DNA from: Escherichia coli
GTDB taxonomy: Bacteria; Pseudomonadota; Gammaproteobacteria; Enterobacterales; Enterobacteriaceae
Assembly: GCF_044324875.1 (NCBI RefSeq)
Contig: NZ_CP172185.1
Reading direction: 5' to 3' (one strand)
DNA length: 64,000 nt
Positions within the stretch are counted from its first letter, which is position 1, and each line of letters begins with the position of its first letter. Of the stretch, positions 1 through 64,000 are shown one piece after another. The notes under the pieces are model-generated. The model was not told the DNA's origin, did not search any database, and worked only from the letters and a program-made list of their open reading frames with translations. The translations under genes and the position numbers were made by a program.

Positions 1-149
1 GGGTTATTGTGGAAATTCTGAAGAACGTATCTTTCGAATTCCTGCGCCTTTGATTTCAGGGTGAAAATCTTACGAATCCGCCTTCCTCCCGCCCCCTGAG
101 GCCTTACATCAACCTGATAACGTCCGTCTTTGAGTTGCTTAATCGACAT
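1..149 (-). CDS. int: P2-type tyrosine integrase, N-terminal ~49 codons only; gene continues beyond the window start
   Basis: Reverse-strand translation from ATG at 147-149 gives MSIKQLKDGRYQVDVRPQGAGGRRIRKIF..., matching the P2 Int N-terminus as I recall it (MAIKKLDDGRYEVDIRP...). Confidence 0.8.
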   Translation of the reverse strand, partial: MSIKQLKDGRYQVDVRPQGAGGRRIRKIFTLKSKAQEFERYVLQNFHNN

Positions 150-218
150 GATCAGCACCTCCGACGGATAAACCTGTTAACCCCTGCTTACTGAACGCCG
201 CCCGTTCAATATACAGCG

Positions 219-560
219 TCAGCCAGCATTGCGGCCTGATTGGGGTGATTTTTGGGTATTGCGGGTTGAAACCTGATCGTCCTCCGACTGCGTGGAGCCA
301 TCAAGAGAGAGAGCCGGGGCGATCTGACCGGCAACAGGTAGCGTCTTATCTTTGATTAGCCAGAACATATATTTTTCAAACCGATCCACTTGAAGGACGG
401 CCTCAACAATCTTTGCTCTGGCGATCTTTTGCCCTGACTCATAATTCCTGACAGTTGCCAGAGATAACCCTGTAATATCAGCAAATTGCTTTTGAGTTAG
501 CCCTTCCGTCTTGCGTATCAAACGCAACTTTTTCGCATAGTCTATTGACAAGATACTCAT
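219..560 (-). CDS. HTH (XRE-type) immunity repressor, in the position of P2 C
   Basis: 113 aa with a helix-turn-helix segment (QKQFADITGLSLATVRNYESGQ); sits between int and the divergent early operon. Confidence 0.75.
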   Translation of the reverse strand: MSILSIDYAKKLRLIRKTEGLTQKQFADITGLSLATVRNYESGQKIARAKIVEAVLQVDRFEKYMFWLIKDKTLPVAGQIAPALSLDGSTQSEDDQVSTRNTQKSPQSGRNAG

Positions 561-663
561 TTGGGGATTAATCTCCTACAAAAGATAACCGTACGATTAT
601 CTTTACAAGTCATCAAAAATCATCAAAAGGCGCAACAAGCGCACCAATGCAAGAGGATAACAA
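561..663. promoter_or_regulatory. Divergent promoter/operator region between repressor and early operon
   Basis: Palindrome AAAGATAA-N8-TTATCTTT at 581-604 and direct repeats ATCAAAA at 611-628, between divergent genes. Confidence 0.45.
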
Positions 664-1185
664 ATGCGGGAGATTATTGCCGACAAAGAGTTATCTGGCG
701 CTCAACCGGTTCAGGATGATGGCGCGGACAATGAATTCATTGAAGCTGCCAACGACAACGAACACCTGGAAACCAAAACCAGACCGTCCTACAAAAAGGG
801 CGCAACCCTACGACTGGACGGCCCAGTCGCAGGACTTGTGTCACTGGAAAAAGGGGCTGCCTATCTGGGGGTAACAAAATCTGCGCTACGCGCCGCCATT
901 CAGCGCGGGCAGATGCCGGGTCACAAAACGCGCTCAAATCCCGAAGATGAAAAGTCAGACGGTACATGGTGGTTTAACGCCAAAGCCTGGGACGAACTAG
1001 CCGACGAACTACTGGAGTGCGAACCGCCAGAGTGGCACAACTGGAAAAGCTACTGGACGTACGACCGCAAGAAAAGAAAGTTTTCACCGGCAAACAAGGA
1101 GGACTGCCAGACCGTTAAAGGTAAGCAGGTTTACTCCCCCAGAGTTTCAAAACTGGAGCAACTCAAAAACAACCAGCCCGGCTAA
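664..1185 (+). CDS. First early-operon protein with central HTH; Cox/Apl-like position but longer (173 aa)
   Basis: ORF with AGAGGA RBS; HTH-like segment LEKGAAYLGVTKSALRAAIQRG. Confidence 0.5.
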   Translation: MREIIADKELSGAQPVQDDGADNEFIEAANDNEHLETKTRPSYKKGATLRLDGPVAGLVSLEKGAAYLGVTKSALRAAIQRGQMPGHKTRSNPEDEKSDGTWWFNAKAWDELADELLECEPPEWHNWKSYWTYDRKKRKFSPANKEDCQTVKGKQVYSPRVSKLEQLKNNQPG

Positions 1186-1193
1186 ACACGAAA

Positions 1194-1400
1194 ATGACCA
1201 GCAATATCATCAATGCCGTTTTGAACATTATATTCCTGGAATTAGGCGTAGTAGTGATTTATCTGCTTGGCAAGCTAACAGGACAAAAAGAACGTTTTAT
1301 TGTCCTCAACGTTCATTACGTCGCAGCTTATTCTAAAGGGCTTTTTCCAATAGTTGTTGGCGCGGGACTTACAGCGTTTGTCATCTGGCTCATCAGGTAG
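1194..1400 (+). CDS. Small hydrophobic protein (68 aa)
   Basis: ORF with two hydrophobic stretches; no clear RBS. Confidence 0.3.
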   Translation: MTSNIINAVLNIIFLELGVVVIYLLGKLTGQKERFIVLNVHYVAAYSKGLFPIVVGAGLTAFVIWLIR

Positions 1401-1682
1401 AGGCACACAACGTAATCATTCGTAGCTATATTTCCGCAATAGTATTCAAGTAAAGGAAGACAACAACATGAAACCAAGACAAAGATTAACCTCCAGAAGT
1501 AGTGACGCATTGCACTTTAAAGCAAAAGACATAATAGCCACAACAAAGGTAGGAGCATAAGTCTATATACACTTTCAGAATTTCTATCTGGAGAGAACAT
1601 TAAAAACGGAAGAGGAAGCCAATGAGTATTTGTTATTCATGAAAGATTGCATAGAAGGAAAAATAAGCGCAGGAGATAAATA

Positions 1683-1991
1683 ATGCGAAAACATTATTCA
1701 CAGCCACATTTCCGCAACAGTGCACCACGCAGCAATAACCGCTGGAGCCTGCGCGAAACACACGCAACGCCGGGCGGTCATGCTGTAAAACAGACTGGTC
1801 AACACACCTGGCTGATTGAGCAGGCCGGACTCGTGATCCACAGATGCCACCGCAATCCGTTTACCGGAAACCGCATTTTTGCACTGAGCAGCGGCGACAA
1901 TCAGTTCGGACAGGATTTCACACTGCACGAAGCCTTGCGAACTGCCGACCGCTTAATCGAGGGGCGCAGCTTTCAGCATACCGACTACTAA
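1683..1991 (+). CDS. Hypothetical early phage protein
   Basis: 102-aa ORF, RBS GCAGGAG upstream, same strand as early operon. Confidence 0.45.
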   Translation: MRKHYSQPHFRNSAPRSNNRWSLRETHATPGGHAVKQTGQHTWLIEQAGLVIHRCHRNPFTGNRIFALSSGDNQFGQDFTLHEALRTADRLIEGRSFQHTDY

Positions 1992-2029
1992 GGCAAAAGG
2001 AGTCTTAATAAGACAGAAGAGGCAGCAAG

Positions 2030-2272
2030 ATGAAAAGAGCCTATAAAGAACTCATTAACGACGCGCTTCAGAATTACCATTACGGACTTACAAGCCGTGG
2101 CACTAACGGTGACGCTGTTTCACTTGCAGCACTGACTACAGCAATCAAGGGCCTGACCTGTTGCGCCTTTGGTTCCGGAGATAATGAAGCTCTGACGGAA
2201 TTACAGGCCATTAATAAAGACCTGTCTGAAGGAAACGTAATAACCCCCTTTGTAATTCAGGAGGAAGCATGA
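2030..2272 (+). CDS. Hypothetical early phage protein
   Basis: 80-aa ORF; stop overlaps next start (ATGA). Confidence 0.5.
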   Translation: MKRAYKELINDALQNYHYGLTSRGTNGDAVSLAALTTAIKGLTCCAFGSGDNEALTELQAINKDLSEGNVITPFVIQEEA

Positions 2273-2394
2273 GCGTATTTATGTCATGGTTAATTCTTAT
2301 CCTTGCCATTATTTGCGCTGTGGGGATTATGCGGGTAATTAACAGCATTAACACCATTGAATCGTTATTTACTGGCGATAAGCGCCGTAAATAA
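2269..2394 (+). CDS. Small membrane peptide (41 aa)
   Basis: GGAGG RBS 6 nt upstream; MSVFMSWLILILAIICAVGIM hydrophobic helix; start overlaps the previous stop. Confidence 0.4.
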   Translation: MSVFMSWLILILAIICAVGIMRVINSINTIESLFTGDKRRK

Positions 2395-2474
2395 ACAGGC
2401 GTTTAACACCAGAAACAACCAGAAACATCCGCTCACGCGGAGGGGTTGACCCGCTCAAAAAGGAGAAATCAGGA

Positions 2475-2768
2475 ATGCTTAATAATAAAAAAAACCGAAT
2501 CATTGATAACAGTGAACAGGTCAACAAAATAATCGAAGGCACAAACAAATTAATTAAGAAAAAAAACAAACTAAGCCGTGAATTAATGGAACATCCGGAA
2601 GAAATATTATTAGCCATGATGCACCAGACAGAAGCGATAGCCATCGCCCTTGCCGTGCAGGCGCTTTCTGAGTTCCGGGAAGAAAACATCAGGCTGGCTC
2701 AGGAGCTGAAAAACCTCAGACGTCAGCTTCAGAGCACTGAGGCTGGCACGTCATCACGAATACACTGA
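2475..2768 (+). CDS. Hypothetical protein, Lys-rich N-terminus
   Basis: 97-aa ORF with AAGGAG RBS; AT-rich patch. Confidence 0.5.
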   Translation: MLNNKKNRIIDNSEQVNKIIEGTNKLIKKKNKLSRELMEHPEEILLAMMHQTEAIAIALAVQALSEFREENIRLAQELKNLRRQLQSTEAGTSSRIH

Positions 2769-2778
2769 GGGCCACACC

Positions 2779-2988
2779 ATGACTGCAATTCTGAGAAGAC
2801 GCAATAAAACGCTTTTTACCGATACATCCGGGATGGAATACGAAGTGGAAAGCAGTGTCATCGCCACCACCACCCGATGCCCGGCAGGTGACGAACTGAT
2901 TTACGTCCACCTGACGGACGGGTCACAGATAACCGTCCTGACAGAGTCATGGCGCGAACTCGAGATAATAAGCGAGGTAAGAACATGA
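2779..2988 (+). CDS. Hypothetical early phage protein
   Basis: 69-aa ORF translationally coupled to the next gene (ATGA). Confidence 0.45.
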   Translation: MTAILRRRNKTLFTDTSGMEYEVESSVIATTTRCPAGDELIYVHLTDGSQITVLTESWRELEIISEVRT

Positions 2989-3197
2989 GCAGCAAACACG
3001 ATACCAACGCACGCAGACCAGGCAAAGAGGCGCGTCACCATATCGCCGTAATGCGCAACCTGCTTATGAGTGAAATCGACGATTTTGTGGCAGGCCTGGG
3101 GCAACCGGGCGAACCAGCAACACCAGGCCAGATACACAGGGAATTACGCCGCCGCGTGGAAAACGTCGTGGATTACGTCATAAACCCGAACGACTGA
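2985..3197 (+). CDS. Hypothetical early phage protein
   Basis: 70-aa ORF with GAGG RBS. Confidence 0.45.
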   Translation: MSSKHDTNARRPGKEARHHIAVMRNLLMSEIDDFVAGLGQPGEPATPGQIHRELRRRVENVVDYVINPND

Positions 3198-3236
3198 CGG
3201 GAACATGGCGAGCGTCAGATGACACACGCAGGGCAC

Positions 3237-3719
3237 TTATCGGGAAAAACCGATCGTAATGGCAGCCATCATCTTTTCAGCGAAAGAGAGAGATTCACGA
3301 TGACTGATATTCAGAGACATACAGGCTTTGTTGTACGCCACATTTTCCATGCATTCCAGGACAGGAGAGTCATGCATCTCAAGCTCTGGAAGGCGTGCCA
3401 GCAGAGCTTCCGTACTGAGGAGGGCGCTTTTGGTAATCAACTCATTGTAGCGATGGGCATGCTCACTCGCCGCCTGCGCACGTTGCCCGAAACGACATAT
3501 GAAATTACAGGCTCCGAGAACCACCACCACTGCCCCAAGCACCCAGCCGAAATGCCAGCCGGCTACGATGAACGCACCCGCCGCAAGGATCAAAATGTTG
3601 ATGATCGCATCAAGGCGACGATTGAATACCGCCGCGATGCGCTCCAGCCAGTAGCTGTACCAGAGACGGAACATGACCTCATCCCGTTCTCTCGATTTTT
3701 TACGTTGGTTGTTTTGCAT
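3237..3719 (-). CDS. Antisense-oriented two-TM membrane protein (160 aa); candidate moron
   Basis: Basic N-terminus (RKKSRER), two adjacent hydrophobic helices (IINILILAAGAFIVAGW / WVLGAVVVVLGACNFI), GAGGGA RBS; a competing plus-strand ORF 3219-3854 overlaps it. Confidence 0.4.
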   Translation of the reverse strand: MQNNQRKKSRERDEVMFRLWYSYWLERIAAVFNRRLDAIINILILAAGAFIVAGWHFGWVLGAVVVVLGACNFICRFGQRAQAASEHAHRYNELITKSALLSTEALLARLPELEMHDSPVLECMENVAYNKACMSLNISHRESLSFAEKMMAAITIGFSR

Positions 3720-3953
3720 GGTGTTTTATCCCTCATCGTCATCGCTCTGCCCCTAATCAGCGCAGAGTGCAGGGTAACCTGGCTCGTGGAATTTTTGCAG
3801 CCAGACATCTTTACCCCCGGGCGTGTTGAACAAAGTGTCCGCCAGATCCACTGAACGGCGGATTCATCAATGCTAACACGCCCTTCTTTTCCGGTTGAAG
3901 GCGAAAAAACCGGACCATTACCCCGACACAAAACAGAACAACGGAGAACAACT

Positions 3954-4508
3954 ATGCCCGCACTTAAACCTATGGGTGTATCAGGTGTACCACCGAAGCA
4001 TGTCAGAGCCTGGACACAACAGGAAGATGCTCTACTGGTCGGTTTATACCCCTCCCACACCGTACCAGAACTGACAAAACACTTTCAGAGAACCGGGCCA
4101 GCAATACGAAGCCGCATCCGTCTTTTGCTCTCTCAGGGGGTTATCCACACCAAACAACCCCCCCTGAATACAAAAGAACTCAACACGCTCATCAGGAATC
4201 GCCACACAAAAACCATCCGGGAACTCGCGAATGAACTGGGGCGCTCGACATCCACGGTGGGACTGAACCTGAGAAAAAGAGGGTACCGGTTCAGGAAATA
4301 CGGGGAACTCCACCACAGAGCCAGATACAGCGATCACCTGGTGGAGTTGGTAACTGAACTGCGCGATGAACAGGGGATGACATTCAGCGAAATCAGAAAG
4401 TACATCCGGGACATGGCCGGGATATCCCTTAAAAGATGGGTCCTCGCCCGGCTTTACGCACGATATACCGCCGCTGACACCGTGCTTTGCGAACTGCTAC
4501 CGGACTGA
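3954..4508 (+). CDS. DNA-binding protein with three tandem HTH-like repeats
   Basis: GGAGA RBS before ATG at 3954; three repeated helix-turn-helix-like segments. Confidence 0.55.
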   Translation: MPALKPMGVSGVPPKHVRAWTQQEDALLVGLYPSHTVPELTKHFQRTGPAIRSRIRLLLSQGVIHTKQPPLNTKELNTLIRNRHTKTIRELANELGRSTSTVGLNLRKRGYRFRKYGELHHRARYSDHLVELVTELRDEQGMTFSEIRKYIRDMAGISLKRWVLARLYARYTAADTVLCELLPD

Positions 4509-4828
4509 GTAACCACTATGCACACACAAAAAAACCGCTTGCCATGCCGCAATCAGTCAGGTTACATTTCCGCTGCACCTCATAAAACGGGTGCCGGGAT
4601 TGCAACCCCCGCTGACAACTACAGCGCACAACCGCGCCAGCGGTTTTTTTGTGCGTACCGTATCGCCACGTCTTTTTCGCGCCAGAATTATGGCGGGGCG
4701 TATGGGGCCGACTTCGGTCGGGCCGGTTTCTGTAGTTGCCGGTGGTTGCAACCCTGTACGTCTCGCCACCCAGAATTGCAACCTCTGGATGGTGAGTTTT
4801 CAAAACTTGCAACTACAGAGGCCACACC

Positions 4829-5053
4829 ATGGCAAACCGCAAACAACAGCGCGCATACGCTGCGCGTCGTCACATCCAGACTGAAATCAACCGCAGACTT
4901 TTCCGCGCATTCCGCGTCGCGCATATCATGCACATCAATATGCTGCATGAGCGCAGCCACGCACTGTCAAACATGTATTCCGCCGCTGTATTCAGCTACC
5001 TGGCGGATGACCTGCGCGAGCTGCAGGACCTCATTAACCAGCACCACCACTAA
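4829..5053 (+). CDS. Small hypothetical protein (74 aa)
   Basis: ORF immediately after a TTGCAAC repeat cluster; weak RBS. Confidence 0.3.
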   Translation: MANRKQQRAYAARRHIQTEINRRLFRAFRVAHIMHINMLHERSHALSNMYSAAVFSYLADDLRELQDLINQHHH

Positions 5054-5121
5054 TCAACATCCCGGAGCCATCCCGCCCCCGTACGCGGGAGGCTTCCGCA
5101 CGTCCGTTTCCGGAGGTTCTC

Positions 5122-5535
5122 ATGAAGAGCGTTAAGGGACTTTCAGATATTCAGGATTTTTTTAACTGGATGTGGGCGGTGGATCCACGCCTCGCTTCCC
5201 GTCTCAATGACCTGCACGACTATTACCGCCGCGCCTGTAAACAGGCAGCCCGCAGCGCTGCCACATACGGGGATTTTTCCTTCACCGTTGACGACCGTTA
5301 CCGCGTGGATGTCAGAGACCAGAACCACAGCCTGGAGCTGGGCCTGTTCCACATCAACGGGTGCGACAGCAGCGTTATCAGCTGGTCATCGTCAGAAATG
5401 GTGCTCGTTCTGGAAATGACCACCCACAGCGTGGTCGTGAAAGGGATTAAAACAGCAGAAGACTTTATCGCTGAATACCAGCGCCTTCTTGTGCTGTACC
5501 GGGCTGCATTTCAGAAGGCAACAGCAGGGGAGTAA
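5122..5535 (+). CDS. Hypothetical protein upstream of the replication gene
   Basis: 137-aa ORF with GGAGG RBS. Confidence 0.5.
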   Translation: MKSVKGLSDIQDFFNWMWAVDPRLASRLNDLHDYYRRACKQAARSAATYGDFSFTVDDRYRVDVRDQNHSLELGLFHINGCDSSVISWSSSEMVLVLEMTTHSVVVKGIKTAEDFIAEYQRLLVLYRAAFQKATAGE

Positions 5536-5540
5536 GCGGA

Positions 5541-8051
5541 ATGAGCCATCACCACACGCACCTGGCGTACCCGTGGAACGCCCCGCTGCCGGTTATTGAT
5601 CCTGAGACATTCGGCAGAGCATTACCGCAGAAGCCAACCGCATTACAACGGGCAATCCGTGACTACCTCACCGAAGACATTCGCACTGAGGCCCGGCTGG
5701 ATGAAGAAACCGTGGCCTTCCTGACAACCACGGACAAAGGTAAGCAAATTAATTCACACCTTCACCGGGACGAAGAGCGGCAGATAAGGCTGGATAAGCT
5801 GGCACGACACAGACGCGAAAATCCGCCAACGGCGGTATCGGAGGCGATAGCCGAACTTCGCACCCTGCCCTCGTTTCTTGCCAGTGTGTTGATCCGTGAT
5901 CTGGCACGACTGAACCGGAAACAGCAAAGTGCCCGCAGTGAAGGTGTAAAAAACAACAGCGCATACGTGGCCGATAATTTCGTTCGCCGTGGACTGCGTG
6001 CGCGCCTGAAACGTATTGAAAGGGTTAACGACCGCTTTGCAACGCCGGCATTCAAAACCACCGTCGTGCGCCATCGCCTTGAAGAACTGCTCACACTGCC
6101 GCAACTCACCCGTGACGAAATCCAGCGCATCGCCACACTGACAGCCCAGGCATTCGCCGCAGAATTTGAACGCATATGTGATGAAGTTCTTGAACGGACA
6201 GGCAAGGATAATGACAGCCCGGTTATCTGGCTGCTGGCCTACCAGAAGGTGGCACGCACAGCCTTAATTCTGGGCATGGTCCCGCCATACTGGCCGGAAC
6301 TCGAAATCAGGCACAACCGACGCACACCGCCGGACCCTGAACGGGTTCCGGGTGCGGTACTGCGCATCACCTGCGCGACCTGGTGGAACAACCAGTTACG
6401 CCACGTCGCCGATCTCTGGCGGGAGGAGTTACTGCGCGCCGCCGGCAGAGTGTCACGTAAACAATCCCCCTATATCAGCCATGAGTCACTACTGGAGTTC
6501 CGCGAGAAGCGCCAGCGCACCTGTGACTTTCTCAAAAGCTGGGATATTGAAAACGAAGACGGCGAGCGCCTGAGTCTGGAGGACGTGTACTGGGCTGGCC
6601 TGGGTAATCCACGCAACCGCCGCAATGAAATGATGGTCTGCGTCAGAGGGATGGAGATGGTGGCCGAATTACGGGCTGACGTCGCATTCTTCATCACAGT
6701 AACCACCCCTTCCCGCTTTCACAGCGTGAACGAGAACGGCAGCCTGAACCCGAAATACAACGGTGCCACAGTACGAGATGCCAGTGATTATCTGGTTTAC
6801 GACTTCTTCGCAGCCGTAAGAAAAAAAATAAAAAAAGAGGGGCTGGGCTGGTACGGCGTGCGAACCGCTGAGCCACACCATGACGGCACGCCACACTGGC
6901 ATATGCTGGTATTCACTTCCCCGGAGAACGCAGAGCGCATCATCGAAATTATGCGCGAAGCAGCAATTAAATCAGATCGCCACGAACTGGGGGACGATAT
7001 TTCACCGCGCTTTAAATGCGAGAAGATAGACCCGGAAAAAGGCACACCGGCAAGCTATATCGCAACCTATATCGGTAAGAACCTGGACGCCAGCGCTTTC
7101 CACAACAATGATCCGAAAACCGGAAAACCTTACGTTGATGAGGAATCCGGGAAAACCATGGCGGAAACCGTGGAGAACGCCATTGCCTGGGCAAGCCTTC
7201 ACCGCATCCGTCAGTTCCAGTTTTTCGGCATTCCGCCCCGCCAGGTATGGCGTGAACTCCGCCGCCTTGCAAGCCAGATGGAGCGCAACCCGGCATCACC
7301 GAAGCACCTCGATCATGACGATATTGACGCCATTATGGCTGCCGCAGATGTGGGATGTTTTGCCACCTACATCATGAAACAGGGTGGTGTGCTCATTCCG
7401 CGCAACCAGTATCTGGTCCGCACCGCATACGAAACCGCAGACGAAGCCAACGACTACGGTGAATTCCCTCAACGTATCTACGGAATCTGCGCCCCGTCGC
7501 TCGGAGAGCGGTACACCATATGCACCCATCCGGACGAGTGGAAACTGGTTAAAAAAGAAACAATACCAGACAACCGCACGGGCGAGGGTTTTGACCTTCA
7601 GGGCGACCCCGTCGCCCCTTGGACTCGTGGCAATAACTGTCCCCGGGATGAAAAAACAGACAATCACGGACCAGAAAACAGGCAGGACCCCGGACGACTG
7701 ACGCTTCCCGAAGAGAACCTGGAAAGCTGGCTGAATACGTTAAGCAGGGGCGATCGGAGAAAACTGCGTAATCAGATTAAAAATCAGCCGTCGGGCGCAA
7801 AAACCGGACAAAACGACACCACACCGGCATCTGACACCCCTGTAAGGGTGGGGATTGTCGTGCCTGCGGATACCGCGACGGACACGCAAATCGCCCGCGA
7901 ACTTGATGCGCTGGGTGTGCAGTTGCCTGACGCGGCCATCATCTCCGTGCGTAACGGTGCCCGTGTGCGTCTGGATAACGGGGGAACAGCGTACTGGGAT
8001 GAGTCAGCCCGTCACATCATCACAGAGCAGCCAGTGGAGGCGGGAGCATGA
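5541..8051 (+). CDS. A: P2 gpA-like rolling-circle replication initiator (HUH endonuclease)
   Basis: 836 aa; HxH motif context TPHWHMLVF; position and size match the P2 A family. Confidence 0.85.
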   Translation: MSHHHTHLAYPWNAPLPVIDPETFGRALPQKPTALQRAIRDYLTEDIRTEARLDEETVAFLTTTDKGKQINSHLHRDEERQIRLDKLARHRRENPPTAVSEAIAELRTLPSFLASVLIRDLARLNRKQQSARSEGVKNNSAYVADNFVRRGLRARLKRIERVNDRFATPAFKTTVVRHRLEELLTLPQLTRDEIQRIATLTAQAFAAEFERICDEVLERTGKDNDSPVIWLLAYQKVARTALILGMVPPYWPELEIRHNRRTPPDPERVPGAVLRITCATWWNNQLRHVADLWREELLRAAGRVSRKQSPYISHESLLEFREKRQRTCDFLKSWDIENEDGERLSLEDVYWAGLGNPRNRRNEMMVCVRGMEMVAELRADVAFFITVTTPSRFHSVNENGSLNPKYNGATVRDASDYLVYDFFAAVRKKIKKEGLGWYGVRTAEPHHDGTPHWHMLVFTSPENAERIIEIMREAAIKSDRHELGDDISPRFKCEKIDPEKGTPASYIATYIGKNLDASAFHNNDPKTGKPYVDEESGKTMAETVENAIAWASLHRIRQFQFFGIPPRQVWRELRRLASQMERNPASPKHLDHDDIDAIMAAADVGCFATYIMKQGGVLIPRNQYLVRTAYETADEANDYGEFPQRIYGICAPSLGERYTICTHPDEWKLVKKETIPDNRTGEGFDLQGDPVAPWTRGNNCPRDEKTDNHGPENRQDPGRLTLPEENLESWLNTLSRGDRRKLRNQIKNQPSGAKTGQNDTTPASDTPVRVGIVVPADTATDTQIARELDALGVQLPDAAIISVRNGARVRLDNGGTAYWDESARHIITEQPVEAGA

Positions 8052-8479
8052 CGCGATTTTGCTGCACCATGCAGCGCCCACAGTTTGAGGCCATCATGCG
8101 CCAGCGTATGCCGGTGCTGACACTGTTCAGGCCTGCCACAAGGCCACAACCGGGCGACGAGCTGGAAATCACGATAGTCAGCCCCGATCGCACCACGGAG
8201 ACCACCATCGCCGACATACTCAACAGGCGGCCGGGCAGCGAGAGCCATAGCTGGACTGTCGTCATTCGTCCGCGCCGTTCGCCGGAGGAACCGGAGCCGT
8301 GCACGCCTGCCGGGAAAATCATGCAGAGATATCACGAAGAGCGGACACGCAGGCACAACGGCGGACTGGCCAGAACACTGAACACAGTCAATCACAAGGC
8401 CGCGCTGGCGCGAATGGTCTTTTCACCACAACGCAATTCATTCGCCAGACCAGCACAGAACGGGAGGAAACAACAGTGA
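8048..8479 (+). CDS. Hypothetical cargo protein, first gene of the accessory operon
   Basis: 143-aa ORF, start overlaps A stop (ATGA), GGAGG RBS. Confidence 0.5.
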   Translation: MTRFCCTMQRPQFEAIMRQRMPVLTLFRPATRPQPGDELEITIVSPDRTTETTIADILNRRPGSESHSWTVVIRPRRSPEEPEPCTPAGKIMQRYHEERTRRHNGGLARTLNTVNHKAALARMVFSPQRNSFARPAQNGRKQQ

Positions 8480-8670
8480 GCAGAATATTACTTTTTCTGC
8501 TGTTTTTCGCGCCATTCGCACAATCAGCCACGCCGAACTGCGTAGCGAAAAAGAGCAACACCGTTGTCATTGTCCAGTGTGATGACGGCACGGTAACAAT
8601 CACCGACTCGAGCAAAGGAAGCGTCATTGTCTGCCGTAAAGAGAAACCCTGTCAGCGAACCGAACTTTGA
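8476..8670 (+). CDS. Small secreted Cys-containing protein (64 aa, GTG start)
   Basis: GGGAGG RBS; signal-peptide-like N-terminus ILLFLLFFAPFAQSA; four Cys in the mature part. Confidence 0.45.
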   Translation: MSRILLFLLFFAPFAQSATPNCVAKKSNTVVIVQCDDGTVTITDSSKGSVIVCRKEKPCQRTEL

Positions 8671-8681
8671 AGGAAAAATAT

Positions 8682-8761
8682 ATGAACAGGAAACAGAAGC
8701 AGGAACTGAAAGGCTTCTTACGTAAAGAAATTGCCAGGCTGGAAGATGTGGAATCTCAGTC
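8682..8761 (+). pseudogene. 5' part of a cargo gene split by the IS insertion
   Basis: AAGGA RBS and ATG at 8682; reading frame runs into the IS end at 8762. Confidence 0.6.
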
Positions 8762-8860
8762 TGCGTATTCCGCTCTATTCGATCACGGATTGGCATCGAA
8801 GTCCGATCAGCGATTCGCATCCATTCGATCAACCGGGAACTTAACTTTTTCTACCGCTTT

Positions 8861-9616
8861 TTAACGCGTTTTTTCGCTGCTTTCCACTACCGGGGGATTT
8901 TTCCTCAGTGACTCTCCCTGAAGGACCACTCGGTGTGAGTTATGTACCAGTCTGTCCAGGATGGCATCTGCTGTTGTTGGGTTCTCCATCAGACCATGCC
9001 ATTTATCTACCGGGAACTGGCTTACCACTATCGTGCTGCTTTGTCCGTAACGATCCTCTATGAGCTCCAGAAGGTCATTACACTGGGCGTTACTTAACTG
9101 TTCCAGCCCCAGATCGTCCAGGATTAGAACCTGTATTTTTTGCAACTGTTTCAGATATTTCAGCCAGCTGCCATCAACACGTCCCTGAGCCAGTTGTTCC
9201 AGTAATCGCCCGGTTCTACAGTACCGGACGCTGTGTTTCTGTCGACATGCCTGTTCGCCCAGCGCATTGGCTATCCAGCTCTTGCCACATCCTGTCGGAC
9301 CGGTTATCAGCAGGTTTTTCCTGTGGGTTATGTAGTGGCCGTTCAGCAGTTCTCTCATCTGTTCAGCCCGCAGACCTCTTGAGGCCGGATAGCGCAGCCC
9401 TTCCGGTGTTGCCTGGTATTTCAGGCCGGCATTTTTTCTCAACCGTGCCACACGGCTGTTTTCCCTGCTCAGAAGCTCGTCATCAACCAGCAGCGTCAGC
9501 CTTTCCTCGAACGACAGTTCGTCGTAGGTCTGAGGCGTTTCCCGCTGCCGTATCAGGCTCCCGGCCATCGCCGGGAGTTTCAGTTGGGTCAGTTTGTTTA
9601 ACAGGTTATCACTCAT
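8861..9616 (-). CDS. istB: IS21-family helper ATPase IstB
   Basis: Walker A GPTGCGKS; start taken at MSDNLLNKL. Confidence 0.85.
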   Translation of the reverse strand: MSDNLLNKLTQLKLPAMAGSLIRQRETPQTYDELSFEERLTLLVDDELLSRENSRVARLRKNAGLKYQATPEGLRYPASRGLRAEQMRELLNGHYITHRKNLLITGPTGCGKSWIANALGEQACRQKHSVRYCRTGRLLEQLAQGRVDGSWLKYLKQLQKIQVLILDDLGLEQLSNAQCNDLLELIEDRYGQSSTIVVSQFPVDKWHGLMENPTTADAILDRLVHNSHRVVLQGESLRKNPPVVESSEKTR

Positions 9617-9632
9617 ACTGTTGTTCCTTCTG

Positions 9633-11168
9633 TCAGTGGTAGTAGCCCGGACCACGCAGGTTTTCATGCTCTGAAGCATATGCCGGATGTTGTTCGCCCT
9701 GGCGGGATAATGGAAGCTCCAGGTTCTCCCGATGGTGACGCAGCAGATTGTCGATAAAGCGTCTGTCAGGGGCGTTATAGTGCAGGGCAACGTAACAGGC
9801 CTTTTCCAGCCGTTCCGGGCCGTATTTTTTCTGAAGTGCCAGCAGCCCCAGAACTGCACGATAAGCCAGTTCCGGATGGGGTTTTGCCTTCAGCATGGAT
9901 TCAACCACCCGGCCTGTGGACGGGCCCGTACGTTTTCCCTGCTCGATCAGGCGTTCCGGTGTCCATGTCCCGTGCTGCCGGTGGCGCTCTGGCATGTGAA
10001 GCGGATTGGTTGTGTGTTTATATTCATGTGTGCTGCGCGGATGTTGCGCCACACACTGCCCCTTGTGCCAGAGCTGTACCACCGACTGCCCCGCCTTCAG
10101 TGACAGACGCTGACCGACCAGTTCGTGTGGAACGGAGTACCAGTGACGGGCATATTCAACGTGGTAGTCAGGGCCAACCTTCACAGCTTTGTATTCCGTG
10201 TATTCATAAGGTGCCAGAGGCAGCGGAGAGAGTGCTGGCGCATCCAGTATGCGGAAGCGTTCTGCACGGGTTTGATTGCCGTACCCCTTCATTGGCCGGT
10301 TATTCATGTCTGTCAGTAACTCCCTAAGGCGCGCATTCAGCGCCCTGAGCGTGTGGAAGGTTTCATTACGGATGCGGGCAAGAAGCCATCGTTCAACGAT
10401 GAGGACGCCGTTTTCTGCTTTTGGTTTATCTTTAGGTTTGCGTGGTCGGGCCGGGATGATAACCGTGCCATAGTGCTCAGCCAGTGCCTGATAACTGTCG
10501 TTGATGACAGGCTCATATCGATCGGCCTTTTTCACTGCGCTTCTGAGGTTATCGGGGATGAGCAGCTTCGGTACGCCGCCCAGGAAGGTCAGGCAACGGC
10601 TGTGGGCATTTAACCATGACATCATGTCCTGACCTTCGCACGCTTCAACGTAGGTATAGTTGGACGCCCCCATTACGGCCACGAAGATTGCCACGCGGCG
10701 TATCTCACCGGTGTCCGGATTAATAACAGGAACCGTAGGACCACAGAAGTCGATAAAAAGCTTTTCGCCGGCACGATGCTCCTGGCGCATGGAGAGACGT
10801 CGCGTTTTTTTCCACTCCCGGTAGCAACGGCAGAAGTGCGAGTATCCCATCGCTTTGTTACCCGCCTGTGCCTTGTATTCCATCCACAACAGTTGCCGCG
10901 TCACACCTGGTTTTCTCATTTCCGTATCGAAGTACAACATGTCAGGCATTACAAGCTCTGATGCAAAGGTGTCTTTGGGCGGAAAAATGAGTTTCTCCAG
11001 CGTGTCATGGGATATATCAGCAGGTAATGGCCATGACAGAGAAGAGGCTTTGAAGCGGGCAAGAACCTCAAAAACGGTTGAGGCGCTGATGTGTAACGTC
11101 AGTCCGATACAACGGTTAGTCAGCTTCTTGTCGAACTTGAGCTGAAGGATCTTAAAACAGGTTTCCAT
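9633..11168 (-). CDS. istA: IS21-family transposase IstA
   Basis: ~512 aa from METCFKILQ; N-terminal HTH and integrase-like catalytic core typical of IstA. Confidence 0.85.
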   Translation of the reverse strand: METCFKILQLKFDKKLTNRCIGLTLHISASTVFEVLARFKASSLSWPLPADISHDTLEKLIFPPKDTFASELVMPDMLYFDTEMRKPGVTRQLLWMEYKAQAGNKAMGYSHFCRCYREWKKTRRLSMRQEHRAGEKLFIDFCGPTVPVINPDTGEIRRVAIFVAVMGASNYTYVEACEGQDMMSWLNAHSRCLTFLGGVPKLLIPDNLRSAVKKADRYEPVINDSYQALAEHYGTVIIPARPRKPKDKPKAENGVLIVERWLLARIRNETFHTLRALNARLRELLTDMNNRPMKGYGNQTRAERFRILDAPALSPLPLAPYEYTEYKAVKVGPDYHVEYARHWYSVPHELVGQRLSLKAGQSVVQLWHKGQCVAQHPRSTHEYKHTTNPLHMPERHRQHGTWTPERLIEQGKRTGPSTGRVVESMLKAKPHPELAYRAVLGLLALQKKYGPERLEKACYVALHYNAPDRRFIDNLLRHHRENLELPLSRQGEQHPAYASEHENLRGPGYYH

Positions 11169-11400
11169 AGTGCTCCTGGATTTTCTCTTTCTGGACATTG
11201 ACGTCTCCACTGGTTTAAACACGGCAATGGAGACTGTGGTGAAAAGAGTTAATTCCCGGAGTGACTGGCAGGATGCCAATCAATGATCGGAAGCATGCCA
11301 AATCGTGATCGATTGTGATGCCAAACTGTGATCGGAGATGGATGCCAAATCATGATCGATTCGAATGCCAAACTGCGATCGATTCAGATGCCATTTTGCA

Positions 11401-11641
11401 TCAGTCATCAGATATTCCATTCGGAATGGATATCAACGACGCCTGTATGCTCCAGGTATACCGCATAGCTCAGGCTGCACTACAGGCAAAACCGTCAGAT
11501 GGACTGGTTAGAGCAGTACGTTTCTATGAACTGGTAAAGCGTGAGAATCCGCCAGTCGAAACCGGAGCATGGCAAGACGCTGTTGACTGGGTGCTCAAAG
11601 AGGCTTGTCAGGTTGTAAACACTGGCATCAAAGGAGACTGA
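11401..11641 (+). pseudogene. 3' part of the cargo gene split by the IS insertion
   Basis: Removing the IS and one TSD copy joins 8682-8761 in frame to this segment, giving a 104-aa ORF. Confidence 0.6.
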
Positions 11642-11642
11642 T

Positions 11643-11852
11643 ATGGCTATTGCCGCAAGTTACACCATGCATCTCTATTGTGATTGTCGCCAGTGTACAA
11701 ATGGTAAATATCAAACGCCAGACTTCGGTGAATATATCGGTACGTCATGGACTGGCTGTGCAAAAGAGGCGCGTAAGGATGGCTGGCGAATAAGCAAAGA
11801 CAAAACTCGTGCTTTTGCGCCCGGGCATAAAGTTTTGAGGATTAACAAATGA
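11643..11852 (+). CDS. Small Cys-rich protein (69 aa), possible zinc ribbon
   Basis: AAGGAG RBS; CDC-x2-C ... C pattern; tightly packed in the operon. Confidence 0.5.
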   Translation: MAIAASYTMHLYCDCRQCTNGKYQTPDFGEYIGTSWTGCAKEARKDGWRISKDKTRAFAPGHKVLRINK

Positions 11853-12250
11853 CCACTATAACCAAAGAGCGACTACTGACAATCAGGCAGTGGCGCGAAA
11901 CATACGGACCTGGTAGCAACGTTGTACTGCCAGCCGAAGAAGCGGAAAAACTGGCACGGATTGCTTTGGCATCGCTGGAAGCAAAACCAATAGGTGCTTT
12001 CCACATTGCAGAACAGCAGGTCGATGGCACAAGTGACTACATCAAGGATGGGGAGTACCGCTTGCTGACATCTGAAGAACAAAAGATAGCCCAACTTTTA
12101 GGCGATGCATGGAACCTGTATTTTACATTGCCAGTTGAGCATCCAATGGGTAGAGATGAATTTTGCCGGGCAATTCATCATTGCCAAAATATGGTGTTGG
12201 CACGCCCTGCCATCAGGGCGCTGGCCAGTAAGGGGCAAGGCTATAAATAG
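11849..12250 (+). CDS. Hypothetical cargo protein (133 aa)
   Basis: Start overlaps the previous stop (ATGA); followed by a strong terminator. Confidence 0.5.
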   Translation: MTTITKERLLTIRQWRETYGPGSNVVLPAEEAEKLARIALASLEAKPIGAFHIAEQQVDGTSDYIKDGEYRLLTSEEQKIAQLLGDAWNLYFTLPVEHPMGRDEFCRAIHHCQNMVLARPAIRALASKGQGYK

Positions 12251-12256
12251 ATGAGC

Positions 12257-12285
12257 AAAACGCCCTCCTCCAGGGCGTTTATTTC
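12257..12285 (+). terminator. Rho-independent terminator closing the cargo operon
   Basis: Hairpin AACGCCCTCCTCCAGGGCGTT followed by a T-rich run. Confidence 0.6.
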
Positions 12286-12741
12286 AATGCACAATAGTGC
12301 ACAAATTTGCACAATTTTTTTGAACGACTTTTTGCCCTTCCGGCCCGTGTGGCGTCTGGATCCGTCGGGGATCCGTGCGTGCACGAAAAAAGGCCTTTTT
12401 CTGCGCGCAGGTGACGGGGGAACAGCCCGCGTTTCAGGGGGTAAATAGCATTCCCTGAACGATGTTGCAGTGACACAACAGAATGGCTGTATTTCTCACG
12501 CTGAGCGTGAAAAAGACGTAAGGGCTTTTGATTTGATGGGGTGAAAGATAAGGCCGTCAAAATCGCACTGAGGCAGCGAGAATATGTCGTCAGAGTTGCG
12601 GGGTTGCGTAAGCATCCGCCCGGCGATGATGGCTACAGGGCTGGAGATGTTGTGAAATTATCTGAAGGAATAACCAGCTTGCAGGAGAACCCGGGCAAAG
12701 TCAGAATAGCGGCAGGCATCAACTCAAAAGAGGATAATGTC

Positions 12742-13245
12742 ATGAGCCACTTTAATGATTTATGCCAGATCAATCGTGAAGCTGAAGAAAAACGCGCTGA
12801 GGCAGCTCAAATTTTGCGGGATGAAGCGGCAAGGCTGATTGATTTCTATGAAGAATGGCTGGGGCTTCCATCCATGTACTGGGAAGACGATGATGGCGAC
12901 CTGCACCGCTACGTGGAGACAGGCTTGCCATGTAAGACAGCGGCGGATTTTAGTCCTCTTTCAGTCCACAATATCGCATCTGCACCAGACAATATTTTCC
13001 GCATGGCCGTGCGAACCTGGGTTAAGTCATCTGACAGCAGCTACCCGGTAAGCGTGGTTATTGCACTTGAATTATATTCAGTAGATGCGGAACGGGTGTC
13101 TCTGAGAGTCCGGGTGGAAGACGATATTTCTGTTCGCGTATTTATCAATAAACCCAGCGAAGAAGCCTGGGGCGATGTTGTTATGCACATGAAAAAGCAC
13201 ATCGCTAATCACCTGAAAAAGCGAGCGCCATCAGCACTTCGTTAA
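12742..13245 (+). CDS. Hypothetical acidic protein (167 aa) next to the portal gene
   Basis: AGAGGA RBS before ATG at 12742; an upstream in-frame GTG at 12541 is an alternative start. Confidence 0.45.
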   Translation: MSHFNDLCQINREAEEKRAEAAQILRDEAARLIDFYEEWLGLPSMYWEDDDGDLHRYVETGLPCKTAADFSPLSVHNIASAPDNIFRMAVRTWVKSSDSSYPVSVVIALELYSVDAERVSLRVRVEDDISVRVFINKPSEEAWGDVVMHMKKHIANHLKKRAPSALR

Positions 13246-13311
13246 GCAGAGCTGGAGAGTCGGGGCATAAATTTTTTATGCCCCGGCGAAGCAGCAGACA
13301 AGCGAAGCGCG

Positions 13312-14367
13312 TCAGGATATGGGCTGGGTGTCTAACAGTGCGTAAGGGTTAAAACGGATCACCTCTTCGCCCAGCCAGTCGTTGACGTGTTTCATTGCTT
13401 CCATGACGGGCATCAGTTCGTTAATGGCAAACACACGGGCTGCCTTCTCCACATCCCCGAATGACCCCTTCTCACCCGGCATGGCCCCCATCAGCTGCGG
13501 CGGTACACGGTGCACGGACAGCACATCATCACGCGATGCAGCCTTGACGTTCATGAACTCATCCTTTGCGGTGATTTGCTGAAACGGCAAAATCTGTACG
13601 CCATCCTTACCACCTCCCGCCGCGTGGATGAGCAGATTTTTAAACGCCCCGCCACCACGCGCGCTTTGCAGTGTTTCCCGCAGTTTTTCCATGCTTTCAC
13701 GGTCAACCTGCGCCGCACCGATGTAGACAATACAGCCCGCGTGTGAGCCGTTATCGTAGTAGAGCTTGCGGAAGATATCGGCGGAATGTGACAGGCTGGC
13801 AGACAGCAGGCCGCCCAGGTAATCCGGCATCCCGTAAATCTCCTGGTTGATATCAGGATTCATCAGGTGGCATATCGTCCCCTCACGAAAGCGGTACTCT
13901 TCCTGTCCTTCCTGTATATACCACCATGATTTCATATCGCTGCCACGTCGCATGTATTTCGCCAGCGCCCGGCGCAGGGCCAGCGGTTCGCCAAGCATGT
14001 TGCGCCGCAGCTCAAGACAGGCATTACCGAACACAAACCAGTCCATCGCCACCCCGGCGAACTCCTGGCGGGACAGCAGAGGATGTGGAATATAGCAGCC
14101 CAGCAGCACATTACGTTTGAAGCTGAGCGCCGACTGGTGCCAGGACGTCTGGCGGGCAGCCCGTGCCAGTCCGTACCAGTCAACGGGCGTTTCAAACCAC
14201 CGCCCGTTGTCGGCGCAGTACATGCTGTCCAGCAGGTCGGCCCCTGACAGCCGGTAAGGTCCTTCAAACGTGAAGGCACTCAGTGTCGGGTCGCTTCGCA
14301 GGGAATCCGCAAGGCTGCCCTGCGCTGCGCGGGCGTTCGTACGTCGTTGTTTATTTTTTCTGCTCAT
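13312..14367 (-). CDS. Q: Portal protein, P2 gpQ-like
   Basis: 351 aa, adjacent to and co-oriented with the large terminase, as in P2. Confidence 0.85.
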   Translation of the reverse strand: MSRKNKQRRTNARAAQGSLADSLRSDPTLSAFTFEGPYRLSGADLLDSMYCADNGRWFETPVDWYGLARAARQTSWHQSALSFKRNVLLGCYIPHPLLSRQEFAGVAMDWFVFGNACLELRRNMLGEPLALRRALAKYMRRGSDMKSWWYIQEGQEEYRFREGTICHLMNPDINQEIYGMPDYLGGLLSASLSHSADIFRKLYYDNGSHAGCIVYIGAAQVDRESMEKLRETLQSARGGGAFKNLLIHAAGGGKDGVQILPFQQITAKDEFMNVKAASRDDVLSVHRVPPQLMGAMPGEKGSFGDVEKAARVFAINELMPVMEAMKHVNDWLGEEVIRFNPYALLDTQPIS

Positions 14368-16118
14368 CAGAACTCCGTAACACTGAAGGGGGCGGCATCA
14401 TGTTCACCGCCGACAGGTTCGTTGATAACGGCCAGCATGGTGGCCCATGCAAGATCGCCATGGCTTACGCCTCTTGCGCGATCTGTTTCGTAGGTGATAA
14501 ATCCGGCCTGCGTTTTTGTTTTGCGTACCGCGTTAAAGGCGCTCACCAGTTCGCGCTCGCTGCGGTCGTACTCCCACCGCCCGGCGCGCATGAGCTGCAG
14601 CATCTTCAGAACCAGCGTGCGCTTTGATGACAGGGTGAAGGTGTAGGGAATGGCTGCCGGAAAAAAGCGCTTCACAATCTGATACACCGCATCCCCGTGA
14701 CCGCCGGTTACGTCAATACCGATATGCTCAACGTTATAGCGAAAGGTGAACTCTTCAATCACCTTCGCCTGCGCCTCAAACTCCAGCCCCTGCACCCGCC
14801 GCGTCTCCACGGTGCGAAAACGCCCGCCCGGTACGGCTGGCGGCACCACCACGACAACCGCCCCGCTGTCACCGTTCCCGCTACTGCCGTTGGCGTCGTA
14901 CCCAATCCACACAGGGCGGTTCCCCATCGGACGCGGTGCAAACGGCTTCCAGTCCGGCCACTCGTCGTATCCGTCAACACCGCAGCCAATCAGGATATTC
15001 AGGTTAAATGCCGATTCCCCTTCGCGAGCAAATTCACACATGTAGAGATTGCGGAACTCGTCTTCAGTGTTATTGCGCCGGATTTTGTCAATGTTGGTTA
15101 ACGTCCATCCCTGACTGACCACATCTTCCAGCGTCACAATTTGCCGCCAGATATAGTCAGGACAGATAAGGCCGTTATGAAGCGCATTCCAGCTCACATC
15201 AAAATGCTGACGTTTATGAGTACGAAGCCCTTCATTCCAGTGATCGCCGTTCCAGTATGCATACGCCTCATGTGTTTCACTTGATGGCGTGGAAAAATAG
15301 GTACACCGCAAACCATCCAGCGTTGCCATAGCAGCAGCCACCTTGCGCAGCTCTGCGAAACGCCCCGTCCAGAAAAACTCATCAAAATACAGATTCCCTG
15401 TGTACGCTTGCGCGGTGGCCGCAGAAGTGCCGAGAAAATGCAGCTCTGCACCGTTGGAGAGGATGACTTTATCGCCCCCTTTCAGTTCCACATCAACTTC
15501 AGATGCAGCCTTCTGAATAATGCTTTTAAACTGGAGCGCCTGACGACGAGACGCAGACAAAAAAATCTGGTTACGCTGGTAAGGTTGTGCCACATCGTCA
15601 CGCAGCGCCATCAGCAGCGCTTCCTGCGCAAAATACCAGGTCGCCCCAATCTGGCGGGATTTCAGGATCATCCTGTCAGTAATTCCGGCACGCTCACAGG
15701 CACCGATAGCATCAAGCCATTTGCGCTGGTGTCCGGCCAGCCTGTCGGTAATTTTTTCCCGCAGCGCCGCGATCTGTTCCGGCGTGAAATGATTTTTGCG
15801 TTTTTTCGCCCGGCCTTTCTTTCCTGTTGCCGTCTCATCCGGCAGACCGTCATGCAGCTTTTTAAGCTGACGGGTCAGCAAATCAATTTCCTTAAAGTCC
15901 CCGCCTGTTTTATTCTGTTTTTCCGTGAGCTGAATGAGTCGCGCATCCATGGACTGCGTGACACGCTGAACCGGGGGCGTCTCATCCCACTGGTCGCGTT
16001 TTTTCCACGAATGGATCGTGTTCTGGTTGATACCCATAAGGCGGGAAATTTCCGCAACAGGGTAACCCTGCCAGTACAGCTGGCGTGCCCGCTGGCGAAC
16101 AAATGTATCCTGAATCAT
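14367..16118 (-). CDS. P: Terminase large subunit (ATPase), P2 gpP-like
   Basis: 583 aa; divergent from the scaffold gene as in P2. Confidence 0.85.
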   Translation of the reverse strand: MIQDTFVRQRARQLYWQGYPVAEISRLMGINQNTIHSWKKRDQWDETPPVQRVTQSMDARLIQLTEKQNKTGGDFKEIDLLTRQLKKLHDGLPDETATGKKGRAKKRKNHFTPEQIAALREKITDRLAGHQRKWLDAIGACERAGITDRMILKSRQIGATWYFAQEALLMALRDDVAQPYQRNQIFLSASRRQALQFKSIIQKAASEVDVELKGGDKVILSNGAELHFLGTSAATAQAYTGNLYFDEFFWTGRFAELRKVAAAMATLDGLRCTYFSTPSSETHEAYAYWNGDHWNEGLRTHKRQHFDVSWNALHNGLICPDYIWRQIVTLEDVVSQGWTLTNIDKIRRNNTEDEFRNLYMCEFAREGESAFNLNILIGCGVDGYDEWPDWKPFAPRPMGNRPVWIGYDANGSSGNGDSGAVVVVVPPAVPGGRFRTVETRRVQGLEFEAQAKVIEEFTFRYNVEHIGIDVTGGHGDAVYQIVKRFFPAAIPYTFTLSSKRTLVLKMLQLMRAGRWEYDRSERELVSAFNAVRKTKTQAGFITYETDRARGVSHGDLAWATMLAVINEPVGGEHDAAPFSVTEF

Positions 16119-16272
16119 TTCTCCCCCTCATGTGATTCAGGCAGTTTACTCACCCCTTACAGGCCTCCTGCCATGCCCGGTGTTGTCGGCATTCGCTTAC
16201 AACAAACGCACTTTGTCTGTCCCTGCCCCGTTTTGCCATCATGAGACAAACGATCATCACGAGGGCCCGACA

Positions 16273-17109
16273 ATGCCTGAACAGAAAAAAACATCCCGTA
16301 AAACATTCCGCGTGGCCGTTTCCGGTCCCACCGCAGACGGTCGCGAAATCAGCGCCGCAGATTTGCGCGCGGCGGCCAGTAACTTCAACCCTGAGATTTA
16401 CGGCGCACGCGTGAACGTGGAGCACTGGCTTTCACCGGTTCCGTCCAGTGAATTTTCCGCCATGGGTGATGTGACGGCACTGAGCACAGAAGAAATCACC
16501 GAAGGTCCGCTGGTCGGTCGTACTGCGCTGTATGCGGAAATCGAACCCACCGACCGCATGAAAAATCTGGTCTCCCGGGGTAAGAAAATTTACTCCAGTA
16601 TTGAGCTGGCACGAAATTTCACCCCTACGGGCACCCCGTATCTTATTGGCCTTGCCATGACAGACACCCCGGCAAGCATCGGCACGGAGCGTCTTCAGTT
16701 CGCCCTGCAGCAGCGCCGTTCGGTCATGACCTTCAATAATCAGCAGACGGAAGCACCGATGTTCTCTGACGCCATTGAGGCTGAAGTGATCGAACTGACG
16801 GAGCGCCGCAGCGAGGAAGGTGCGCAGTGGTTTAACCGCGTGATGAACATGATTGGGCGAGGACGCAGGGCTGACGACACCCGGTTCTCCCGCATTCATG
16901 ACGCCGTTGAGGGGATAGCCTCATCGCATGCCGACCTTCTCGACCGCTTCAGTGCACTGGAATCGCGCCATCAGGCAGACAGACAGAAAGTCGCCACCCT
17001 GTCCACTGAGCTGGCAGAGCTGAAAAACAGACTGCGCGGACTGGACGCTGATCAGCAAAGTCGTTTTACGGCAACCGGCGGGCAGTCCAGACAACTGGCT
17101 GACTACTGA
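16273..17109 (+). CDS. O: Capsid scaffolding protein, P2 gpO-like
   Basis: Start at MPEQKK; size and position between P and the capsid gene. Confidence 0.75.
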   Translation: MPEQKKTSRKTFRVAVSGPTADGREISAADLRAAASNFNPEIYGARVNVEHWLSPVPSSEFSAMGDVTALSTEEITEGPLVGRTALYAEIEPTDRMKNLVSRGKKIYSSIELARNFTPTGTPYLIGLAMTDTPASIGTERLQFALQQRRSVMTFNNQQTEAPMFSDAIEAEVIELTERRSEEGAQWFNRVMNMIGRGRRADDTRFSRIHDAVEGIASSHADLLDRFSALESRHQADRQKVATLSTELAELKNRLRGLDADQQSRFTATGGQSRQLADY

Positions 17110-17137
17110 CAGAAATAACCACAAGAGGTGATAACCG

Positions 17138-18277
17138 ATGAATCGGATCATGAGCGATGCCGCGCGGGCCGAGCTTTTTGCTTACCAGGCACAACAGGCG
17201 GAGATGAATAACATCACGATATCTGCGCTCTCCTCCCGCTTTTCGGTACAGCCGGCAGTGCAGCAGAGATTTGAAAACGCATCAAAGGAAAGCCATGATT
17301 TTCTTCAGAAAGCCAACAGCATTGGTGTGACAGAGCAGAAAGGTGAAAAGGTACTCCTGGACACCACCGGGCCGGTTGCGCGCACGAACAGCAGTTATGA
17401 CGGTACAAATCGTCGTAACCCGCTGAATGTGGTGGACATGAAAGCGCGACGCTATGAGTGCGAGCAGGTGAACTACGACACCTTCATCTCCTACCCTCAG
17501 CTTGACATGTGGGCCGGACACCCTGACTTCCAGCTGCGTGTGAGTCGCCAGATTGCCAGACAGGTGGCACTTGATCGCATCATGACAGGTTTTAACGGTA
17601 CGCACCATGCGGAAGTCTCGGATATAAAAAAACACCCGCGACTTGAGGACGTCAATAAGGGGTGGCTGCAGGATATCAGGGACCAGGCCCCGCAACGCGT
17701 CATGAAAGACGTGATGCTGACTGCGCGCAATATGGACAATTCGGTGGCATACACAGGCAGATACGCCAATCCCGATGCACTGGTCCAGGATGCACGCTCA
17801 TCCCTGCTTGACGAATGGCACAAGGACGCAGACGACCTCGTTGTCATCATGGGGCGAAACCTCTTTAACTCCCTGCGCCTGCCGGTCCTGAACAGTATCA
17901 GCATGCAGAATGCGAATGCCGAACTGCTTGCCGGACAGCTCATTGTGTCAACGCGGACCATTGGCGGCCTTGATGTGTACCTTGCGCCATTTTTCCCGGC
18001 TCAGTCAATGCTCATCACCTCATTCAGCAACCTGTCGGTTTACTGGCAGAAGGGGTCCATGCGTCGTCTCATGAAGGATGAGCCCGAATACAACCGTATC
18101 GCCATCTATCAGTCCGTTAACGACTGCTATGTGGTTGAGGACCATGGTAAGTGCGCACTGATTGAGAATATCAGCTTTGCCGAATATGACCATGACGCGC
18201 CGGACTGGTACCGGGACGCCACAAAAGCACTGTCAGCGCAGGCTGAAGACAGGGATGCAGGGGAAGAGGAGGATTAA
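17138..18277 (+). CDS. N: Major capsid protein, P2 gpN-like
   Basis: 379 aa; position after scaffold. Confidence 0.8.
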   Translation: MNRIMSDAARAELFAYQAQQAEMNNITISALSSRFSVQPAVQQRFENASKESHDFLQKANSIGVTEQKGEKVLLDTTGPVARTNSSYDGTNRRNPLNVVDMKARRYECEQVNYDTFISYPQLDMWAGHPDFQLRVSRQIARQVALDRIMTGFNGTHHAEVSDIKKHPRLEDVNKGWLQDIRDQAPQRVMKDVMLTARNMDNSVAYTGRYANPDALVQDARSSLLDEWHKDADDLVVIMGRNLFNSLRLPVLNSISMQNANAELLAGQLIVSTRTIGGLDVYLAPFFPAQSMLITSFSNLSVYWQKGSMRRLMKDEPEYNRIAIYQSVNDCYVVEDHGKCALIENISFAEYDHDAPDWYRDATKALSAQAEDRDAGEEED

Positions 18278-18279
18278 CC

Positions 18280-19062
18280 ATGCTGACACCGGCACAGGCT
18301 CATTTCCAGCGCGTGATGGCTTTACGGGCAGGAACGGCAGCAGAAAACGAGGATATCGTGGCCCGCACGGCTCATGAGCAGGTCCTTCACCGTCTGCGCC
18401 TGGCACAGCAACGCATAAAGGGCGTCCAGGCAAAAGCGGCAAAGGCCGCGCTCAAGCGTGAAATGCTGCCGGGTTTTGCAGGCTGGATAGACGGCACGCT
18501 GGAAGCCGACGGCGGACAGCAGGATGAGGTGATAGCCACACTCATGGTGTGGGCCGTGGACTGTGGCGACCTGGCGCTTGCACTGCGCATCGGGGATTAT
18601 GTGGTTCGCCACAACCTCACGATGCCTGACAACTTCGGGCGTACGGCAGCCACGGTACTGACCGAGGAAATCTGCAACCCTGTTCTGACACAGGCCGGAA
18701 CGGATGCACACGCCGATTTGTCCGGCTACATCGAACCGCTGGACACCCTCTGGCAAATTGTCGCGAACCGGGACATGCCCGATGAGGTCCGCGCCAAGCT
18801 GTGCAAGGCATGCGCCTTTGCCCGTCGTGGCCTGACCGATGCCGACAGCATGGCGGTGAGTCTGAAGCTGTTCCGTGAGGCAATGCACCTTAACCCGAAT
18901 GCGGGGGTAAAACGTGAGATTGCCACGCTTTCACGGGCCCTGAAAAAGGCCGGACAGGATGAAGCCGCTGCCGCACAGGAGCCTGCGGCACAGAAAGATA
19001 CAACCAGAGAACAGACCACGACGCCGAAGGCGAAAGCGAAAGCGAAGGCGAAACGTGGTTAA
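18280..19062 (+). CDS. M: Terminase small/endonuclease subunit, P2 gpM-like
   Basis: 260 aa with basic C-terminal KAKAKAKAKRG tail; position after capsid gene. Confidence 0.75.
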   Translation: MLTPAQAHFQRVMALRAGTAAENEDIVARTAHEQVLHRLRLAQQRIKGVQAKAAKAALKREMLPGFAGWIDGTLEADGGQQDEVIATLMVWAVDCGDLALALRIGDYVVRHNLTMPDNFGRTAATVLTEEICNPVLTQAGTDAHADLSGYIEPLDTLWQIVANRDMPDEVRAKLCKACAFARRGLTDADSMAVSLKLFREAMHLNPNAGVKREIATLSRALKKAGQDEAAAAQEPAAQKDTTREQTTTPKAKAKAKAKRG

Positions 19063-19164
19063 CGGCTGACCCCGTCAGAAGGCGGCGTGCCGGGCGTTCC
19101 GGTTACGGTTTTCCGTTCCCCTTACACCCGGCACCCACCGCTTTTTTTTCTGAAGGAGCGATTT

Positions 19165-19659
19165 ATGAGCATGGTCGCAAGACCGGAAGCCGCCCCTGCG
19201 CGGGACGACATCACCGACACCGACGACGGCGACGCCACCATCACCGCCGGGGCATTCTGGCCGGAGATTGTGCTGCGGGAGCTGCGCCTTGCAGTACGCC
19301 TGCCGGGCCGCATCACCTCCACACGTCTGGCGCACGTTGCCACGGGAGCCGTGGCTCACGTCACGCGGGAGCTGGAAGAGTGGCAGAAGGCGCAGTCTGC
19401 CGCAGGGTTCAGCATCCTCGCAGAAGTGCCTGCCGCCACCATCAACGGTGAGAGCGTCAACGTATGGCATTACCGCAACGCCGTCTACAGCGCCACCCGC
19501 GCCCTGATTCTGGAACGCTGGCGGGATGTGGACACCACTGATAAAGGGGACCGCCGGGCTGACGCACTGGATGAGCAGATGGAAGACTTATGGCGCGATG
19601 TGCGCTGGTCCGTGGCAGATATTCTGGGTCGCCCCCGTCTTTTTGCGGAGCTGGTGTGA
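19165..19659 (+). CDS. L: Head completion protein, P2 gpL-like
   Basis: AAGGAG RBS, start at MSMVAR; ~164 aa. Confidence 0.7.
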   Translation: MSMVARPEAAPARDDITDTDDGDATITAGAFWPEIVLRELRLAVRLPGRITSTRLAHVATGAVAHVTRELEEWQKAQSAAGFSILAEVPAATINGESVNVWHYRNAVYSATRALILERWRDVDTTDKGDRRADALDEQMEDLWRDVRWSVADILGRPRLFAELV

Positions 19660-19856
19660 TGAAAGTGAGGGCACTCCAGGGGGATACCGTCGATTTACTC
19701 TGTTTCCGGCACTACGGCACCACGCAGGGGGTGACCGCACAGGTACTTGATGCCAATCCAGGGCTCTGCCGCCAGGTAATTCTGGAAGCGGGACAGGAGG
19801 TGGAGATGCCGGAGCCGGAAAGGAAACAGCAACGCGAAAAGGTAAAGCTATGGTGA
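19659..19856 (+). CDS. X: Tail protein X-like (65 aa)
   Basis: Start overlaps L stop; small ORF preceding the holin as in P2. Confidence 0.6.
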   Translation: MKVRALQGDTVDLLCFRHYGTTQGVTAQVLDANPGLCRQVILEAGQEVEMPEPERKQQREKVKLW

Positions 19857-20140
19857 CGGGATTTTTTCAGCGCGTCAGTGACTGGATCACCTTCTGGGCG
19901 TCAGTGACGGCAACAACCATTGGTGTTATGACCATCAGCGAAAAAATTGCGCTGGCCGGGCTGCTTCTGGGGTCACTTTCCGCCATCCATGCCTGGTGCC
20001 ACCGCAGGCGTACGGAGCAGGCAATGAAGCGCCGCAATGACCTTATCGCCCGCATCCTGGCACGTTCAGAAAACCGCGAGCTTCACGACGGTGAGAGACG
20101 GGCACTGGACAGCGTGAGACAGGACGGAGAAGAGCGGTGA
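19850..20140 (+). CDS. Y: Holin, P2 gpY-like
   Basis: 96 aa with hydrophobic TM segments and charged C-terminus. Confidence 0.7.
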   Translation: MVTGFFQRVSDWITFWASVTATTIGVMTISEKIALAGLLLGSLSAIHAWCHRRRTEQAMKRRNDLIARILARSENRELHDGERRALDSVRQDGEER

Positions 20141-20682
20141 AACTGCCGGTAAAACGTTATGCGGTGGCGGCCATTGTGGCGCTGGGCGTCTCCATGGCAC
20201 CCGGTGAACTGAGAACCTCACGGGAAGCACAGATAAAAATCGCCACCCGGGAAGAGTGCCGGGCGACACCGTACCGTGATATTGCAGGAGTAATGACCGT
20301 GGGATGTGGTTCAACAGGGGGCGTGGAGAACCGGGTTTACGGAGAAAAGGAGGTGGCCCGCCGCTGGGTGAATGACCTGCGGCACGCGGAAAACTGTATC
20401 AACCAGAACTTCAGCGGTGCCGCCATGCCCCAGTCCGCCTTTGAGGCGATGACCGACGCGGCGTTCAACGTCGGCTGTACCGGCCTGATGTGGTACCGGG
20501 ACAGGAGCGGCAACCGGCAGCGCACCACCATCTGGAAGCACGCACAGGCGCACCGCTGGGTGGCGATGTGCGGGAGACTGACCGATTTTGTCAACAGTGG
20601 CGGACGCCGCTCACAGGGGCTGGTTAACCGCCGGGAGGAGTTCAGACAGTGGTGTCTTCGCGACACGGGAGGCAGCACATGA
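20137..20682 (+). CDS. K: Endolysin, P2 gpK-like
   Basis: 181 aa between holin and spanins; N-terminal hydrophobic segment. Confidence 0.7.
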   Translation: MKLPVKRYAVAAIVALGVSMAPGELRTSREAQIKIATREECRATPYRDIAGVMTVGCGSTGGVENRVYGEKEVARRWVNDLRHAENCINQNFSGAAMPQSAFEAMTDAAFNVGCTGLMWYRDRSGNRQRTTIWKHAQAHRWVAMCGRLTDFVNSGGRRSQGLVNRREEFRQWCLRDTGGST

Positions 20683-21086
20683 GACCGGTTTACGCCGTGA
20701 TTGTTGCCCTCATGGTGACCACCCTGACGGCGGCGGCCATGTGGCAGTCATACCGGCTGGGGCGTGCCGGTGAGGCACGTGACGCCGCAGAGCAGCAGCT
20801 GGGCGAATACAGCCGGGCGCTGCGTGAGTCCTCCGCCGTTATCAGCGATGCCTCCGCCGTACTGCATGAGGTGATGACGCAGCGACAGAAAAGGGCACAG
20901 GAAGGAGAAGTCAGACGTGAACAGCTTCGCGAAATTGCTGCGACGGATGAGTGCGCCGGCACTCTTCCTGACCACCGTTTTACTGACCGGCTGCGCGAAC
21001 ACACGGAACGCGCCACTGCCCGCGCCCTCCTTCCGGTTCATTCCGGCGGGACTGACGACGGGAACACGGCCCCCGCCCTTCCCTGA
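20679..21086 (+). CDS. lysB: Inner-membrane spanin (Rz-like), P2 LysB-like
   Basis: N-terminal TM helix then charged coiled-coil-like region; GGGAGG RBS. Confidence 0.7.
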   Translation: MRPVYAVIVALMVTTLTAAAMWQSYRLGRAGEARDAAEQQLGEYSRALRESSAVISDASAVLHEVMTQRQKRAQEGEVRREQLREIAATDECAGTLPDHRFTDRLREHTERATARALLPVHSGGTDDGNTAPALP

Positions 21087-21231
21087 ACACCCCACATGGG
21101 GAAATATCGGGATATGGAGCGACAGCCTCCTGGATGCACTGGAAACCTGCAACGCAGACAAACAGGCCATTGAGGCGCTGGAGCGCCGGAGACTCAACCG
21201 ACAGAACGGAGGGGGACATGCTGAAAAGTAA
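20917..21231 (+). CDS. lysC: Outer-membrane lipoprotein spanin (Rz1-like), P2 LysC-like
   Basis: Starts inside lysB in another frame; signal peptide with lipobox LLTGC; Pro-rich. Confidence 0.65.
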   Translation: MNSFAKLLRRMSAPALFLTTVLLTGCANTRNAPLPAPSFRFIPAGLTTGTRPPPFPEHPTWGNIGIWSDSLLDALETCNADKQAIEALERRRLNRQNGGGHAEK

Positions 21232-21682
21232 ATCCCTGAGCACACACATGAGTACAGCGTGCCGGTGGTGCAGGGCCAACCCGGAAAAGTTCACCGTGTT
21301 CATTGAACGTGGCGGGATAGAGACCACCGGCGAGACGCCGACGTTCGTGTACAACTACCGGCTGGTGATGTTCGTGATGGACTACACGGGCGATCTGGAC
21401 AACCTGACGCTTCCACTGATTGTCTGGCTGGCAGAGAACCAGCCGCAGTTGCTGCTTAATCCTGAGCGCAACAACGATATTCAGTTCACGGCGGCCATTA
21501 ACGACGACGACAGCGCGGACGTGCTGTTTGAGCTGCCGTTACGTGAACGCGTGCGCGTCACCCGCAGGGATGACGGCACCCTCATGACAGAACATCTACC
21601 GGAGCCGAAATCACGCATCCCGCAGGACGGCGACTGGTCACACATTCTGGAGGATGTGACGTGGAACATTGTCACCGGATAA
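21218..21682 (+). CDS. R: Tail completion protein, P2 gpR-like
   Basis: GGAGGGGGA RBS, start MLKSKS; ~154 aa. Confidence 0.7.
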   Translation: MLKSKSLSTHMSTACRWCRANPEKFTVFIERGGIETTGETPTFVYNYRLVMFVMDYTGDLDNLTLPLIVWLAENQPQLLLNPERNNDIQFTAAINDDDSADVLFELPLRERVRVTRRDDGTLMTEHLPEPKSRIPQDGDWSHILEDVTWNIVTG

Positions 21683-21739
21683 CACGCGGAGAATGTTATG
21701 GGGAAACTGAGATACCGTAACCTCGTTCCCGCTGAAGGA

Positions 21740-22354
21740 ATGAGTAACATGTTTGTCAATATCCGGCTGGCAACCAGCCCGCAGGCAGTGAAGCGCATTG
21801 CCGCGCATGTGGGTAAGGAGCTGCGGCGCGTGAACCAGAGCCGGATGCGCGCCCAGAAAGCGCCGGACGGTTCGGTGTGGACACGCCGTAAACGCCGTAT
21901 ATCACGCCTTCAGGAGCGCATCAGCTTTATCTGGCAAAACCAGAACCGCACCCTGAAAAACTGGCATCACGGTTCAGGAAAATACGGCCAGACCATCACC
22001 GGCTGGGATGAAGACCGGAGCGGCATACGTACCTTTTACCGGAGTGATATCCTCCGTTTCCTTGAAATCAGGACACGCCGCATCAACCGTGACACCACAA
22101 AAACGGTGCCGATGTTTGCGAAGCTGCGCACGGCCCGTTATCTGAAAGTGAAGGCGGACGCATCAGGCGTGACGGTGGGCTACAGCGGCGTGGCGGCACG
22201 CATTGCCCGCGTTCACCAGTTCGGGGAGCGCGACCGGGTGGCCGCAGGGATGTATACGGATTATCCGGCCCGTGAACTTCTTGGAATAACACCGGCAGAT
22301 GAACGACTTATTCAGCGTATCATTATGGACAATATCGCGAGGGCTGTGGCATGA
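21740..22354 (+). CDS. S: Tail completion/virion morphogenesis protein, P2 gpS-like
   Basis: Position between R and V; start uncertain (21698 or 21740). Confidence 0.6.
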   Translation: MSNMFVNIRLATSPQAVKRIAAHVGKELRRVNQSRMRAQKAPDGSVWTRRKRRISRLQERISFIWQNQNRTLKNWHHGSGKYGQTITGWDEDRSGIRTFYRSDILRFLEIRTRRINRDTTKTVPMFAKLRTARYLKVKADASGVTVGYSGVAARIARVHQFGERDRVAAGMYTDYPARELLGITPADERLIQRIIMDNIARAVA

Positions 22355-22932
22355 ACGCGGAATTAATGCGCCTTATCAGCAACATCATCAGAACCGGCGT
22401 GATTTTCGACGTGAACCCGCAGACCTGGGAGGTCCGGGTGCGCAGTGGCGGACTGGAGACAGGCTGGCTTCGCTGGAGCACCGCGCGGGCGGGCGCGTTC
22501 AGTGTCTGGGTGCCGCCAGCCACCGGTGAACAGGTGGCGTTCGTCTGTATCGGTGGTAATCCCGAAACCGCGATAATCATCGGCAGCCTCTGGAGCGATG
22601 ATATCCCGGCACCGGGCAGCACACTGAAGGAAATCATCATGACAGCACCGGACGGTGCGGTATTCCGCTACGATGCAGACGCCGGTGCACTGGAGGTTAA
22701 GGGGATTAAAACAGCCAGCATTCAGGCCGACACGCGCATCACCCTGGACACGCCGGAGGTGGTGTGTACCCGCAAACTTATCACCGCCACCCTGGAGGTG
22801 CAGAACGGCGGCGAGATGCGCGGCAGCATATCCCACAGCGGCGGCAGCCTGACATCCAACGGTATCACCGTTCATACGCACACCCACGGTGGCGTCAGGA
22901 CGGGCCCGGGCACCACGGGAGGCCCGCAATGA
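22351..22932 (+). CDS. V: Baseplate spike protein, P2 gpV-like
   Basis: 193 aa; position before W-J-I. Confidence 0.75.
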   Translation: MNAELMRLISNIIRTGVIFDVNPQTWEVRVRSGGLETGWLRWSTARAGAFSVWVPPATGEQVAFVCIGGNPETAIIIGSLWSDDIPAPGSTLKEIIMTAPDGAVFRYDADAGALEVKGIKTASIQADTRITLDTPEVVCTRKLITATLEVQNGGEMRGSISHSGGSLTSNGITVHTHTHGGVRTGPGTTGGPQ

Positions 22933-23279
22933 CCGCTGTTTACAGGGGGATGAACCCGCAGGGAACCGGCACGCTGAGCGACAGCGAACACCTGAAAAAC
23001 AGCGTGCGGGATATCCTGACCACACCGCCAGGCAGCCGGGTGATGCGCCGCGAATACGGCAGCCTGTTACCGGACCTCATCGACGAGCCCATGAACGACA
23101 CCACGCGTTTACAGTGCATGAGCGCCACGGTGACTGCGCTGGCGCGCCATGAACCCCGTATAGCACTGCAGAACGTCGATGTGAACTGGCGGGCTGGCGG
23201 ACGCGCCGTGGTGACGTTATCCGGCATCATCACCGAAACCATGCAGAACATCACATTCAGTATCACCCTGAGGGAGTAA
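22929..23279 (+). CDS. W: Baseplate protein, P2 gpW-like
   Basis: 116 aa; start overlaps V stop. Confidence 0.75.
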   Translation: MTAVYRGMNPQGTGTLSDSEHLKNSVRDILTTPPGSRVMRREYGSLLPDLIDEPMNDTTRLQCMSATVTALARHEPRIALQNVDVNWRAGGRAVVTLSGIITETMQNITFSITLRE

Positions 23280-23282
23280 ATC

Positions 23283-24179
23283 ATGCCTTCCGTTGACCTG
23301 TCACAGTTACCGGAACCGGCCATCATCGCGCAGCCGGATTTTGAGTCCATCCTGGCAGACATTAAAACCATGATGGTGAGCTCCTTCCCGGAAGAATACC
23401 GCGCCGCCGTCACCCGTGCCCTTACTCTGGAATCCGAGCCATTGAACATCATTTCCCAGGCCATGGCCTTTCGTGAAATGCTGCTTCGCCAGCGCATCAA
23501 TGAAGCCGCCCGCGCCTGCATGCTCAGCCACAGCCGGGGCAGTGACCTGGACAATCTGGCCGCCAACAACAACACCCGCCGCCTGGTCATTCATCCGGCC
23601 ACTGATACCACGGAAGCAGTGATGGAAAGCGACACATCGCTGCGTCTGCGTGCCCAGTCAGCCTGGGACGGCCTGAGTGTGGCCGGACCGTCCGGCGCGT
23701 ATGAGTATTTTGCCCGGAGCGCAAGCGGTCTTGTCCGTGATGCGCGCGCCATCAGCCCGTCACCGGCCACAGTCACCGTCTCCATCCTGTCAGCAGACGG
23801 TGACGGCACCGCCGGTGAGGCGTTACTGAACACGGTGCGCACCGCCCTGAATGCCGAGAACGTGCGCCCGGTTGCCGACCGCCTGACTGTGCAGAGTGCT
23901 ACCATCGTGAACTGGGTAATGGAAGCGAAGCTGTATTTTTATCCAGGGCCGGAGTCTGAACCCATGCTTGCGGCCGCTGACGCCGCTTTCCGTGCATGGC
24001 TGGCAGACCAGGGCCGTATCGGTCAGGACGTGGCCCTGTCAGCCATCACTGCAGCGCTGCATGTTCACGGTGTCCAGCGCGTTGAGGTCATAAAACCCAC
24101 GCAGAACATCACCATCAGTGACACTCAGGCAGCCAGATGTACCACATTCAGCATCAGCGAAGGAGGACGCAATGAGTGA
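23283..24179 (+). CDS. J: Baseplate assembly protein, P2 gpJ-like
   Basis: 298 aa. Confidence 0.8.
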   Translation: MPSVDLSQLPEPAIIAQPDFESILADIKTMMVSSFPEEYRAAVTRALTLESEPLNIISQAMAFREMLLRQRINEAARACMLSHSRGSDLDNLAANNNTRRLVIHPATDTTEAVMESDTSLRLRAQSAWDGLSVAGPSGAYEYFARSASGLVRDARAISPSPATVTVSILSADGDGTAGEALLNTVRTALNAENVRPVADRLTVQSATIVNWVMEAKLYFYPGPESEPMLAAADAAFRAWLADQGRIGQDVALSAITAALHVHGVQRVEVIKPTQNITISDTQAARCTTFSISEGGRNE

Positions 24180-24735
24180 CAGGAAAAAAACAGACAGCGC
24201 ACAGCACAGTACATCACTGCTTCCACCGTCCGCAGGGCCATTCATGCGCGCCACAGAGGCGACAGGAGTACGCATCAGTGCCATACCGGTGGACGCCGAC
24301 ACCCTGTGGTCGCCGGACCGCTGCCCTGCTCACCTCCTGCCCTACCTTGCATGGGCATGTTCCGTTGACAGCTGGGACCGCAACTGGCCGGAAGAGACCA
24401 GGCGACAGGTGATTCGGGACGCATGGATGATACATCGCCACAAAGGGACCATCAGTGCACTCCGCCGCATCGTTGAACCACTGGGCTACCTCATCCGTGT
24501 ATCAGAATGGTGGGAGTTTGACGGCTCGCCCGGGACCTTCACCATTGAGATTGGCACACTTGAAACCGGAGTAAGTGAAGAGCTGCATGAAGAAATGGAG
24601 CGTCTGATTGCCGATGCGCGCCCCGTCAGCCGCCACCTCGTGGGGCTTAGTATCATCCAGGAAATACACGGTGCCATTTACGCCGCTGCCGCAGGTTACG
24701 ACGGCGACATCATCACCATTTACCCGGAAGACTGA
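24172..24735 (+). CDS. I: Baseplate protein, P2 gpI-like
   Basis: AAGGAGGA RBS, start MSDRKK; ~187 aa. Confidence 0.7.
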   Translation: MSDRKKTDSAQHSTSLLPPSAGPFMRATEATGVRISAIPVDADTLWSPDRCPAHLLPYLAWACSVDSWDRNWPEETRRQVIRDAWMIHRHKGTISALRRIVEPLGYLIRVSEWWEFDGSPGTFTIEIGTLETGVSEELHEEMERLIADARPVSRHLVGLSIIQEIHGAIYAAAAGYDGDIITIYPED

Positions 24736-24738
24736 ACC

Positions 24739-26973
24739 ATGAGCACGAGAAAATTCAGAACCCTTATCACCGACATCGGGCTGGCAAAGCTGGCCGCAAC
24801 AACGGCGCCTGGCGGTAGACCTGTACGCCTTACGCACATGGCTGTAGGGGACGGCAATGGAGAGCTTCGTCAGCCGCAGAAAAACCAGACATCGCTTTAC
24901 AATGAGGTTTGGCGCCAGTCTGTCAACCGCGTCTTCACCGACCCGGAGAACCCGAACCGCCTCATCGCCGAACTGGTCATTCCTCCTGAAACCGGCGGAT
25001 TCTGGGTGCGTGAAATTGGTGTGTTTGATGATACAGGTACAATGATTGCAGTAGGAAATACCGCTGAAAGTTACAAGCCCACCAGAGAGGAAGGTTCAGG
25101 GCGGGCGCAGATATTCCGTGCAGTAATCACCGTCACCTCCGACGCCGTGGTGGAACTGGTCATGGACACAACAACAATTCTGCCGACCACGGACTACATT
25201 GATGAGAAAATGGCGGAACACGCACGTTCCCGTAACCACCCTGACGCGACACTGACAGAAAAAGGATTCACCCAACTGAGCAGCGCCACAAACAGCACCT
25301 CTGAAACACTGGCCGCCACACCGAAGGCCGTCAAGGCTGCATATGACCTTGCAGCCGGTAAAGCACCCGCCAGCCACACCCACCCGTGGAATCAGATAAC
25401 TGGTGTGCCATCAGCCTCGCTGACGGCAAAAGGCACCGTACAGCTGAGCAGTGCCACAAACAGTGAGTCAGAGACTGAGGCGGCCACCCCCAAAGCGGTT
25501 AAAGCCTTACACGATATGGTGACGAGCAAGTATACAGGACAGGATGCAACCACCGGACGCAAAGGCATCGTACAGCTGAGCAGCGCCACAAACAGCAATT
25601 CCGAAACACTGGCGGCCACACCGAAGGCAGTAAGTGATGCACTGAGCATGGCGTTCGTGAAGCCAACAACATCCCTGGGGGAAACAGACCTGAACACTCT
25701 GGGGCGTAAGGAAGACGCGGGAGATTATTACCAGCAGAGTGACTCAGGTGCGAGAACAGACAGAAACTATCCTGTAGAGAAGGCAGGAGAGTTACGCATC
25801 CGTGTTGGTGCATGGGGATTCTGCCAGCATGAATACACGAGCTGGGATCCGCCACGAAAATTTATCAGGACAGTTACCGGAAACTTTAACGGTAACGGCC
25901 CATGGTCAGAGTGGGTGGAGGTGACAAACACAGATGCAACAACTGGACGCAAAGGCATCGTACAGCTGAGCAGCGATACAAACAGCAATTCCGAAACGCT
26001 GGCGGCCACACCAAGAGCCGTCAAGGCTGCATATGACCTTGCAGCCGGTAAAGCACCCGCCAGCCACACCCACCCGTGGAATCAGATAACAGGTGTGCCA
26101 TCAGCCTCGCTGACGGCAAAAGGCACCGTACAGCTGAGCAGTGCCACAAACAGTGAGTCAGAGACTGAGGCCGCCACCCCCAAAGCGGTTAAAGCCTTAC
26201 ACGATATGCTGACGAGCAAGTATACAGGACAGGATGCAACCACCGGACGCAAAGGCATCGTACAGCTAAGCAGCGCCACAAACAGCAATTCCGAAACGCT
26301 GGCGGCCACACCAAAAGCTGTTAAAGCTGCGTATGACCTTGCCAACAGCAAAGCCTCGGCAGCCCACACTCATCGCTGGGCTCAGATCACAGACGCCCCT
26401 GTTTTTTCGTCTGTTGCCCGCGTCATCATGGGTAAACAAAGCATAAAAGATATTCTTGATTACTTTGGTTTAGGAGAAGGCTCGACGCTGCCAGTTGGCG
26501 TACCCGTTCCGTGGCCTTCGTCAAGACCACCTGAGGGGTGGTTACAGTGCAACGGTGCCGCATTCACGCGTACAAAATACCCAAAACTGGCGGTGGCCTA
26601 CCCTGACCTCAGGCTACCAGATTTGCGCGGGGAATTTATTCGTGGATGGGATGACCTGCGAATGATTGACAGGGGACGCTTATTGTTATCCACACAGGAA
26701 GCAACATATATTTGTACCGCCATACAGGCGTACCACGGCGTAGCGGGAGGTGCAGATATTCAGGCAGGGATTTCATTTGCATCACATGATAACGACATCA
26801 TAAACATAACCCCTGATCAACCCAGAACCGGTAACGGCATCCTGTACGGCACAAAACCAGTTGACAGATGGGCAATAGCCAGAGCCGGTAAGCTGGTGAG
26901 TAATGAAAAAGACAGATGGATAGCGATCAGACCGCGCAATATCGCTTTTAATTATATTGTGAGGGCAGTTTAA
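24739..26973 (+). CDS. H: Tail fibre protein, P2 gpH-like, with internal repeats
   Basis: 744 aa; conserved N-terminal domain followed by repeated LSSATNS-SET(L/E)AATPKAVKA motifs. Confidence 0.85.
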   Translation: MSTRKFRTLITDIGLAKLAATTAPGGRPVRLTHMAVGDGNGELRQPQKNQTSLYNEVWRQSVNRVFTDPENPNRLIAELVIPPETGGFWVREIGVFDDTGTMIAVGNTAESYKPTREEGSGRAQIFRAVITVTSDAVVELVMDTTTILPTTDYIDEKMAEHARSRNHPDATLTEKGFTQLSSATNSTSETLAATPKAVKAAYDLAAGKAPASHTHPWNQITGVPSASLTAKGTVQLSSATNSESETEAATPKAVKALHDMVTSKYTGQDATTGRKGIVQLSSATNSNSETLAATPKAVSDALSMAFVKPTTSLGETDLNTLGRKEDAGDYYQQSDSGARTDRNYPVEKAGELRIRVGAWGFCQHEYTSWDPPRKFIRTVTGNFNGNGPWSEWVEVTNTDATTGRKGIVQLSSDTNSNSETLAATPRAVKAAYDLAAGKAPASHTHPWNQITGVPSASLTAKGTVQLSSATNSESETEAATPKAVKALHDMLTSKYTGQDATTGRKGIVQLSSATNSNSETLAATPKAVKAAYDLANSKASAAHTHRWAQITDAPVFSSVARVIMGKQSIKDILDYFGLGEGSTLPVGVPVPWPSSRPPEGWLQCNGAAFTRTKYPKLAVAYPDLRLPDLRGEFIRGWDDLRMIDRGRLLLSTQEATYICTAIQAYHGVAGGADIQAGISFASHDNDIINITPDQPRTGNGILYGTKPVDRWAIARAGKLVSNEKDRWIAIRPRNIAFNYIVRAV
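25331..26315 (+). repeat. Near-identical ~295-bp direct repeats inside the tail-fibre gene
   Basis: 25331-25625 and 26021-26315 are almost identical at nucleotide level (offset 690 bp); shorter repeat at 25947-26015. Confidence 0.8.
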
Positions 26974-27584
26974 TGAGTAACACTGCAGTTCTGGATGAAA
27001 ACGGTATCGCCACTTTCGCAGGCGATATCACTGTATATCACTATGATGAGGAAACCCGGGAATACACCTCATCCTCTGTGGAGTATCTCGCCCTGGGGGT
27101 GGGTACCCCGGCACATTCATGCGCCGATGCCCCGCCAGAGGCAATGCCGGGTTACGTGATTTGCCGGACGTCCACGCTGGACGGGTGGGAGTATGTCCCC
27201 GATCATCGTGGAGAGACGGTATACAGCACAGAGAACGGTAATCCGGTCCAGATTACCCAACCAGGTGACTACCCGGAAGGGACAACGACAAAACAGCCTG
27301 CCACACCATGGGATACCTGGAACGGTGAGGCGTGGGTAACCGATACAGAACGGCAGCAAGCCGAAGAGCTGGAGGTTGCCAGACAGCAACGCAAGGAACG
27401 GGTGGATCAGGCGATGAAGTCCATCGACCTCATCAACCTTAAGTTGCGGGCAGGTCGCAGTCTGACACCAGAAGAAACGGCAAAACTGAATGCCGTGCTG
27501 GATTATATCGACGAGCTGAACGCACTGGATATCAGCACGGAGCCTGAAATAAGCTGGCCGGAAACACCACCAGAAATGGAATGA
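26973..27584 (+). CDS. G: Tail fibre assembly chaperone, P2 gpG-like
   Basis: 203 aa directly after the tail fibre gene. Confidence 0.75.
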   Translation: MSNTAVLDENGIATFAGDITVYHYDEETREYTSSSVEYLALGVGTPAHSCADAPPEAMPGYVICRTSTLDGWEYVPDHRGETVYSTENGNPVQITQPGDYPEGTTTKQPATPWDTWNGEAWVTDTERQQAEELEVARQQRKERVDQAMKSIDLINLKLRAGRSLTPEETAKLNAVLDYIDELNALDISTEPEISWPETPPEME

Positions 27585-27624
27585 GCGGGGAAAAGGAACG
27601 GGCATTCATAAATAATTCATCATG

Positions 27625-27652
27625 CAGGTGCCGCAAGAATGCGGCACATTAC
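27625..27652. terminator. Hairpin between convergent tail-fibre-assembly and gpU genes
   Basis: Perfect 8-bp stem GTGCCGCA-AGAA-TGCGGCAC at 27628-27647. Confidence 0.5.
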
Positions 27653-27654
27653 CT

Positions 27655-28143
27655 TCACATCAGATCATTTACGCCGCTTACTGTGGTATTCCAGACCGAA
27701 CTTAACTTCCCTTTCATTCCCGAAAGCATATCAGACACCGGCGACGAGGCCATACTCTCCCGCAAATCCTCATCACAGCGTTCCAGACTGACAGTGAACT
27801 CAATTTTTTTGGCCTTACCGTGGCGGTCAAGTTCGCTTCGCGTTGTGCGGACAGCCGTTATCACATACATGCCGTATATCTGCCCCACACCGTCAATCAG
27901 CGGCCATGGGCGACCAGTGTAAGCCTGCGTCGTTAAAAGGCTGAGGGAAACCTCACCGCCGGTAATTTCGGGATAAAGCACACCGGACAACGTGATCTGG
28001 TCGTCACCCGCCCCGATATACTGCCAGCTGGCCGAACGATTGATGCGTTCATTTTTAACGTGGCGCCAGGTTTTATTATGTTGCAGTTGTTGATGAGGCA
28101 GCGTACGCAACTCAAAAACAAACATGCCGTAAATCATCATCAT
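27655..28143 (-). CDS. U: Tail protein, P2 gpU-like
   Basis: 162 aa; recalled gpU motifs (GDDxITLxGVLYPEITGG, KPWPLIDG). Confidence 0.8.
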   Translation of the reverse strand: MMMIYGMFVFELRTLPHQQLQHNKTWRHVKNERINRSASWQYIGAGDDQITLSGVLYPEITGGEVSLSLLTTQAYTGRPWPLIDGVGQIYGMYVITAVRTTRSELDRHGKAKKIEFTVSLERCDEDLRESMASSPVSDMLSGMKGKLSSVWNTTVSGVNDLM

Positions 28144-28154
28144 GCGAGGTACTC

Positions 28155-31100
28155 CTAATCTCTGTCACGGAAACTACCGACTGTCTGGCGGATACGGCGT
28201 TCCATTTCCGCACGGACGGCATCACCCACCATTTTTGCCAGTTCGCGCGGGTTTTGCGTGTGAACATCATGCAGGTGAATATGCAGTTCGCCAGTTAATC
28301 CCCATGGTGCCGGCTCACTCTGGCGCGGTCGGGGCGATGCGGGGGATATGGGCTGGCGCACAGCCTCAACCACCGGACGGGATGTTGCCGCCATCACTGG
28401 TGTCATTAGCGGGGAGAACGTCGGCATGACATCGTGAGTCATAACCGGTTTGATCACCGGCGGAACCACTGGCGTAATATTACCGGACAGTACCGGACGG
28501 ACGACCGGAGGAATAACCGGCACATTATTCACGGACACCACCGGCTTCACGACCGGCGACACGTTCGCCGTGGTGGATATCAGCGGCGAAACACTGACAG
28601 GCGGTGGCGCTGGCAGCGGTGGCAACGAAGGCACACTGACCGACGGCACCTGCGGCAGTCTGACAGGTGGCTCACTGACACTACCCGGTAACAGGGAAGC
28701 TGCTCGGTTAAAGCGTTCCTCCTTCCACTCACCACGAACGGCCAGCGCTTCCGGCAGGTTTTTAAAGATAATATCGCCGGGACCAGCGCGTTTTTTCGCC
28801 TGTTTCGCCTCATCCAGCAGACCACCGGTGTTATCGACGATTTTGTTCAGGCGGCGCATAGTGCCGGTATTCTCCCCCGTCAGGGGTGGTTGCCCCCCTT
28901 TGGGTTTTTCGCCGTCTTTTTTATCCTCGTCCTTTTTCGGCGGATTAATGACGTTAACATCCGCCAGAAGCATGGCAGCTTTCTCGTTCAGCAACTCCTT
29001 CTGTTTTAGTTCTTCCGCCTTTTTCCGGGCGCGCTCAACCGCCGACGGAATCAGCCCGAGTTTTTCCAGCACCCGGGTTAATGAGTCAATCAGCAGCGTA
29101 ACCGGACCGGTCACCAGATTGCTGATAAACTCCCCTACCTTCTGCCCGAACGTACGCCCGGCTTCCGTGCACTTGTCCAGCTCATCCTTTGTTGTGCTTA
29201 CCGGCGCGAACAAATCCACGAACCACTGCCACACACGCCCGATTGTCTGCCCGACATACTCAAACAGCGGTCCCAGTGGTGCCACAGCCTCGCGCAGTGG
29301 CGTAAGCCCCTGCCACAGGCCGGACAAGAACCCGCCCACGACAGCCTTCAGCTGGTCCCAGTGCCGCCAGATAAGCACTGCCGCACCGACCAGTGTCGCC
29401 ACCACAAGGCCCACCGGACTTAACAGAAAACCCAGCGCCCCGCCAAGTGCGCCCACCGCACCACTCACCATCCCCCACAGTGCGGGCAGACCTGACAGTC
29501 TGAGCGCCAGTATTCCGATACCGCGCCCCAGTGAAATCAGTGCGCCGCCAGGTGAAGTGAACGCAGCCAGCAGACCACCACGCAGCGCGCCAAGTCCCGC
29601 CTGCACACCACGAAGCCGCCCCGCAACTACGCCCAGCAGTGCAGCAAACCGTCCGGCACCGGAGGTGATACCGACAAACAGCACGCGCCAGCCACCGATA
29701 CCGCCCAGCGGACCACCGAGTACGCCGCGCAGCTGCGTCAGTAACGGCAGCGCACGACCGAGGCCGGATGTGCCGGTCAGCAGGGCAAACCCAAGACGCA
29801 GTTTTGCCAGCGGCCCCATCAACACACCAGTGGCAAGTGACAGCGCCCCCATGGCCGCAACCGCAGCCAGCAGTACACCACCGGCAATCAGCAGTTGTTT
29901 TGTCAGTTCAGGGTGCGCCTGAGCCAGCGCGGTGACTTTCGCAATAACCCGGGTGAACGACTGCGTGACAGAACGCAGCGGCCCGTCAACGAGGTCAGCG
30001 ACACGGATACGCAGTCCTTCCCATGCGCTGTTCAGTGATTTCAGGTCACCGTCCAGGTTATCAGCCATAACACGGGCAGTGTGATTAAGTTCCCCGGTGG
30101 CCAGTTCAATCTCCTGCGTAAGACGGGGAAGATTATTTTCCCCCGCCGCAGTGACAAGATTCATCAGGGAAACATAGGACTCCTGCCCGGCAATAGCCCT
30201 GAAAAAGGAGACCTGCGCGGCATTACCGTATTTTCGGGTGGCCTGGTACAGCTCATTCAGGATATTTTCCATCCGGCGCATGTTCCCGTAAGCATCCTGC
30301 GTCTCCACGCCAAGCTCTTTCAGTGCCATTGCAGCGGCCTTCGGCGGATCAACCAGACGTGACAGACTGGCACGCAGCGCCGTACCTGCATCACTTCCAC
30401 GGATCCCCACACTGCCAAGGACACCCGTCATGGCTGCCGCCTGTTCAAGGGACAGGCCAAGTGAAGCTGCAACCGGACCCGTGTACTTCATGGTTTCACC
30501 CAGTGAACGGAGATCCGTATTGGTTCGTGTGAAGGTGGCGGCCAGCGTGTCACCCACGCGATCCATCTGGTCAGCGGACAGACCAAACTGTGTGAGGATA
30601 TTCGAACTGATATCGGCAGTCTGTCCCAGGTCCATCCCTGCAGCCATTGCCAGATCAAGCACGCCGGGTAGCGCCGCCTGTATGGCCTGTGGTGTGAAGC
30701 CGGCCATGGCAAGGAACGCCTGACCGCTGGCAGCATCACCGGCGGTAAACTGCGTTTCAGAGCCCAGCTTAATGGCCTGTTCGCGCAGCGCCTTAAACTG
30801 CGGACTGTTTTTGTCAATACGGGTCAGCGCCTGGACGCGTGACATCTCCTTACCAAAACTGACCGCCGGTTGCAGGAAACGTCCGGCCGCATAGCCGCCT
30901 GCCGCCGCCGTACCAACCGCCGTAAGTCCGACCGTTTTAAGTTTTCCCGCCGTCTCCTGAGCACGGGAATATTGCTGGCGTGCCTGCGTGACACGTGCCA
31001 GCGCCTGCCGTTCGCGTTCCAGCTGGTCGTTGTATTGCTGTGTTCGCCGTATGGCCTGTTGAATGGTGTTGTCACTGCCGGAAAGCGCAATACCGTGGCG

Positions 31101-31466
31101 CCGCAGCTCACCACCCAGTTCGCGCATTCGCTGAACTTCACGCGCACGGACCTCATTGAGACGCTCAAGTTTGAGGCTCAAATCGTTCATCAGCTTTTTC
31201 TGTTTGTCAGACAGCACGGTTCCGGCGCGCTGAATTTGCTGAAGTGCGCTTAACTGGCGTTGTGCCCGGGCAATGCCGTTTCCGGCCTTGTTTGCAGCCT
31301 CGCGGGCGCGATCAAATGAACGGGCGTGGCGTTCCAGGTTTTTGATCGCACCCTGCGTTCTCTGTATGGAGTCGCCAAGCTGGCCCATCATGCGACGGGC
31401 GTTTTCGGTGGGACGGGTCAGCCTGTCAACAGCGCTGAAGGCGACCCGTATATCAAGCGTTTTCAT
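28155..31466 (-). CDS. T: Tail tape measure protein, P2 gpT-like
   Basis: ~1100 aa, coiled-coil N-terminus, Gly/Ala-rich TM-like middle, Pro/Val-rich C-terminus; start MKTLDI overlaps the E' stop. Confidence 0.85.
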   Translation of the reverse strand: MKTLDIRVAFSAVDRLTRPTENARRMMGQLGDSIQRTQGAIKNLERHARSFDRAREAANKAGNGIARAQRQLSALQQIQRAGTVLSDKQKKLMNDLSLKLERLNEVRAREVQRMRELGGELRRHGIALSGSDNTIQQAIRRTQQYNDQLERERQALARVTQARQQYSRAQETAGKLKTVGLTAVGTAAAGGYAAGRFLQPAVSFGKEMSRVQALTRIDKNSPQFKALREQAIKLGSETQFTAGDAASGQAFLAMAGFTPQAIQAALPGVLDLAMAAGMDLGQTADISSNILTQFGLSADQMDRVGDTLAATFTRTNTDLRSLGETMKYTGPVAASLGLSLEQAAAMTGVLGSVGIRGSDAGTALRASLSRLVDPPKAAAMALKELGVETQDAYGNMRRMENILNELYQATRKYGNAAQVSFFRAIAGQESYVSLMNLVTAAGENNLPRLTQEIELATGELNHTARVMADNLDGDLKSLNSAWEGLRIRVADLVDGPLRSVTQSFTRVIAKVTALAQAHPELTKQLLIAGGVLLAAVAAMGALSLATGVLMGPLAKLRLGFALLTGTSGLGRALPLLTQLRGVLGGPLGGIGGWRVLFVGITSGAGRFAALLGVVAGRLRGVQAGLGALRGGLLAAFTSPGGALISLGRGIGILALRLSGLPALWGMVSGAVGALGGALGFLLSPVGLVVATLVGAAVLIWRHWDQLKAVVGGFLSGLWQGLTPLREAVAPLGPLFEYVGQTIGRVWQWFVDLFAPVSTTKDELDKCTEAGRTFGQKVGEFISNLVTGPVTLLIDSLTRVLEKLGLIPSAVERARKKAEELKQKELLNEKAAMLLADVNVINPPKKDEDKKDGEKPKGGQPPLTGENTGTMRRLNKIVDNTGGLLDEAKQAKKRAGPGDIIFKNLPEALAVRGEWKEERFNRAASLLPGSVSEPPVRLPQVPSVSVPSLPPLPAPPPVSVSPLISTTANVSPVVKPVVSVNNVPVIPPVVRPVLSGNITPVVPPVIKPVMTHDVMPTFSPLMTPVMAATSRPVVEAVRQPISPASPRPRQSEPAPWGLTGELHIHLHDVHTQNPRELAKMVGDAVRAEMERRIRQTVGSFRDRD

Positions 31467-31979
31467 GCTCTGCGTTCCCGCTGCGAAGGGCCGCCCGCTC
31501 ACGCCAGGCGACCACCTCGCCGGGATCCATCAGGAAGATTTCAGCGGGAGACCAGTTGAAAATAACGGCGATATCCGCCACAAAGTCTTCAATATGCTCA
31601 AAGGGCACGACGGTTATCAGCCTGCCGTCGCCGCCACGCTCTTCCCGCCAGAGTCCTGACCGGCCAAAAAATTAACCGCCACCCCGCACAGCTGAATAAA
31701 ATCAGCGGACCCCATGCGCTTAAGCAGAACCTCGTCCAGTCGCGGCGAAGTGACGCGCGGGAGTAACTCAAACATCGCGTCCGTTTTCATGTTCAGCACG
31801 TCAAGCAGTGACAGCCCGCGCAGTGAACCGGCCTGCTGTACAGCAGGCGTGATTTCCACATACGTGATTTTTTTGTTACCGAGCACAAGGGGCGTTTTCA
31901 GCGTCACGCCGCGCTCACTGGTCACGTCCGCCGCATCAGCACCGTCAGTAACAGGGGCAACAACCGGATTTTCTTTCAT
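31454..31979 (-). CDS. E: Tail assembly chaperones gpE (31617-31979) and frameshift extension E' (to 31454)
   Basis: E is a 120-aa ORF; a -1 frame is open from the slippery site to a stop at 31454 that overlaps the T start. Confidence 0.7.
31665..31671 (-). other. Programmed -1 ribosomal frameshift site (T TTT TTG) for E/E'
   Basis: Heptamer TTTTTTG in X_XXY_YYZ register within E, 15 codons before the E stop. Confidence 0.65.
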
Positions 31980-32029
31980 GCATAAAACCTCAAATCAGGG
32001 GGCGACGCCGCGCGCCGCCGTGGGAAACA

Positions 32030-32548
32030 TTAACCACCAAGACCAATCGCCGAGCGCACGCGGTCCGGGAAGACGTTTTTGCCGTCCTTGCGTTCGATGT
32101 GGTTCAGTAAATCAATCTCCAGCACCGGACGGTCGTTAATGCTGAGTTTGTAGTAGGTACTCCTGACCGCATAGGTGTGAGACGTGACCTCACCCTGTTT
32201 TGCCTCCCCCGTATCAATTTCCGTCACGCGGCCGCGAAGCTCAATTTCATACAGGTCGCTCTGCTCTTCATCGTTGTAGTACTCACCGACAAAGCGCAGC
32301 AGCGTACCGTCGATCGTGCCGCCGTACTTAAGGAACAGTTCGCGGGTCGGCCCGCCCATGGTGAAACTCGCATCCAGCGCGCCGTCATCCAGACCAAGGT
32401 CGATATTCACCGCGCCGGCCATACCACCACCGCGATAGGCTTCCGTTTTACGGGTCAGTTTGGGGGGCGTGAAGCCGGTCACCCTGCCAATCTGGTTCAC
32501 CCCGTCAGTAAACAGCGTGAACACCCTGAGATTTTTTGGTACGGCCAT
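32030..32548 (-). CDS. FII: Tail tube protein, P2 gpFII-like
   Basis: 172 aa directly downstream of the sheath gene. Confidence 0.8.
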   Translation of the reverse strand: MAVPKNLRVFTLFTDGVNQIGRVTGFTPPKLTRKTEAYRGGGMAGAVNIDLGLDDGALDASFTMGGPTRELFLKYGGTIDGTLLRFVGEYYNDEEQSDLYEIELRGRVTEIDTGEAKQGEVTSHTYAVRSTYYKLSINDRPVLEIDLLNHIERKDGKNVFPDRVRSAIGLGG

Positions 32549-33831
32549 TAAGCACCTCCAAGCGTCGCAAATGCAGGACCAAAGAATTCATCAGTAAACG
32601 TCTGGTAAAGTTCCATATCCTCAAGCGGCGGAACGGGCGTGTACTTGTAGCGGATACGCACGCGTCCCTGACGAAGTTCCGTGGTGCTGTTATCCACCAC
32701 GTCATACCAGCACTCCGCACCAACGAGACGTCCTGACGTAACCAGCGCATCCAGTTTTGCGCGAATTGCGCTTAACACGTCTTTCACATTAGCAGGGGTC
32801 AGCGGGGCATCAATCGTTTCAAACTGCGCTTCCGCAATGGAATCAGCCAGCACCTGAGCGGTTCGCGTGTACACCTCAAAGATATACGCCTTCGTTTCCG
32901 GCGTACGGTTGCCCCAGAAGCGGAAACCGTTACGGCAAATGATGGTAGTGATTTCCTTGTTGTTGAGATTGTTGGCATCGCTGTCTTCGGACTGAAGGGA
33001 CCAGAACACCGGGCTGGAAATACCCAGCACATTTCTTACCGGCACGTTGGACAGCGATTTATGCCAGCCCTGTTCGTGGTCAATACGTGCACGTAAACCG
33101 CAGGCGTACGCCGCAGCCGGGAAGACCTCATTAGCGCCGGATTTCGGGTTATGGGCGATGAAGTCCGGCCAGACCAGCATAAGTTCGCGCTCGTTAAATC
33201 TGGCGCGGTAGCTGATTGCATCGGCGGGCTTCTTGCAGTTGTGACAGCCCGCGTAGACAAATGCGCGAAGTTTTTCTGCAATTACACACAGGGATTTTGT
33301 GACAGCTTCAGTATCCAGTCCGGGCGCTGCGATGATGCGCGGACGGTAACCGATGGCATCATCCTGTTCAGCTATCAGAAGTGCATACATACCGGTATAA
33401 TTACCGTCGCCATCCGTGCCACCAATGACATACTGGTCCTGCGTTTTGTGTGGGTATACAGGATGTGCATCTTCAGACTCATCAATACCAAAAAATGCCC
33501 TGTCTTCAGGATCCAGATGACCGAATGATGTAACTCCTGTATCCGGGGCGCCCTGAGAACTGGCATCAGGAACGCGCACCACAATCACCTTCGTGCTCAC
33601 CTGGTCGGCGACAGCCTTAAGCGATTTGTAAAGCGTCCCCTTTGTGCCGGCCTTACCCAGCACATCACTGACGCGGGTCAGCAGTGTGGGTTTGTTCAGC
33701 GGGAACAGAGTTTCATCCGCGTCATCTGCCGTAGCCACAATACCAATAACACTGGAATCCACATCATTAATGGCGGTGGCAAGGCCGGTACTTTCCCTTA
33801 CGCGCGCACCATGAAAGCGTGTTTCACTCAT
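32548..33831 (-). CDS. FI: Tail sheath protein, P2 gpFI-like
   Basis: Start MSETRFHGARV resembles the recalled P2 FI start MSDYHHGVQV; ~427 aa. Confidence 0.85.
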   Translation of the reverse strand: MSETRFHGARVRESTGLATAINDVDSSVIGIVATADDADETLFPLNKPTLLTRVSDVLGKAGTKGTLYKSLKAVADQVSTKVIVVRVPDASSQGAPDTGVTSFGHLDPEDRAFFGIDESEDAHPVYPHKTQDQYVIGGTDGDGNYTGMYALLIAEQDDAIGYRPRIIAAPGLDTEAVTKSLCVIAEKLRAFVYAGCHNCKKPADAISYRARFNERELMLVWPDFIAHNPKSGANEVFPAAAYACGLRARIDHEQGWHKSLSNVPVRNVLGISSPVFWSLQSEDSDANNLNNKEITTIICRNGFRFWGNRTPETKAYIFEVYTRTAQVLADSIAEAQFETIDAPLTPANVKDVLSAIRAKLDALVTSGRLVGAECWYDVVDNSTTELRQGRVRIRYKYTPVPPLEDMELYQTFTDEFFGPAFATLGGA

Positions 33832-33992
33832 ATGTTTCACCCTTGTCTGGCTGGTTGATTTTGCGTAATCATTACCCACACACGCGGTAATCTCACCCCT
33901 TTGATGTTGTCTCCTGACAGCGACAACAAAACAGCCATTCAACGCCGCTGCGGTGCATGAAACCATTACAGAACGCACCAGGAGAGAACACC

Positions 33993-35084
33993 ATGAAAGA
34001 GCTGTCAGTTACCGTTCCGTCACCGGATATCGACATCACCATCAACAACAACACACTGGCAAACCTCACAGAGCGACTCATGACGCTGACCCTGACGGAT
34101 AACCGGGCCTTTGAGGCAGACCGCGTCACCCTCACCCTTGACGATACGGACGGGCAGTTACAGTTGCCACCACGTGGCGCACGCCTGAGAGTGATGATTG
34201 GCTGGCGAGGAGAATCACTGGTTAACAAGGGCACCTACGTCGTTGATGAGGTTGCGTGGGAAGGACCTCCAGATAAACTGATCATCACCGCCAGCAGCGC
34301 AGATTTTCGGGAAGAGTTCAACGTGAGGCGGGAGGTATCCTGGCACGACGTGACCGTAAAACAGGTTGTGTCAGCCATCGCTCACCGCTACGGCCTGAAG
34401 ACACAGATAAGCGAAATCCTCATGGATATCGAAATTGACCACGCTGACCAGACCGAAGAGAGCGATATATCCTTCCTGACCCGCATGGCTGAAATGCTGG
34501 GTGCGATTGCCACCGTAAAAAACGGCAGCCTGTTATTCATTCTGCCGGGTGGCGGAACCGGGCCGGACGGAAAAGCCCTGCCTTCGTTCGCCATTACCCG
34601 CAGCAGCGGCGACAGTCACCGCTTTCGCATTGCTGACCGTGATGCGTATACGGGGGTCCGGGCGCACTGGCTCGATCTGAAGTTCGGGCACAAGAAAAAA
34701 GTGAACGTGAAGCGACGCAGGGAAGCCGGGAAACAGAAACAGGAGAAGAGCAGCAGCCGGGAGGGTGATTACATGGAAGGCGCGGAAGGGAACGTCTACG
34801 TTCTGCGCAGGACTTACCAGAATGAAGAAACCGCACGACGTGCAGCTGCGGCAAAGTGGCAGGAGTTACAGCGGGGAGCAGCGGCATTCTCCATCACTCT
34901 GGCACGGGGTCGTGCCGACCTGTATCCCGAAATGCACGGCAGGGTAACAGGTTTTAAAAGCGAGGTGGACAATCAGGACTGGATTATTGCCAGGGTGGAG
35001 CACATCATAGATGAAAGCGGCTTCACCACACAACTGGAGCTGGAAGCGAAAATCCCCGAATGGATAGCAGATTCAGGCGGATAA
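33993..35084 (+). CDS. D: Tail protein, P2 gpD-like (late control D family)
   Basis: GGAGAG RBS before ATG at 33993; ~363 aa; followed by ogr as in P2. Confidence 0.75.
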   Translation: MKELSVTVPSPDIDITINNNTLANLTERLMTLTLTDNRAFEADRVTLTLDDTDGQLQLPPRGARLRVMIGWRGESLVNKGTYVVDEVAWEGPPDKLIITASSADFREEFNVRREVSWHDVTVKQVVSAIAHRYGLKTQISEILMDIEIDHADQTEESDISFLTRMAEMLGAIATVKNGSLLFILPGGGTGPDGKALPSFAITRSSGDSHRFRIADRDAYTGVRAHWLDLKFGHKKKVNVKRRREAGKQKQEKSSSREGDYMEGAEGNVYVLRRTYQNEETARRAAAAKWQELQRGAAAFSITLARGRADLYPEMHGRVTGFKSEVDNQDWIIARVEHIIDESGFTTQLELEAKIPEWIADSGG

Positions 35085-35127
35085 AATTAAAATGAGCCAT
35101 CTCCACTCAGCCAGATAAGGAGAAGCC

Positions 35128-35379
35128 ATGTTCCGTTGTCCCCTATGCGGTGCATCCGCACGTATCCGCACCAGTCGCAATGAAAATGATTCAGGCACAG
35201 TTCGCCTGAAGTACTACCAGTGCAATAACCTCGAATGCGGGATCGGCTTTACCACACTGGAGGGTTTTAACAAATTCACATCAAAACGCGCCCCGTCGCC
35301 GCAGGGTACAGAGCGGATACCGTGGGAAGATTTTCCGGGATCTCACAGGGGGAATGCTCAGATGAATCTTGATATTTAA
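35128..35379 (+). CDS. ogr: Ogr/Delta-family zinc-finger late-gene activator
   Basis: MFRCPLCGASARIRTSR...YYQCNNLECG resembles the recalled P2 Ogr MFHCPLC...HQCQNVNC. Confidence 0.8.
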   Translation: MFRCPLCGASARIRTSRNENDSGTVRLKYYQCNNLECGIGFTTLEGFNKFTSKRAPSPQGTERIPWEDFPGSHRGNAQMNLDI

Positions 35380-35521
35380 GAACAATAATCAGGTTGAGAG
35401 GACATCATAAGGCAAGTAGATTAACGGCAGATACTTTCCCGCAACCACGGGCAAGTATTTAATTATCCATGATGAAATATGACCTAAATTGTTTTTTGCC
35501 CGCCGGAAAGCGGGCATTTTT

Positions 35522-35737
35522 TTATTCTTTTGTGGTTATGGGGTCATCAGGAACCACGTGCAGATTATATTTTTGTTTTTTTGGCGTTCCTCCGGCAGCA
35601 ACGAGTTCATCAATAAGACACTGACACGCCTGAACATCCCGGGCATGTCTTAGTTTCACCTTTATTGATTTAACCTTATCCTCACCGGAGGAGAAATGCA
35701 GTTCAATCTCAATATCGTTTCTTCGGAACAATCTCAT
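35522..35737 (-). CDS. Small hypothetical protein (71 aa); the only intact copy of a thrice-repeated gene
   Basis: AGGGGGG RBS; decayed paralogues at ~36840-36905 and ~37500-37560; palindromic AT-rich upstream region. Confidence 0.4.
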   Translation of the reverse strand: MRLFRRNDIEIELHFSSGEDKVKSIKVKLRHARDVQACQCLIDELVAAGGTPKKQKYNLHVVPDDPITTKE

Positions 35738-36094
35738 ACGCCCCCCTGAATATATCAGAAATGCTAGTATCGAAAAATGAGAAAACAGTTAGACAGGAGA
35801 AACATATTAACACAAATCATTTATACCTATAGATGAAATTATAATTTCATTCATGAATATGATAGATAACTATATTGTGAACAAAATGAAAAATGGCTAA
35901 ATTAAAAATGGGCATGGAGGAATGCCCGGTTATCAATATAATGTGACGTAGATCATTGTTTTGCCCGCCGGAGAGCGGGCATTTTTTTTGCGCCTGCCAT
36001 CGAGGCGCCTTCCCTGGCGCACACAAAGCAGCCCTGATTTTCCATGAAAACTTCAGGGTTGAGCTGCGGGCACAAAGTGAGTAGATTAGCTACG

Positions 36095-36189
36095 GGTACC
36101 TCCCCCTGACAACAGGAAGGGTGTCCATTATCCATGATATACAAACGAAAAGTCTTGTTTTTTGCCCGCCGAAGCGCGGGCATTTTTTT
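36095..36189 (+). ncRNA. Candidate sRNA unit S1 (promoter plus intrinsic terminator)
   Basis: -35 TTGAGC (36059-36064), 17-bp spacer, -10 TAGATT (36082-36087), then ~95 nt with a CCTTCC/GGAAGG stem-loop ending in the hairpin and T-run. Confidence 0.35.
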
Positions 36190-36315
36190 ATGCATCAGAC
36201 AAGATACAGCCCACCCCAACTGACACCTGAAATATTGCCGCAACAAAAAGAAACAGTTAAATTACGCGCGGGTGCCTTTCGGCTGATGGCCGGAGGGAAA
36301 ACCTGAAGGCCGGAT

Positions 36316-36549
36316 GTGGAAAGGCCCCGGAAAACATTTCTGTTTAACCGAGGCCCTAACCGCATTACCTTGACAAGTGAAAGGTTAGCGCCTCTCCGGA
36401 AAAGGAGCAAGTGCTATGTCGCAAAAATCGCTTACGGCCATCACGTTCTGCGTGACGGCAATCCTCATCATCTGGATATTGCACGGTTCGCTGTGCGAAA
36501 TACGGATGAGCTTCTGGGGAGCGGAGTTTGCGGCGTTCTTACAATGTAA
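36316..36549 (+). CDS. mok-like overlapping reading frame of the hok-like locus
   Basis: 77-aa ORF starting ~100 nt upstream of and overlapping the hok-like ORF in another frame. Confidence 0.4.
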   Translation: MERPRKTFLFNRGPNRITLTSERLAPLRKRSKCYVAKIAYGHHVLRDGNPHHLDIARFAVRNTDELLGSGVCGVLTM

Positions 36550-36556
36550 GAAGTAA
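36416..36556 (+). CDS. Hok/Gef-family type I toxin (46 aa)
   Basis: MSQKSLTAITFCVTAILIIWILHGSLCEIRMSFWGAEFAAFLQCKK: TM helix then SLCEIR and E(V/F)AAF motifs as in plasmid R1 Hok; AAGGAG RBS. Confidence 0.7.
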   Translation: MSQKSLTAITFCVTAILIIWILHGSLCEIRMSFWGAEFAAFLQCKK

Positions 36557-36645
36557 GGAAACCGCGACGGGGGAGCAATCCCCCGTCAATCGGTTGCCAG
36601 GGTAAGGTCGATAAGGCACCCTATCTCACAGACATGAACAACAAA

Positions 36646-36676
36646 CCCGCAGCATAAAAACTGCGGGTTTTCTTTT
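36646..36676 (+). terminator. Intrinsic terminator of the hok-like transcript
   Basis: Hairpin CCCGCAG-CATAAAAA-CTGCGGG followed by TTTTCTTTTT. Confidence 0.6.
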
Positions 36677-37265
36677 TGGTGTCCTCACCGACTTGAAACA
36701 GTGATCAGACTATAAGACAAAGCCCGCAATGTTGCGGGCTTACTCTACCTCTCGAAAATGTGGTCACTGCGTGGACATACGCTGATACAAATCCTTTATA
36801 TCAATAAATTAAATCTTTGTTTTTTTCATCAACAATGATTTAACCTTATCCTCACCGGAGGAGAAATGCAGTTCAATCTCAATATCGTTTCTGTGGAACA
36901 GCCTCATAAGACAACCTCCTGAATTCATCAGAAACACAGTCAACTGAAAACCAGAAAGCAGACAAACAGTGGACACACATTAATACAAATCATTTATACC
37001 TATAGATGAAATTGCAGTTTCATCTATAACATGACAGGTAACAATATTGTGAAAAAACTCAAAACTCGTTAGATTAAAGACGGACAGAGCAATGCTACTT
37101 TATCAATAACATGTAACCTGTACTTCCTTATTTTGCCCGCCGAAGCACGGGCATTTTTTTTGCGCCTGCCATCGAGGCGCCTTCCCTGGCGCACACAAAG
37201 CAGCCCTGATTTTCCATGAAAACTTCAGGGTTGAGCCAAAAGCACAAAGACAGTAGATTAACCAC

Positions 37266-37359
37266 GGGTGCCTTCCACCTGACAACAGGAAGGGTGTCCA
37301 GTATCAATGACAGACAACTCACATTGCTGTTTTGCCCGCCGGAAAGCGGGCATTTTTTT
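37266..37359 (+). ncRNA. Candidate sRNA unit S2
   Basis: Same -35/17 bp/-10 (TTGAGC...TAGATT at 37231/37254) and terminator architecture as S1. Confidence 0.3.
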
Positions 37360-37914
37360 ATTCTTTTGTGGTTATTGGGTCATCAGGAACAACATGCAGA
37401 TTATGCTTTGATTTTTTTGGTGTTATTACAGCAGCAACGAGTTTATTAATAAGACACTGACATGCCTGAACATCCCTGACATATCATAATTTCACTTTAT
37501 TTTTTTAGCTTGTCCTTTCTGGAGCAGAAATATCTCAACATCGTTTCTGTGGAACAACCTCATTTGCCCCTGAATGTATCATAAATATCAGCATCGGAAA
37601 ACCAACAGCAATACAGAAGAAACATGTTAATGCAAATCACTTATACCTATAGATGAAATTACAGTTTTGTTCATAAATATGATAAGTAACTATATTGTGA
37701 ATAAAATGAAAACTAGCTAAATTAAACGTGGGCATGGTGGAATGCCTCGTAATCAATAATACATGATCCGTACTTCCTTGTTTTGCCCGCCGGAAAGCGG
37801 GCATTTTTTTGGCGGTTACCATCGCCTCACCTTCCTGGTTCACATGAAGCAACCCTGATTTTCCATGAAAACTTCAGGGTTGAGACAAAAGCACAAAGAC
37901 AGTAGATTAACCAC

Positions 37915-38007
37915 GGGTACCTTCCACCTGACAACAGGAAGGCTGTCCAGTATCAATGACAGACAACTCACATTGCTGTTTTGCCCGCCGGAAAGCGGGC
38001 TTTTTTT
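37915..38007 (+). ncRNA. Candidate sRNA unit S3
   Basis: -35 TTGAGA 37879, -10 TAGATT 37902, terminator hairpin 37983-38000. Confidence 0.3.
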
Positions 38008-38112
38008 GGCAGTTATCATAGCCGCACCTTCCTGGCACATATGAAGCAACCCTGATTTTCCATGAAAACTTCAGGGTTGAGACAAAAGCACAAAAACAGT
38101 AGATTAACCACG

Positions 38113-38208
38113 GGTGCCTGCCACCTGACAACAGGAAGGGGTGTCCATTATCCATGATATACAAACGAAAAGTCTTGTCTTTTGCCCGCCAAAGCGCGGG
38201 CATTTTTT
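38113..38208 (+). ncRNA. Candidate sRNA unit S4
   Basis: -35 TTGAGA 38077, -10 TAGATT 38100, terminator hairpin 38184-38201. Confidence 0.3.
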
Positions 38209-38420
38209 TATGCATCAGACAAGATACAGCCCACCCCAACTGACACCTGAAATATTGCCGCAACAAAAAGAAACGGGTGCCTTTCGGCTGATGGCCGGAG
38301 GGAAAACCTGAAGGCCGGATGTGGAAAGGCCCCGGAAAACATCTGTGTTTAACCGAGGCCTGACCCTTCCTACCGTGACAAGTGGAAGGTTAGCGCCTCT
38401 TTGTAAAAGGAGCAAGCGCT

Positions 38421-38561
38421 ATACCGCAAAAAACGATTATTGTTGGCATTTTATGCCTGACAATAACCCTGGTCATCTGGATGGTCCACGATTCGTTATG
38501 TGAATTCAGCTTTGATATCTGGGGAGCGCGTTTTGCGGCGTTCTTGCAGTGTAAACCGTAA
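38421..38561 (+). pseudogene. Degenerate second hok-like copy
   Basis: Start codon ATG replaced by ATA, LCEIR changed to LCEFSF; the matching mok-like frame (38321-38503) is truncated. Confidence 0.6.
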
Positions 38562-38711
38562 GAAACCGCAGCGGGGGAGAAATTCCCCGCTATCCGGTTG
38601 TTGGGGTGGGCCGATATGGCGCCCTTTCCCTGTAGAGACAAAACAAAAAACCAGATTTGCCCGCCATTGAGAGGGCTTTTTTGTCACCCTCACCAGTGAG
38701 GGCATCATCAT

Positions 38712-38939
38712 TCAGAGGCGCGTAAGCCACCCGGCGTTAACATCCTGCCTGTCAACCCTGGCCGCAGAGTCTGAACGGCAGGTACCGGAAGGAGTACCAA
38801 AAACATCCCTGACAAGTTCCGCCACCTTCCCGATATCATCAGGTGTCACATTCCTCACCTCGGCCGTGATCCGTGGCGTACCATCATCGTTAACAAGAGT
38901 GGCTTTAAAGCTGGTGCGAAGGGAAAACAACATCAACAT
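38712..38939 (-). CDS. Hypothetical small protein (75 aa)
   Basis: ORF only; between the repeat array and serS. Confidence 0.25.
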   Translation of the reverse strand: MLMLFSLRTSFKATLVNDDGTPRITAEVRNVTPDDIGKVAELVRDVFGTPSGTCRSDSAARVDRQDVNAGWLTRL

Positions 38940-39094
38940 CCCCTCCCTTTGGTTCGTTGCACTGACGGCACGACACCATCAGGAAAAAGAAAAGCCCACA
39001 ACGTCAGTATTGTGGACTTTTTTCTTCAAAGATGGACATTATCTGGACACATGAAAATAAAATCCATTTATTTTCATATAGTTAAGTACCATGC

Positions 39095-39117
39095 AAAAGC
39101 GCCCGCAGGCGCTTTTT
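39095..39117. terminator. Intrinsic terminator downstream of serS
   Basis: AAAAGCGCCCGCAGGCGCTTTTT hairpin, symmetric A/T flanks. Confidence 0.6.
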
Positions 39118-39137
39118 AGATTCAGAAAAATTGGGTA

Positions 39138-40451
<1,314 letters not shown>

Positions 40452-40520
40452 TTAAATGGGAGATGTGGCCACAGCCTGCGACCACAGGGATACAGTAACA
40501 ACATTACCGCAACGATAACA

Positions 40521-41864
40521 TTAACGGTAGCGTTTTATGGGGCTATTTTGATCCTGTTCAGCCAGCCAGGCGAGCTTTTCGCCAATCTTGCCTTCAAGGC
40601 CCCTGTTTGTCGGGAAATAATAGCGTGTTTGTGCTATTTCCGGCGGGAAGTAAACCTCACCGGCAGCATAAGCGTTTGCTTCATCATGAGCGTAACGATA
40701 TTCCTGCCCGTAGCCCATTTCCTTCATTAATTTCGTCGGCGCATTACGCAAATGAACCGGCACGTCATAATCCGGACGTTCGCGAGCATCGGCCAGCGCG
40801 GCTTTAAACGCGGTGTAGACAGCGTTGCTTTTTGGCGCGCAGGCGAGGTAAACAATCGCCTGAGCAATGGCGCGTTCTCCTTCCGCCGGGCCAACTCGGG
40901 TAAAGCAATCCCAGGCCGCAATTGCCACCTGCATCGCTCGTGGATCAGCATTACCCACATCTTCCGACGCTATCGCCAGACAGCGACGCGCGACATATAA
41001 CGGATCGCCACCGGCAGTAATAATTCGCGCATACCAGTACAGCGCCGCATCGGGTGCGCTACCACGTACCGACTTATGCAGTGCGGAAATGAGATCGTAA
41101 AAGCGATCGCCTTTGTTATCAAAGCGGGCGCTACGTTCACCGGCGATTTCGGTCAGTAATTCAGGCTTCAGGACCCGCTTACCGCTATCATCGACTTCGG
41201 CCATATCCGCCATCATTTCCAGCGTATTTAACGCCCGGCGCGCGTCGCCATTCACCACTTCAGCAATGGCGCGTCGCGTTTCATCTGGCAGAACTATATC
41301 CTGACCACCATAGCCACGGGTTTTGTCTTCCATCGCCTGAGTAAGCACCTGCTCAATATCCTCTGTACTCAGGGATTTCAGCAGATAGACACGGGCACGG
41401 GAAAGCAGTGCCGAGTTAAGTTCAAACGACGGGTTTTCAGTGGTTGCGCCAATAAAAGTGATGGTGCCGTCTTCAATATGTGGCAGAAATGCATCCTGCT
41501 GGCTTTTGTTGAATCGGTGAACTTCGTCAACAAAAAGAATAGTGCGGCGACCAGCATTGCGGTTTTGCCGAGCGCGCTCGATCGCCTCGCGAATCTCTTT
41601 CACGCCAGAAGTAACGGCAGAAATACGTTCCACATCAGCGTTCGCATAGCGGGCAATCACTTCAGCGAGGGTTGTTTTGCCGGTACCCGGCGGCCCCCAG
41701 AGGATCATAGAATGCAAATGCCCGGCTTCGATAGCGCGCGGCAACGGCTTCCCCGCAGCCAGCAAATGTTGCTGGCCGATATACTGTGCTAAATTTTCTG
41801 GCCGCATACGCGCGGCCAGAGGTTGAAAAGTATTATCCGAAAAATCGAGCGACAGATTGCTCAC
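40521..41864 (-). CDS. rarA: Replication-associated recombination protein A (AAA+ ATPase)
   Basis: 447 aa, Walker [10 protein letters not shown]; conserved position next to lolA. Confidence 0.9.
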
Positions 41865-41874
41865 TCAGGTGCCT

Positions 41875-42489
41875 CTACTTACGTTGATCATCTACCGTGA
41901 CGCCTTGCGGCGGGGTGAAGGTAAATTTCGCTGCTTCCACAGCCCCATTTTGCTGGGATTTCAGTTGATAACTGCTGCGCTGATCGTCCTGCTCCACCGC
42001 GCTAAACTGATGGATCGTGCCATCACGTCCCACGTTAATGGTGAACTGCTTCAGATTGCCATTGCTGGCTTTCGGCGTCAGGACAAAGTCATCGCCATTC
42101 TGTTTGATATTGTACTGCTGCCAGTCGCTGGACTGGTTGCGGGCAATCAGCATAAACGGCGTATTACCGGTGGCATCTTTCAGCCAGGTTGCCGTAGCTT
42201 GCTCAACGAACGGGTTATAGAACCACAGTGTTTTACCGTCAGAAACCAGAATGCTTTCATCAGGTTGAGTCATATGCCAGTTGAATAAGTTTGGACGTTT
42301 CACCCACAGATCGCCCTGACCTTCCTGCACCGCCGCGCCGCTACCGTCAGTCACTTTTTGTGTGAAGCTGGCGTGGAAGCTGCTGACTTTATCCAGGCGG
42401 CTTTTCAGATCGCTTGCGGCATCAGCCCAAACGCTGCTTGCTACTAAGCTTGAGAGTAATGCACAGGTGATGGCAATTTTTTTCATCAT
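41875..42489 (-). CDS. lolA: Periplasmic lipoprotein chaperone LolA
   Basis: 204 aa with signal peptide; synteny between ftsK and rarA. Confidence 0.9.
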
Positions 42490-42644
42490 TATTCCTCAAA
42501 TTACGTCACTCCCGACCGGGAGTTCCCTCTACTCTCTATTCCAGGCTAATAATCAGCTTGAGGAAAGAAGAAAATACTGAATTTTCAGTTGATAGAGTGC
42601 CGGATGCAACGCTACCGCGCCTTATCCGGCCTACGATGCATTAA

Positions 42645-45600
42645 TTAGTCAAACGGCGGTGGGGCCAGCACTTCACGATTACCGTTGTGCCCCTGTTCGC
42701 TGACAATCCCCTGCGCTTCCATCTGTTCGATAATACGCGCTGCACGGTTATAACCAATGCGGAACTGACGCTGTACGCCAGAAATTGATGCTTTGCGTTT
42801 TTCAGTGACAAACTGCACCGCCTGATCGAACAACGGATCCAGTTCTTCAGCGCCATCGAAACCGCCCGCGCCACCTTCGCTTTCACTGTCGGAGGTGATG
42901 CCATCAACATACTGTGGGCGACCACGCGCTTTCCAGTCCTGCACCACGGCATGAACTTCCTGATCGCGAACAAAAGCACCATGAACACGTACCGGCAACG
43001 TGGAGTTCGGCCCAGAGTAAAGCATATCCCCCATACCCAGCAGTGATTCCGCGCCAGCCTGATCAAGAATGGTACGTGAGTCAATCTTACTGGATACGGT
43101 AAAGGCGATACGGGTCGGAATATTCGCTTTAATCAGACCAGTAATAACATCAACCGATGGACGCTGCGTTGCCAGTACGAGGTGGATACCCGCGGCACGG
43201 GCTTTTTGCGCAAGACGTGCTATAAGCTCTTCCACTTTTTTACCTACCGTCATCATCAGGTCGGCAAATTCGTCCACCAACACCACAATGTACGGTTCTT
43301 TTTTCAGCACCGGATGCTGGGCATCCATACTGTCACCCGGCTTCCAGTACGGGTCTGGAATCGGACGCATCATGCGATCGGCTTCAGCAATTTTTTCGTT
43401 ATAACCCGCCAGATTACGCACACCTAGGGCGGACATCAGCTTATAACGACGTTCCATTTCATTTACGCACCAGCGCAAAGCGTTGGCAGCATCTTTCATG
43501 TCGGTAACGACTTCCGTTAACAGATGCGGAATGCCTTCATAAACCGAAAGCTCCAGCATTTTCGGGTCGATCATGATGAAACGCACATCTTCTGGCTGTG
43601 CTTTATAAAGCATGCTCAGGATCATCGCGTTCACCCCGACAGACTTACCGGAACCGGTAGTCCCCGCAACCAACAAGTGCGGCATTTTCGCCAGATCGGC
43701 AACCACCGGCTCACCGGCGATATCTTTACCCAGCACCACGGTTAATGGCGACGGATTATCGCGGAATTTGGCGTTATCCAATACTTCGCGCAGATAAACG
43801 GTTTGTCGTTTTTTATTCGGTAACTCCAGACCTACATAGGGTTTGCCAGGAATAACTTCAACGACACGCACCGCCACCGTCGAAAGTGAACGGGCAAGGT
43901 CCCGTGACAAGTTAGAAATGCGCGCCGCTTTTACGCCCGGTGCCAGGTTAAGTTCAAAGCGAGTGATAACCGGCCCCGGAGAGTAATTGACGACATCGGC
44001 TTTAATACGGAAATCAGCCAGACGCGCTTCCACCAGACGCGCCATTTGTTCAAGCGCAAAGGTATCTACCGGCTCCACTTCGCTCGGCGGAGGTGTCAAC
44101 AAATCCAAAGAAGGCAGCGGCGTCGTCGGTTTATGCAACGGACGGCTGTCGCCATTACGCATCAACAGCGGATGAAGCAGGGTATCCTGCGGCTGTGGCG
44201 CAACTGGCTGTTGTGGCTGCTGATACTGCTGCTGCGGTGCAACCGGTTGTTGCGGCTGCTGTACAGGTTCAACAATTGGCGTAAACAACGGTTCGTGTGG
44301 ACCATCATCCAGCAACGCTTTCATTGGCGAAAATTCAAAATCATCCAGCGAGAACGGATTCGCCCCAGCCGGTTGTTCGCCGGAATAACGTTGTTGTTGA
44401 GTTTGCGCAAACTGACGAGCCAGTTCAGCCTCTGCCGCAGCATCTGCATCTTCTGCGTTTACGGGCACATCATGTTGATACTGTTCGCCATAGCGTTGCT
44501 GCTGTGTCTGGGCGAACTGACGTGCCAGTTCATCCTGCTGCATCGCATCGATTTCATCATCGTTGTACTGATCGCCAGAATCGTACTGATTGCGCTGGGC
44601 TTCACGGGCTTTTTCTTCTGCCGCACGCTGTGAGGGCAGCTTAATACCGTAAGACGCCAATTCACGACGAGTTGGCACGCGGATACGTTTCGGTCGTGGC
44701 AACTGCGGGCCAATCCCCTCTTTGACCTGCGGACGCGGTCCACCGCTATTTGCCAGACTGAAGACTGGCGCGGCAACGGTTGCGGCAGCCCCCGTCGCCA
44801 GTGTCGCTTTTTTCACGCCAGATGCCAGCGGAGAAACAGCGGCAGCGGCTTCTACTGGAGGTACTGCTGCAACAGAAGGTGCTTTCAGCGAAGATTTGAT
44901 CGGTTCTGGTTCTTTAACCGGTTCAGGAATCGGTTGATACCAGGCCGCAAGTTGTTCACGTTCACGGGCACGCTTCTCTTCCACTTCTTCAAAATAGTAA
45001 AGCGGCGGACGCGCGGGTTTTGTCTCTTCTACAACGGGCTCAGGCTCCACAACAGGGTGCTGTTCAACGGGTTGCGGCTGTTGGTACAACGGCTCCTGAG
45101 CGGCTGGCTGCTGATAAGTTTGCTCAGTCTGGTATGTAGACTGTGGAGCAAAAGTGGATTGCTGCTCTTCGGCTTGCCAGGCGTTACCTGCCGCCGTTTG
45201 TTCTGGCGCAGGGGCGTAATACGGCTGTTGCGCAGACTGTTCCGCCGCAGTTGCATAATACGGCTGCTGAACAGGTTGTTCCGCCGCAGGAGCGTAGTAA
45301 GGTTGTTGCACAGGTTGTTCCGCTGCTGGCGCATAATACGGCTGCTGTGGCTGTACAGGTTGTTGCAGCGGCTCATTATATTGCACTGCAGGCTGCGCAT
45401 ATTGTGGCTGCTGTGGGTAACCTTCCTGTGCAGGAGCAATAACCGGCTCTCCCGTTTGTGGCCCCGGTACAGGCTGCCAGGCTACTGTAGGTTGTGCAGG
45501 TGGAACATCAACAGAGGCAACAGGCGGCGTCTGAGTCACAGGTTCAACCGGCGCAGCCCAGCTTTGTGTCGCCGTGGTAGCAGCAGCTGCTACAGCAACA

Positions 45601-46556
45601 GGTTCGGTAATTGGCGCACCGTTTAATAATGGATCGTATTCGTCATATTCTGGCTGCGTTGCACGATTGCCCGAAAAGAGGACGTCGTCCGGGTCGGCAG
45701 CCACACCGCGTGCAGTGTAGGTAATCTCTTCTTCATCATCCATCCGCTTACCGGAGAACAACGCAGCATCTGTTTGCCGCCCCATCGGATTAATGAATTT
45801 TTCCGCCAACCGTTTACGACGCGCTAACGCGCCGCGAAGAATACGGGCACGGCGTGATTCATGCTGTTTGCCGTGATTTTCATCTTCATACTCTTCGTCA
45901 TCTTCATACTCATCTTCATCGACCCAGGTATCATCGCGACGTGTACGATTACTGGCGAAGGTGAGAATGTTTAAAATCCAGCCGCCGAGTTTTTCAGCAA
46001 TGGTCACCCATGACCAACCGGTGAACAGCGTCAGACCCGCAGCCCAAACGCAGAGCAGCGCAATAGTTCCCCCGCTACTGTGTAGCAGTGGTTGTAGCGT
46101 AGTGCTTAGTAAGCTGCCAATGACGCCACCGGAGGCAAAATACCAGATATCGTCAGCGTTGATTGCCGCCAGACCACAGGAGGTAAGGATGAGCGCCAAA
46201 ACGCCAATGATGCGTAGCGAAACGGCAAAATAATCAATGTATTCGTCGCTGGACTGATGACGCCAGGCAAACCAACAACCGCCGACAATAATGACGGGAA
46301 TGGTGTAAGCCATCACGCCAAAAATAAAGAACAGCGTATCTGCCAGCCACGCACCGGGCATCCCACCTAAATTATGGATAGGTTCATGCCAGGCCGTTTG
46401 CGACCAGCTGGGGTCCGAAGGGTTAAAGCTTAGTAAGGCAGCCATCAACCAGACGGCAAACAGGACAATAAGGATCAGCAACGCCTCCAGAAGGCGGCGG
46501 CCGCTACTTAACTTTGTCAATGTGACTTCTTTGTCTTCAGTGTATTCCTGGCTCAA
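42645..46556 (-). CDS. ftsK: DNA translocase FtsK
   Basis: 1303 aa; N-terminal TM domain, long Pro/Gln-rich linker, C-terminal motor with Walker A GTTGSGKS. Confidence 0.95.
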
Positions 46557-46690
46557 GAAAGGCTCTCCAGGTTACAGGCTTTTCCTGCCCGATGCTAAAA
46601 CGGACAACAGTACCAGGTTACCCCAGTACTGTTGCTGTATGGATTAACAGGAGTGTAATCAAAATACGCCGATTTTGCACCTGTTCCGTG

Positions 46691-47185
46691 TTAGCGCGTC
46701 TTAATAACCAGACGATTACTCTGCTTGACTTCTTCCATAACAACGTATGTCCGTGTGTCATTGACGCCAGGCAGACGCAGCAGGGTTTCCCCCAGCAACT
46801 TACGGTAAGCTGACATATCCGGCACGCGTGTTTTCAACAGGTAGTCGAAATCACCGGATACTAAATGACACTCCTGAATTTCTTCAAGTTTTTGTACAGC
46901 GGTATTGAATTGTTCAAACACATCCGGTGCGCCACGATTCAGAGTAATCTCAACGAATACCAGAAGTGATGCATCCAGATAATGGGGGTTCAGCAGCGCC
47001 GTATAGCCCTGAATAAACCCTTGTCTTTCCAGCCGACGCACACGCTCAAGGCACGGCGTTGGGGAAAGTCCCACACGTTTAGAAAGCTCGACGTTAGAAA
47101 TACGCCCATCCTTTTGCAACTCATTAAGAATGTTACGATCGATACGGTCGAGATCTTTGCCAGGGCGCTTCTTGCTATCTACCAT
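46691..47185 (-). CDS. lrp: Leucine-responsive regulatory protein
   Basis: 164 aa from MVDSKKRPGKDLDRIDRNIL, matching the recalled E. coli Lrp. Confidence 0.95.
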   Translation of the reverse strand: MVDSKKRPGKDLDRIDRNILNELQKDGRISNVELSKRVGLSPTPCLERVRRLERQGFIQGYTALLNPHYLDASLLVFVEITLNRGAPDVFEQFNTAVQKLEEIQECHLVSGDFDYLLKTRVPDMSAYRKLLGETLLRLPGVNDTRTYVVMEEVKQSNRLVIKTR

Positions 47186-47612
47186 TATTATTGTCTCTCT
47201 GTATTCCTTCCCTACTCCTGTCTGACCCTGAAACATCACTGTTCAGAGTCGCTACCCGTCACGATAGACCGAAATCATGAAGATTCACGGCGCGCAATGC
47301 CTGGGTCTACGGTGAGAAGACCGTTGCCTTGTGGCAGCTATCGACATCACGAATGGCGTCTGTCCACGCCATACGTAGATTTCACTAGCACGGTAAACAT
47401 GGTATTTACATGCATGGTTATGCGCATATAAGAATACTGTTTTTTTTCTTCCTCGAATGTTTTCGCAAAACACCAGGGGATTGTCAAAGCAAAACATCGA
47501 TTTTTAGTACAACATGCCAGATATTCATTAACAGGGGCGTTTATTCATCATTTAATCGGCTTATAAAGCGGGAAATTTAAGTAGCAGAGGTGATAATGAC
47601 GGGAGAATTTGA

Positions 47613-48695
<1,083 letters not shown>

Positions 48696-48817
48696 TTTTA
48701 CAAATCAGTAACAAAAGTAAAGAAGGCGACACCATGCGACTATGGGTCGCCTTTATTTTTTCCTCGTTGTAACATTGCTCTGCAAATAATTCTGATAACT
48801 CACCTGCTAAGCGTGCA

Positions 48818-50584
48818 ATGAATAAATCCCGTCAAAAAGAGTTAACCCGCTGGTTAAAACAGCAAAGCGTCATCTCCCAACGTTGGCTGAATATTTCTCG
48901 TCTGCTGGGCTTTGTGAGCGGCATATTGATCATTGCCCAGGCCTGGTTCATGGCGCGAATTCTGCAACATATGATTATGGAGAATATTCCCCGTGAAGCC
49001 CTGCTGCTTCCCTTTACGTTACTGGTTCTGACCTTTGTACTGCGCGCATGGGTGGTCTGGTTACGCGAACGGGTGGGTTATCACGCCGGGCAGCATATCC
49101 GCTTTGCCATCCGCCGTCAGGTTCTCGACCGTCTGCAACAAGCAGGGCCAGCGTGGATTCAGGGTAAACCGGCGGGGAGCTGGGCGACGCTGGTACTCGA
49201 GCAAATTGACGATATGCATGATTACTATGCACGCTACCTGCCGCAAATGGCGCTGGCAGTGTCGGTGCCGTTGCTGATTGTGGTGGCTATCTTCCCCTCT
49301 AACTGGGCTGCGGCGCTCATTCTGCTGGGCACTGCTCCGTTAATTCCGTTATTTATGGCGCTGGTTGGAATGGGGGCTGCCGATGCTAACCGACGTAACT
49401 TTCTCGCTCTTGCTCGCTTAAGTGGGCATTTTCTCGATCGCCTGCGCGGCATGGAAACATTGCGTATTTTTGGTCGTGGTGAAGCTGAAATTGAAAGTAT
49501 TCGTTCTGCTTCGGAAGATTTCCGCCAACGGACAATGGAAGTGCTACGGCTGGCGTTTTTATCCTCCGGCATTCTCGAATTTTTTACCTCGCTGTCAATT
49601 GCTCTGGTGGCGGTCTACTTTGGTTTTTCCTATCTCGGCGAGCTGGATTTTGGTCACTACGATACTGGCGTGACGCTGGCTGCGGGTTTTCTGGCCCTGA
49701 TCCTTGCGCCGGAGTTTTTCCAGCCATTACGCGATCTCGGTACGTTTTATCATGCTAAAGCCCAGGCTGTTGGCGCAGCTGACAGTCTGAAAACGTTTAT
49801 GGAAACCCCGCTCGCCCATCCGCAACGTGGTGAGGCGGAATTAGCATCACCCGATCCGGTGACCATTGAAGCCGAGGATCTGTTTATTACATCACCAGAA
49901 GGTAAAACGCTGGCTGGACCGCTGAACTTTACTTTGCCAGCAGGCCAACGTGCCGTGTTGGTTGGTCGCAGCGGTTCAGGTAAAAGCTCACTGCTGAACG
50001 CGCTTTCTGGTTTTCTCTCATATCAGGGATCGCTACGAATCAACGGGATAGAATTACGCGATTTATCACCGGAATCATGGCGTAAACATCTCTCCTGGGT
50101 TGGGCAAAACCCACAATTACCGGCAGCAACACTACGGGATAACGTACTACTGGCACGACCTGATGCCAGCGAACACGAGTTACAAACAGCGCTGGATAAC
50201 GCCTGGGTCAGTGAGTTTCTACCGCTCCTGCCACAAGGCGTTGATACGCCTGTTGGCGACCAGGCTGCCCGCCTTTCCGTGGGGCAGGCACAGCGCGTGG
50301 CGGTGGCCCGAGCATTACTAAATCCCTGTTCGCTATTACTGTTGGATGAACCCGCTGCCAGCCTTGATGCTCACAGTGAACAGCGCGTAATGGAGGCGCT
50401 TAATGCCGCCTCTCTGCGCCAGACAACGTTAATGGTCACCCACCAGTTAGAAGATCTTGCTGACTGGGATGTCATTTGGGTAATGCAGGATGGTCAGATT
50501 ATTGAGCAAGGACGTTACGCGGAATTAAGCGTGGCTGGTGGTCCTTTCTCCACATTGCTGGCCCATCGTCAGGAGGAGATTTAA
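48818..50584 (+). CDS. cydD: Cysteine/glutathione ABC exporter subunit CydD
   Basis: 588 aa ABC transporter (TM domain plus NBD); synteny. Confidence 0.9.
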   Translation: MNKSRQKELTRWLKQQSVISQRWLNISRLLGFVSGILIIAQAWFMARILQHMIMENIPREALLLPFTLLVLTFVLRAWVVWLRERVGYHAGQHIRFAIRRQVLDRLQQAGPAWIQGKPAGSWATLVLEQIDDMHDYYARYLPQMALAVSVPLLIVVAIFPSNWAAALILLGTAPLIPLFMALVGMGAADANRRNFLALARLSGHFLDRLRGMETLRIFGRGEAEIESIRSASEDFRQRTMEVLRLAFLSSGILEFFTSLSIALVAVYFGFSYLGELDFGHYDTGVTLAAGFLALILAPEFFQPLRDLGTFYHAKAQAVGAADSLKTFMETPLAHPQRGEAELASPDPVTIEAEDLFITSPEGKTLAGPLNFTLPAGQRAVLVGRSGSGKSSLLNALSGFLSYQGSLRINGIELRDLSPESWRKHLSWVGQNPQLPAATLRDNVLLARPDASEHELQTALDNAWVSEFLPLLPQGVDTPVGDQAARLSVGQAQRVAVARALLNPCSLLLLDEPAASLDAHSEQRVMEALNAASLRQTTLMVTHQLEDLADWDVIWVMQDGQIIEQGRYAELSVAGGPFSTLLAHRQEEI

Positions 50585-52306
50585 ATGCGCGCTTTGCTAC
50601 CCTATCTGGCACTGTATAAACGTCATAAATGGATGTTAAGTCTTGGTATTGTGCTGGCAATTGTCACACTGCTCGCTAGTATCGGTCTGTTGACACTTTC
50701 CGGCTGGTTCCTCTCCGCCTCAGCGGTAGCGGGGGTTGCCGGACTGTATAGCTTCAACTATATGCTACCCGCTGCGGGCGTGCGTGGCGCAGCAATCACC
50801 CGTACTGCCGGGCGCTATTTTGAACGTCTGGTAAGTCACGACGCGACTTTCCGCGTGTTGCAGCATCTGCGCATTTACACCTTCAGCAAATTGCTGCCCC
50901 TATCCCCTGCCGGACTGGCGCGCTATCGTCAGGGCGAATTGCTCAACCGCGTGGTGGCGGATGTTGATACGCTCGATCATCTTTACCTGCGCGTTATCTC
51001 GCCGCTGGTGGGCGCTTTTGTGGTGATTATGGTGGTGACAATCGGGTTAAGTTTCCTTGATTTCACCCTCGCCTTTACGCTGGGCGGCATTATGTTACTG
51101 ACGCTTTTCCTGATGCCACCACTGTTTTATCGTGCGGGAAAAAGCACCGGGCAAAATCTGACTCATCTACGCGGGCAGTATCGCCAACAACTGACGGCCT
51201 GGCTGCAAGGGCAAGCTGAGCTGACCATTTTTGGTGCCAGCGATCGTTATCGGACGCAATTAGAGAATACAGAAATTCAGTGGCTGGAAGCGCAACGTCG
51301 TCAATCTGAACTCACCGCATTGTCGCAAGCGATAATACTGCTCATTGGCGCGTTAGCGGTGATCCTGATGCTGTGGATGGCGTCTGGCGGCGTTGGCGGC
51401 AATGCTCAACCCGGCGCGTTAATTGCCCTGTTTGTCTTCTGCGCGTTAGCCGCGTTTGAAGCACTGGCACCAGTAACGGGTGCATTTCAGCATCTGGGGC
51501 AAGTCATTGCCTCTGCCGTACGGATCACTGACTTAACGGATCAAAAACCGGAGGTCACCTTCCCTGATACCCAAACTCGTGTTGTCGATCGCGTTTCGCT
51601 GACGTTACGGGATGTTCAGTTCACTTATCCGGAGCAATCCCAACAGGCACTTAAAGGGATTTCTCTTCAGGTAAACGCCGGAGAACATATAGCGATTCTC
51701 GGGCGAACCGGATGCGGCAAATCAACGCTGTTACAACTGCTGACCCGCGCATGGGACCCGCAACAGGGCGAGATTTTGCTTAACGATAGCCCCATAGCCA
51801 GCCTGAATGAAGCGGCTCTAAGACAGACCATCAGCGTTGTTCCTCAGCGAGTGCATCTGTTTAGCGCCACGCTGCGTGATAATCTGTTACTCGCCTCGCC
51901 TGGCAGTAGTGATGAGGCTCTGGCGGAGATCTTACGTCGCGTTGGTCTGGAGAAGCTGCTCGAGGATGCAGGTCTCAACAGTTGGTTAGGTGAAGGCGGA
52001 CGCCAGCTCTCCGGTGGTGAACTACGCCGTCTGGCTATCGCCCGTGCGCTGTTACATAATGCGCCGCTGGTATTGCTGGATGAACCTACAGAAGGCTTAG
52101 ATGCCACAACCGAAAGTCAGATCCTTGAATTGCTTGCAGAAATGATGCATGAGAAAACGGTGTTAATGGTCACCCATCGACTTCGCGGACTCTCTCGTTT
52201 CCAACAGATAATAGTGATGGACAACGGGCAAATTATTGAGCAAGGTACTCACGCAGAACTGCTTGCCAGACAGGGGCGTTATTACCAGTTTAAGCAGGGT
52301 TTGTAA
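50585..52306 (+). CDS. cydC: Cysteine/glutathione ABC exporter subunit CydC
   Basis: 573 aa ABC transporter, Walker A GRTGCGKST; immediately after cydD. Confidence 0.9.
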   Translation: MRALLPYLALYKRHKWMLSLGIVLAIVTLLASIGLLTLSGWFLSASAVAGVAGLYSFNYMLPAAGVRGAAITRTAGRYFERLVSHDATFRVLQHLRIYTFSKLLPLSPAGLARYRQGELLNRVVADVDTLDHLYLRVISPLVGAFVVIMVVTIGLSFLDFTLAFTLGGIMLLTLFLMPPLFYRAGKSTGQNLTHLRGQYRQQLTAWLQGQAELTIFGASDRYRTQLENTEIQWLEAQRRQSELTALSQAIILLIGALAVILMLWMASGGVGGNAQPGALIALFVFCALAAFEALAPVTGAFQHLGQVIASAVRITDLTDQKPEVTFPDTQTRVVDRVSLTLRDVQFTYPEQSQQALKGISLQVNAGEHIAILGRTGCGKSTLLQLLTRAWDPQQGEILLNDSPIASLNEAALRQTISVVPQRVHLFSATLRDNLLLASPGSSDEALAEILRRVGLEKLLEDAGLNSWLGEGGRQLSGGELRRLAIARALLHNAPLVLLDEPTEGLDATTESQILELLAEMMHEKTVLMVTHRLRGLSRFQQIIVMDNGQIIEQGTHAELLARQGRYYQFKQGL

Positions 52307-52347
52307 GCTATTATTGAACGATCCGACTTGCGTGGAGTTTTGCGGTC

Positions 52348-63473: not shown

Positions 63474-63669
63474 GGTTTTATTTTCCTGTCAGTGATTCCG
63501 GCTTTATTCCGGCGCGAATACAGGCTTCAGAAAAAAAGCCAGAGAACCAATAACCTCATTATTTCTAAGGCGGCATTGCGATTTCACTTTCCCTTTATCC
63601 AGAAATATCAAAACGCGCCCCGTATAATCAGATGGCACATTAAGCACTACAGGTAAGTGCGCTTCATGA

Positions 63670-63987
63670 TTATTCATGGCTAACCACCTCCTGGAATTTT
63701 CTTCTGTAACGCGCCTCTGCCACATATTCAGCATAGTCCGACGCAATATTGAGAATATCGCTACCCGTTCCTGAATGTTCGGCGGTTTCCAGTAAAAAAC
63801 ATGCAGCTTTTACCATGTCAGCAACACATAACAGCGCAATATCTGTATCTTCCGGTGTGCCATCAAATTCCTGTTTCAGGGCATTAAAACGATCATCACG
63901 CATAACCCCATATTCACAATCAGCAATCAGGATGGCTTTGGCCTCATTCAGTGCCATATTAGCGGTAAGCTGTGCGTAGGCCAGCAA
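63670..63987 (-). CDS. Hypothetical island protein
   Basis: 105-aa ORF co-oriented with the island operon. Confidence 0.35.
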   Translation of the reverse strand: MLAYAQLTANMALNEAKAILIADCEYGVMRDDRFNALKQEFDGTPEDTDIALLCVADMVKAACFLLETAEHSGTGSDILNIASDYAEYVAEARYRRKFQEVVSHE

Positions 63988-64000
63988 ATGCGGGATTATT

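Follow-up and report, generated by a model that had tools for sequence, protein, structure and literature searches.

Gene order beside serS

In E. coli K-12 the gap between serS and dmsA is only 238 bp, and the question raised by the present locus is what has come between the two genes and where this DNA ends. The window (the whole stretch of 64,000 nucleotides analysed here) contains serS on the minus strand at 39138–40430, alongside rarA, lolA, ftsK and lrp in the same order as in K-12, and dmsA is absent from it. Read from right to left, serS, the chromosomal flank of a prophage, is followed by a 3.7-kb hok repeat array with a degenerate second hok copy, by ogr and by P2-type late and early genes. 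An earlier note on this DNA had given the K-12 gene order and proposed that dmsA was displaced by the array and a P2-like prophage. Comparison with K-12 confirms both the order and the displacement. As set out below, positions 1–39109 very probably represent a single P2-like (Peduoviridae, P88-related) temperate prophage, which has its left 0.95 kb outside the window and carries the array as cargo (Table 1).

Table 1. Features of the prophage and its attachment site (window positions).
Feature	Position	Strand	Basis
P2-type tyrosine integrase gene, 5' end, cut by window edge	1–149	−	Window 1–60 = L006 6001–6060; int at L006 5154–6149
C-type immunity repressor, helix-turn-helix	219–560	−	RefSeq annotation of 99.9%-identical prophage
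Cox-family excisionase/switch protein	664–1185	+	RefSeq annotation of near-identical prophage
Replication endonuclease, gpA-like	5541–8051	+	PHROG 91, E=2.5e-241
IS21-family IS, ISEc12-like, istA + istB	8762–11400	−	Breakpoints vs. strain 135 (IS-free); Pfam IstB_IS21, rve/Mu-transposase
Head/packaging module	13312–19062	both	PHROGs 68, 5751, 73, 70, 74
Portal (head/packaging module)	13312–14367	−	
Large terminase (head/packaging module)	14367–16118	−	
Scaffold, major capsid, small terminase (head/packaging module)	16132–19062	+	
Lysis, baseplate, tail fibre, tape measure, sheath, tube, gpD-like late genes	19087–35084		RefSeq annotation of near-identical prophage; PHROGs 28, 23, 52, 988
Tape measure (within late genes)	28155–31502	−	
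ogr, late-gene activator, last backbone gene	35128–35379	+	Pfam Ogr_Delta PF04606, 52 bits vs. cut-off 26
Eight paralogous sRNA-like units	35394–38212	+	Sequence comparison; expression predicted
sRNA-like units 1–4	35394–35525, 35875–35991, 36059–36192, 37047–37163	+	
sRNA-like units 5–8	37231–37361, 37695–37812, 37880–38009, 38077–38212	+	
71-aa ORF	35522–35737	−	PHROG 14142
hok/sok-type locus 1	36269–36630	+	Pfam HOK_GEF; Rfam sok 46 bits, below gathering score
mok-like ORF overlapping hok, locus 1	36316–36549	+	
Intact hok ORF, locus 1	36416–36556	+	Pfam PF01848, 29 bits vs. cut-off 22; PHROG 251, E=8.5e-22
hok/sok-type locus 2	38275–38625	+	Sequence comparison with locus 1
75-aa ORF adjoining attachment arm	38712–38939	−	Hypothetical in CS5L, same position
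ogr-side attachment arm, three TGGAC direct repeats (39013, 39033, 39044)	38990–39094	+	Repeat scan, P2-type arm consensus
Attachment core AAAAGCGCCCGCAGG	39095–39109	+	K-12 empty site vs. both junctions

The attachment site and the ends of the prophage

At each end of the insertion is a copy of the same 15 bp in direct orientation, CCTGCGGGCGCTTTT (Table 1 gives the core as its reverse complement), and this sequence forms the 3' half of the serS terminator. The right-hand copy is found at 39095–39109. The other lies ≈0.95 kb to the left of the window start in near-identical genomes, between the integrase gene and dmsA of strains 135 and NRZ14408. The empty site of K-12 reads serS...AAAAAGCGCCTGCGGGCGCTTTTTTTGTCTCCC...dmsA and has the core once. 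Counted from the stop codon of serS, the serS-side junction agrees with K-12 over 46 nt, as far as CCTGCGGGCGCTTTT, and diverges thereafter, while the dmsA-side junction in strains 135 and NRZ14408 is the same as K-12 from these 15 nt onward. Alignment to an E. coli reference, suggested in the earlier note as the way to define attL and attR and to find dmsA, has in this way yielded a repeat at both ends, the left one in the near-identical strains, where dmsA lies beyond int.

The same note had put the right end of the prophage after ogr at about 35400–35500. This proved wrong. Within the window the core is present a single time, at 39095, and no further copy could be found between ogr and this position even with three mismatches allowed. 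Judged from these alignments, the core at 39095–39109 is the true right end, with the phage/host junction inside the serS terminator. Three TGGAC repeats are found directly beside the core (39013–39048), 50–80 nt from it on the array side, and two in the int-side arm, against a background rate of 0.28 per 200 nt. There is none in the 220 nt after ogr. These repeats match the P2-type integrase arm consensus tgTGGaCa (PMC3448106) and are candidate integrase arm sites.

The left junction of this genome is outside the window and was therefore deduced from the prophages of strains 135 and NRZ14408, which are 99.9–100% identical over the shared part. In these strains the start of dmsA is ≈1.14 kb left of the first window position, immediately past the integrase gene, and the rest of int, the int-side arm, the second core and dmsA are all found ≈0.95–1.15 kb further left. 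Coordinate 1 is therefore only the edge of the window. From the two ends, the junction of the excised circle is predicted to read ...CATGCAAAAGCGCCCGCAGGAGATTTAACGG... from the side of the 75-aa ORF to int.

Very probably the phage tyrosine integrase recombined the 15-bp attP core with the identical sequence in the 3' half of the rho-independent serS terminator, which pushed serS and dmsA ≈40 kb apart. The terminator hairpin of serS has been kept intact with four T's following it, and the entire dmsA promoter region is still joined to dmsA. The integration event is of an ordinary kind; it is the cargo region that is unusually elaborate.

The prophage backbone

The late genes are present in the set and order typical of P2 (Q P; O N M L ... 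V W J I H G; FI FII E T U D; ogr), as seen from PHROG matches to the portal, terminases, scaffold, capsid, fibre, tape measure, sheath and D proteins and from the RefSeq gene order of a near-identical prophage. The int-C/cox switch region and the gpA endonuclease are also present, with the integrase only partly inside the window. Analysis of the accessory ORFs between gpA and the portal gene with Pfam and PADLOC gave nothing. The IS21 element sits in the early region and does not belong to the phage backbone. With this element the prophage is ≈40 kb, which is at or above the size of known relatives (31–38 kb), and the IS21-bearing copy may perhaps no longer be viable.

The array travels with the phage

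The decisive case is strain SCU-115, in which the same phage (98.5% identity) was found between rraA and zapB, two genes that are neighbours in K-12. This copy has ogr, a shorter form of the array and an identical arm. One of its junctions consists of the phage core and the zapB flank, and the other of a bacterial core-like sequence and the int-side arm. Such hybrid junctions are those expected of site-specific integration, here into an imperfect secondary site. As the same phage and array recur with hybrid junctions at rraA–zapB, the array is best placed inside the phage genome, where the stretch from ogr to the attachment site forms a slot for variable cargo. That the array is packaged is deduced from this second-site integration, because the closest deposited phages have only ≈77% identity over <30% of the late region.

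The serS site is occupied in ≈6% of complete E. coli genomes and the array is found in ≈0.5%. The serS–dmsA interval is uninterrupted in 5076 genomes, none of which has the array, and array units were detected in 30 of 5426 genomes, each time in a phage of this lineage. The arrangement D-ogr-array-serS is shared (99.4–99.9% identity) by 24 complete genomes that are independent of one another and come from several countries and hosts. Related arrangements could be identified in the isolated phage Chuche (D-ogr-hok-com/methylase-[att]-int), in the ST131 strain MNCRE44 (serS-arm-hok-ogr...int-dmsA), in 23CRST011 (ogr-units-hicAB, adjoining ihfA) and in CS5L (ogr-units, adjoining copA). The records vB_EcoM-569R5 and Entero_P88(23) were considered as packaged phage genomes and rejected, as both are prophage predictions with wrong limits that take in dmsABC; they count as evidence for the site and not for a packaged genome. 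A literature search for a prophage at serS–dmsA found no paper, the supplement of a 2026 preprint on P2/P4 hotspots does not mention the serS site or the core, and ogr and hok are not mentioned in the hotspot surveys consulted.

Other readings of the locus

The array is AT-richer than the late genes (GC 0.44–0.46 vs. 0.55–0.62) and has no phage annotation in RefSeq, as would be expected if the prophage stopped just after ogr (≈35400–35500) and the array were older chromosomal or island DNA that was already beside serS. Yet neither the core nor arm repeats follow ogr, the host-identical sequence stops at 39109 and not at 35500, and the array is missing from every empty site and moves with its phage, as in SCU-115. 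This makes an older chromosomal origin highly improbable, and of the two options given in the earlier note, chromosomal flank or co-integrated cargo, the latter stands and the former falls. We also find it quite unlikely that the array and arm form an integrative element of their own, or what is left of an older P2-like prophage, and are merely co-resident in tandem with the present phage at the same att site. Tandem arrays at one attachment site are common, other P2-like phages use this site in ≈6% of genomes, and the array does contain degenerate duplicated pieces and a pseudogenised hok. However, there is no second integrase and no internal core copy dividing the two parts, and the arm repeats are found only distal to the array. 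The junctions at the imperfect site of SCU-115 require one circle with int...ogr-array-arm, and in relatives the same slot is filled by a single hok or by hicAB, which marks it as a regular cargo position. Separate insertion of array and prophage, which the earlier note had named as a possible refutation, does not fit these observations.

The array is rich in repeats, as might favour a false join during assembly, and misassembly of the contig was also named in that note as a possible refutation. Since the D-ogr-array-serS arrangement recurs in 24 independent complete genomes, misassembly is excluded for practical purposes and we give it virtually no weight.

The sRNA-like units of the array

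The array is made up of eight sRNA-like units, two hok/sok-type loci, of which one is intact and the other decayed, and small ORFs. It probably grew and shrank by recombination between its own repeats. Each unit combines a promoter-like sequence (TTGNGN-17-TA(G/A)ATT) with a hairpin at the 5' end, a UAUC(A/C)AU stretch that is conserved, and a terminator common to all eight. The hairpin is maintained with three different sequences and the UAUC(A/C)AU stretch is predicted to be single-stranded, and the independent variants are too few for covariation. The predicted transcripts are 80–96 nt long and begin at the G located ≈7 nt past TA(G/A)ATT. The units are interleaved with the hok/sok loci and none is annotated. 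A-type units share with the hok mRNA the −10 box of the promoter and the first 9–10 bases of the predicted transcript.

At the gathering score, Rfam covariance models gave no match to the eight units. With a permissive E-value, a scan of the array gave two sok-like matches and otherwise chance-level matches to RyhB, AgvB, Hrs1 and leader families (22–25 bits, E 0.1–0.5). The exact form of the common terminator was found in three IMG/VR contigs, all of the same lineage, and the degenerate form in 30 unrelated gene terminators, none of which had the unit architecture. We considered whether the A-type units could be relics of attachment arms; TGGAC is found 7 times in 3.5 kb vs. ≈5 expected, which is no enrichment, and this origin was therefore rejected.

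Truncated or degenerate copies of the 71-aa ORF could be identified at ≈36809–36907 and 37330–37563. For the two small ORFs of the array, Pfam and PADLOC returned no match. Tentatively, the eight paralogues between ogr and attP might be small RNA genes, each transcribed on its own, in an array that can expand, although we regard this as somewhat less than an even bet. If so, the units could represent an undescribed family of phage sRNAs that regulate transcripts of the host or of competitor phages, or that modulate hok activation.

The hok/sok loci

A promoter-like TTGCCG-17-TAAATT is found just upstream of locus 1. In the minimum-free-energy fold of the hok-1 mRNA, the 5' sequence GGGUGCCUUUCGGCU is paired with the 3' end (5'–3' closure, z=−8.3). 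Locus 2 is likely a pseudogene, as it has ATA for a start codon and lacks, compared with locus 1, 15 nt that include the −10 box. Locus 1 is the only one of the two with a Hok/Gef domain. Of the two loci, only locus 2 has a recognisable antisense promoter-like site (38463–38436). The decayed hok-2 might conceivably act as a donor of orphan Sok. The Rfam sok model (RF01794) scores 46 and 48 bits for the two loci, both under the gathering score of 59. By its inferred function, hok/sok would serve as an addiction or phage-exclusion module.

Features in common with the hok/sok loci of plasmid R1 and the chromosomal hokA-E are a long structured mRNA with predicted 5'–3' closure, a leader similar to the Rfam sok model, and the Hok/Gef domain with an overlapping mok-like frame. 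Unlike R1 and hokA-E, the present loci are phage-borne and duplicated within a repeat array, the second copy is decayed, and the Rfam score remains below threshold.

Comparison with P2 and its relatives

As in P2, the tyrosine integrase is transcribed toward attP and ogr is located on the other side of attP. Other shared features are the tgTGGaCa arm repeats, a short core in an intergenic terminator-like sequence and the use of imperfect secondary sites. In P2 itself the interval from ogr to attP is not known to contain cargo. Target and core also differ, as P2 uses the 3' end of cyaR and the present phage the serS terminator. P2-like prophages have been found at the sRNA genes cyaR and rybB (PMC3032704).

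The P88-like prophage of ST131 (MNCRE44) has the same target, and its core, AGCGCCTGCGGGCGCTTT, contains the 15-bp core described here. It has the same orientation, with int by dmsA and ogr by serS, and it likewise has hok between ogr and the arm. The integrase of our phage is related to database entries of ST131-type prophages (81% nucleotide identity), and the arm with GTCCA repeats is homologous. The late genes, in contrast, show only a distant nucleotide relationship, and the ogr–serS interval is ≈640 bp with a single hok in ST131 compared with 3.7 kb, eight units, two hok loci and extra ORFs here. Chuche, P88 and relatives in Xuanwuvirus and Gemsvirus (77–84% identity, in patches only) are P2-type phages with a Hok ("MokW-like") gene just after ogr. 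Cargo that varies comes next, and attP and int lie beyond it. Their cargo comprises com/methyltransferase or TagO-like genes and no sRNA-like units.

Implications

Fixing the boundary of the prophage matters for annotation, as one that stops at ogr leaves 3.7 kb of phage cargo, including a toxin–antitoxin locus, labelled as chromosome. P2-type phages use the serS terminator repeatedly as an attachment site, and ≈6% of complete E. coli genomes have it occupied. The interval between ogr and attP is a cargo slot that, depending on the relative, holds hok, hicAB, methylase or TagO-like genes.

Prophage Insertion Between serS and dmsA

Leftward from serS, the window carries a repeat-rich stretch (the hok-containing array), ogr, the late genes, the replication endonuclease, cox and the repressor, and the 5' end of int; dmsA is not present left of serS in the window. 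Beyond serS lie rarA, lolA, ftsK, lrp, trxB, cydDC, aat, infA, a tRNA-Ser gene and clpA. E. coli strain 135 is colinear with the window from serS to clpA, and K-12 over the rarA-serS part. The same D-ogr-array-serS structure is found at 99.4–99.9% identity in 24 independent complete genomes. Given this layout and its recurrence, the observation in the earlier note that a prophage and a hok array stand where K-12 has dmsA next to serS is real. In the chromosomal flank, the strain 135 alignment breaks and overlaps inside ftsK, at the linker (44188–44264). Starting at a TTG, the ftsK ORF of the window has only 1303 aa versus 1368 aa, suggesting that the linker varies in repeat length.

Features of the prophage, the array and the adjoining chromosome (window coordinates)
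Feature	Position	Strand	Remarks
Integrase gene, first 149 nt			cut by left window edge
C-type repressor	219–560
cox	664–1185
Replication endonuclease	5541–8051
IS21-family element	8762–11400		ISEc12-like; istA and istB; in small early ORF downstream of gpA
P2-type tail, baseplate, lysis and head gene set	13312–35084
ogr	35128–35379		Pfam Ogr_Delta
Repeat-rich 3.7-kb stretch (array)	35392–39094
Eight sRNA-like units	within 35394–38212		promoter-like element, 5' hairpin, UAUC(A/C)AU stretch, common terminator
71-aa ORF	35522–35737	opposite to units	PHROG 14142, unknown function
hok locus 1	36269–36630		intact Hok/Gef ORF
hok locus 2	38275–38625		15-nt deletion relative to locus 1, including -10 box; ATA for ATG
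Core, serS-side copy	39095–39109
serS	39138–40430	minus

The K-12 sequence continues past the serS stop codon with ...TCTAAAAAGCGCCTGCGGGCGCTTTTTTTGTCTCCC..., and the start of dmsA is 238 bp beyond serS. The window equals K-12 for 46 nt from the stop codon, through CCTGCGGGCGCTTTT, and diverges beyond. The prophages of strains 135 and NRZ14408 are 99.9% identical to window 1–8761, and downstream of int both genomes are K-12-identical from the same 15 nt, on into dmsA. Since both junctions meet K-12 at these 15 nt, the insertion is bounded by a 15-bp direct repeat (the core), which makes up the 3' half of the serS terminator. Only the serS-side junction lies in the window; the left one is placed from near-identical genomes. 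In NRZ14408 the second core copy lies 934–948 nt to the left of window position 1, and dmsA begins ~1.14 kb to the left of that position. By its sequence, the hairpin of the serS terminator stays intact, its T-run cut down to TTTT (then GCATGG), and dmsA keeps its entire upstream region.

From core to core the element measures ~40.0 kb in the window and ~37.4 kb without the IS21-family element, whose insertion thus brings the prophage up to ~40 kb. This IS is not found in strain 135 and sits in a different place in NRZ14408.

The Array Lies Inside the Phage Genome

The earlier note had put the right end of the prophage just after ogr, at about 35400–35500, and had offered the array as either chromosomal flank or co-integrated cargo. 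The window contains a single copy of the core, and a search between ogr and 39095 with up to three mismatches gave no further one. The arm sites to which P2-type integrases bind are direct repeats (consensus tgTGGaCa) flanking the core on either side (PMC3448106). On the array side the core is directly adjoined by three of them, at 39013–39048 (TGTGGAC, ATGGACA, CTGGACA), and two more lie in the int-side arm, the rate across the window being 0.28 per 200 nt; the first 220 nt beyond ogr have none.

The same phage is also found at a second site. In E. coli SCU-115 (NZ_CP054368.1, ~2820000–2855800) it lies between rraA and zapB, neighbours in K-12, with 98.5% identity over window 1–14000 and a near-identical integrase gene. 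A shorter form of the array follows ogr here, and after it comes the identical arm (99.6%). On the zapB side the junction runs from phage core (...CATGCAAAAGCGCCCGCAGG) into host sequence (TGCCTTTTTTCTGCG), and on the rraA side from host core-like sequence (...AAAGGCACCGCAAGG) into the int-side arm (AGATTTAACGG). The K-12 site is AAAGGCACCGCAAGGTGCCTTTTTT, and the core of this secondary site matches the phage core at only ~10 of 15 positions. These are the junctions that a single int...ogr-array-arm circle would produce on entering an imperfect secondary site. The SCU-115 array is without a 1172-nt segment bearing the intact hok (hok locus 1). As 1172 nt is the repeat spacing in the array, copy number appears to change via recombination between repeats.

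In relatives, the slot between ogr and the attachment site carries other cargo. The isolated phage Chuche reads D-ogr-hok-com/methyltransferase-att-int, while 23CRST011 has ogr-units-hicAB adjoining ihfA and CS5L has ogr-units-ORF adjoining copA. The prophage of ST131 at this serS site carries a homologous arm and is arranged serS-arm-hok-ogr, with only ~640 bp from ogr to serS. On these four lines of evidence (core, arm repeats, SCU-115 and relatives) we place the array inside the phage genome; the right end at 35400–35500 is therefore wrong, and co-integrated cargo is the correct alternative.

hok Loci and sRNA-Like Units

In hok locus 1 a mok-like frame overlaps the Hok/Gef ORF, a promoter-like TTGCCG-17-TAAATT is present, and the 5' end of the mRNA is predicted to pair with its 3' end (z = -8.3). 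Locus 2 has kept a strong antisense promoter-like site (10/12, at 38463–38436) and may therefore be an orphan Sok donor.

A GC-rich terminator occurs in nine copies in the array, eight of which end units of one architecture. In the promoter-like element, TTGAGN or TTGTGA is separated by 17 nt from TAGATT or TAAATT, and a G follows ~7 nt later. The 5' hairpin exists in three unrelated sequence versions and is followed by a single-stranded stretch with the UAUC(A/C)AU motif, a variable 20–30 nt and the terminator. Hexamers, ATC.AT stretch and terminator do not vary among the eight units; the spacers do. The units look like paralogous, putative sRNA genes of 80–96 nt; an Rfam search with them gave no family at its gathering score. 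The 71-aa ORF has two decayed copies in the array. Every copy has palindromes (e.g. TAGATGAAATTATAATTTCATTCAT) between the divergent 71-aa ORF and the B-type unit, at 35800–35850, 36985–37030 and 37640–37680; they look like candidate operators.

Other Prophage Features and Proposed Mechanism

Two accessory ORFs (11849–12250 and 12541–13245) between gpA and the portal gene (window 11401–13300) are at the known position of a P2 defence hotspot, and neither gave a Pfam or PADLOC match. The tape-measure gene (28155–31502) is a single intact 1115-aa ORF in the window; the annotations of strains 135, SCU-115 and CS5L, whose prophages are otherwise near-identical, give it as pseudogene fragments. The GC content is 0.55–0.62 in the late-gene region (17000–31000), ~0.51 in the chromosomal flank and 0.44–0.46 in the array, a contrast that suggests different origins of phage backbone and cargo.

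The sequence comparisons show site-specific insertion at a terminator core that is accompanied by arm repeats; they also show the element at two different sites. From what is known of the family, integration would be by Int and IHF and excision would be directed by Cox; hok/sok may stabilise the prophage or exclude other phages, and the sRNA-like units would be transcribed.

Distribution and Relation to Known Systems

The serS-dmsA region is uninterrupted in 5076 of 5426 complete E. coli genomes; in ~349 the two halves are apart, with the alignments breaking at the core. The arm next to the core (38600–39094) is present in 28 genomes. The sRNA-like units are present in 30, always in this P2-like phage lineage, and many of the latter isolates are from chickens. 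The closest deposited phages are P88-like and Xuanwuvirus relatives and Chuche, with ~77% identity over <30% of the late region. The phage records ON470599.1, ON470623.1 and PV468777.1 contain dmsABC and ycaC; they are prophage predictions from the serS-dmsA site whose limits were set wrongly.

P2-like prophages have been listed at the cyaR and rybB sRNA genes (PMC3032704). The element described here is a P2-type prophage inserted at a terminator, a habit known for the group, and hok is a known kind of cargo. Our literature search for a prophage at serS-dmsA gave no paper naming the site, and the hotspot surveys consulted mention neither ogr nor hok. Of the whole element, only the sRNA-like array might be new biology.

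Follow-up and report, generated by a model that had tools for sequence, protein, structure and literature searches.

The window, i.e. the whole stretch of 64,000 nucleotides of Escherichia coli DNA that was analysed, contains in its first ~8 kb the immunity and early region of a P2-like (Peduoviridae) E. coli prophage. The segment 3100-3950 (851 bases) is 100% identical to chromosomal prophages in at least 15 complete E. coli genomes among the matches listed; at ≥99% identity, the matching records number 26, and a match was present in 30 of 5426 genomes. In NZ_CP033635 the identical prophage adjoins dmsA, and its genes run from the integrase and an HTH repressor on the minus strand to a plus-strand operon encoding Cox, several small proteins, a DNA-binding protein, a 'derepression protein' and the replication endonuclease gpA. 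RefSeq annotates a single minus-strand gene in this prophage from cox to the replication gene, namely the one studied here. This bears out the earlier description of it as the sole gene that runs antisense to the early operon, in a position like that of a moron. The features of the locus are as follows.

2985..3197, plus strand: upstream early-operon gene (PGAP hypothetical protein, phrog_4144), with its stop 21 nt before the ATG of the plus ORF
3219-3854, plus strand: operon-sense ORF (the plus ORF), ATG start, 211 codons
3237..3719, minus strand: gene for a predicted SLATT-fold protein (the minus ORF), ATG start, 160 aa, with a basic N-terminal amphipathic helix, predicted transmembrane (TM) segments at ~36-55 and 58-77, and a ~83-aa cytoplasmic helical tail
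3461..3600, plus strand: C-rich, G-poor stretch of the operon-sense RNA (composition scan; C minus G about +0.2 in 78-nt windows)
3730..3734, minus strand: GAGGG, the Shine-Dalgarno (SD) sequence that precedes the ATG of the SLATT gene by 10 nt
3753..3851, minus strand: degenerate remnant of a leader ORF, ..QKFHEPGYPALCAD followed by a stop, recognised by comparison with intact leaders
3839..3861, no strand assigned: short hairpin CCGCC-13 nt-GGCGG, read from the sequence, with the plus-ORF stop TGA (3852-3854) in its loop
3870..4508, plus strand: downstream early-operon gene for a DNA-binding protein, in the same frame as the plus ORF

The plus ORF covers the whole antisense cassette, including the leader ORF, and ends 15 nt before the next ATG; it shares the frame of the downstream gene, from which a single TGA separates it. 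The true start of the DNA-binding protein gene is likely position 3954, judging from the GGAG located 7 nt upstream and from the orthologue in L003, a diverged E. coli version of the locus, which begins there. A simple scan gave terminator-like matches at 3909-3944, and a C4/isrK RNA module lies in the window 700 nt downstream. The codons of the plus and minus ORFs are in exact register, each minus codon being the reverse complement of a plus codon; hence, stops in the plus frame can arise solely from TTA, CTA and TCA codons of the minus gene. This register, the frame shared with the next gene and the small ORF upstream of the minus gene were all absent from the initial annotation. In agreement with that annotation, both ORFs are present with the lengths given above, and the plus ORF is rich in His and Arg (15 His and 21 Arg, together 17%) and poorly equipped for initiation. 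Only a weak purine-rich stretch precedes its ATG, and the SD is weak in some other lineages as well.

Existing annotations disagree about which of the two ORFs is the gene. PGAP/RefSeq annotates only the minus ORF in four diverged prophages, and starts it at Met16. The GenBank record of Yersinia phage vB_YenM_42.18 has a CDS on the operon-sense ORF instead. This phage was the only one matched by tblastn, while megablast against phage records and the P0043 scan of viral contigs gave no match. We favour a start of the minus gene at 3719 rather than at Met16, as suggested by the conservation of the SD and of the N-terminus.

The pattern of divergence points to the minus strand. We compared the window with L003 and L004 (diverged E. 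coli versions) and with L002 (the Yersinia phage version), and counted differences at codon positions 1/2/3 of the minus frame. These numbered 48/30/88, 53/29/99 and 74/47/103 for the three homologues, and such third-position-dominated divergence is the signature of a minus-strand coding gene. Amino-acid identity between the window and the three homologues was 0.39-0.59 for minus-frame translations and 0.21-0.33 for plus-frame translations; among all four versions it was 0.39-0.71 and 0.21-0.41, respectively. The minus protein matches phrog_6315 from end to end (E=5e-65). A profile search of 1.84 billion representatives recovered 162 clusters of this family at E≤1e-3, nearly all of ~150-165 aa and matching from residue ~12 to ~155. 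In contrast to the minus protein, the plus protein had no family match in PHROGs, NCBIfam or PADLOC. The SD of the minus gene is followed by an in-frame TAA (3728-3726), a relic of the leader ORF's stop codon, and the arrangement GAGG(A/G)..TAA..ATG is kept in 11 of 13 P2-type lineages (it is missing in L022 and L025).

These observations leave hardly any credibility to the view that the minus ORF is an artefact and the plus ORF the sole real gene. The plus ORF does fit the polarity of the operon and its tight gene spacing, and it is so annotated in one phage record, but the minus strand has the codon-position pattern, the breadth of its family, a confident SLATT fold, a conserved SD and a coupled leader. 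Homology, fold and substitution pattern thus all back the minus ORF, rather than the plus ORF alone as the initial annotation had allowed. On this comparative evidence, the minus ORF is a genuine, conserved prophage gene for what appears to be a SLATT-type two-helix membrane protein.

The protein has a basic N-terminus (MQNNQRKKSRERDE) and a single continuous hydrophobic stretch at residues ~34-78 (Kyte-Doolittle, 19-aa windows), which AlphaFold2 (AF2) splits into two helices with a break at 53-57. The AF2 model, built on a 78-sequence alignment, has a pLDDT of 96.1 and a pTM of 0.87, with helices at 2-52, 58-75, 77-99, 103-114, 122-135 and 146-155. In this model, a long N-terminal helix runs into TM1 and is followed by a short loop, TM2 and four cytoplasmic helices. 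The architecture is that of SLATT proteins, in which ~150 aa accommodate a helix at the N-terminus, a pair of adjacent TM helices and a tail that is again helical. The initial annotation had described a basic N-terminus, two TM helices, a soluble tail of ~80 aa and a good ribosome-binding site, and each of these is recovered here in the N-terminal sequence, the AF2 helices, the ~83-aa tail and the GAGGG, respectively. Its two-TM membrane protein is thus a real gene product that the predicted fold places in the SLATT effector superfamily.

Structural comparison with Foldseek gave 98 matches in AFDB50 at E≤1e-3, with TM-scores of 0.8-0.94. The best match is annotated as SLATT (51% identical, TM 0.94); dozens of others carry SLATT or DUF4231 annotations (TM 0.8-0.9, E down to 7e-12), and one is named 'Fels-2 prophage protein'. 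Conversely, the minus protein stays below every curated SLATT HMM threshold; the best score was for NCBIfam SLATT_1 (E=0.006, 16.5 bits vs. a cut-off of 41). Pfam gave no match for the minus protein and no significant family for 78 family members, apart from one SLATT_fungal hit at 0.095. Sub-threshold matches to SLATT_1 or SLATT_4 were found in 4 of 10 further members scanned (E=0.001-0.07), in the N-terminal/TM region (~7-96), which is about the region covered by the minus protein's own sub-threshold match. A word-indexed protein search with the 78-sequence profile found no further Pfam-annotated relatives, the PDB contained no solved structure matching the minus protein by sequence profile or Foldseek, and PADLOC-DB v2 gave no defence model match (only LeoBC, E=0.018, 12 bits). 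We therefore place the minus protein, by its modelled structure and not by HMM thresholds, in the SLATT fold superfamily, as a putative member that is divergent and stands alone.

Relatives carry a small proline-rich ORF of 25-45 aa directly upstream of the SLATT gene on the same strand, for example MSDTDKFHVPRKPAPSPEKSKGGEDDED and ...DDFHVLHKPAPPEEKDDEE. Between its end and the SLATT ATG there are 3-12 nt, and its acidic C-terminal codons contain the SLATT SD. This leader ORF is intact in 10 of the 13 P2-clade lineages and in an additional clade (~31% identical), and each of the six distant loci examined likewise has a proline-rich mini-ORF in this place (e.g., RPAPKPEPKP, PKPPPPPPK), which makes it the only constant partner of the SLATT gene. 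Divergence of the leader ORF is dominated by third positions, indicating that it is a real gene and that the unit is a two-gene cassette. A role in EF-P-dependent polyproline stalling was considered and rejected, since many leaders have no consecutive prolines. In the window, the canonical ATG of the leader (3808-3806) is out of frame through a 1-nt deletion, a premature TAG truncates the remnant, and the sole in-frame start is a GTG without SD. Hence, with its leader ORF broken, the cassette in the window could be partly decayed. The hairpin at 3839..3861 lies upstream of the leader ORF in the minus-strand sense; hairpins with different stems occur at this position in other lineages, with weak support from covariation.

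The plus frame behaves very differently from the minus frame. Given the minus protein and the local codon usage, the probability of an open in-register antisense frame is ~2% for the window copy and ~0.7-2% per homologue, yet the frame is open or nearly open in all of them. We examined 13 P2-type lineages with less than 93% nucleotide identity. Across these lineages, the SLATT gene contains only 9 TTA, CTA or TCA codons in 2041 (0.44%), compared to 2.9% in 75 control ORFs from the same loci. The expected number of antisense stops was 75, or 60 (59.6) when scaled for the lower frequency of A at third positions (A3) of the SLATT gene, against the 9 observed. Seven of these nine residual stops are at SLATT codons 142-153, i.e. 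at the 5' edge of the plus ORF, which implies that the plus ORF simply starts slightly later in those lineages. In a further P2-type clade, whose protein shares only ~31% identity with that of the window, 0-1 stops occur and the bridging ORF is ~240 codons long.

Could this be a meaningless shadow ORF, which owes its openness to nothing more than the general scarcity of stops in in-register antisense frames, aided by the composition of the gene? Some observations agree with this view: the in-register frame has the fewest stops in general (0-2, vs. 2-7 and 9-20 in the other two antisense frames of the SLATT gene), A3 of the SLATT gene is somewhat low (0.14-0.19), and the plus ORF lacks homologues. 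The depletion is, however, confined to the three stop-creating codons. Of 268 codons from the CTN and TCN families, 3 end in A (1.1%), compared to 116 of 662 (17.5%) from the other four-fold families (Fisher P=5e-15). Likewise, TTA/TTG counts are 6/29, against 181/127 for the other purine-ending pairs of the same gene. Control ORFs showed no such contrast (17.5% vs. 19.9%), and only 2 of 27 size-matched controls had one stop or none. General A3 depletion or strand skew was rejected as the cause, because it accounts for at most a 1.3-fold effect against the about 7-fold effect observed, and other A-ending codons are normal. We therefore regard a meaningless shadow ORF as highly improbable.

Shared ancestry was likewise rejected as an explanation of the open frame. 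Four-fold sites at identical residues differ between lineages in 64-66% of cases, which amounts to saturation and is no lower than in neighbouring genes. The lineages are thus effectively independent samples, and the amino-acid sequence of the plus frame appears unconstrained. The second-strand open frame is therefore conserved beyond chance, as expected of an overlapping gene pair, while no purifying selection on plus-frame amino acids was detected, either in these lineages (four-fold divergence 64-66%) or among the four versions compared above (identity 0.21-0.41).

Whether the avoidance belongs to the protein family or to the genomic context can be judged from more distant homologues. These adjoin an S24 repressor in lambdoid early-left regions or sit between HNH-terminase genes, and are antisense to their neighbours wherever the flanking sequence suffices. 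The contrast set comprises only six non-P2-context homologues, whose operons are assumed to be antiterminated. In-register stops numbered 6, 17, 19, 11 and 9 in homologues from two lambdoid early-left regions, a terminase region and two contigs whose shortness precluded classification. Codon bias intrinsic to the family is thereby rejected, as the distant members carry 6-19 stops. Phage lambda sieB, which is likewise antisense within its operon, has 9 in-register antisense stops and no bridging ORF. Stop avoidance is thus due neither to the protein family nor to antisense placement as such. One P2-like locus in which the cassette directly follows cox has 3 in-register stops. Taken together, the codon comparisons show that the plus frame stays open through avoidance of precisely those codons that would create stops in it, and that this is specific to the P2-type context.

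The open frame also tiles the gap that the cassette makes in the operon. A bridging ORF with an ATG is found in every lineage, in some with a strong SD (GGAGG 7 nt upstream in L019, GGAG 8 nt upstream in L022). In six lineages that were checked, 7-75 nt separate its start from the preceding gene. Its end coincides with the start of the next gene or lies close to it in most of the 13 lineages, falling short by at most ~230 nt. In L009 and L011, ~240 nt lie between the preceding called ORF and the bridging ORF, and in L014 two ORFs are needed to tile the insert. Length and ends vary from 130 to about 455 codons, and in L004 and L022 the bridging ORF is fused with unrelated downstream sequence. 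The 456-codon plus ORF of L004 was rejected as a single gene, as it crosses the isrK/C4 RNAs and the derepression gene in another frame.

These features bear on the possibility of true dual coding, in which the plus ORF would encode a functional lytic polypeptide, for example for self-protection against SLATT, with a sequence dictated by the complementary strand. Such a product would be in line with the strong statistics of the open frame, with the ATG in all lineages and the several good SDs, and with the CDS in the Yersinia phage record; moreover, with the codons in exact register, inverse hydropathy is retained automatically, no matter which wobble base the SLATT gene uses. Against this, no extra constraint is seen at synonymous sites of the SLATT gene, plus-frame identity is low and no library contains a family for the product, and the length and ends of the ORF are as variable as the two ORFs of L014 and the fusions of L004 and L022 illustrate. 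On balance, we consider dual coding unlikely.

A special case of this idea is that the plus polypeptide might act as the hydropathic complement of SLATT, made only in the lytic state, and neutralise or titrate SLATT or its mRNA-bound ribosomes. The sole selectable requirement would then be the absence of stops, which matches the observed pattern. If true, the polypeptide would let the phage escape its own toxin, and the two strands would form an obligate sense/antisense pair. We regard this as a long shot.

Our results thus indicate that both frames are under selection, the minus frame for its protein and the plus frame solely for its openness. The description of the two ORFs as mutually exclusive in the initial annotation therefore has to be abandoned, because the minus frame is conserved as a protein and the plus frame is kept open across at least 13 saturated lineages and one further clade.

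The best explanation, in which we place moderate confidence, combines an accessory cassette in backward orientation with a plus ORF that bridges the antisense insert against Rho polarity. In this P2-like E. coli prophage, an accessory ('moron') cassette would have entered the early lytic operon in reverse orientation. It would encode a SLATT-fold inner-membrane protein, with N-terminus and C-terminal tail in the cytoplasm, and a leader ORF that in relatives is probably translationally coupled to the SLATT gene and is degenerate in the window copy. The minus gene faces the early promoter head-on, and is hence most likely expressed from a promoter of its own in the lysogen, where the early operon is repressed. 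No sigma-70 match came up near the minus gene in a simple promoter scan. In the portions available to us, a lysogen transcriptome paper on the P2-like prophage BTP5 makes no mention of such a gene.

During lytic growth, an untranslated insert of ~640 nt would expose the early mRNA to Rho before the DNA-binding, derepression and replication genes are reached. By translating the plus ORF, ribosomes could follow RNA polymerase over this antisense insert, and their presence would shield the early transcript from Rho-dependent termination irrespective of the encoded sequence. The plus ORF might in addition maintain translational coupling, and expression of the downstream regulatory and replication genes would thereby be secured. 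The C-rich stretch at 3461..3600 sits opposite the TM-coding segment of the SLATT gene and, judged by composition, is a possible Rho-loading (rut) region if left untranslated. A Rho-related bridge would explain why the frame is open without conservation of its sequence, why it tiles the insert with variable ends, why L014 uses two ORFs for the same purpose and why stop avoidance is absent from lambdoid contexts. P2 operons are described as subject to Rho-dependent polarity and lambdoid operons as antiterminated (PMC11718236). Expression of the cassette in the lysogen, toxicity or defence activity of its product, translation of the plus ORF and the Rho rationale itself are all things that we infer from the arrangement of the locus. 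Related logic is familiar from other temperate phages: Rho termination is controlled by translation at c4-icd-ant of P1/P7, and Psu of P4 relieves the polarity of P2. For the nested kil/eta genes of P4, translation-controlled Rho termination was reportedly described by Forti et al. in 1999.

What the cassette does for the prophage is a separate question. By analogy with SLATT effectors and with lambda SieB, the SLATT protein could act as a membrane-permeabilising effector of exclusion or abortive infection. The SLATT fold and the sole antisense, moron-like position make its description as a candidate effector of this kind a reasonable one, and we consider such a role the most likely, with a chance of about one half. 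Alternatively, the cassette might serve the phage's own cycle or the maintenance of the prophage, through depolarisation or timing, as an addiction-type toxin, or by antisense damping of leaky early transcription. This would be consistent with the absence of any adjoining SMODS cyclase, SLOG, TIR or reverse transcriptase (RT) partner (the neighbours are ordinary P2 early or other phage genes) and of a PADLOC match, with the full complementarity that a SLATT transcript would have to the early mRNA, and with the resemblance of the small leader ORF to a regulatory or antidote element. However, members of the family run antisense in phage operons of at least three kinds that are unrelated to each other (P2 early, lambdoid early-left and terminase), a spread that is typical of portable accessory genes, and its closest positional analogue, lambda sieB, is an exclusion gene. 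An own-cycle role hence seems possible but rather doubtful.

Several implications follow. The conflict between RefSeq, which calls the minus gene, and the phage GenBank record, which calls the plus ORF, is settled. The hitherto uncharacterised phrog_6315 can be placed, by predicted fold, in the SLATT effector superfamily, as part of a portable two-gene cassette that lies antisense in several kinds of phage operons and is a candidate for a new prophage exclusion or abortive-infection module. The meaning of long antisense ORFs in bacteria and phages is disputed, and the comparative signal at this locus is unusually clean; the pattern of avoidance points to an ORF that is selected for being translated, not for its product. 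If the anti-polarity explanation is true, it shows how operons without antitermination can tolerate the insertion of antisense genes, and it would follow that annotators ought to retain some 'shadow ORFs'.

How does the cassette compare with known systems? SLATT proteins are described as 'predicted pore-forming toxins', i.e. predicted and not proven (DRT10 preprint 10.64898/2026.04.29.721553), and SLATT domains serve as effectors in CBASS-like systems and in DRT10/UG17, a reverse-transcriptase system. The minus protein shares their predicted fold (TM 0.8-0.94 to AlphaFold models) and their size. Unlike these effectors, it stands alone and lacks a partner of the nucleotide cyclase, SLOG, TIR or RT type, its companion in relatives is the proline-rich upstream ORF of 25-45 aa, its family lies antisense to its neighbours in phages wherever the flanks suffice, and it scores under the threshold of every curated SLATT HMM.

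The likeness to SieB of lambda and P22 is one of position, in that a membrane protein gene lies antisense in the early operon of a temperate phage. Lambda sieB (34482-35036, plus strand) is situated between ral and N, both on the minus strand, inside the PL operon, and distant members of the minus-protein family occupy the equivalent position. Homology to SieB was considered and rejected (hhalign probability 0.1%; no match to Pfam SieB, PF14163, in 78 members).

The proposed bridge resembles kil/eta of P4 and c4-icd-ant of P1/P7, from the same phage world, in that translation of an ORF lets transcription proceed. Those cases concern regulatory leader ORFs, whereas here we propose the constitutive bridging of an antisense gene insert. 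Antisense overlapping genes of E. coli O157:H7 and Pseudomonas aeruginosa likewise consist of a long ORF embedded antisense to an established gene; they are reportedly supported mainly by RNA-seq and ribosome profiling, and the Pseudomonas pair also by purifying selection (PMC9927249, PMC8850804). The present pair, known from sequence alone, differs in that the evidence is comparative, with stop-specific avoidance at saturated divergence and an unconstrained encoded sequence. The SLATT kind of protein is already known; the conserved, stop-avoiding, sequence-free bridging ORF in exact antisense register adds a variant to the known overlapping-gene phenomena.

The two overlapping ORFs have been annotated in opposite ways in different records. 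In GenBank record OM046624 (Yersinia phage vB_YenM_42.18, our locus L002), the operon-sense ORF is annotated as a protein of 221 aa (2950-3615, vBYenM4218_008), and the SLATT gene on the opposite strand is missing. Conversely, RefSeq records of E. coli annotate the SLATT gene and omit the operon-sense ORF. The starts assigned by PGAP seem doubtful for both the SLATT gene and the DNA-binding gene downstream of the operon-sense ORF. PGAP begins the SLATT gene at Met16 (3674, minus strand), whereas the conserved SD and N-terminus indicate 3719. For the DNA-binding gene, annotated from 3870 (plus strand), the orthologue in the homologous locus L003 has its start at the position corresponding to 3954, and a GGAG lies 7 nt upstream of 3954. 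The SLATT copy of another locus, L047 (2289-2749), is seemingly frameshifted past residue ~36, and appears to be a pseudogene or an assembly error.

Every SLATT homologue examined (loci L030, L031, L032, L034, L036, L037 and L039-L045) is preceded by a proline-rich mini-ORF of 25-45 aa, which ends 3-12 nt before the SLATT start in the loci listed from L030 to L045. It carries PxPxP-type motifs, often has a charged tail, and is covered by no PHROG family. This mini-ORF may encode an antidote, a sensor or a leader peptide. Compared with the versions of its relatives, the ORF is broken in the window:

3753-3851, minus strand: proline-rich leader ORF, ATG at 3808-3806, disrupted through loss of 1 nt and by a TAG that ends it prematurely

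Despite this disruption, the SLATT ORF and its SD are still intact. Hairpins were also noted near the leader ORF:

3839-3861: hairpin CCGCC/GGCGG, with the stop codon of the operon-sense ORF in its loop
3909-3944, minus strand: terminator-like hairpins followed by a T-run

At the position of the former, other lineages also have a hairpin, but with different stem sequences, and covariation was weak when tested. The latter lie upstream of the SLATT cassette, inside the DNA-binding ORF as annotated, at its 5' end, and their sequence is partly kept in locus L004 ('RPSFPVEGEK' in translation).

Just past the replication region lies an ORF considered here from its translation only:

8861-9859, minus strand: 332-aa ORF with the Walker A motif 'GPTGCGKS'

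The predicted product resembles an IstB ATPase of the IS21 family, which would suggest an IS insertion at this position.

A second long operon-sense ORF starts 10 nt past the stop of the DNA-binding gene, spans two RNA genes, crosses the derepression gene in a different frame and overlaps the start of the next gene:

4518-5135, plus strand: second long operon-sense ORF; counterparts at L003 5323-5931, L004 3884-5251 and L027 4287-5393 (minus strand)
4575-4650, plus strand: isrK (Rfam, 60 bits)
4686-4773, plus strand: C4 antisense RNA (Rfam, 80 bits)
4829-5053, plus strand: 'derepression protein' gene

The translation of this ORF is matched by the PHROG 'transcriptional regulator' families phrog_821, 995 and 6928, so some phage records have probably entered the isrK and C4 RNA genes as proteins. 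With the derepression gene directly downstream of isrK and the C4 antisense RNA, this set is a P1/P4-type RNA immunity module within a P2-like prophage.

Follow-up and report, generated by a model that had tools for sequence, protein, structure and literature searches.

The early operon of a P2-like (Xuanwuvirus/P88-type) prophage in the window, the stretch of 64,000 nucleotides of Escherichia coli DNA analysed here, contains a gene at 3954..4508 (+) for a protein of 184 amino acids. The locus raises the question of how this protein is built, what it may do, and whether it acts on the cluster of TTGCAAC words next to its gene. An earlier note had described it as an early gene of a P2-type prophage whose product consists of three tandem helix-turn-helix (HTH)-like segments of about 40 residues, an architecture considered unusual for such a gene, and had implied a tie to the adjacent words. 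The placement in a P2-type early operon agrees with the gene order, in which the C repressor and Cox come first, the three-HTH gene later and gpA later still.

The reading frame begins with ATG at 3954, its stop codon ends at 4508, and the product has a pI of 10.3. A Shine-Dalgarno sequence, GGAG, was read off the sequence at 3943..3946 (+), 7 nt before the ATG, and orthologues use the same start methionine. The dN/dS among alleles is 0.12-0.32, and the gene is therefore coding and under constraint. ORF call, GGAG, orthologue start and dN/dS together confirm the 184-aa frame beside the TTGCAAC cluster as a genuine gene under purifying selection. Strains NRZ14408 and TUM9803 match the window with 100% identity over 1.1 kb (3800-4900). 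RefSeq/PGAP gives the product name 'DNA-binding protein'. The 212-aa RefSeq/PGAP form from ATG 3870 was rejected, as it has neither a good ribosome-binding site nor the backing of orthologues.

The AlphaFold2 model (mean pLDDT 81.6) is all helix, with no strands, and contains three tri-helical bundles. The pTM is 0.53, and the mutual placement of the three domains is therefore undefined in the model. The N-terminal tail (aa 1-16; 4002 being the first base after it, 3954..4001, +) carries the conserved motif L.PMG.PG..P.H and is predicted to be unstructured (pLDDT 51-67). Repeat 1 (R1; aa 17-66, 4002..4151, +) is a Myb/SANT-like three-helix unit that carries WTQQED, with helices at 22-34, 37-44 and 48-60, the last being the putative recognition helix. 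Repeat 2 (R2; aa 67-119, 4152..4310, +) is the most basic unit, with helices at 73-82, 88-95 and 99-108 and the HTH at aa 88-108; it gives sub-threshold Pfam matches to HTH_24, MerR_1 and HTH_11, and a basic linker, RKRGYRFRKYG, comes after it. Repeat 3 (R3; aa 120-184, 4311..4505, +) is a divergent HTH unit with a net charge of about 0, helices at 127-138, 144-155 and 161-169, and an extra C-terminal helix at 173-181. Assigned to it is the most conserved stretch of the family, K115.G117..H..T.Y.D..V.L...LRD. Helices 2 and 3 of each bundle form an HTH, as is characteristic of Myb/SANT-like repeats. Structure prediction had been named beforehand as the check on the three-HTH reading, with a lack of HTH folds counting against it; AlphaFold2 gave three HTH-type bundles instead.

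Single-sequence local alignments of R1, R2 and R3 against shuffles were not significant (z 0.3, -0.1 and 1.3). Family profiles built from 38 sequences and compared in register with hhalign gave 99.1% probability (E 8.6e-19) for R1 (aa 15-66) against R2 (67-119), 94.4% (E 8.6e-8) for R1 against R3 (120-184) and 93.7% (E 1.9e-7) for R2 against R3. The observed profile scores were 78, 36 and 34, versus 8 +/- 1.7 (maximum 14.5) for column-shuffled targets. These comparisons show that the three units, each of about 50 aa, are mutually homologous. The repeat is visible only with family profiles and not from the single sequence. The description as three tandem HTH-like segments was thus borne out by the model and by profile homology together; the length of about 40 residues was an underestimate.

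Across the family the mean net charge is +2.7 for R1, +6.5 for R2 and about 0 for R3. Variation is greatest in the third helices, and conservation is greatest in the N-tail, the R2-R3 linker and helix 1 of R3.

Fold and family matches of the units were sought at several levels. The three-HTH protein alone gave only weak matches among PDB sequences, to designed helical proteins (E >= 0.3), and nothing in Pfam or NCBIfam reached the curated cut-offs. With the family profile, PDB sequences matched include c-Myb (E 2e-7), Cbp1 (E 3.7e-6, spanning R1-R2, aa 30-112 to 14-104) and the Mos1 HTH, the last with R2. Foldseek matches of the model were the Tc3 bipartite domain, Pax6, Reb1 and Cbp1, and the GcrA DNA-binding domain superposes on single units at 1.4 A. 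The units thus resemble Myb/SANT repeats, the GcrA DNA-binding domain, Cbp1 and the Tc3/paired-type HTHs. The Pfam Myb models (PF00249 / PF13921) did not match the protein of the window even at E <= 10, below any gathering threshold. Among orthologues, 9 of 32 match Pfam Myb_DNA-binding at E <= 1e-3, and one (P0020) scores 26.2 bits for Pfam Myb against a cut-off of 24.4. The kinship with Myb/SANT repeats is remote and holds at the level of the family. A regular tryptophan or aromatic triad per repeat was not found; W20 alone is invariant and occupies the first position of R1, the matching positions of R2 and R3 hold L or Y, and later core positions are aliphatic.

Each of the known proteins is similar in part only. 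Like c-Myb R1R2R3, the phage protein has three consecutive three-helix units, each about 50 aa long, and its R1 starts with W-x-x-E-E-D; it differs in its strongly divergent, neutral R3 and in its bacterial or phage origin. Cbp1 of Sulfolobus (PDB 2lvs) is likewise a small free-standing protein of consecutive HTH units with basic linkers and also matches in fold, but it is an archaeal chromosomal protein that binds CRISPR repeats. GcrA (PDB 5yiu) has a C-terminal sigma-70-binding domain that is absent here, and the protein does not belong to the GcrA family (PF07750): no orthologue (0/32) matched Pfam GcrA at E <= 1e-3. Pfam GcrA matches are present in long multi-repeat relatives. The Tc3/Mos1 transposases and Pax paired domains have bipartite HTHs, and the phage protein lacks the catalytic domain of the transposases. 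The name 'AsnC family protein', given by NCBI to Salmonella and Klebsiella orthologues, is a misnomer. Membership in AsnC/Lrp, a family defined by an N-terminal HTH and a C-terminal alpha/beta RAM (ligand-binding) domain, was rejected: the model is without strands, there is no AsnC_trans_reg domain, and an HTH_AsnC-type motif occurs in only 5/32 members. No literature on the three-HTH family was found in a search on its accessions, phrog_323 and Myb-like phage HTH repeats.

A further link is to D5 of phage T5. The protein of the window matches phrog_323, 'transcriptional regulator, D5-like', with E 2.4e-27, and is placed in that group by profile match; its orthologues match with E 6e-25 to 6e-58 and T5 D5 itself with E 1.2e-71. 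The family profile, aa 11-123, aligns to D5 128-245 (94.7%, E 6e-8). Profile alignment shows a remote homology of units 1 and 2 to D5; the full-length architecture of D5 was not found, as only R1-R2 align. D5 (T5.118, AAS77164.1) is likewise an early phage protein made solely of tandem Myb/sigma-r4-like HTH units. It differs in having 255 aa and, by eye, about four units, and in lacking the conserved N-tail, R2-R3 linker and R3 signature of the three-HTH family. In the annotation of the T5 record, D5 binds DNA, is needed for replication as well as for late transcription, and has a part in shutoff; its gene lies in the T5 replication cluster. D5 is essential in virulent T5, whereas temperate P2-like and Mu-like phages carry the three-HTH gene as a dispensable cassette. 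The similarity spans only two units and could come from a common type of repeat without a common role.

The gene is absent from P2 and from P88, where another gene precedes the same isrK module, and full-length copies were found in only 3/50,697 deposited phage records. As a cassette it recurs in E. coli, Salmonella, Klebsiella/Raoultella, Citrobacter and Hafnia prophages. It is always on the early-operon strand and late in the operon, in P2-like and Mu-like prophages alike; in the latter it lies between gam/gp12 and gemA/mor. Multi-HTH proteins of similar kind are common in phages. The verdict 'unusual for a P2-type early gene' accordingly holds against P2, P88 and the deposited phage records but not against Enterobacterales prophages, in which the gene is a mobile accessory cassette of P2-like and Mu-like elements. 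As it stands, the result is an improvement of annotation and not a surprise: a family with members in numerous E. coli, Salmonella and Klebsiella prophages, known under generic or wrong database names ('DNA-binding protein', 'AsnC family protein') receives a domain-level description as three Myb/SANT/GcrA-type HTH units with remote kinship to D5.

As to function, the reading preferred here, held tentatively and at somewhat less than an even chance, is that the gene is non-essential and mobile and that its early-operon product attaches to double-stranded DNA through three Myb/SANT/GcrA-type HTH units, which form a flexible, probably monomeric array. Basic R1 and R2 would put their third helices into successive major grooves, and the basic linkers would track the DNA backbone, an arrangement known from c-Myb R2R3, from Cbp1 and from the Tc3 and paired domains. 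The linker to R3 and R3 itself, neutral but most conserved, may together with the conserved N-tail touch a conserved phage or host partner. Occupancy of phage or host DNA during lytic growth would modulate access for transcription or replication, and the protein might be a compact temperate-phage counterpart of T5 D5. Its action would not run through the neighbouring TTGCAAC words. The high pI, the basic R1-R2 and the c-Myb, Cbp1 and D5 matches speak for DNA binding; against it, SANT-type units can bind protein rather than DNA.

An alternative is that the protein is a host-takeover or counter-defence adaptor, whose conserved N-tail, linker and R3 mainly bind a conserved host or phage protein and tether it to DNA or block it. 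The gene would then be one of the variable anti-defence genes that temperate phages carry in their early regions. The patchy, mobile distribution over the unrelated P2-like and Mu-like phage types is consistent with this, as is the finding that the recognition helices are not the most conserved parts. Anti-defence or modification cargo lies nearby in some loci, namely Dam methyltransferase, PAPS-reductase-like, Tad2-like and Acb2/Tad1-like proteins and a dATP/dGTP pyrophosphohydrolase, but these neighbour associations vary between loci. PADLOC returned 0 matches for the three-HTH protein and four neighbours, with a library that holds defence and not anti-defence proteins. DNA binding is favoured instead by the strongly basic character of R1-R2 and by the homology to D5 and Cbp1, and the adaptor is considered unlikely.

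Position in the operon suggests a different partner. In every P2-like prophage with the three-HTH gene, the gpA block follows shortly downstream of it, and translational coupling is suggested by Klebsiella prophages, in which the stop codon of the three-HTH gene and the start of gpA overlap (4546 vs 4549). With the place of D5 in the T5 replication cluster and its annotation as required for replication, this would fit an accessory to gpA, the initiator of rolling-circle replication, in which a D5-like protein on duplex DNA aids origin use or replisome assembly. Replication of P88 and P2 proceeds without the gene, however, and the Mu-like prophages that carry it have no gpA. The gpA proteins of Shae_phiSM-type loci with the gene (L002, L018-L024) are 48-51% identical to gpA of the window and that of P88 is 51% identical; gene presence therefore does not obviously track gpA type. 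The region upstream of gpA is, moreover, a general cargo site. P2 gpB was rejected as a homologue or positional analogue of the three-HTH protein (hhalign probability 0.1%, E 0.46). A role as gpA accessory is thus improbable.

Also improbable, and slightly more so, is a fuller equivalence to D5, in which the protein would be a compact counterpart that coats duplex DNA or reads a mark on it, with R1-R2 on DNA and the conserved N-tail, linker and R3 recruiting or blocking a conserved host factor, and in this way would switch host or phage transcription and replication while P2-like and Mu-like phages grow lytically. The Dam-dependent m6A mark is a possible candidate in such a reading, since the units resemble GcrA and a phage Dam gene is repeatedly seen in translational coupling with the three-HTH gene.

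GcrA prefers m6A-marked DNA. The protein might accordingly be a reader linked to DNA modification, a GcrA-like HTH array that recognizes methylated or modified DNA together with the adjacent phage Dam or PAPS-reductase-like enzyme of other lineages. A Dam gene lies directly upstream with overlapping stop and start codons in three lineages, close by in Klebsiella prophages and downstream in one further locus (L031), and a PAPS_reduct gene lies directly downstream in Salmonella loci. The superposition of the GcrA domain and the Pfam GcrA matches of the long relatives point the same way. In the prophage of the window and in most loci of Xuanwuvirus type, no methyltransferase gene is adjacent, the orthologues themselves lack Pfam GcrA matches at the threshold given above, and Dam is common in this region of P2-like phages, where adjacency may be positional only; the reader is very unlikely. 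Should the D5-like or the methyl-reader idea prove true, the protein would be a small, tractable model of how HTH arrays of temperate phages reprogram DNA transactions.

The TTGCAAC words themselves begin at 4600, 4746, 4776 and 4807, 90-300 nt downstream of the three-HTH gene and within 210 nt. Over the whole window the word was found 10 times against 15.5 expected; it is not over-represented, and therefore only the local cluster is notable. The cluster coincides with two RNAs and their targets. An A7CCGC segment occupies 4528-4538. A sigma-70-like isrK promoter (4539..4568, +; TTGCCA, an 18-nt spacer and TACATT), kept in P88, which has no HTH gene, precedes the isrK sRNA (4575..4650, +). The latter contains element b1, TTGCAAC, at 4600-4606, element a1, CAACTACAG, at 4616-4624 and an intrinsic terminator at 4630-4650. 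The C4-type antisense RNA (4686..4773, +) carries a' (TCTGTAGTTGC, 4729-4739) in the loop of hairpin 2 and b' (GGTTGCAACC, 4744-4753) as a junction element. The target sites (4774..4821, +) are b2 (AATTGCAACC, 4774-4783) and a2 (GCAACTACAGA, 4809-4819). Antisense pairing at a2 is 11/11 complementary, and a2 overlaps the Shine-Dalgarno sequence AGAGG (4817-4821) of an epsilon-like 'derepression protein' gene (4829..5053, +; 74 aa, Pfam PF25738). Both RNAs belong to known Rfam families, isrK (RF01394) with 60.1 bits against a gathering score of 50 and C4 (RF01695) with 80.1 bits against 45; in loci L015-L031 they were judged only by sequence pattern.

The four words lie inside, or directly 3' of, isrK and C4, where they occupy the loop of isrK, the junction of C4 and both target sites. 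Both antisense elements covary as complementary words across six alleles. In the five other alleles TTGGAAC, TTTCCAC, TTACCAC and CTGCAAC replace TTGCAAC with mutual complementarity kept, and the second word set (CAACTACAG, CAACCAAAG, CTATACACG, CTACAAGAG) also stays complementary. The words differ among alleles yet remain complementary, which is the signature of RNA-RNA pairing. Gene and module also occur separately: P88 has the isrK module without the HTH gene, and the HTH gene occurs without the module in four other contexts, including Dam/PAPS-reductase/gpA and Mu-like ones. To judge by this pattern, the cluster is part of a separate, already known antisense-RNA switch and not an operator array, and the tie between protein and words implied at the outset is not supported.

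That the three-HTH protein regulates the adjacent locus by binding the words as an operator array could be argued from the short distance (isrK starts 66 nt after the gene, and in Xuanwuvirus-type prophages there is usually no other ORF between the gene and the module) and from the four words within 210 nt, but it is scarcely credible, as the covariation of the words is that of RNA complements and does not follow the protein alleles: the proteins of the window and of L027 are 51% identical, yet both loci have TTGCA, and TTTCCAC is common to L009 and to P88, which has no such protein. TTGCAAC as the operator of the protein was rejected from co-occurrence and covariation. The gene is set apart from the isrK/C4 switch, and TTGCAAC therefore need not be tested as its operator.

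IsrK has been described as governing the translation of a downstream anti-repressor via RNA pairing (PMC4825925); that paper makes no mention of P1, C4 RNA, immI or Rfam. The module of the window resembles the immunity module c4-icd-ant of P1/P7 and isrK-orf45-anrP of Gifsy-1 in having two antisense elements, each matched upstream (in isrK) and downstream, with one target overlapping the Shine-Dalgarno sequence of an anti-repressor-type gene. It differs from both in that the controlled gene encodes a P4-epsilon-like 'derepression' protein (PF25738) and that the element is a P2-like prophage.

The HTH gene, an early-operon gene at positions 3954-4508 on the forward strand, encodes a protein of 184 aa with a pI of 10.3. 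The RefSeq/PGAP model starts at ATG 3870 and gives a 212-aa 'DNA-binding protein' (WP_249546548), and the databases contain both versions. A GGAG lies 7 nt before ATG 3954 and all orthologues start at the equivalent methionine (MxLKPMG...); the upstream ATG lacks a comparable ribosome-binding site and orthologue support. Both lines of evidence favour ATG 3954 over 3870 as the probable start. The alleles compared differ with dN/dS values of 0.12-0.32, which identifies the HTH gene as a functional coding gene under purifying selection.

The gene neighbourhood is that of a P2-like prophage, which identical DNA in complete E. coli genomes locates beside dmsA; the nearest deposited phages are the Xuanwuvirus members Citrobacter phage Shae_phiSM and Escherichia phage P88. 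The integrase, seen in an E. coli copy of this identical DNA, is first in the gene order, followed in the window by an HTH_3 repressor, Cox, DUF4761, DUF4754, small ORFs and the HTH gene. Downstream are a 'derepression protein' gene, a 137-aa ORF and the 836-aa gpA replication endonuclease gene. Just upstream of the HTH gene, a 160-aa ORF (3237-3719) is inserted in the early operon on the opposite strand. It encodes two hydrophobic helices (by eye), matches phrog_6315 (function not assigned, E 5e-65), has no match in Pfam or PADLOC, and looks like a moron; it was found in window-type loci (L001, L015-L017) and L009 and is missing from the other loci compared. A few hundred bases past gpA, an IstB_IS21 ATPase ORF (8861-9859, reverse strand, Pfam E 2.4e-60) points to insertion of an IS21-family element into the prophage; strain TUM9803, with an otherwise identical prophage, has other small ORFs in its place. 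Far from the HTH gene lie a tRNA-Ser(GGA) (53809-53896), an RtT element (53940-54074) and a single 28-nt CRISPR-DR4-like match (54176-54203, reverse strand).

The segments R1, R2 and R3 of the single protein, aligned pairwise, scored no better than shuffles. When a 38-sequence alignment was divided at aa 15-66, 67-119 and 120-184 and the profiles were compared by hhalign, the three units aligned in register (R1/R2 99.1%, E 8.6e-19; R1/R3 94.4%, E 8.6e-8; R2/R3 93.7%, E 1.9e-7), with scores of 78, 36 and 34 against 8 +/- 1.7 (maximum 14.5) for column-shuffled targets. At the family level the tandem repeat is clear from these profiles. Independent evidence in the same direction came from exhaustive HMMER searching of 1.84 billion representatives: aa ~17-112 hit many longer proteins at several distinct places each, often 3-8. 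An 807-aa helicase fusion contains about nine WTxEED...LGRS units (Pfam Myb_DNA-binding, E 2e-41). Long proteins (300-800 aa; P0023, P0030, P0031 and P0038-P0040) built of 4-9 or more WTxEED...LGRT copies form a large set from genomes and metagenomes, one carrying a DEAD/Helicase_C helicase fusion.

Structure prediction, which the earlier note had proposed as a check, gave three three-helix bundles. The AlphaFold2 model (16-sequence alignment, mean pLDDT 81.6, pTM 0.53) places helices at 22-34, 37-44 and 48-60 in R1, at 73-82, 88-95 and 99-108 in R2, and at 127-138, 144-155 and 161-169 in R3, plus an additional helix at 173-181. Profiles, HMMER and model together confirm the repeat: the three tandem HTH-like units claimed in that note are present, with a length of about 50 residues instead of 40. 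Against PDB sequences, a 32-sequence family profile matched c-Myb on R1 (E 2e-7), Cbp1 (2lvs) across R1-R2 (E 3.7e-6) and the Mos1 transposase HTH on R2; Cbp1, a CRISPR-repeat-binding protein of Sulfolobus, is likewise a multi-HTH protein. Foldseek against the PDB ranked the bipartite Tc3 domain first, followed by Pax6, Reb1 and Cbp1. The query stayed below every Pfam gathering score; searched one by one, the 32 orthologues gave HTH_11 in 13, HTH_24 in 11, and Sigma70_r4_2, HTH_23 and Myb_DNA-binding in 9 each. Comparable multi-HTH proteins occur in many phages in BFVD, free-standing or as DNA-binding modules of HNH or other endonucleases (cf. phrog_1891).

Among PHROGs the best match was to phrog_323 ('transcriptional regulator, D5-like'; E 2.4e-27, orthologues 6e-25 to 6e-58), which the 255-aa T5 D5 protein matches at E 1.2e-71. 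D5 is made early and in abundance, and its binding to duplex DNA is cooperative. The T5 record annotates it as 'DNA-binding protein; required for DNA replication and late transcription; also involved in shutoff...'. The likeness is limited to R1-R2, aa 11-123 aligning with D5 128-245 (hhalign 94.7%, E 6e-8); D5 has about four HTH units (by eye), as opposed to three, and lacks the HTH family's own signature.

Weighted column entropy over 33 orthologues was highest in the three putative recognition helices (2.1-2.7 bits). The most conserved parts were the N-terminal tail (L.PMG.PG..P.H, 1.46 bits), the R2-R3 linker (G.S..K.G..H..T.Y, 1.62 bits) and R3 helix 1 (D..V.L...LRD, 1.19 bits); W20, D25, R46, K115, G117 and D127 are invariant in 32 sequences. 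The mean net charge in the family is +2.7 in R1, +6.5 in R2 and about 0 in R3. We infer a division of labour in which R1-R2 would be the basic DNA-binding core and tail, linker and R3 a conserved surface, presumably serving something constant between phages.

Full-length relatives are rare among deposited phage genomes (3 of 50,697 records by tblastn: Shae_phiSM and a Mu-like element within two Stx phage records) and common among prophages. The exact protein is found on >130 contigs, its sister clusters hold 313-466 member sequences, and at least 80% of a 1.1-kb query is present in 61 of 5,426 complete E. coli genomes. Source records name E. coli, Salmonella, Klebsiella/Raoultella and Hafnia as hosts, in addition to Citrobacter, the host of Shae_phiSM. 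In Xuanwuvirus-type prophages the HTH gene is the last ORF ahead of isrK-C4-derepression-orf137-gpA, and the gene upstream of it varies (orf82, Ea22-like, reverse-strand 2-TM gene, P88 'lipoprotein'). In other P2-like lineages the HTH gene comes right after a Dam methyltransferase gene, whose stop overlaps its start, and is followed by a PAPS-reductase-like gene, a derepression gene or gpA itself. DNA-modification flanks or gpA overlap were noted in loci L005-L007, L012, L013, L031 and L036-L038. The HTH gene stop overlaps the gpA start in Klebsiella prophages, the gene lies between gam/gp12 and gemA/mor in Mu-like prophages, and on one other contig it adjoins Tad2-like and Acb2/Tad1-like genes. 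P88 has kept the isrK module with a different gene ahead of it and no HTH gene, its conservation with the window picking up exactly at cacaaaaaaaccgcTTGCCA, 50 nt ahead of isrK; P2 has no HTH gene either. The varied contexts and the absence from P88 and P2 mark the HTH gene as a mobile, dispensable early-operon cassette. The architecture is already known from tandem Myb/SANT-type HTH DNA-binding proteins, with T5 D5 as a phage example, and NCBI labels some family members 'SANT/Myb-like DNA-binding domain-containing protein'; new are the demonstrated homology of all three units, the family-specific tail/linker/R3 signature, the link to D5 and the cassette behaviour.

The reading tentatively preferred, at somewhat under an even chance, is that of an accessory early-operon duplex-DNA binder. 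Its R1-R2 part would be D5-like within a flexible array of three HTH units reading the groove in tandem as a monomer; binding to phage or host DNA would modulate transcription or replication, and the conserved surface that does not bind DNA would serve for contact with a partner. A role as adaptor in host takeover or counter-defence is an unlikely alternative. A replication helper for gpA is a little less probable again: the two genes are adjacent, with one case of coupling, but the HTH gene is absent from P88 and P2 and present in Mu-like phages, and its product has no homology to gpB. It is improbable that the protein is a reader tied to Dam or PAPS-reductase DNA modification.

Downstream of the HTH gene, Rfam identifies isrK (4575-4650, 60.1 bits, gathering score 50) and the C4 antisense RNA (4686-4773, 80.1 bits, gathering score 45); a sigma-70-like promoter (4539-4568) agrees with the isrK 5' end. 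The TTGCAAC words lie in the loop of isrK hairpin 2 (4600), at the C4 junction within the palindromic GGTTGCAACC (4746), immediately 3' of C4 (4776), and at 4807, abutting GCAACTACAGA (4809-4819). The latter is complementary at 11/11 positions to the C4 hairpin-2 loop (4729-4739) and overlaps the Shine-Dalgarno AGAGG of the 74-aa derepression gene (ATG 4829). In the P1/P7 c4 system, the antisense elements a' and b' pair to a1, b1 and a2, b2. Over six alleles (window, Shae_phiSM, P88 and three prophages) both word sets vary, each identical between isrK and the downstream copy and reverse-complementary in C4; a single-base difference occurs in the second-set word of isrK in prophage locus L013. 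The first set comprises TTGCAAC/GTTGCAA, TTGGAAC/GTTCCAA, TTTCCAC/GTGGAAA, TTACCAC/GTGGTAA and CTGCAAC/GTTGCAG, and the second CAACTACAG/CTGTAGTTG, CAACCAAAG/CTTTGGTTG, CTATACACG/CGTGTATAG and CTACAAGAG/CTCTTGTAG. This covariation resembles the P1/P7 c4 immunity types, and by analogy the pattern is that of c4 logic. Since its words are shared with the downstream site and reverse-complementary to C4, IsrK looks like the upstream (a1/b1) copy or a decoy for C4. The module agrees with the published role of IsrK, in which RNA pairing controls translation of a downstream anti-repressor (PMC4825925), the controlled gene here being a P4-epsilon-like derepression protein (PF25738); that paper does not mention P1, C4 RNA, immI or Rfam. 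The unit of isrK, C4 and derepression gene start (4575-4831) also occurs in loci L002, L003, L008, L009 and L013.

RNA pairing, covariation and non-co-occurrence fully explain the repeats without the HTH protein, and the link implied earlier between protein and TTGCAAC cluster is not supported. Binding of TTGCAAC as operator is very improbable: P88 has the module without the gene, Dam/PAPS/gpA, Mu-like and other contexts have the gene without the module, and the words do not follow the protein alleles (window and L027 proteins are 51% identical and both have TTGCA; P88 and L009 share TTTCCAC).

A 21-nt long-range inverted repeat (4522-4542 and 4636-4656, 90% complementary) lets A7CCGC, which lies upstream of the promoter of isrK, pair with GCGGU7 in its terminator. 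In the predicted fold of a transcript from upstream (4515-4660), this helix replaces the terminator hairpin (-55.9 kcal/mol, z -5.6); in one from the isrK start, the terminator forms. The helix may be a built-in antiterminator that allows transcripts from the early operon to extend as far as gpA. Every locus examined, P88 included, has kept the A-tract.

Follow-up and report, generated by a model that had tools for sequence, protein, structure and literature searches.

The window analyzed here is a 64,000-nucleotide stretch of the Escherichia coli contig NZ_CP172185.1, and the interval at 4509-4830 lies in the early region of a P2-like prophage, between a gene for an HTH-repeat protein (3954-4508) and a series of open reading frames that leads to replication gene A. 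Four plus-strand copies of TTGCAAC, starting at 4600, 4746, 4776 and 4807 in exactly the contexts quoted by the initial annotation, all fall within 4600-4813, whereas ~0.04 copies would be expected in 322 bp (Poisson P of four or more ~9e-8). There is no enrichment across the window as a whole, where 10 matches compare with 15.5 ± 4.5 expected. A fifth match in the interval, on the minus strand at 4745-4751, is present because GGTTGCAACC (4744-4753) is a palindrome. The copies are irregularly spaced (146, 30 and 31 nt), and they are accompanied by a second repeat that had been missed: CAACTACAG occurs at both 4616-4624 and 4810-4818, and its complement CTGTAGTTG occupies 4730-4738. A terminator-like hairpin reported along with the repeats is borne out by a terminator scan, which places it at 4630-4645 (AACCGCGCCAGCGGTT) followed by a T run. 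The description of the interval as a non-coding gap holds in that it contains no supported protein gene; it is not gene-free, since two Rfam RNA families match it above their gathering scores.

The first of these RNAs, an IsrK-type small RNA (the seqA or a1b1 equivalent; RF01394), occupies 4575-4650 on the plus strand and reaches 60.1 bits (gathering score 50) across model positions 1-77 of 77. It is preceded by a putative promoter at 4539-4568 on the same strand, consisting of a −35 hexamer TTGCCA (4539-4544), an 18-nt spacer and a −10 hexamer TACATT (4563-4568). This promoter is the only sigma-70-like match within 3000-6000 and ends 7 nt upstream of the first IsrK model position, with a predicted start at ~4575; a −10-like hexamer is found at the matching offset in all related loci, and we infer that the promoter is active. 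From its 5' end, the RNA comprises one hairpin, a second whose loop holds the a1 box, a third with the b1 box and an intrinsic terminator. The a1 box (4600-4607, plus strand, TTGCAACC) contains the first TTGCAAC copy, is placed in a hairpin loop by the minimum-energy fold, and forms 8 Watson-Crick pairs with a segment at 4744-4751 termed a' below. The b1 box (4616-4624, plus strand, CAACTACAG) forms 9 pairs with 4730-4738, in the b' loop of the second RNA. The intrinsic terminator that RF01394 requires lies at 4630-4650 on the plus strand, with the stem AACCGC/GCGGTT followed by a U run, and was detected both as the terminal hairpin of the IsrK model and, independently of that model, by the terminator scan. 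A 21-nt inverted repeat (4522-4542 and 4636-4656) overlaps this region and is unexplained. An antiterminator role for it was considered and rejected, as its upstream arm matches the 5' arm of the terminator in sense and is confined to the P88-like group.

The second RNA belongs to the C4/CI-type antisense family (RF01695) and spans 4686-4773 on the plus strand; its score of 80.1 bits (E 4.5e-14) clears the gathering score of 45 and covers model positions 1-87 of 87. Its minimum-energy fold (−45.8 kcal/mol) reproduces the Rfam consensus structure, in which a long closing stem encloses two inner hairpins together with a single-stranded junction. The mature form is predicted, from homology to the P1 annotation, to extend over ~4692-4770. 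The closing stem is acceptor-like and precedes ACC, and known substrates of RNase P include the C4 RNAs of P1 and P7 and the CI RNA of P4 (PMC5499578); C4 would most likely be cut out of the transcript of its own target by RNase P followed by 3' trimming. Two segments of this RNA, b' and a', carry complementarity to the flanking boxes. The b' element (4725-4739, plus strand) consists of the loop of hairpin 2 (4727-4738, TTTCTGTAGTTG) and flanking bases, and it forms 15 consecutive pairs, counting G-U, with 4809-4823, a match that no other complementarity of C4 within 4509-4860 equals; on its own, the b' segment (4722-4742) forms a duplex of −28.8 kcal/mol with the leader. The a' element (4744-4753, plus strand, GGTTGCAACC) holds the second TTGCAAC copy and forms the single-stranded junction of the Rfam consensus structure, at the same position as a variable heptamer in related phages. 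Within it, 4744-4751 pairs over 8 bp with each of the a1 box and a second box at 4776-4783.

The palindromic nature of a' has the consequence that boxes which are complementary to one another resemble direct repeats in this phage. It could also let C4 pair with C4, as isolated a' segments give a modeled self-pairing energy of −19.9 kcal/mol. Duplex energies between full-length C4 and whole targets proved uninformative in comparison with shuffled sequences because long GC-rich sequences pair anyway, and segment-level and covariation tests were therefore used.

On the messenger side, the a2 box (4776-4783, plus strand, TTGCAACC) lies just 3' of C4, contains the third TTGCAAC copy, forms 8 pairs with 4744-4751, and appears in the loop of a leader hairpin (4762-4796) in the minimum-energy fold. 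The b2 box (4809-4823, plus strand, GCAACTACAGAGGCC) pairs with b' and overlaps both the fourth TTGCAAC copy (4807-4813) and a Shine-Dalgarno sequence, AGAGG at 4817-4821, situated 7 nt upstream of the ATG at 4829. The fourth copy is thus the edge of a b-type box rather than an a-type box: the relative L066 has the same a-box and another b-box and lacks the fourth copy, and P88 retains CTTGCAACTACAG despite having the a-box TTTCCAC. The start codon at 4829 opens a plus-strand gene for a 74-residue protein (4829-5053), proposed here as the first regulated gene, that belongs to the family of the P4 epsilon helper derepression (anti-repressor) protein. Family membership is indicated by a full-length match to phrog_3688 (E 4.5e-42), by BLASTP against P4 epsilon (29% identity, E 1e-7) and by PF25738, for which the score of 27.2 bits is borderline against a cut-off of 27.0 (31.8 for the P88 orthologue and 170 bits for P4 epsilon). 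The RefSeq name of the gene is 'derepression protein', and its anti-repressor activity is putative. Further genes of the same transcription unit follow on the plus strand at 5122-8051, namely a 137-aa ORF (phrog_3237, E 3.2e-53), for which no homology to P4 orf151 was found, and the gene for the replication initiator gpA (5541-8051; Pfam Phage_GPA, E 1.3e-103). These two genes are presumed, by analogy with P1 and P4, to be controlled indirectly, through polarity.

Could the interval instead encode a protein, with the repeats incidental to codons? A 205-aa ORF (4518-5135) and a 97-aa frame (4591-4884) are indeed open, and RefSeq annotates the equivalent of the former in NC_049391, where it reaches 26.5 bits on PF10554 (Phage_ASH) against a cut-off of 26. 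We nevertheless consider coding by either frame very improbable. The 205-aa ORF of the window has no Pfam match and a weak PHROG match, the 97-aa frame reaches only 14.6 bits, and the 205-aa ORF overlaps the well-supported 74-aa gene out of frame. PF10554 also matches the 'cI' ORF of P4, which overlies the CI RNA, and CI is treated as an RNA in the literature. Moreover, the changes seen in relatives keep base pairing and not codons. An antisense 98-aa ORF was likewise rejected, and none of the three ORFs has credible family support in Pfam or PHROG. In some phage records ORFs of the 205-aa type are labelled 'transcriptional regulator' or 'Ash family'.

In all 14 related phage loci examined, Rfam finds C4 accompanied by IsrK or, in P1, by c4-a1b1. 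The box sequences vary among relatives and the reverse complementarity of the C4 copy to the flanking copies is kept (GTGGAAA/TTTCCAC in P88), and this combination of variable sequence and conserved complementarity is the signature of RNA-RNA pairing. Across 15 loci there are 12 different a' sequences, and in every locus an exact reverse complement of at least 7 nt is present both upstream and downstream; boxes taken from other loci match over a mean of 4 nt, and only 0-2% of such comparisons give a match of 7 nt. The same pattern holds for 120 IMG/VR copies representing 36 a'/b' combinations, in which the complement of a copy's own a' is found upstream in 119 of 120 and downstream in 120 of 120, and foreign a' variants are present upstream in 2.7% and downstream in 0.9%. 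Own-locus b2 matches terminate in GAG or GAGG at 11 of the 15 loci and in AGG at another 3. A formal pair count over 13 loci found 95% of cells paired for a1-a' and b1-b', with 14 of 16 pairs changed on both sides and a covariation score of 0.83, compared with 0.20 for shuffles (none of 500 reached 0.83) and 0.05-0.19 for slid controls. The MAFFT alignment from IsrK to the start codon is poor in the leader because the offset of a2 is variable, so the formal count was confined to these upstream pairs; covariation of a'-a2 and b'-b2 comes from our own scripts.

These results bear directly on the earlier proposal that TTGCAAC marks binding sites of the adjacent triple-HTH protein, with the copies acting as DNA operators. 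The HTH-repeat gene does lie directly upstream of the clustered copies, and its product has HTH-like segments, as judged by weak Pfam matches and a match to phrog_323 ('transcriptional regulator', E 2.4e-27). The proposal is nevertheless unsupported, and it fails the test that the initial annotation itself named, a search for the motif in relatives, where the boxes differ and their complementarity is kept. In the Citrobacter phage Shae_phiSM the neighboring gene retains 85% amino-acid identity, yet the boxes at the same positions read TTGGAAC, GTTCCAA and TTGGAAC. In P88 the cassette is 93% identical, but an SPFH-domain gene replaces the HTH gene, and a search of 50,697 phage records turned up a single close relative of the HTH protein and 141 records with the cassette. 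In relatives, the flanking copies are reverse complements of the one in C4 and the sequence changes freely (13 a' variants); this, like the irregular spacing and the membership of the fourth copy in a different box, counts against operators. We therefore give the operator reading hardly any credence; from sequence comparison, the gene at 3954-4508 is unlinked to the cassette.

The initial annotation also raised an auxiliary replication or regulatory element. The regulatory half of that suggestion stands, in that the element sits between the HTH gene and the genes leading to replication gene A, and a replication-origin role finds no support. The sole point in favor of the repeats being iterons or an auxiliary origin for gpA is their closeness to the replication gene, and we regard this possibility as negligible. 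The repeats lie in two structured RNA genes with compensatory covariation, their sequences differ among phages that have a common gpA family, and lambdoid, N15-like and P1 phages, whose replication systems are unrelated, have the cassette ahead of anti-repressor genes. The origin of P2 itself is located inside gene A.

The TTGCAAC copies are RNA-RNA pairing boxes of IsrK, of C4 and of the messenger that they would control. We observed directly the matches to both RNA families, the complementary segments and their covariation, and the coverage of the Shine-Dalgarno sequence by b2. With considerable confidence we read 4539-4828 as an IsrK-C4 RNA immunity cassette belonging to the early operon of an E. 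coli prophage of the P2-like (P88-like) kind. As judged by sequence, it is a known device, represented by a1b1-c4-a2b2 in P1 immI and by seqA-CI(seqB)-seqC in the satellite phage P4, and most likely one that here holds back the anti-repressor and replication genes of a P2-like prophage. Two papers on P88 and PhiSM make no mention of the element.

How would such a cassette work? Judging by homologous systems, transcription from the promoter at 4539-4568 would begin near 4575, and the majority of transcripts would end at the terminator (4630-4650), giving an IsrK RNA of ~76 nt with a1 (TTGCAACC) and b1 (CAACTACAG). C4 (4686-4773) would be contained in read-through transcripts and in transcripts from the early promoter, from which excision and trimming would most likely release a stable RNA of ~79 nt. 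This RNA would display b' in its hairpin loop and a' in its junction and would pair with b2 (4809-4823) and a2 (4776-4783) of the messenger. Pairing at b2 would cover the Shine-Dalgarno sequence of the epsilon-like anti-repressor gene and block its translation, and through Rho-dependent polarity the transcript would probably stop before the 137-aa gene and replication gene A. IsrK, which carries a1 and b1, would serve as a target mimic that holds a' and b' in cis in the read-through transcript or titrates C4 in trans, such that the balance between IsrK and C4 would decide anti-repressor production. The box sequences would be the determinants of specificity, different between phages.

The literature assigns the upstream element different roles: IsrK/seqA is described as necessary for immunity in P4 and as an activator in trans in Gifsy-1 (PMC3632133, PMC4825925). 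A possible but rather doubtful alternative is that the same cassette acts in the manner of P4, with the pairing of C4 to a1/b1 and a2/b2 mainly causing premature termination, IsrK/seqA a required co-target rather than a decoy, and the translation block secondary. The order of an IsrK-like element, C4, an epsilon homologue and a replication gene is that of P4, for which published accounts describe transcription termination by CI RNA paired to seqA and seqC, with seqA required for the establishment of immunity (PMC4825925; PMC3632133). Against this stand the position of b2 exactly on the Shine-Dalgarno sequence, as in P1, and the effect of IsrK supplied in trans in Gifsy-1, which is 139-fold on translation and 8-fold on transcription (PMC4825925). 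The two modes are compatible, because a translation block feeds Rho-dependent termination.

Comparison with P4, whose layout is P_LE - seqA - CI RNA/seqB - seqC - epsilon - orf151 - cnr - alpha, shows several likenesses to the cassette. In both, a C4-family RNA (74.9 bits on P4 CI) follows an IsrK-family element (60.8 bits in the upstream seqA region of P4), and downstream lies a derepression gene of the epsilon family with a replication gene beyond it. Inspection by eye also reveals two-box complementarity on both sides of the P4 RNA, with a1 GUGAGAA and b1 UUCACAGG facing a' UUCUCAC and b' CCUGUGAA. The differences concern the host element and its genes. A P4-like satellite is a small element without virion genes that carries alpha primase, sid, psu and delta, whereas the element in the window is a P88-like Peduoviridae prophage, a complete phage of the P2-like type that encodes a C repressor of its own (219-560), Cox and gpA and has large ORFs arranged like the P2 virion (structural) genes. 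Its replication gene encodes a rolling-circle initiator (gpA) in place of the alpha primase, and a Pfam search found no alpha-type primase adjoining the cassette. Its epsilon homologue is 29% identical to that of P4 and has 74 aa rather than 95, and it begins 55 nt after C4 as opposed to ~245 nt in P4, a shorter distance that puts b2 directly on its Shine-Dalgarno sequence.

The cassette also resembles the immI region of P1 and P7 (a1 b1 - c4 - a2 b2 - icd - ant). P1 c4 belongs to the same RNA family (68.8 bits), its annotated RNA (48343-48419) lies inside the Rfam match (48337-48422), and a1, b1, c4, a2, b2 and icd are annotated in the same order and spacing. The a2 site occupies the same position, 4 nt after c4 in P1, and the distal site, annotated in the P1 record with 'repression of icd ant translation', immediately precedes the first ORF. 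Each phage has a short first ORF, of 73 aa in P1 and 74 aa in the window, ahead of further regulated genes, with an anti-repressor output that is putative here. In contrast to P1, that first ORF is a putative anti-repressor of the epsilon family and not an Icd homologue; Pfam and PHROG searches found neither Icd nor Ant1/Ant2 downstream of C4, and the ORFs there match PF25738/phrog_3688, phrog_3237 and Phage_GPA. The upstream element of P1 matches c4-a1b1 (RF03163) rather than IsrK, and the P1 promoter carries a C1 operator, none being identified here.

Among Gifsy-1, lambdoid and Stx phages, the common feature is an IsrK and C4 tandem ~25-35 nt apart followed by an anti-repressor-type gene, and this arrangement is present in mEp460, cdtI, Stx2 phages and 118970_sal3. 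GenBank LC710660 already annotates both IsrK and C4. In Gifsy-1, where the locus is isrK - orf45/STnc1160 - anrP, IsrK exists as a terminated short RNA and a read-through form, and an ~80-nt RNA, STnc1160, is processed from the read-through at the position of C4 (PMC4825925). The authors interpreted the C4 region as coding ('orf45'), with no reference to P1 c4 or to RNase P (PMC4825925). IsrK in trans raised translation of the downstream anti-repressor >100-fold, and the predicted cis pairing between the middle of IsrK and the C4 region in the window corresponds to their 'structure A' (PMC4825925). Point mutations at G28/G31 of IsrK and at positions 162/159 altered expression (PMC4825925), and coordinate arithmetic would place these in a1 and a'. 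Expression did not return to the low level of the wild type in double compensatory mutants (PMC4825925), and the pairing scheme is therefore more complex than a single duplex. Gifsy-1 differs from the window in being a lambdoid phage with a Rha/Ant-type anti-repressor gene downstream.

N15, whose anti-immunity region consists of CA RNA and an anti-repressor operon, carries IsrK (62.4 bits) and C4 (78.8 bits) upstream of that operon, with a/b boxes of its own that are complementary. It differs in having other anti-repressor genes and a linear plasmid prophage. The anti-immunity region of N15 is linked to SOS regulation, whereas no LexA box lies near the cassette in the window, CTGT-N8-ACAG being found there only at 10495 and 46635. 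In GenBank U63086 the matched region is labelled 'cA: secondary immunity repressor'.

Identification of the cassette neither opens nor closes a long-standing question. What it contributes is an explanation of the repeats, the assignment of two known regulatory RNAs to a ~320-bp gap that is unannotated in RefSeq, and grounds for dropping the spurious 'transcriptional regulator / Ash' ORF that some phage annotations contain. The immunity specificity of each phage becomes predictable from two short boxes. P2-like helper phages and P4 satellites are also shown to have the RNA switch and the epsilon gene family in common, which bears on the induction of P2-type prophages without an obvious SOS link. 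A more speculative proposal, which we think improbable at present, is that P88-like helpers have a copy of their own of the RNA cassette and epsilon-family anti-repressor otherwise known from the satellite P4 and use the cassette as the prophage's own induction gate. If so, inactivation of the resident C repressor, the presumed target of the epsilon-like protein, would depend on the balance of IsrK and C4. The shared switch would then be a possible point of helper-satellite conflict, where matching a/b boxes would let one element silence the epsilon and replication genes of the other, and the palindromic a' of this rare variant would let C4, IsrK and the leader pair mutually and with themselves.

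Sequence at least 80% identical to the interval occurs in 1184 of 5426 complete E. coli genomes, and the exact b'-a' segment occurs in 14 of the 5426 and in 3 IMG/VR contigs. Cross-talk with a co-resident element was rejected, as the exact segment is always present once per genome or contig. No element of the same a/b specificity was found in another context in IMG/VR or the 5426 genomes, so cross-talk is currently unsupported. The context of the exact segment is P88-like in the 3 IMG/VR contigs examined, and the 14 genomes that carry it equal in number the matches of at least 99% to the 322-bp region.

The gap at 4509-4830 starts after the stop codon of an HTH-repeat gene (3954-4508) and runs to the ATG of a 74-aa ORF. 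Four copies of TTGCAAC and a terminator-like hairpin had been claimed here in the initial annotation, and both are present: the copies match the contexts quoted, at + strand positions 4600, 4746, 4776 and 4807, and a clean intrinsic terminator at 4630-4645 is followed by a T run. A - strand match at 4745 mirrors a + strand copy because GGTTGCAACC is palindromic. Across the window the motif is not over-represented (10 matches versus 15.5 expected), and within these 322 bp the + strand carries 4 copies versus ~0.04 expected (Poisson P ~9e-8). What do these repeats represent? An Rfam scan of the whole window at curated thresholds gave two matches inside the gap, both full length and on the + strand: IsrK (RF01394) at 4575-4650, with 60.1 bits against a threshold of 50, and the C4 antisense RNA (RF01695) at 4686-4773, with 80.1 bits against 45. 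The terminator is the 3' end of IsrK. A predicted sigma-70-like promoter (TTGCCA-18-TACATT, 4539-4568, +), the only such match in 3000-6000, ends 7 nt ahead of the first IsrK position.

A search for all stretches within 4509-4860 that pair with C4 returned as its top complement 15 consecutive pairs between 4725-4739 in the hairpin-2 loop (GGUUUCUGUAGUUGC) and 4809-4823 (GCAACUACAGAGGCC), which cover the Shine-Dalgarno sequence AGAGG (4817-4821). The core of the C4 loop (CUGUAGUUG) forms 9 bp with 4616-4624 in IsrK, and the C4 junction GGUUGCAA (4744-4751) forms 8 bp with 4600-4607 and also 8 bp with 4776-4783. These complementarities therefore define two box types: box a (TTGCAACC), found as a1 in IsrK, a' in C4 and a2 in the leader downstream of C4, and box b (CAACTACAG), found as b1 in IsrK, b' in C4 and b2 over the Shine-Dalgarno sequence. 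IsrK, C4 and this leader are referred to below as the cassette. The second IsrK hairpin displays the first TTGCAAC copy (4600) in its loop, the second copy (4746) falls in the single-stranded C4 junction from hairpin 2 to the closing stem, and the third (4776) sits directly 3' of C4, whose Rfam match ends at 4773; the fourth (4807) overlaps GCAACTACAGAGG right before the ATG at 4829 and is part of b2. Folding of the read-through RNA predicts that the a1/b1 region of IsrK (4599-4625) pairs in cis with b'/a' of C4 (4729-4755). It also predicts an alternative partner for the 3' strand of the closing stem of C4 (CUCGCCACCCAG), namely a conserved GGTGGTGAG-type segment downstream (4785-4796). The hairpin that would result (4762-4796), an alternative to folding into C4, would display a2 in its loop. 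The GGTG core of the downstream segment is invariant in 13/13 aligned loci (alignment A1 columns ~196-236), and an equivalent complement to the closing-stem strand is visible in P1.

One hypothesis, raised in the initial annotation, is that the repeats are sites for the HTH protein encoded next to them. However, Shae_phiSM has the same neighbor gene (85% amino-acid identity) and different boxes, the P88 cassette (93% identity) adjoins an SPFH-domain gene instead, and the protein has one close relative among phage records versus a cassette present in 141. The conserved block also starts at ~4522, downstream of the HTH gene, and a motif search in relatives, proposed at the outset as one check on this hypothesis, revealed TTGCAAC to be absent from the same position, all of which argues against a protein operator.

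The alternative, RNA–RNA pairing, predicts that complementarity is kept while the sequence itself is free to change, unlike a protein operator. The a' heptamer has 12 different sequences in 15 loci, with b' variable too, and its exact reverse complement occurs in both the IsrK element and the leader of every one of the 15 (for example, GTGGAAA and TTTCCAC in P88, GTTCCAA and TTGGAAC in Shae_phiSM, CTGTCAA and TTGACAG in P1). When the loci were compared in a cross matrix, every a' had a Watson-Crick run of 7 nt or more within its own locus; against loci whose boxes differ, the mean run was 4.0 nt, and 7 nt was reached in 2% of cases downstream and 0% upstream. An IMG/VR scan with the boxes set to N yielded 120 usable C4 copies with 36 a'/b' combinations; the complement of the copy's own a' was found upstream in 119/120 and downstream in 120/120, versus 2.7% and 0.9%, respectively, for foreign a' variants. 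A formal count of a1-a' and b1-b' pairs in a MAFFT alignment of 13 loci showed 95.1% of cells paired and changes on both sides in 14 of the 16 pairs, and the covariation score was 0.833 versus 0.195 for shuffles (0/500 reached the observed value) and 0.05-0.19 for slid controls. The complementary boxes look like direct repeats because a' is here its own reverse complement, an uncommon state (2/13 a' variants), and the palindrome therefore explains why direct repeats were noticed initially. P88 retains CTTGCAACTACAG although its a-box is TTTCCAC, and a relative with the same a-box and another b-box (L066) lacks the fourth TTGCAAC copy.

The surrounding genes identify a P2-like E. coli prophage of the P88 / Xuanwuvirus type: C repressor (219-560, -), Cox (664-1185), small early genes followed by the HTH-repeat gene and the gap, the 74-aa 'derepression protein' (4829-5053), a 137-aa ORF and the replication initiator gpA (5541-8051). 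Downstream of gpA, an IS21-family insertion within the prophage is indicated at 8861-11279 (-) by two overlapping ORFs with IstB_IS21 (E 2.4e-60) and Mu-transposase-C/rve domains; the matching RefSeq genome annotates a truncated gene just ahead of this insertion point. In all 14 related phage loci examined (P88-like, lambdoid/Stx, N15, a Klebsiella phage and P1), C4 is preceded by an Rfam match to IsrK or, in P1, to c4-a1b1. In Shigella phage Ss-VASD, sRNA-Xcc1 (RF02221) matches at 2524-2607 with 79.6 bits, ~830 nt downstream of its IsrK and C4 genes. A 21-nt inverted repeat (4522-4542, ACACACAAAAAAACCGCTTGC, and 4636-4656, GCCAGCGGTTTTTTTGTGCGT; 90% complementary) brackets the IsrK promoter and gene in the window. 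Its right arm consists of the T run and the preceding 3' half of the IsrK terminator, its left arm lies where conservation among P88-like phages with differing upstream genes begins, and it is missing from the lambdoid, N15 and Klebsiella cassettes; it is possibly the scar of a module junction.

Satellite P4 matches the C4 model at its CI RNA (74.9 bits) and the IsrK model in the region upstream (60.8 bits), and downstream it has the 'helper derepression' gene epsilon and then the alpha replication gene. IsrK and C4 have been described as structural homologues of P4 seqA and CI RNA, forming an 'IsrK-C4 immunity system' found in lambdoid prophages too (Barquist et al., PMC3632133). Sequence comparison makes the 74-aa ORF a homologue of epsilon (29% identity at a BLASTP E of 1e-7; phrog_3688 E 4.5e-42; PF25738 27.2 bits against 27, where the P88 orthologue scores 31.8 and P4 epsilon 170 bits).

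Observed in this analysis are the two RNA families, the complementary boxes, a b2 that overlaps the Shine-Dalgarno sequence and the covariation, and a mechanism can be projected onto these features by homology. Transcripts starting at ~4575 would mostly terminate at 4650 to give IsrK, and read-through and early-promoter transcripts would be cut by RNase P and trimmed at the 3' end to a ~79-nt C4, with P1 annotation transfer placing the mature RNA at ~4692-4770. RNase P substrate listings include C4 of P1/P7 and CI of P4 (PMC5499578). C4 on a2 and b2 would block translation of the epsilon-like gene, polarity would then lower expression of the 137-aa gene and gpA, and IsrK would act as a target mimic that holds or titrates C4. 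The curated P1 record has the order a1, b1, c4 RNA, a2 (4 nt past c4), b2, icd and ant, with b2 just ahead of icd and annotated 'repression of icd ant translation'. As in P1, the main effect may be to block translation in this way; alternatively, as in P4, it may be termination that requires both seqA and seqC. IsrK, likewise, may serve chiefly as decoy or as co-target. At the homologous Gifsy-1 locus, short IsrK and read-through forms exist, processing yields an ~80-nt RNA (STnc1160) at the position of C4, IsrK in trans raises anti-repressor translation 139-fold, and mutations at IsrK 28/31 and positions 159/162 have effects (PMC4825925); coordinate arithmetic places these positions in a1 and a'. 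That paper handles the C4 region as 'orf45', without mention of P1 c4 (PMC4825925).

This kind of system is already known and detected at standard Rfam thresholds, and one GenBank phage record already annotates the IsrK and C4 pair. For P88-like P2-type phages, where the cassette precedes an epsilon-family gene and gpA, no description was found, and it goes unmentioned in two papers on P88 and PhiSM. Of 5426 complete E. coli genomes, 1184 carry the P88-like form (at least 80% identity to the gap) and 14 have the exact specificity of the window, once each, with no second element of that specificity. RefSeq annotates nothing in the gap, no annotated feature covers the C4 segment in the 14 RefSeq E. 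coli carriers of this exact variant (H92-H105), and NZ_CP033635, inspected in detail, has no RNA gene annotated there.

In some phage records, a long ORF across the gap carries the label 'transcriptional regulator' or 'similar to ash family protein'. Translated, the IsrK/C4 region matches Pfam PF10554 ('Ash protein family'), whose cut-off is 26 bits, at 59.7 bits in the P4 'cI' ORF that overlies the CI RNA (8168-8584, -), at 26.5 bits in a 205-aa ORF of P88_4B11 (1501-2118) and at 14.6 bits in frame 4591-4884 (+) of the window, which suggests that the family models an RNA gene in translation. PF10554 served as the epsilon marker in PMC8628076; P4 epsilon itself belongs to PF25738. In the lambdoid phages mEp460, cdtI and Stx2a_WGPS2, a ~383-aa 'antirepressor / transcriptional regulator' CDS (~1141-2292) spans the IsrK and C4 genes; its start sites are likely mis-annotated, the true anti-repressor start probably being the ATG right after b2. 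The corresponding stretch of 118970_sal3 is annotated as two genes.

Elsewhere in the window, an exact LexA-box-like site (CTGTATGGATTAACAG, 46635-46650) precedes the start of a 1303-aa ORF (42645-46556, -) by ~80 nt and is unrelated to the cassette. Two type I-F CRISPR repeats (~54116-54143 and ~54176-54203; core CTGCCTGTACGGCAGTGAAC, 32-nt spacer) resemble a minimal orphan array; no cas genes were noticed close by. The same region (53809-54203) holds a tRNA-Ser(GGA) gene (53809-53896) and then an RtT-family match (53940-54074), the last part of which repeats the 3' end of the tRNA.

What the first reader, a model, noticed from the sequence alone, without database searches (positions are those of the whole stretch)
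8048..12285. Candidate undescribed accessory operon in the P2 gene-A/portal hotspot, inactivated by IS insertion
Directly downstream of replication gene A, where P2 carries tin/old cargo, sits a tightly packed co-oriented operon of five genes with overlapping start/stop codons: a 143-aa protein, a 64-aa secreted Cys-containing protein, a 104-aa protein now split by an IS, a 69-aa Cys-rich zinc-ribbon-like protein and a 133-aa protein. It ends in a strong terminator. None resembles any family I can name. Position, compactness and small secreted/zinc-binding components fit an anti-phage or superinfection-exclusion module.
Basis: partly seen in the sequence, partly recalled or inferred. Interest (0 to 1): 0.75.

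Follow-up and report, generated by a model that had tools for sequence, protein, structure and literature searches.

The report
Mosaic tail of P2-like early operon
The five small genes after replication gene A are real and one is split by an insertion sequence, but they look like an ordinary patchwork: a counterpart of phage P2's orf91 followed by small genes shared with lambda-like phages, with no evidence of an anti-phage system.

Summary
Five co-oriented ORFs with Shine-Dalgarno sites follow gene A with overlapping or nearly abutting stops and starts: g1 8048-8479, g2 8476-8670, g3 8682-8761 plus 11407-11641, g4 11643-11852, g5 11849-12250. A hairpin terminator follows. An intact 2,639-bp IS21-family element (8762-11400, 6-bp duplication TCAGTC) splits g3. 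Twenty-three of 5,426 complete E. coli genomes carry an IS-free copy, and the one I aligned is 100% identical across the cassette.

The five genes are not one co-inherited module.
- **g1** belongs to the phage backbone. Its homologues always overlap the stop codon of a ~840-aa gene A, whatever lies downstream. Its predicted fold is PUA/ASCH-like, and its best structural match (3iuw) is also the sequence match of P2 Orf91, which holds the same position in P2.
- **g2-g5** have lower GC content and are mosaic. The end of g3, all of g4 and the start of g5 are 85-96% identical to DNA in Stx, lambdoid and P1-like phages. g5 carries a conserved N-terminal segment that is joined to hundreds of different C-termini elsewhere.

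No defence, Pfam or NCBIfam family matches any of the five proteins. The genes run on directly from the early replication operon, whereas P2's old and tin are on the opposite strand with their own mRNA start. The exact arrangement is already listed, untested, in Rousset et al. 2022. Function remains unknown and interest is low.

The parts
5541..8051 (+). Replication gene A (836 aa), the upstream anchor of the operon
   Evidence: ORF. PGAP calls the identical gene in L001 'replication endonuclease'. Homologues carry Pfam Phage_GPA.
8048..8479 (+). g1, 143 aa. PUA/ASCH-like beta-barrel (residues 1-75) followed by a long basic helix (87-124). Counterpart of P2 orf91 and part of the backbone, not cargo.
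8476..8670 (+). g2, 64 aa. Small protein with an apparent Sec signal peptide and four Cys in the mature part.
   Evidence: GTG start overlapping the g1 stop, with a GGGAGG Shine-Dalgarno site. Matches phrog_20764 and phrog_11462, both of unknown function. The family is tiny. A 72%-identical homologue lies after a ParM/StbB cassette and before a ClpX-type zinc-finger gene.
8682..8761 (+). g3, 5' part (codons 1-26 and two bases of codon 27), cut by the IS
   Evidence: Alignment to IS-free loci. The intact 104-aa protein is WP_001080487. It is 93% identical to P88 gp20.
8762..11400 (-). IS21-family insertion sequence, 2,639 bp. istA lies within 9633-11279 and istB within 8861-9616, both on the minus strand. 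The 6-bp target duplication TCAGTC is at 8756-8761 and 11401-11406.
   Evidence: junctions; 100%-identical copies elsewhere; PGAP names IstB 'ISSso4 family'; terminal repeats; NCBIfam scores above cutoffs.
11407..11641 (+). g3, 3' part (last base of codon 27 through codon 104, plus the stop codon). This C-terminal module is shared with lambdoid phage proteins.
   Evidence: 58% identical over 78 residues to a 119-aa protein of phage vB_EcoM-606R7. Matches phrog_26213 and phrog_660.
11643..11852 (+). g4, 69 aa. Small alpha/beta protein with invariant C13, C15 and C18. A widespread 'prophage protein' family of unknown function.
11849..12250 (+). g5, 133 aa. Chimera of a hyper-conserved N-terminal segment (residues 1 to about 50-72) and a 62-aa C-terminal module that also occurs as a separate ORF.
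   Evidence: 1,175 clusters (50% identity) match at E <= 0.001. Nearly all of the 150 listed match only through residues 1 to about 50-72 and range from 53 to 418 aa. 27 of 65 sampled members carry DUF551. The first 48 residues are 90% identical to Stx2 phage 86 orf45. A 62-aa standalone form is seen on 831 contigs. PGAP marks the gene as a partial pseudogene in L001.
12258..12280 (+). Intrinsic-terminator-like hairpin ending the operon
   Evidence: -15.2 kcal/mol, z = -3.96, 9-bp stem, followed by UUUAUUU.

Best explanation
This is the far end of the early (replication) operon of a P2-like prophage. It is not a self-contained defence cassette, and it has three layers.

1. **g1** is this lineage's version of P2 orf91. 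It is a small PUA/ASCH-fold protein with an added basic helix, and its start codon overlaps the stop codon of gene A. It is therefore made together with the replication initiator. I infer that it binds nucleic acid.
2. **g2-g5** form a lower-GC block of small accessory genes acquired by recombination. They come from a gene pool shared with lambdoid and Stx phages (the exo-xis / ea22 / DUF551 neighbourhood and the region after the replication genes), P1-like phage-plasmids and P88-like P2 relatives. g3 and g5 are chimeras: a conserved N-terminal segment is joined to an exchangeable C-terminal module near a shared RIA(L/Q)A(A/S)L(E/Q)AKP motif (E in place of K in some relatives).
3. **An active IS21-family element** inserted into g3. 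This destroys g3 and places 2.6 kb of antisense IS between g2 and g4-g5.

No promoter-like site or gap separates these genes from gene A, and a terminator follows g5. I therefore infer that they are transcribed from the early promoter on infection or induction, not from the repressed prophage. I also infer that they act, like the lambda exo-xis genes, as dispensable early modulators of host physiology or of the lysis-lysogeny decision. Some may be counter-defence proteins.

Shown: the anatomy, the IS, the backbone status and fold of g1, and the mosaic origin of g3-g5. Inferred: the timing of expression and the functional class.
For: - **Anatomy and IS:**
- **g1 is backbone.** Its homologues (62-99% identity, named sources all E. 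coli) always overlap the end of a ~840-aa GPA gene. What lies downstream differs: MarR/TumE/HVO_A0114 genes, an Ead_Ea22 protein, or DUF7446 plus an Ea22-like gene. It is under purifying selection. Its GC content is 60%, against 44-49% for g2-g5.
- **Contrast with P2 cargo.** In the P2 record, tin and old lie on the opposite strand, and the 'old-tin mRNA' start is annotated next to old.
- **Mosaic origin.** The g3 C-terminus, g4 and the g5 N-terminus are 85-96% identical at DNA level to Stx, lambdoid and P1-like phages. In Stx2 phage 86 the match lies between exo and int. In vB_EcoM-606R7 it lies after replication gene O and next to an 'Ea22' gene. Pieces of the block occur in 1,595 of 5,426 E. 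coli genomes, including 349 places on plasmids.
- **Modular family.** The g5 N-terminal segment is attached to many different C-termini, often DUF551. The same constant-N, variable-C mosaic is described for Ea22 variants (PMC10834534).
- **No sign of separate expression.** No + strand sigma-70-like site was found inside the cassette. This scan is crude.
- **No family matches.** PADLOC, NCBIfam and Pfam give nothing significant.
Against: - No expression data exist. The promoter scan is a crude consensus search and could miss a promoter active in lysogens.
- The P2 gene A / portal region is enriched for defence systems. Untested 'unknown' cargo in such hotspots often proves defensive. In a 2026 preprint, 6 of 8 unknown loci from P4 satellites conferred protection, and 15-32% of unknown P2 proteins scored as antiviral.
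- g1 has no detectable sequence similarity to Orf91 or to Pfam DUF3850. The link rests on a predicted fold and on gene position.
- The function assigned to g2-g5 is by analogy with exo-xis genes, whose own mechanisms are poorly known.
- g3 and g5 do not match Pfam Ead_Ea22.
Confidence: 0.6

Rival explanations
1. One reading: g1-g5, or g2-g5, form a new prophage-encoded anti-phage or superinfection-exclusion system. The secreted g2 would act at the envelope, and the Cys-rich g4 would act as a sensor or effector.
For: - The locus lies in the gene A / portal hotspot, where P2 carries old and tin and where many defence systems are found (PMC9122126).
- Unknown hotspot cargo often turns out to be defensive.
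- g2 appears to be exported (sequence reading).
- The arrangement was catalogued but never tested.
Against: - No PADLOC hit, apart from E = 0.016 for g3 against a candidate model.
- The genes run on from gene A with no gap and no promoter-like site. P2's old and tin are on the opposite strand with their own mRNA start.
- g1 is backbone, not cargo.
- The components are inherited independently. They mostly occur in early regions of lambdoid and P1-like phages, not in defence islands.
Confidence: 0.12
2. g2-g5 are early-expressed counter-defence or host-takeover proteins. The exchangeable C-terminal modules of g3 and g5 would each target a different host or defence protein.
For: - Position in an early operon.
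- Small size and extreme modularity, with one conserved N-terminal segment on hundreds of different C-termini.
- One family member carries a dATP/dGTP pyrophosphohydrolase domain. PMC10834534 cites a phage protein of that type as inhibiting host restriction enzymes.
Against: - No similarity to any characterised anti-defence protein.
- The idea is purely inferential.
Confidence: 0.2
3. g3-g5 are largely non-functional by-products of illegitimate or homologous recombination between phages. They would be chimeric ORFs kept open by chance in a young clonal prophage lineage, on the way to decay.
For: - PGAP flags g5 as a partial pseudogene in IS-free genomes.
- g3 and g5 are chimeras.
- All full-length copies found are at least 99.9% identical, so this lineage offers no test of selection.
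- An IS has already knocked out g3.
Against: - Every ORF keeps a good Shine-Dalgarno site and overlapping or abutting stop/start junctions.
- g4 and the g5 C-terminal module are conserved as intact ORFs across many diverged phages.
- The P88 gp20 orthologue of g3 is intact at 93% identity.
Confidence: 0.08

Closest known systems
Bacteriophage P2 orf91 (DUF3850, PUA/ASCH-like), the last gene of the P2 early operon
   Same: Compared with g1. Both lie immediately 3' of gene A with a 4-nt stop/start overlap on the same strand. The g1 model has the same small PUA/ASCH barrel, and its best PDB match (3iuw) is the sequence homologue of Orf91.
   Different: There is no detectable sequence similarity and no Pfam DUF3850 hit. 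g1 also carries an extra ~55-residue basic helical tail. The function of Orf91 itself is unknown.
Lambdoid exo-xis region and Ead/Ea22-like mosaic genes (lambda ea22 and the Stx-phage ea22 variants with DUF551 C-termini)
   Same: Compared with g3-g5. Homologous DNA lies between exo and int in Stx2 phage 86 and next to 'Ea22' genes in other phages. The architecture is the same: a constant N-terminal segment with exchangeable C-terminal domains, often DUF551 (PMC10834534). Both sets are small, non-essential genes in early operons.
   Different: g3 and g5 do not match Pfam Ead_Ea22 and have no BLAST similarity to lambda Ea22. Their N-terminal segments are of different sequence types. Here the genes sit in a P2-like phage, after gene A.
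P2 tin/old and other defence cargo of the P2 gene A / portal hotspot (Rousset et al. 2022)
   Same: Same genomic interval. The arrangement is listed in that paper's Table S5.
   Different: Tin and old are on the opposite strand with their own annotated mRNA start. This cassette continues the gene A transcription unit. It has no defence-family hits and was not among the tested systems.
Xuanwuvirus P88 hotspot (ParM / partition protein / ClpX-type zinc finger / gp20)
   Same: P88 gp20 is the 93%-identical orthologue of g3. A g2 homologue occurs in a P88-like arrangement.
   Different: P88 has a partition cassette in place of g1, and it lacks g4 and g5.

Membership tests
P2 Orf91 / DUF3850 (PUA clan), tested for g1 | Gene immediately downstream of replication gene A, same strand, stop/start overlap | tested here: met
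   Window ATGA at 8048-8051. In P2, gene A ends at 30319 and orf91 starts at 30316. The same holds for all g1 homologues examined.
P2 Orf91 / DUF3850 (PUA clan), tested for g1 | Sequence match to Pfam PF12961 or to Orf91 | tested here: not met
   No Pfam hit even at E <= 10. hhalign of the g1 alignment against Orf91 gives probability 0.2%.
P2 Orf91 / DUF3850 (PUA clan), tested for g1 | Small PUA/ASCH-like beta-barrel fold | tested here: met
Known or candidate anti-phage defence system | Match to a defence-protein profile (PADLOC-DB) | tested here: not met
   no hits, apart from g3 against PDC-M28C at E = 0.016 (12 bits).
Known or candidate anti-phage defence system | Components inherited together as a unit | tested here: not met
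   g1 occurs with unrelated downstream genes. g2 occurs after ParM/StbB. The g3, g4 and g5 modules occur separately in lambdoid and P1-like phages.
Known or candidate anti-phage defence system | Expressed from the prophage and protects against infection | not testable with these tools
   The only evidence is indirect: no gap from gene A and no + strand promoter-like site. Transcript data and plaque assays are needed.
Ead/Ea22-like family (PF13935), tested for g3 and g5 | Sequence match to the Ead_Ea22 profile or to lambda Ea22 | tested here: not met
   Pfam scans of g3 and g5 are negative. No BLASTP hit to lambda Ea22.
Ead/Ea22-like family (PF13935), tested for g3 and g5 | Constant N-terminal segment with exchangeable C-terminal domains, in lambdoid early accessory regions | tested here: met
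   (g5 N-terminal segment on hundreds of different C-termini, DUF551 in 27 of 65). (g3 N-terminal segment on three different C-termini). (genomic location).
IS21 family insertion sequence | IstA transposase and IstB helper ATPase, multiple terminal repeats, short target duplication | tested here: met
   NCBIfam scores of 284.6 (cutoff 160) and 257.8 (cutoff 200). Repeated ~20-bp terminal motifs. 6-bp duplication TCAGTC.
Zinc ribbon, tested for g4 | Two CxxC-type knuckles conserved across the family, and a zinc-ribbon fold | tested here: not met

The most novel reading that the evidence does not exclude
g3 and g5 may belong to a very large, unrecognised class of modular temperate-phage proteins. 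In this class, a few hyper-conserved N-terminal segments (85-93% identical across hundreds of clusters) are joined near a shared RIALAxLEA(K/E)P-type hinge to interchangeable C-terminal 'warheads'. The small Cys protein g4, which often travels between two such genes, might be a common partner. Such a system would be a recombination-driven arsenal of early effectors, either counter-defence or host-manipulating, that spreads between lambdoid, P1-like and P2-like phages.
Probability: 0.1. Interest if true: 0.6.

Novelty: new member of a known kind. Interest (0 to 1): 0.25.

Why it matters
If the main reading is right, little changes. It is one more example of mosaic, dispensable early genes in a temperate phage, with an IS insertion in one of them.

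Two points are useful:
- It is a caution against assuming that everything in the P2 gene A / portal hotspot is defence cargo. The first gene is a fixed orf91-type backbone gene, and same-strand genes that run on from gene A are probably early lytic genes.
- g1 shows that the orf91 position is held by PUA/ASCH-fold proteins even when sequence similarity is lost. That hints at a conserved but unknown role alongside the rolling-circle initiator.

The modular N-terminal-segment / C-terminal family of g3 and g5 is very abundant in E. coli prophages and has never been characterised.

Tried and rejected
- **Family searches.** Pfam scans of g1, g3, g4, g5 and g6 gave no significant hit. NCBIfam and PADLOC scans of all six proteins gave nothing usable.
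- **PDB sequence searches.** Searches with g3, g4, g5 and the g1 profile gave nothing.
- **g1 in sequenced phages.** tblastn of g1 against 50,697 phage records found no match. I found it only in bacterial genome assemblies and metagenome contigs.
- **g2 homologues.** tblastn gave only weak hits to Erwinia jumbo-phage hypothetical proteins. The large protein database held only three clusters.
- **g1 against Orf91.** hhalign was negative. I kept only the fold and position link.
- **cos site.** A P2-type cos consensus with up to 3 mismatches, and BLAST of the P2 right end against 12201-13400, found nothing. The cos site was not located.
- **lambda Ea22 as a homologue of g3 or g5.** Considered and rejected as a sequence-level relative.
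- **Literature on orf91/DUF3850.** The search found nothing functional.

Full report
**1. What is in the sequence**

The window carries a P2-like prophage. Replication gene A lies at 5541-8051 (+), the portal gene at 13312-14367 (-) and the large terminase gene at 14367-16118 (-). PGAP annotation of an identical relative agrees.

| Gene | Coordinates | Length |
|---|---|---|
| g1 | 8048-8479 | 143 aa |
| g2 | 8476-8670 | 64 aa (GTG start) |
| g3 | 8682-8761 + 11407-11641 | 104 aa when rejoined |
| g4 | 11643-11852 | 69 aa |
| g5 | 11849-12250 | 133 aa |

The junctions are ATGA, GTGA, an 11-nt gap, a 1-nt gap and ATGA. Each start has a good Shine-Dalgarno site. A hairpin at 12258-12280 (-15.2 kcal/mol, z = -3.96) followed by UUUAUUU ends the unit.

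**2. The insertion sequence**

Twenty-three of 5,426 complete E. coli genomes carry the region without the insert. With 8762-11400 and one copy of TCAGTC removed, the window is 100% identical to E. coli SCU-115 from 8000 to 12470.

The 2,639-bp insert is an IS21-family element:
- IstA and IstB both score above the NCBIfam cutoffs.
- It has the family's repeated terminal motifs.
- Full-length copies at 100% identity occur elsewhere in E. coli, so the element is probably active and the insertion recent.

The IS lies antisense to the operon. It truncates g3 after codon 26 and puts 2.6 kb between g2 and g4-g5. g1 and g2 are untouched. A polar effect on g4-g5 is likely, but I did not show it.

**3. 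g1 is backbone, and it is the orf91 counterpart**

g1 homologues are 62-99% identical to g1, and every source that names them gives E. coli. They keep their length and show dN/dS of 0.09-0.42, so g1 is a real gene.

In every context examined, g1 overlaps the stop codon of a ~840-aa GPA gene. The downstream genes are unrelated from one context to the next:
- MarR-like, TumE and HVO_A0114 genes;
- a 163-aa Ead_Ea22 protein;
- DUF7446 plus an ead/Ea22-like gene.

g1 has 60% GC, close to gene A's 56%. g2-g5 have 44-49%.

In phage P2 the gene after A is orf91. It is annotated as DUF3850, lies on the same strand and overlaps gene A by 4 nt. Orf91 matches 3iuw by sequence at E = 5e-11.

So g1 and Orf91 share position, the 4-nt overlap with gene A and fold. 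They share no detectable sequence similarity. I file g1 as "works like and sits like Orf91". It is not a proven DUF3850 member.

**4. g2-g5 are a mosaic drawn from a pool shared with other temperate phages**

All of them fall in PHROG families of unknown function.

*DNA-level sharing.* The end of g3, all of g4 and the start of g5 are 85-96% identical to Stx-converting, lambdoid and P1-like (RCS47) phages.
- In Stx2 phage 86 the match lies between exo and int, the exo-xis region.
- In vB_EcoM-606R7 it lies after replication gene O, as a 119-aa / 69-aa / 'Ea22' trio.
- Pieces of this block occur in 1,595 of 5,426 E. coli genomes, including 349 places on plasmids. The three parts are found in all combinations, so they are shuffled independently.

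*g5.* It is a chimera. Its first 48 residues are 90% identical to Stx2 phage 86 orf45. In a search of 1.84 billion representatives, 1,175 clusters match. Nearly all of the 150 listed match only through residues 1 to about 50-72, at 52-100% identity (mostly 75-93%), and range from 53 to 418 aa. Of 65 sampled, 27 carry DUF551 and one carries a dATP/dGTP pyrophosphohydrolase domain. The 62-aa C-terminus of g5 exists elsewhere as a separate ORF.

*g3.* It is built the same way. Its first ~57 residues recur on three different C-termini, and its C-terminal half recurs in a lambdoid protein. Both genes have an RIA(L/Q)A(A/S)L(E/Q)AKP motif near the point where similarity to relatives ends.

This constant-N, variable-C mosaic is what the literature describes for Ea22 variants (PMC10834534). 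Even so, g3 and g5 do not match the Ead_Ea22 profile.

*g2.* It has a plausible Sec signal peptide and four Cys in the mature part. Its family is tiny. A 72%-identical homologue lies after a ParM/StbB partition cassette in a P88-like arrangement. P88 gp20 is the 93%-identical orthologue of g3.

**5. Defence or not**

There is no positive evidence for defence. PADLOC, NCBIfam and Pfam give nothing.

The layout argues against prophage-expressed exclusion genes. In P2, tin and old are on the opposite strand, and the record marks an 'old-tin mRNA' start next to old. Here the genes continue from gene A without any gap. A consensus scan finds no + strand sigma-70-like site inside the cassette (weak evidence). 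From general knowledge of P2, the early promoter is repressed in lysogens. I therefore infer expression on infection or induction.

Their relatives sit in early accessory regions of lambdoid phages. Published work there points to effects on lysogenisation, induction and host survival (PMC7093339, PMC3824215, PMC10834534).

The prior for defence in this hotspot is not negligible (PMC9122126). A 2026 preprint reports antiviral-like scores for 15-32% of unknown P2 hotspot proteins. I keep the defence reading at about 0.12 and a counter-defence variant at about 0.2.

**6. Prior knowledge**

The exact set of protein accessions appears as "hypothetical x 6" in Table S5 of Rousset et al. 2022. It does not appear in their table of tested systems. 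WP_000196517, WP_000086827, WP_001080487 and WP_000951718 were checked by name, and two further accessions are listed with them. All five proteins are in public databases as hypothetical proteins, some seen on at least 1,000 contigs.

**7. Verdict**

The five genes are not one module, one of them corresponds to a conserved P2 gene position, and nothing supports an anti-phage role. This is a new member of a known kind, namely mosaic early accessory genes plus an orf91-type gene. Interest is 0.25.

The most novel reading left open is that the N-terminal-segment / C-terminal-module family of g3 and g5, perhaps together with g4, is a recombination-driven arsenal of early effectors (probability about 0.1).

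Noticed in passing
window 12541-13245 (+); the conserved core probably starts at M68, position 12742: g6 is a separate gene just upstream of the portal gene, preceded by about 290-490 bp with no confidently coding sequence. It matches phrog_5091 (unknown function) over residues 67-233 and has no Pfam or PADLOC hit. A 54%-identical 167-aa homologue holds the same position in a P2-like prophage with different cargo (L008). It may be the more plausible candidate for a gene expressed independently of the early operon.
   Followed up: partly
window 11815-11990 (g5 residues 36-47) and 11494-11529 (g3 residues 45-56): g3 and g5 share the motif RIA(L/Q)A(A/S)L(E/Q)AKP near the point where similarity to relatives switches from the N-terminal segment to the variable C-terminus. 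Stx2 phage 86 orf45 and 606R7 'Ea22' have E in place of K. It could be a recombination linker or a structural hinge.
   Followed up: partly
L001 9505-9639 (equivalent to window 11849-11983): In IS-free genomes, PGAP annotates only the first 45 codons of g5, as a pseudogene 'missing C-terminus'. The 133-aa ORF is in fact intact and identical to the window. This looks like an annotation artefact caused by the chimeric architecture.
   Followed up: yes
window 12288-13300: This stretch (intergenic DNA plus g6) has megablast matches in 2,201 of 5,426 E. coli genomes, mostly at 90-95% identity, including 352 places on plasmids. That is far more than the 23 genomes carrying the g1-g5 cassette. It may contain the cos region, but no P2-type cos consensus was found.
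   Followed up: partly
L007 5621-6939 and L008 1339-2657: In related P2-like prophages, the g1 homologue is followed by a MarR-like gene plus a TumE and HVO_A0114 pair. That looks like a toxin-antitoxin or defence candidate and is a better defence lead than the cassette studied here.
   Followed up: no
L009-L012, about 6054-6958 (-): Another hotspot variant has a 208-aa minus-strand gene with hydrophobic segments and an Ogr/Delta zinc-finger gene between the g1/Ead_Ea22 pair and the portal gene. This is opposite-strand cargo in the style of P2 old and tin.
   Followed up: no
window 11315-11641 (+): An in-frame GTG inside the right terminal repeats of the IS opens a 108-aa ORF that fuses IS-end sequence to the 3' part of g3. 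Whether the IS end drives any outward expression of g3', g4 and g5 is unknown.
   Followed up: no
L006 6956-7183 and 7914-8231: One relative (E. coli E7-1N7) carries two genes with the same g3-type N-terminal segment but different C-termini within a single hotspot. This shows module exchange within P2-like phages.
   Followed up: partly
window 53809-53896 (+): A tRNA-Ser (GGA) gene lies far downstream of the prophage structural genes. I did not examine it as a possible attachment site.
   Followed up: no

Follow-up and report, generated by a model that had tools for sequence, protein, structure and literature searches.

The IS21 prototype, carried by plasmid R68.45, is about 2.1 kb in length and encodes an IstA protein of about 390 aa. 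The way in which elements of this family transpose is well established: IstA binds repeats in the element, IstB captures the target, and strand transfer is staggered. In phage P2, the non-essential genes tin and old occupy the position that corresponds to the locus described below. ISSso4 is an element of Shigella sonnei listed in ISfinder (bioRxiv 10.64898/2026.03.18.712784). Here, we analyzed a stretch of 64,000 nucleotides of Escherichia coli DNA (hereafter, the window), the first ~35 kb of which constitute a P2-like prophage (Peduoviridae, P88-like). The best explanation of the locus is the recent and simple transposition of an intact IS21-family element into a 315-nt gene of this prophage in an E. 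coli-type chromosome, to which we assign a probability of roughly 0.96; no observation spoke against it. In mechanism the event is ordinary, and events of this kind are already known: it is the insertion of a known and abundant insertion sequence (IS) into a prophage accessory gene.

The element is complete and occupies positions 8762–11400 of the window, with the direction from istA to istB following the minus strand. It is 2,639 bp long, and identical copies are found on plasmids. The termini are TG...CA, with TGCGTATT... at 8762 and ...TTTTGCA at 11400, and the terminal inverted repeats are imperfect, with arms that are 70–89% complementary, as is characteristic of the IS21 family. The two genes expected of this family, consecutive and both intact, were also present. 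The istA gene (9633–11168, minus strand) encodes a DDE transposase of 511 aa with an HTH, an rve and a Mu-transposase-C-like domain; the rve integrase core and a Mu-transpos_C_2 domain were found in Pfam. The istB gene (8861–9616, minus strand) follows the istA stop codon after a gap of 16 nt and encodes an AAA+ helper ATPase of 251 aa with the Walker A motif GPTGCGKS and the Walker B motif LILDD. IstA scored 284.7 bits against the NCBIfam IS21 transposase model NF033546 (cut-off, 160) and IstB scored 257.8 bits against the helper ATPase model NF038214 (cut-off, 200). These scores and the domain content of IstA support the assignment to the IS21 family that had been proposed in an earlier reading made from the sequence only (the sequence-only reading). 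IstA shows no difference from the allele annotated as WP_045147483.1, and IstB is identical to WP_001282653.1, which is named “IS21-like element ISSso4 family helper ATPase IstB.” The element resembles the IS21 prototype and family in its istA–istB operon, its DDE transposase and AAA+ helper, its TG...CA termini, its subterminal repeats and its short target duplication, but it is longer than the prototype (2,639 bp, with an IstA of 511 aa), has six repeats in its istA-proximal end and generated a duplication of 6 bp.

Multiple repeats are present in both ends of the element, which is a further characteristic of the family. The istB-proximal end (IRR; 8762–8851) contains about three repeats of ~23 bp followed by a CCGGGAACTTAAC box, and the istA-proximal end (IRL; 11241–11400) contains six tandem repeats of ~23 bp, beginning at IS positions 7, 30, 53, 77, 100, and 122, and a mirrored GTTAATTCCCGG box; both counts include degenerate copies at the tips of the element. 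The repeats have the form TTGGCAT-N5-7-CGATCA, and a mirrored CCGGGAAYTTAAC box closes both ends. When the whole window was searched with the motif TT[GC]GCAT-N4-8-GATC, six occurrences were found, every one of them within the two IS ends (8790 and 8814 on the plus strand; 11371, 11348, 11324, and 11301 on the minus strand). Since the motif lies on the plus strand at one end and on the minus strand at the other, the two ends are mutually inverted, which is the clustered and inverted arrangement that had been noticed from the sequence only. By analogy with the family, the ~23-bp repeats are presumed to be the binding sites of IstA.

The element is flanked by the hexamer TCAGTC, as previously noted, with a left copy at 8756–8761 and a right copy at 11401–11406; empty sites contain a single copy. 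This direct repeat is perfect, and its 6 bp fall within the range of 4–8 bp for target duplications of the family. It can be neither extended nor shifted, because C at 8755 faces A at 11400 and T at 8762 faces A at 11407. A flank match of 6 bp taken by itself has a chance probability of ~1/4096. Other copies of the element were compared together with their flanks (n = 11). All 11 copies were 2,639 bp long and had the same 20 terminal bases on either side; the duplication was 6 bp in nine of them, 5 bp in one and absent from one, the last of which probably arose when two copies recombined. Because the 11 copies share the same ends and length, 8762 and 11400 are the true ends of the element and 6 bp is its characteristic duplication; the boundaries given by the sequence-only reading were thus upheld, and the ends map to no other positions. 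A target-site preference for CAGT/CAG, considered on the basis of the first four sites, was rejected as uninterpretable, because the copies had been ranked by how closely their flanks resembled those in the window; the later copies with TAATAT, CTCAAC, and GTCTGC do not fit such a preference.

The element is widespread. It matched 506 plasmid records, of which 339 were at least 99% identical and several were 100% identical over all 2,639 bases. Most of the plasmid copies were from E. coli, and the fully identical ones resided on plasmids of E. coli and of E. fergusonii; NCBI labels these copies “IS21 family transposase” and gives their IstB the ISSso4-family name quoted above. Among complete E. 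coli genomes (n = 5,426), some had as many as 24 matching places, and near-identical copies occupied many distinct insertion sites. No full copy was found among 50,697 deposited phage genomes. Compared with ISSso4-group elements of Escherichia and Shigella, the element is alike in IstB, in its full length of 2,639 bp, in its termini and in its 6-bp duplications. As judged on the NCBI-named copies, there was no detectable difference, and only the insertion site was new among the 5,426 complete genomes. The element thus appears to belong to the ISSso4 group, an assignment that rests on the NCBI PGAP name of the identical IstB and indicates group membership only.

The sequence-only reading had also proposed that the element splits a single gene. 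The 5′ fragment of this gene (8682–8761, plus strand) comprises codons 1–26 and two further nucleotides, which are the first 80 nt of the WP_001080487.1 coding sequence (CDS), and the 3′ fragment (11407–11641, plus strand) runs from the rest of codon 27 to the stop. Joining the two gives 315 nt, that is, 104 aa and a stop codon. The restored peptide is exactly the 104-aa sequence that had been quoted for an in-frame join, but the right-hand join lies at 11407 and not, as then stated, at 11401. A join at 11401 retains both copies of the repeat and yields 106 aa with a duplicated “QS”; this correction does not affect the main conclusion.

An empty site was reconstructed as 1,000 bp (500 bp from each side, with one TCAGTC) and compared with IS-free prophages. 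Twelve complete E. coli genomes contained a full-length match at 100.0% identity, and 22 contained a match of at least 99%. The 12 perfect matches are the decisive argument against a chance repeat. In those genomes the restored open reading frame (ORF) is annotated as one CDS, WP_001080487.1 (104 aa); the CDS of strain SCU-115 is identical to it in both DNA and protein, and the same 104-aa protein is encoded by no fewer than 11 genomes besides SCU-115. Positions 1–4500 of the SCU-115 locus align to positions 4265–8761 of the window and positions 4495–9000 align to 11401–15907, so that the two alignment blocks share exactly the six bases of the target, where the IS-free prophage is continuous. 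Uninterrupted homologues with about 92–93% nucleotide identity were found in the free phages PhiR44_2 (XSB42705.1, 104 aa) and P88 (gp20, YP_009113063.1, 112 aa), in each of which the gene is again located between the replication gene on its upstream side and the portal gene on its downstream side. Neither a stop codon nor a gene boundary was seen at TCAGTC in any of the 22 near-identical sites or the two phages, and no IS-free homologue had the two fragments in separate genes. The occupied site was found in none of the 5,426 complete E. coli genomes. Taken together, the perfect duplication, the difference of only 0–5 nt between this element and other copies, the identity of the flanks to empty sites and the lack of the occupied site elsewhere indicate, at the level of sequence comparison, a recent and strain-specific insertion.

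The surrounding prophage has the gene content and order of P2. A repressor-type regulator (219–560) and a gpA-type replication endonuclease (5541–8051; PHROG 91) are followed by a divergent portal and terminase (Q/P) module, consisting of the portal (13312–14367; PHROG 68) and the large terminase (14367–16118), and by a gpD-type tail protein (33957–35084); PHROG 5751 and PHROG 52 were also matched. The prophage is collinear with Xuanwuvirus P88 and with PhiR44_2, and its integrase and left att site lie beyond the window. The insertion site is located among small ORFs, in a variable region bounded by the replication endonuclease gene and the portal gene, and from this position the label “cargo gene,” which had been given to the interrupted gene, is reasonable. 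Immediately upstream of the homologues in P88 and PhiR44_2 are parM, partition and ClpX-zinc-finger genes, whereas here a PHROG 14984 gene and a 64-aa ORF are found. We also considered whether the element had struck a known defence system in a P2 hotspot. This was unsupported, as PADLOC gave no match for the restored protein or for the neighbouring small ORFs (8048–8670 and 11643–13245).

The restored protein matched PHROG 660, a family of phage proteins of unknown function, over residues 1–103 (E value, 1.7e-27) and PHROG 26213, likewise of unknown function, over residues 47–104 (E value, 2.3e-28). It had no match in Pfam, NCBIfam, the PADLOC defence models or PDB sequences, and PGAP calls it hypothetical. 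An N-terminal helical or coiled-coil segment is predicted.

Three other explanations of the locus were weighed against transposition into a single gene. Many E. coli carry several copies of the IS, up to 24 places in one genome, and the occupied site is seen in no other complete genome; both facts would fit a copy misplaced into the prophage during assembly, with an undisturbed gene in the actual genome. We regard this as very improbable, because an error of assembly would leave no second copy of the target hexamer at a site that other genomes show as contiguous, whereas the duplication here is perfect and of the length typical for this IS (nine of the 11 other copies), and both junctions fall exactly at the TG and CA termini. 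Even less credible is the idea that the flanks are separate small genes with the IS lying between them, so that the in-frame join is a coincidence. When the number of base pairs removed is a multiple of 3, a preserved frame is reasonably likely, and the restored protein belongs to no Pfam or NCBIfam family. Against this stand the identical and uninterrupted 315-nt CDSs annotated in E. coli genomes, the single CDSs of P88 and PhiR44_2, and the alignment of PHROG 660 across almost the whole protein, which also bear out the earlier claim that one gene had been split.

Tandem dimers are known reactive intermediates of IS21-family elements, and the copy in the window could in principle be one arm of a tandem (IS21)2, or of a larger composite transposon, that carries phage DNA. 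However, no second copy and no composite structure were found in the 64-kb window, where each terminus occurs once even when three mismatches are allowed, and both flanks are collinear with the IS-free prophage; the chance that such a structure accounts for the locus is accordingly minute.

Under the favoured reading, that of simple transposition, the steps can be outlined by analogy with the family. The DDE transposase IstA would bind the ~23-bp repeats at both ends and cleave at the terminal CA-3′, and the AAA+ ATPase IstB would assemble on the target DNA and deliver it. Strand transfer would be staggered by 6 bp, and gap repair would produce the TCAGTC duplication. The sequence itself shows that the 104-aa phage protein is split after codon 26. 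As the IS is antisense to the rightward row of phage genes, polarity on 11643–13245 is conceivable, and a lower expression of these downstream small ORFs is possible, although speculative. Scans for consensus promoters and terminators gave counts near those expected from shuffled sequence, with no informative promoters or terminators among them.

Another comparison concerned Ea22 of phage lambda, a pro-lysogenic early protein encoded in the exo-xis region (PMC7093339, PMC10834534) and composed of a short N-terminal domain, a coiled coil and a CTD (PMC10834534). The last ~144 nt of the restored gene are 83–93% identical to the 3′ ends of Ea22 or ead/Ea22-like genes of lambdoid and Stx phages, and the part shared by the proteins is the C-terminal ~48 aa, or the C-terminal third of the restored protein. 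The restored protein is much shorter than Ea22-like proteins (104 aa against 254 aa in PhiR57_1), and its gene sits in a P2-like phage rather than in a lambdoid exo-xis region. A search against PDB chains, including the lambda Ea22 CTD, returned no sequence match at E ≤ 1. Membership in the ead/Ea22-like family was therefore rejected: the similarity is confined to the ~48 C-terminal residues, no NCBIfam, Pfam or PDB match was obtained, and a protein with no detectable similarity to the solved lambda Ea22 domain was not placed in that family. The restored protein is described as sharing a C-terminal module with lambdoid Ea22-like proteins, and not as one of them.

Two more far-reaching outcomes were also considered, namely that the IS inactivates an Ea22-related early accessory gene and dampens the genes downstream, or that a viable prophage packages the IS; we consider it unlikely that either of them applies. 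If the inactivation and dampening were real, the lysis–lysogeny behaviour of the prophage could change measurably. If packaging occurred, a temperate P2-like phage would be a vehicle for the horizontal spread of an ISSso4-group element.

For simple transposition into the prophage gene, the consequences lie mainly in annotation. The short ORFs on either side of the IS belong to a single gene, of which each is one half, and an IS-disrupted pseudogene is the appropriate annotation for the pair. The locus also provides one more example of an IS in the variable region where a P2-like prophage has its accessory genes, and, as a recent and strain-specific insertion, it could be used as a marker in strain typing. 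In the occupied state, the 5′ fragment reads into the IS and forms a 60-aa chimera (8682–8864) with a stop at 8864, and the 3′ part has no start of its own and is promoterless. Separately, an ORF beginning with GTG at 11315, within the IS end, enters the 3′ fragment in frame and has a predicted length of 108 aa.

The phage gene split by the IS (8682–8761 and 11407–11641; the IS is the IS21-family element of the ISSso4 group) is preceded immediately by a plus-strand ORF of 64 aa (8476–8670), which matched PHROG 20764 and PHROG 11462, both entries with no assigned function. The N-terminus of this ORF is hydrophobic (ILLFLLFFAPFAQSA) and looks like a signal peptide, and several cysteines are present in the product, possibly a small phage protein that is secreted or periplasmic. 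A plus-strand ORF of 133 aa is located at 11849–12250. Residues 1–76 of this ORF matched PHROG 60, 3323, and 660, and its N-terminal module belongs to the same family as that of the interrupted gene, while residues 72–133 matched PHROG 13916, labelled "DNA ligase." The ORF looks like a chimera. Its counterpart in E. coli SCU-115, a strain carrying the same prophage site without the IS, was annotated by PGAP as a truncated pseudogene.

Another copy of the IS, in the chromosome of E. coli HCM-22C-2 (NZ_AP038228.1, 151–2803 of the extracted locus), splits a different gene, annotated as "ead/Ea22-like family protein," with a 5-bp target duplication (ATCAC). This match was ranked high for the similarity of its flanks to those of the window, so the coincidence of an IS copy in a gene with this annotation may be a selection effect. 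A full-length copy in the chromosome of E. coli VTB97074v (NZ_CP178675.1) lacked a target duplication (flanks, GATAGC and GTACAG). Ten places in the VTB97074v genome matched the IS. Recombination between copies of the IS, with a resulting rearrangement or deletion beside a truncated VasL gene, could account for these features.

In the P2-like prophage, the early region contained gathering-level Rfam matches, both on the plus strand, to the Hfq-binding RNA isrK (4575–4650; 60.1 bits) and to C4 antisense RNA (4686–4773; 80.1 bits). The pair is located a short distance 3′ of a D5-like regulator ORF of 212 aa (3870–4508), an arrangement that suggests a putative P1/P7-type c4 antisense immunity module in this prophage. 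The prophage integrase and attL are apparently outside the window, on its left side. The gpD-like tail gene is separated from the next large ORF by approximately 4 kb (35085–39137) in which no ORFs of at least 150 aa were found, and the right prophage end, with an ogr-like gene and attR, is presumably located within this interval.

Farther downstream, tRNA-Ser(GGA) (53809–53896), an RtT RNA element (53940–54074), and a single orphan CRISPR-DR4 repeat of 28 nt (54176–54203, minus strand) adjoin a minus-strand ORF of 763 aa (54417–56708). In E. coli, a degenerate CRISPR remnant is located near serW/clpA, and the region at 53809–54203 resembles it.
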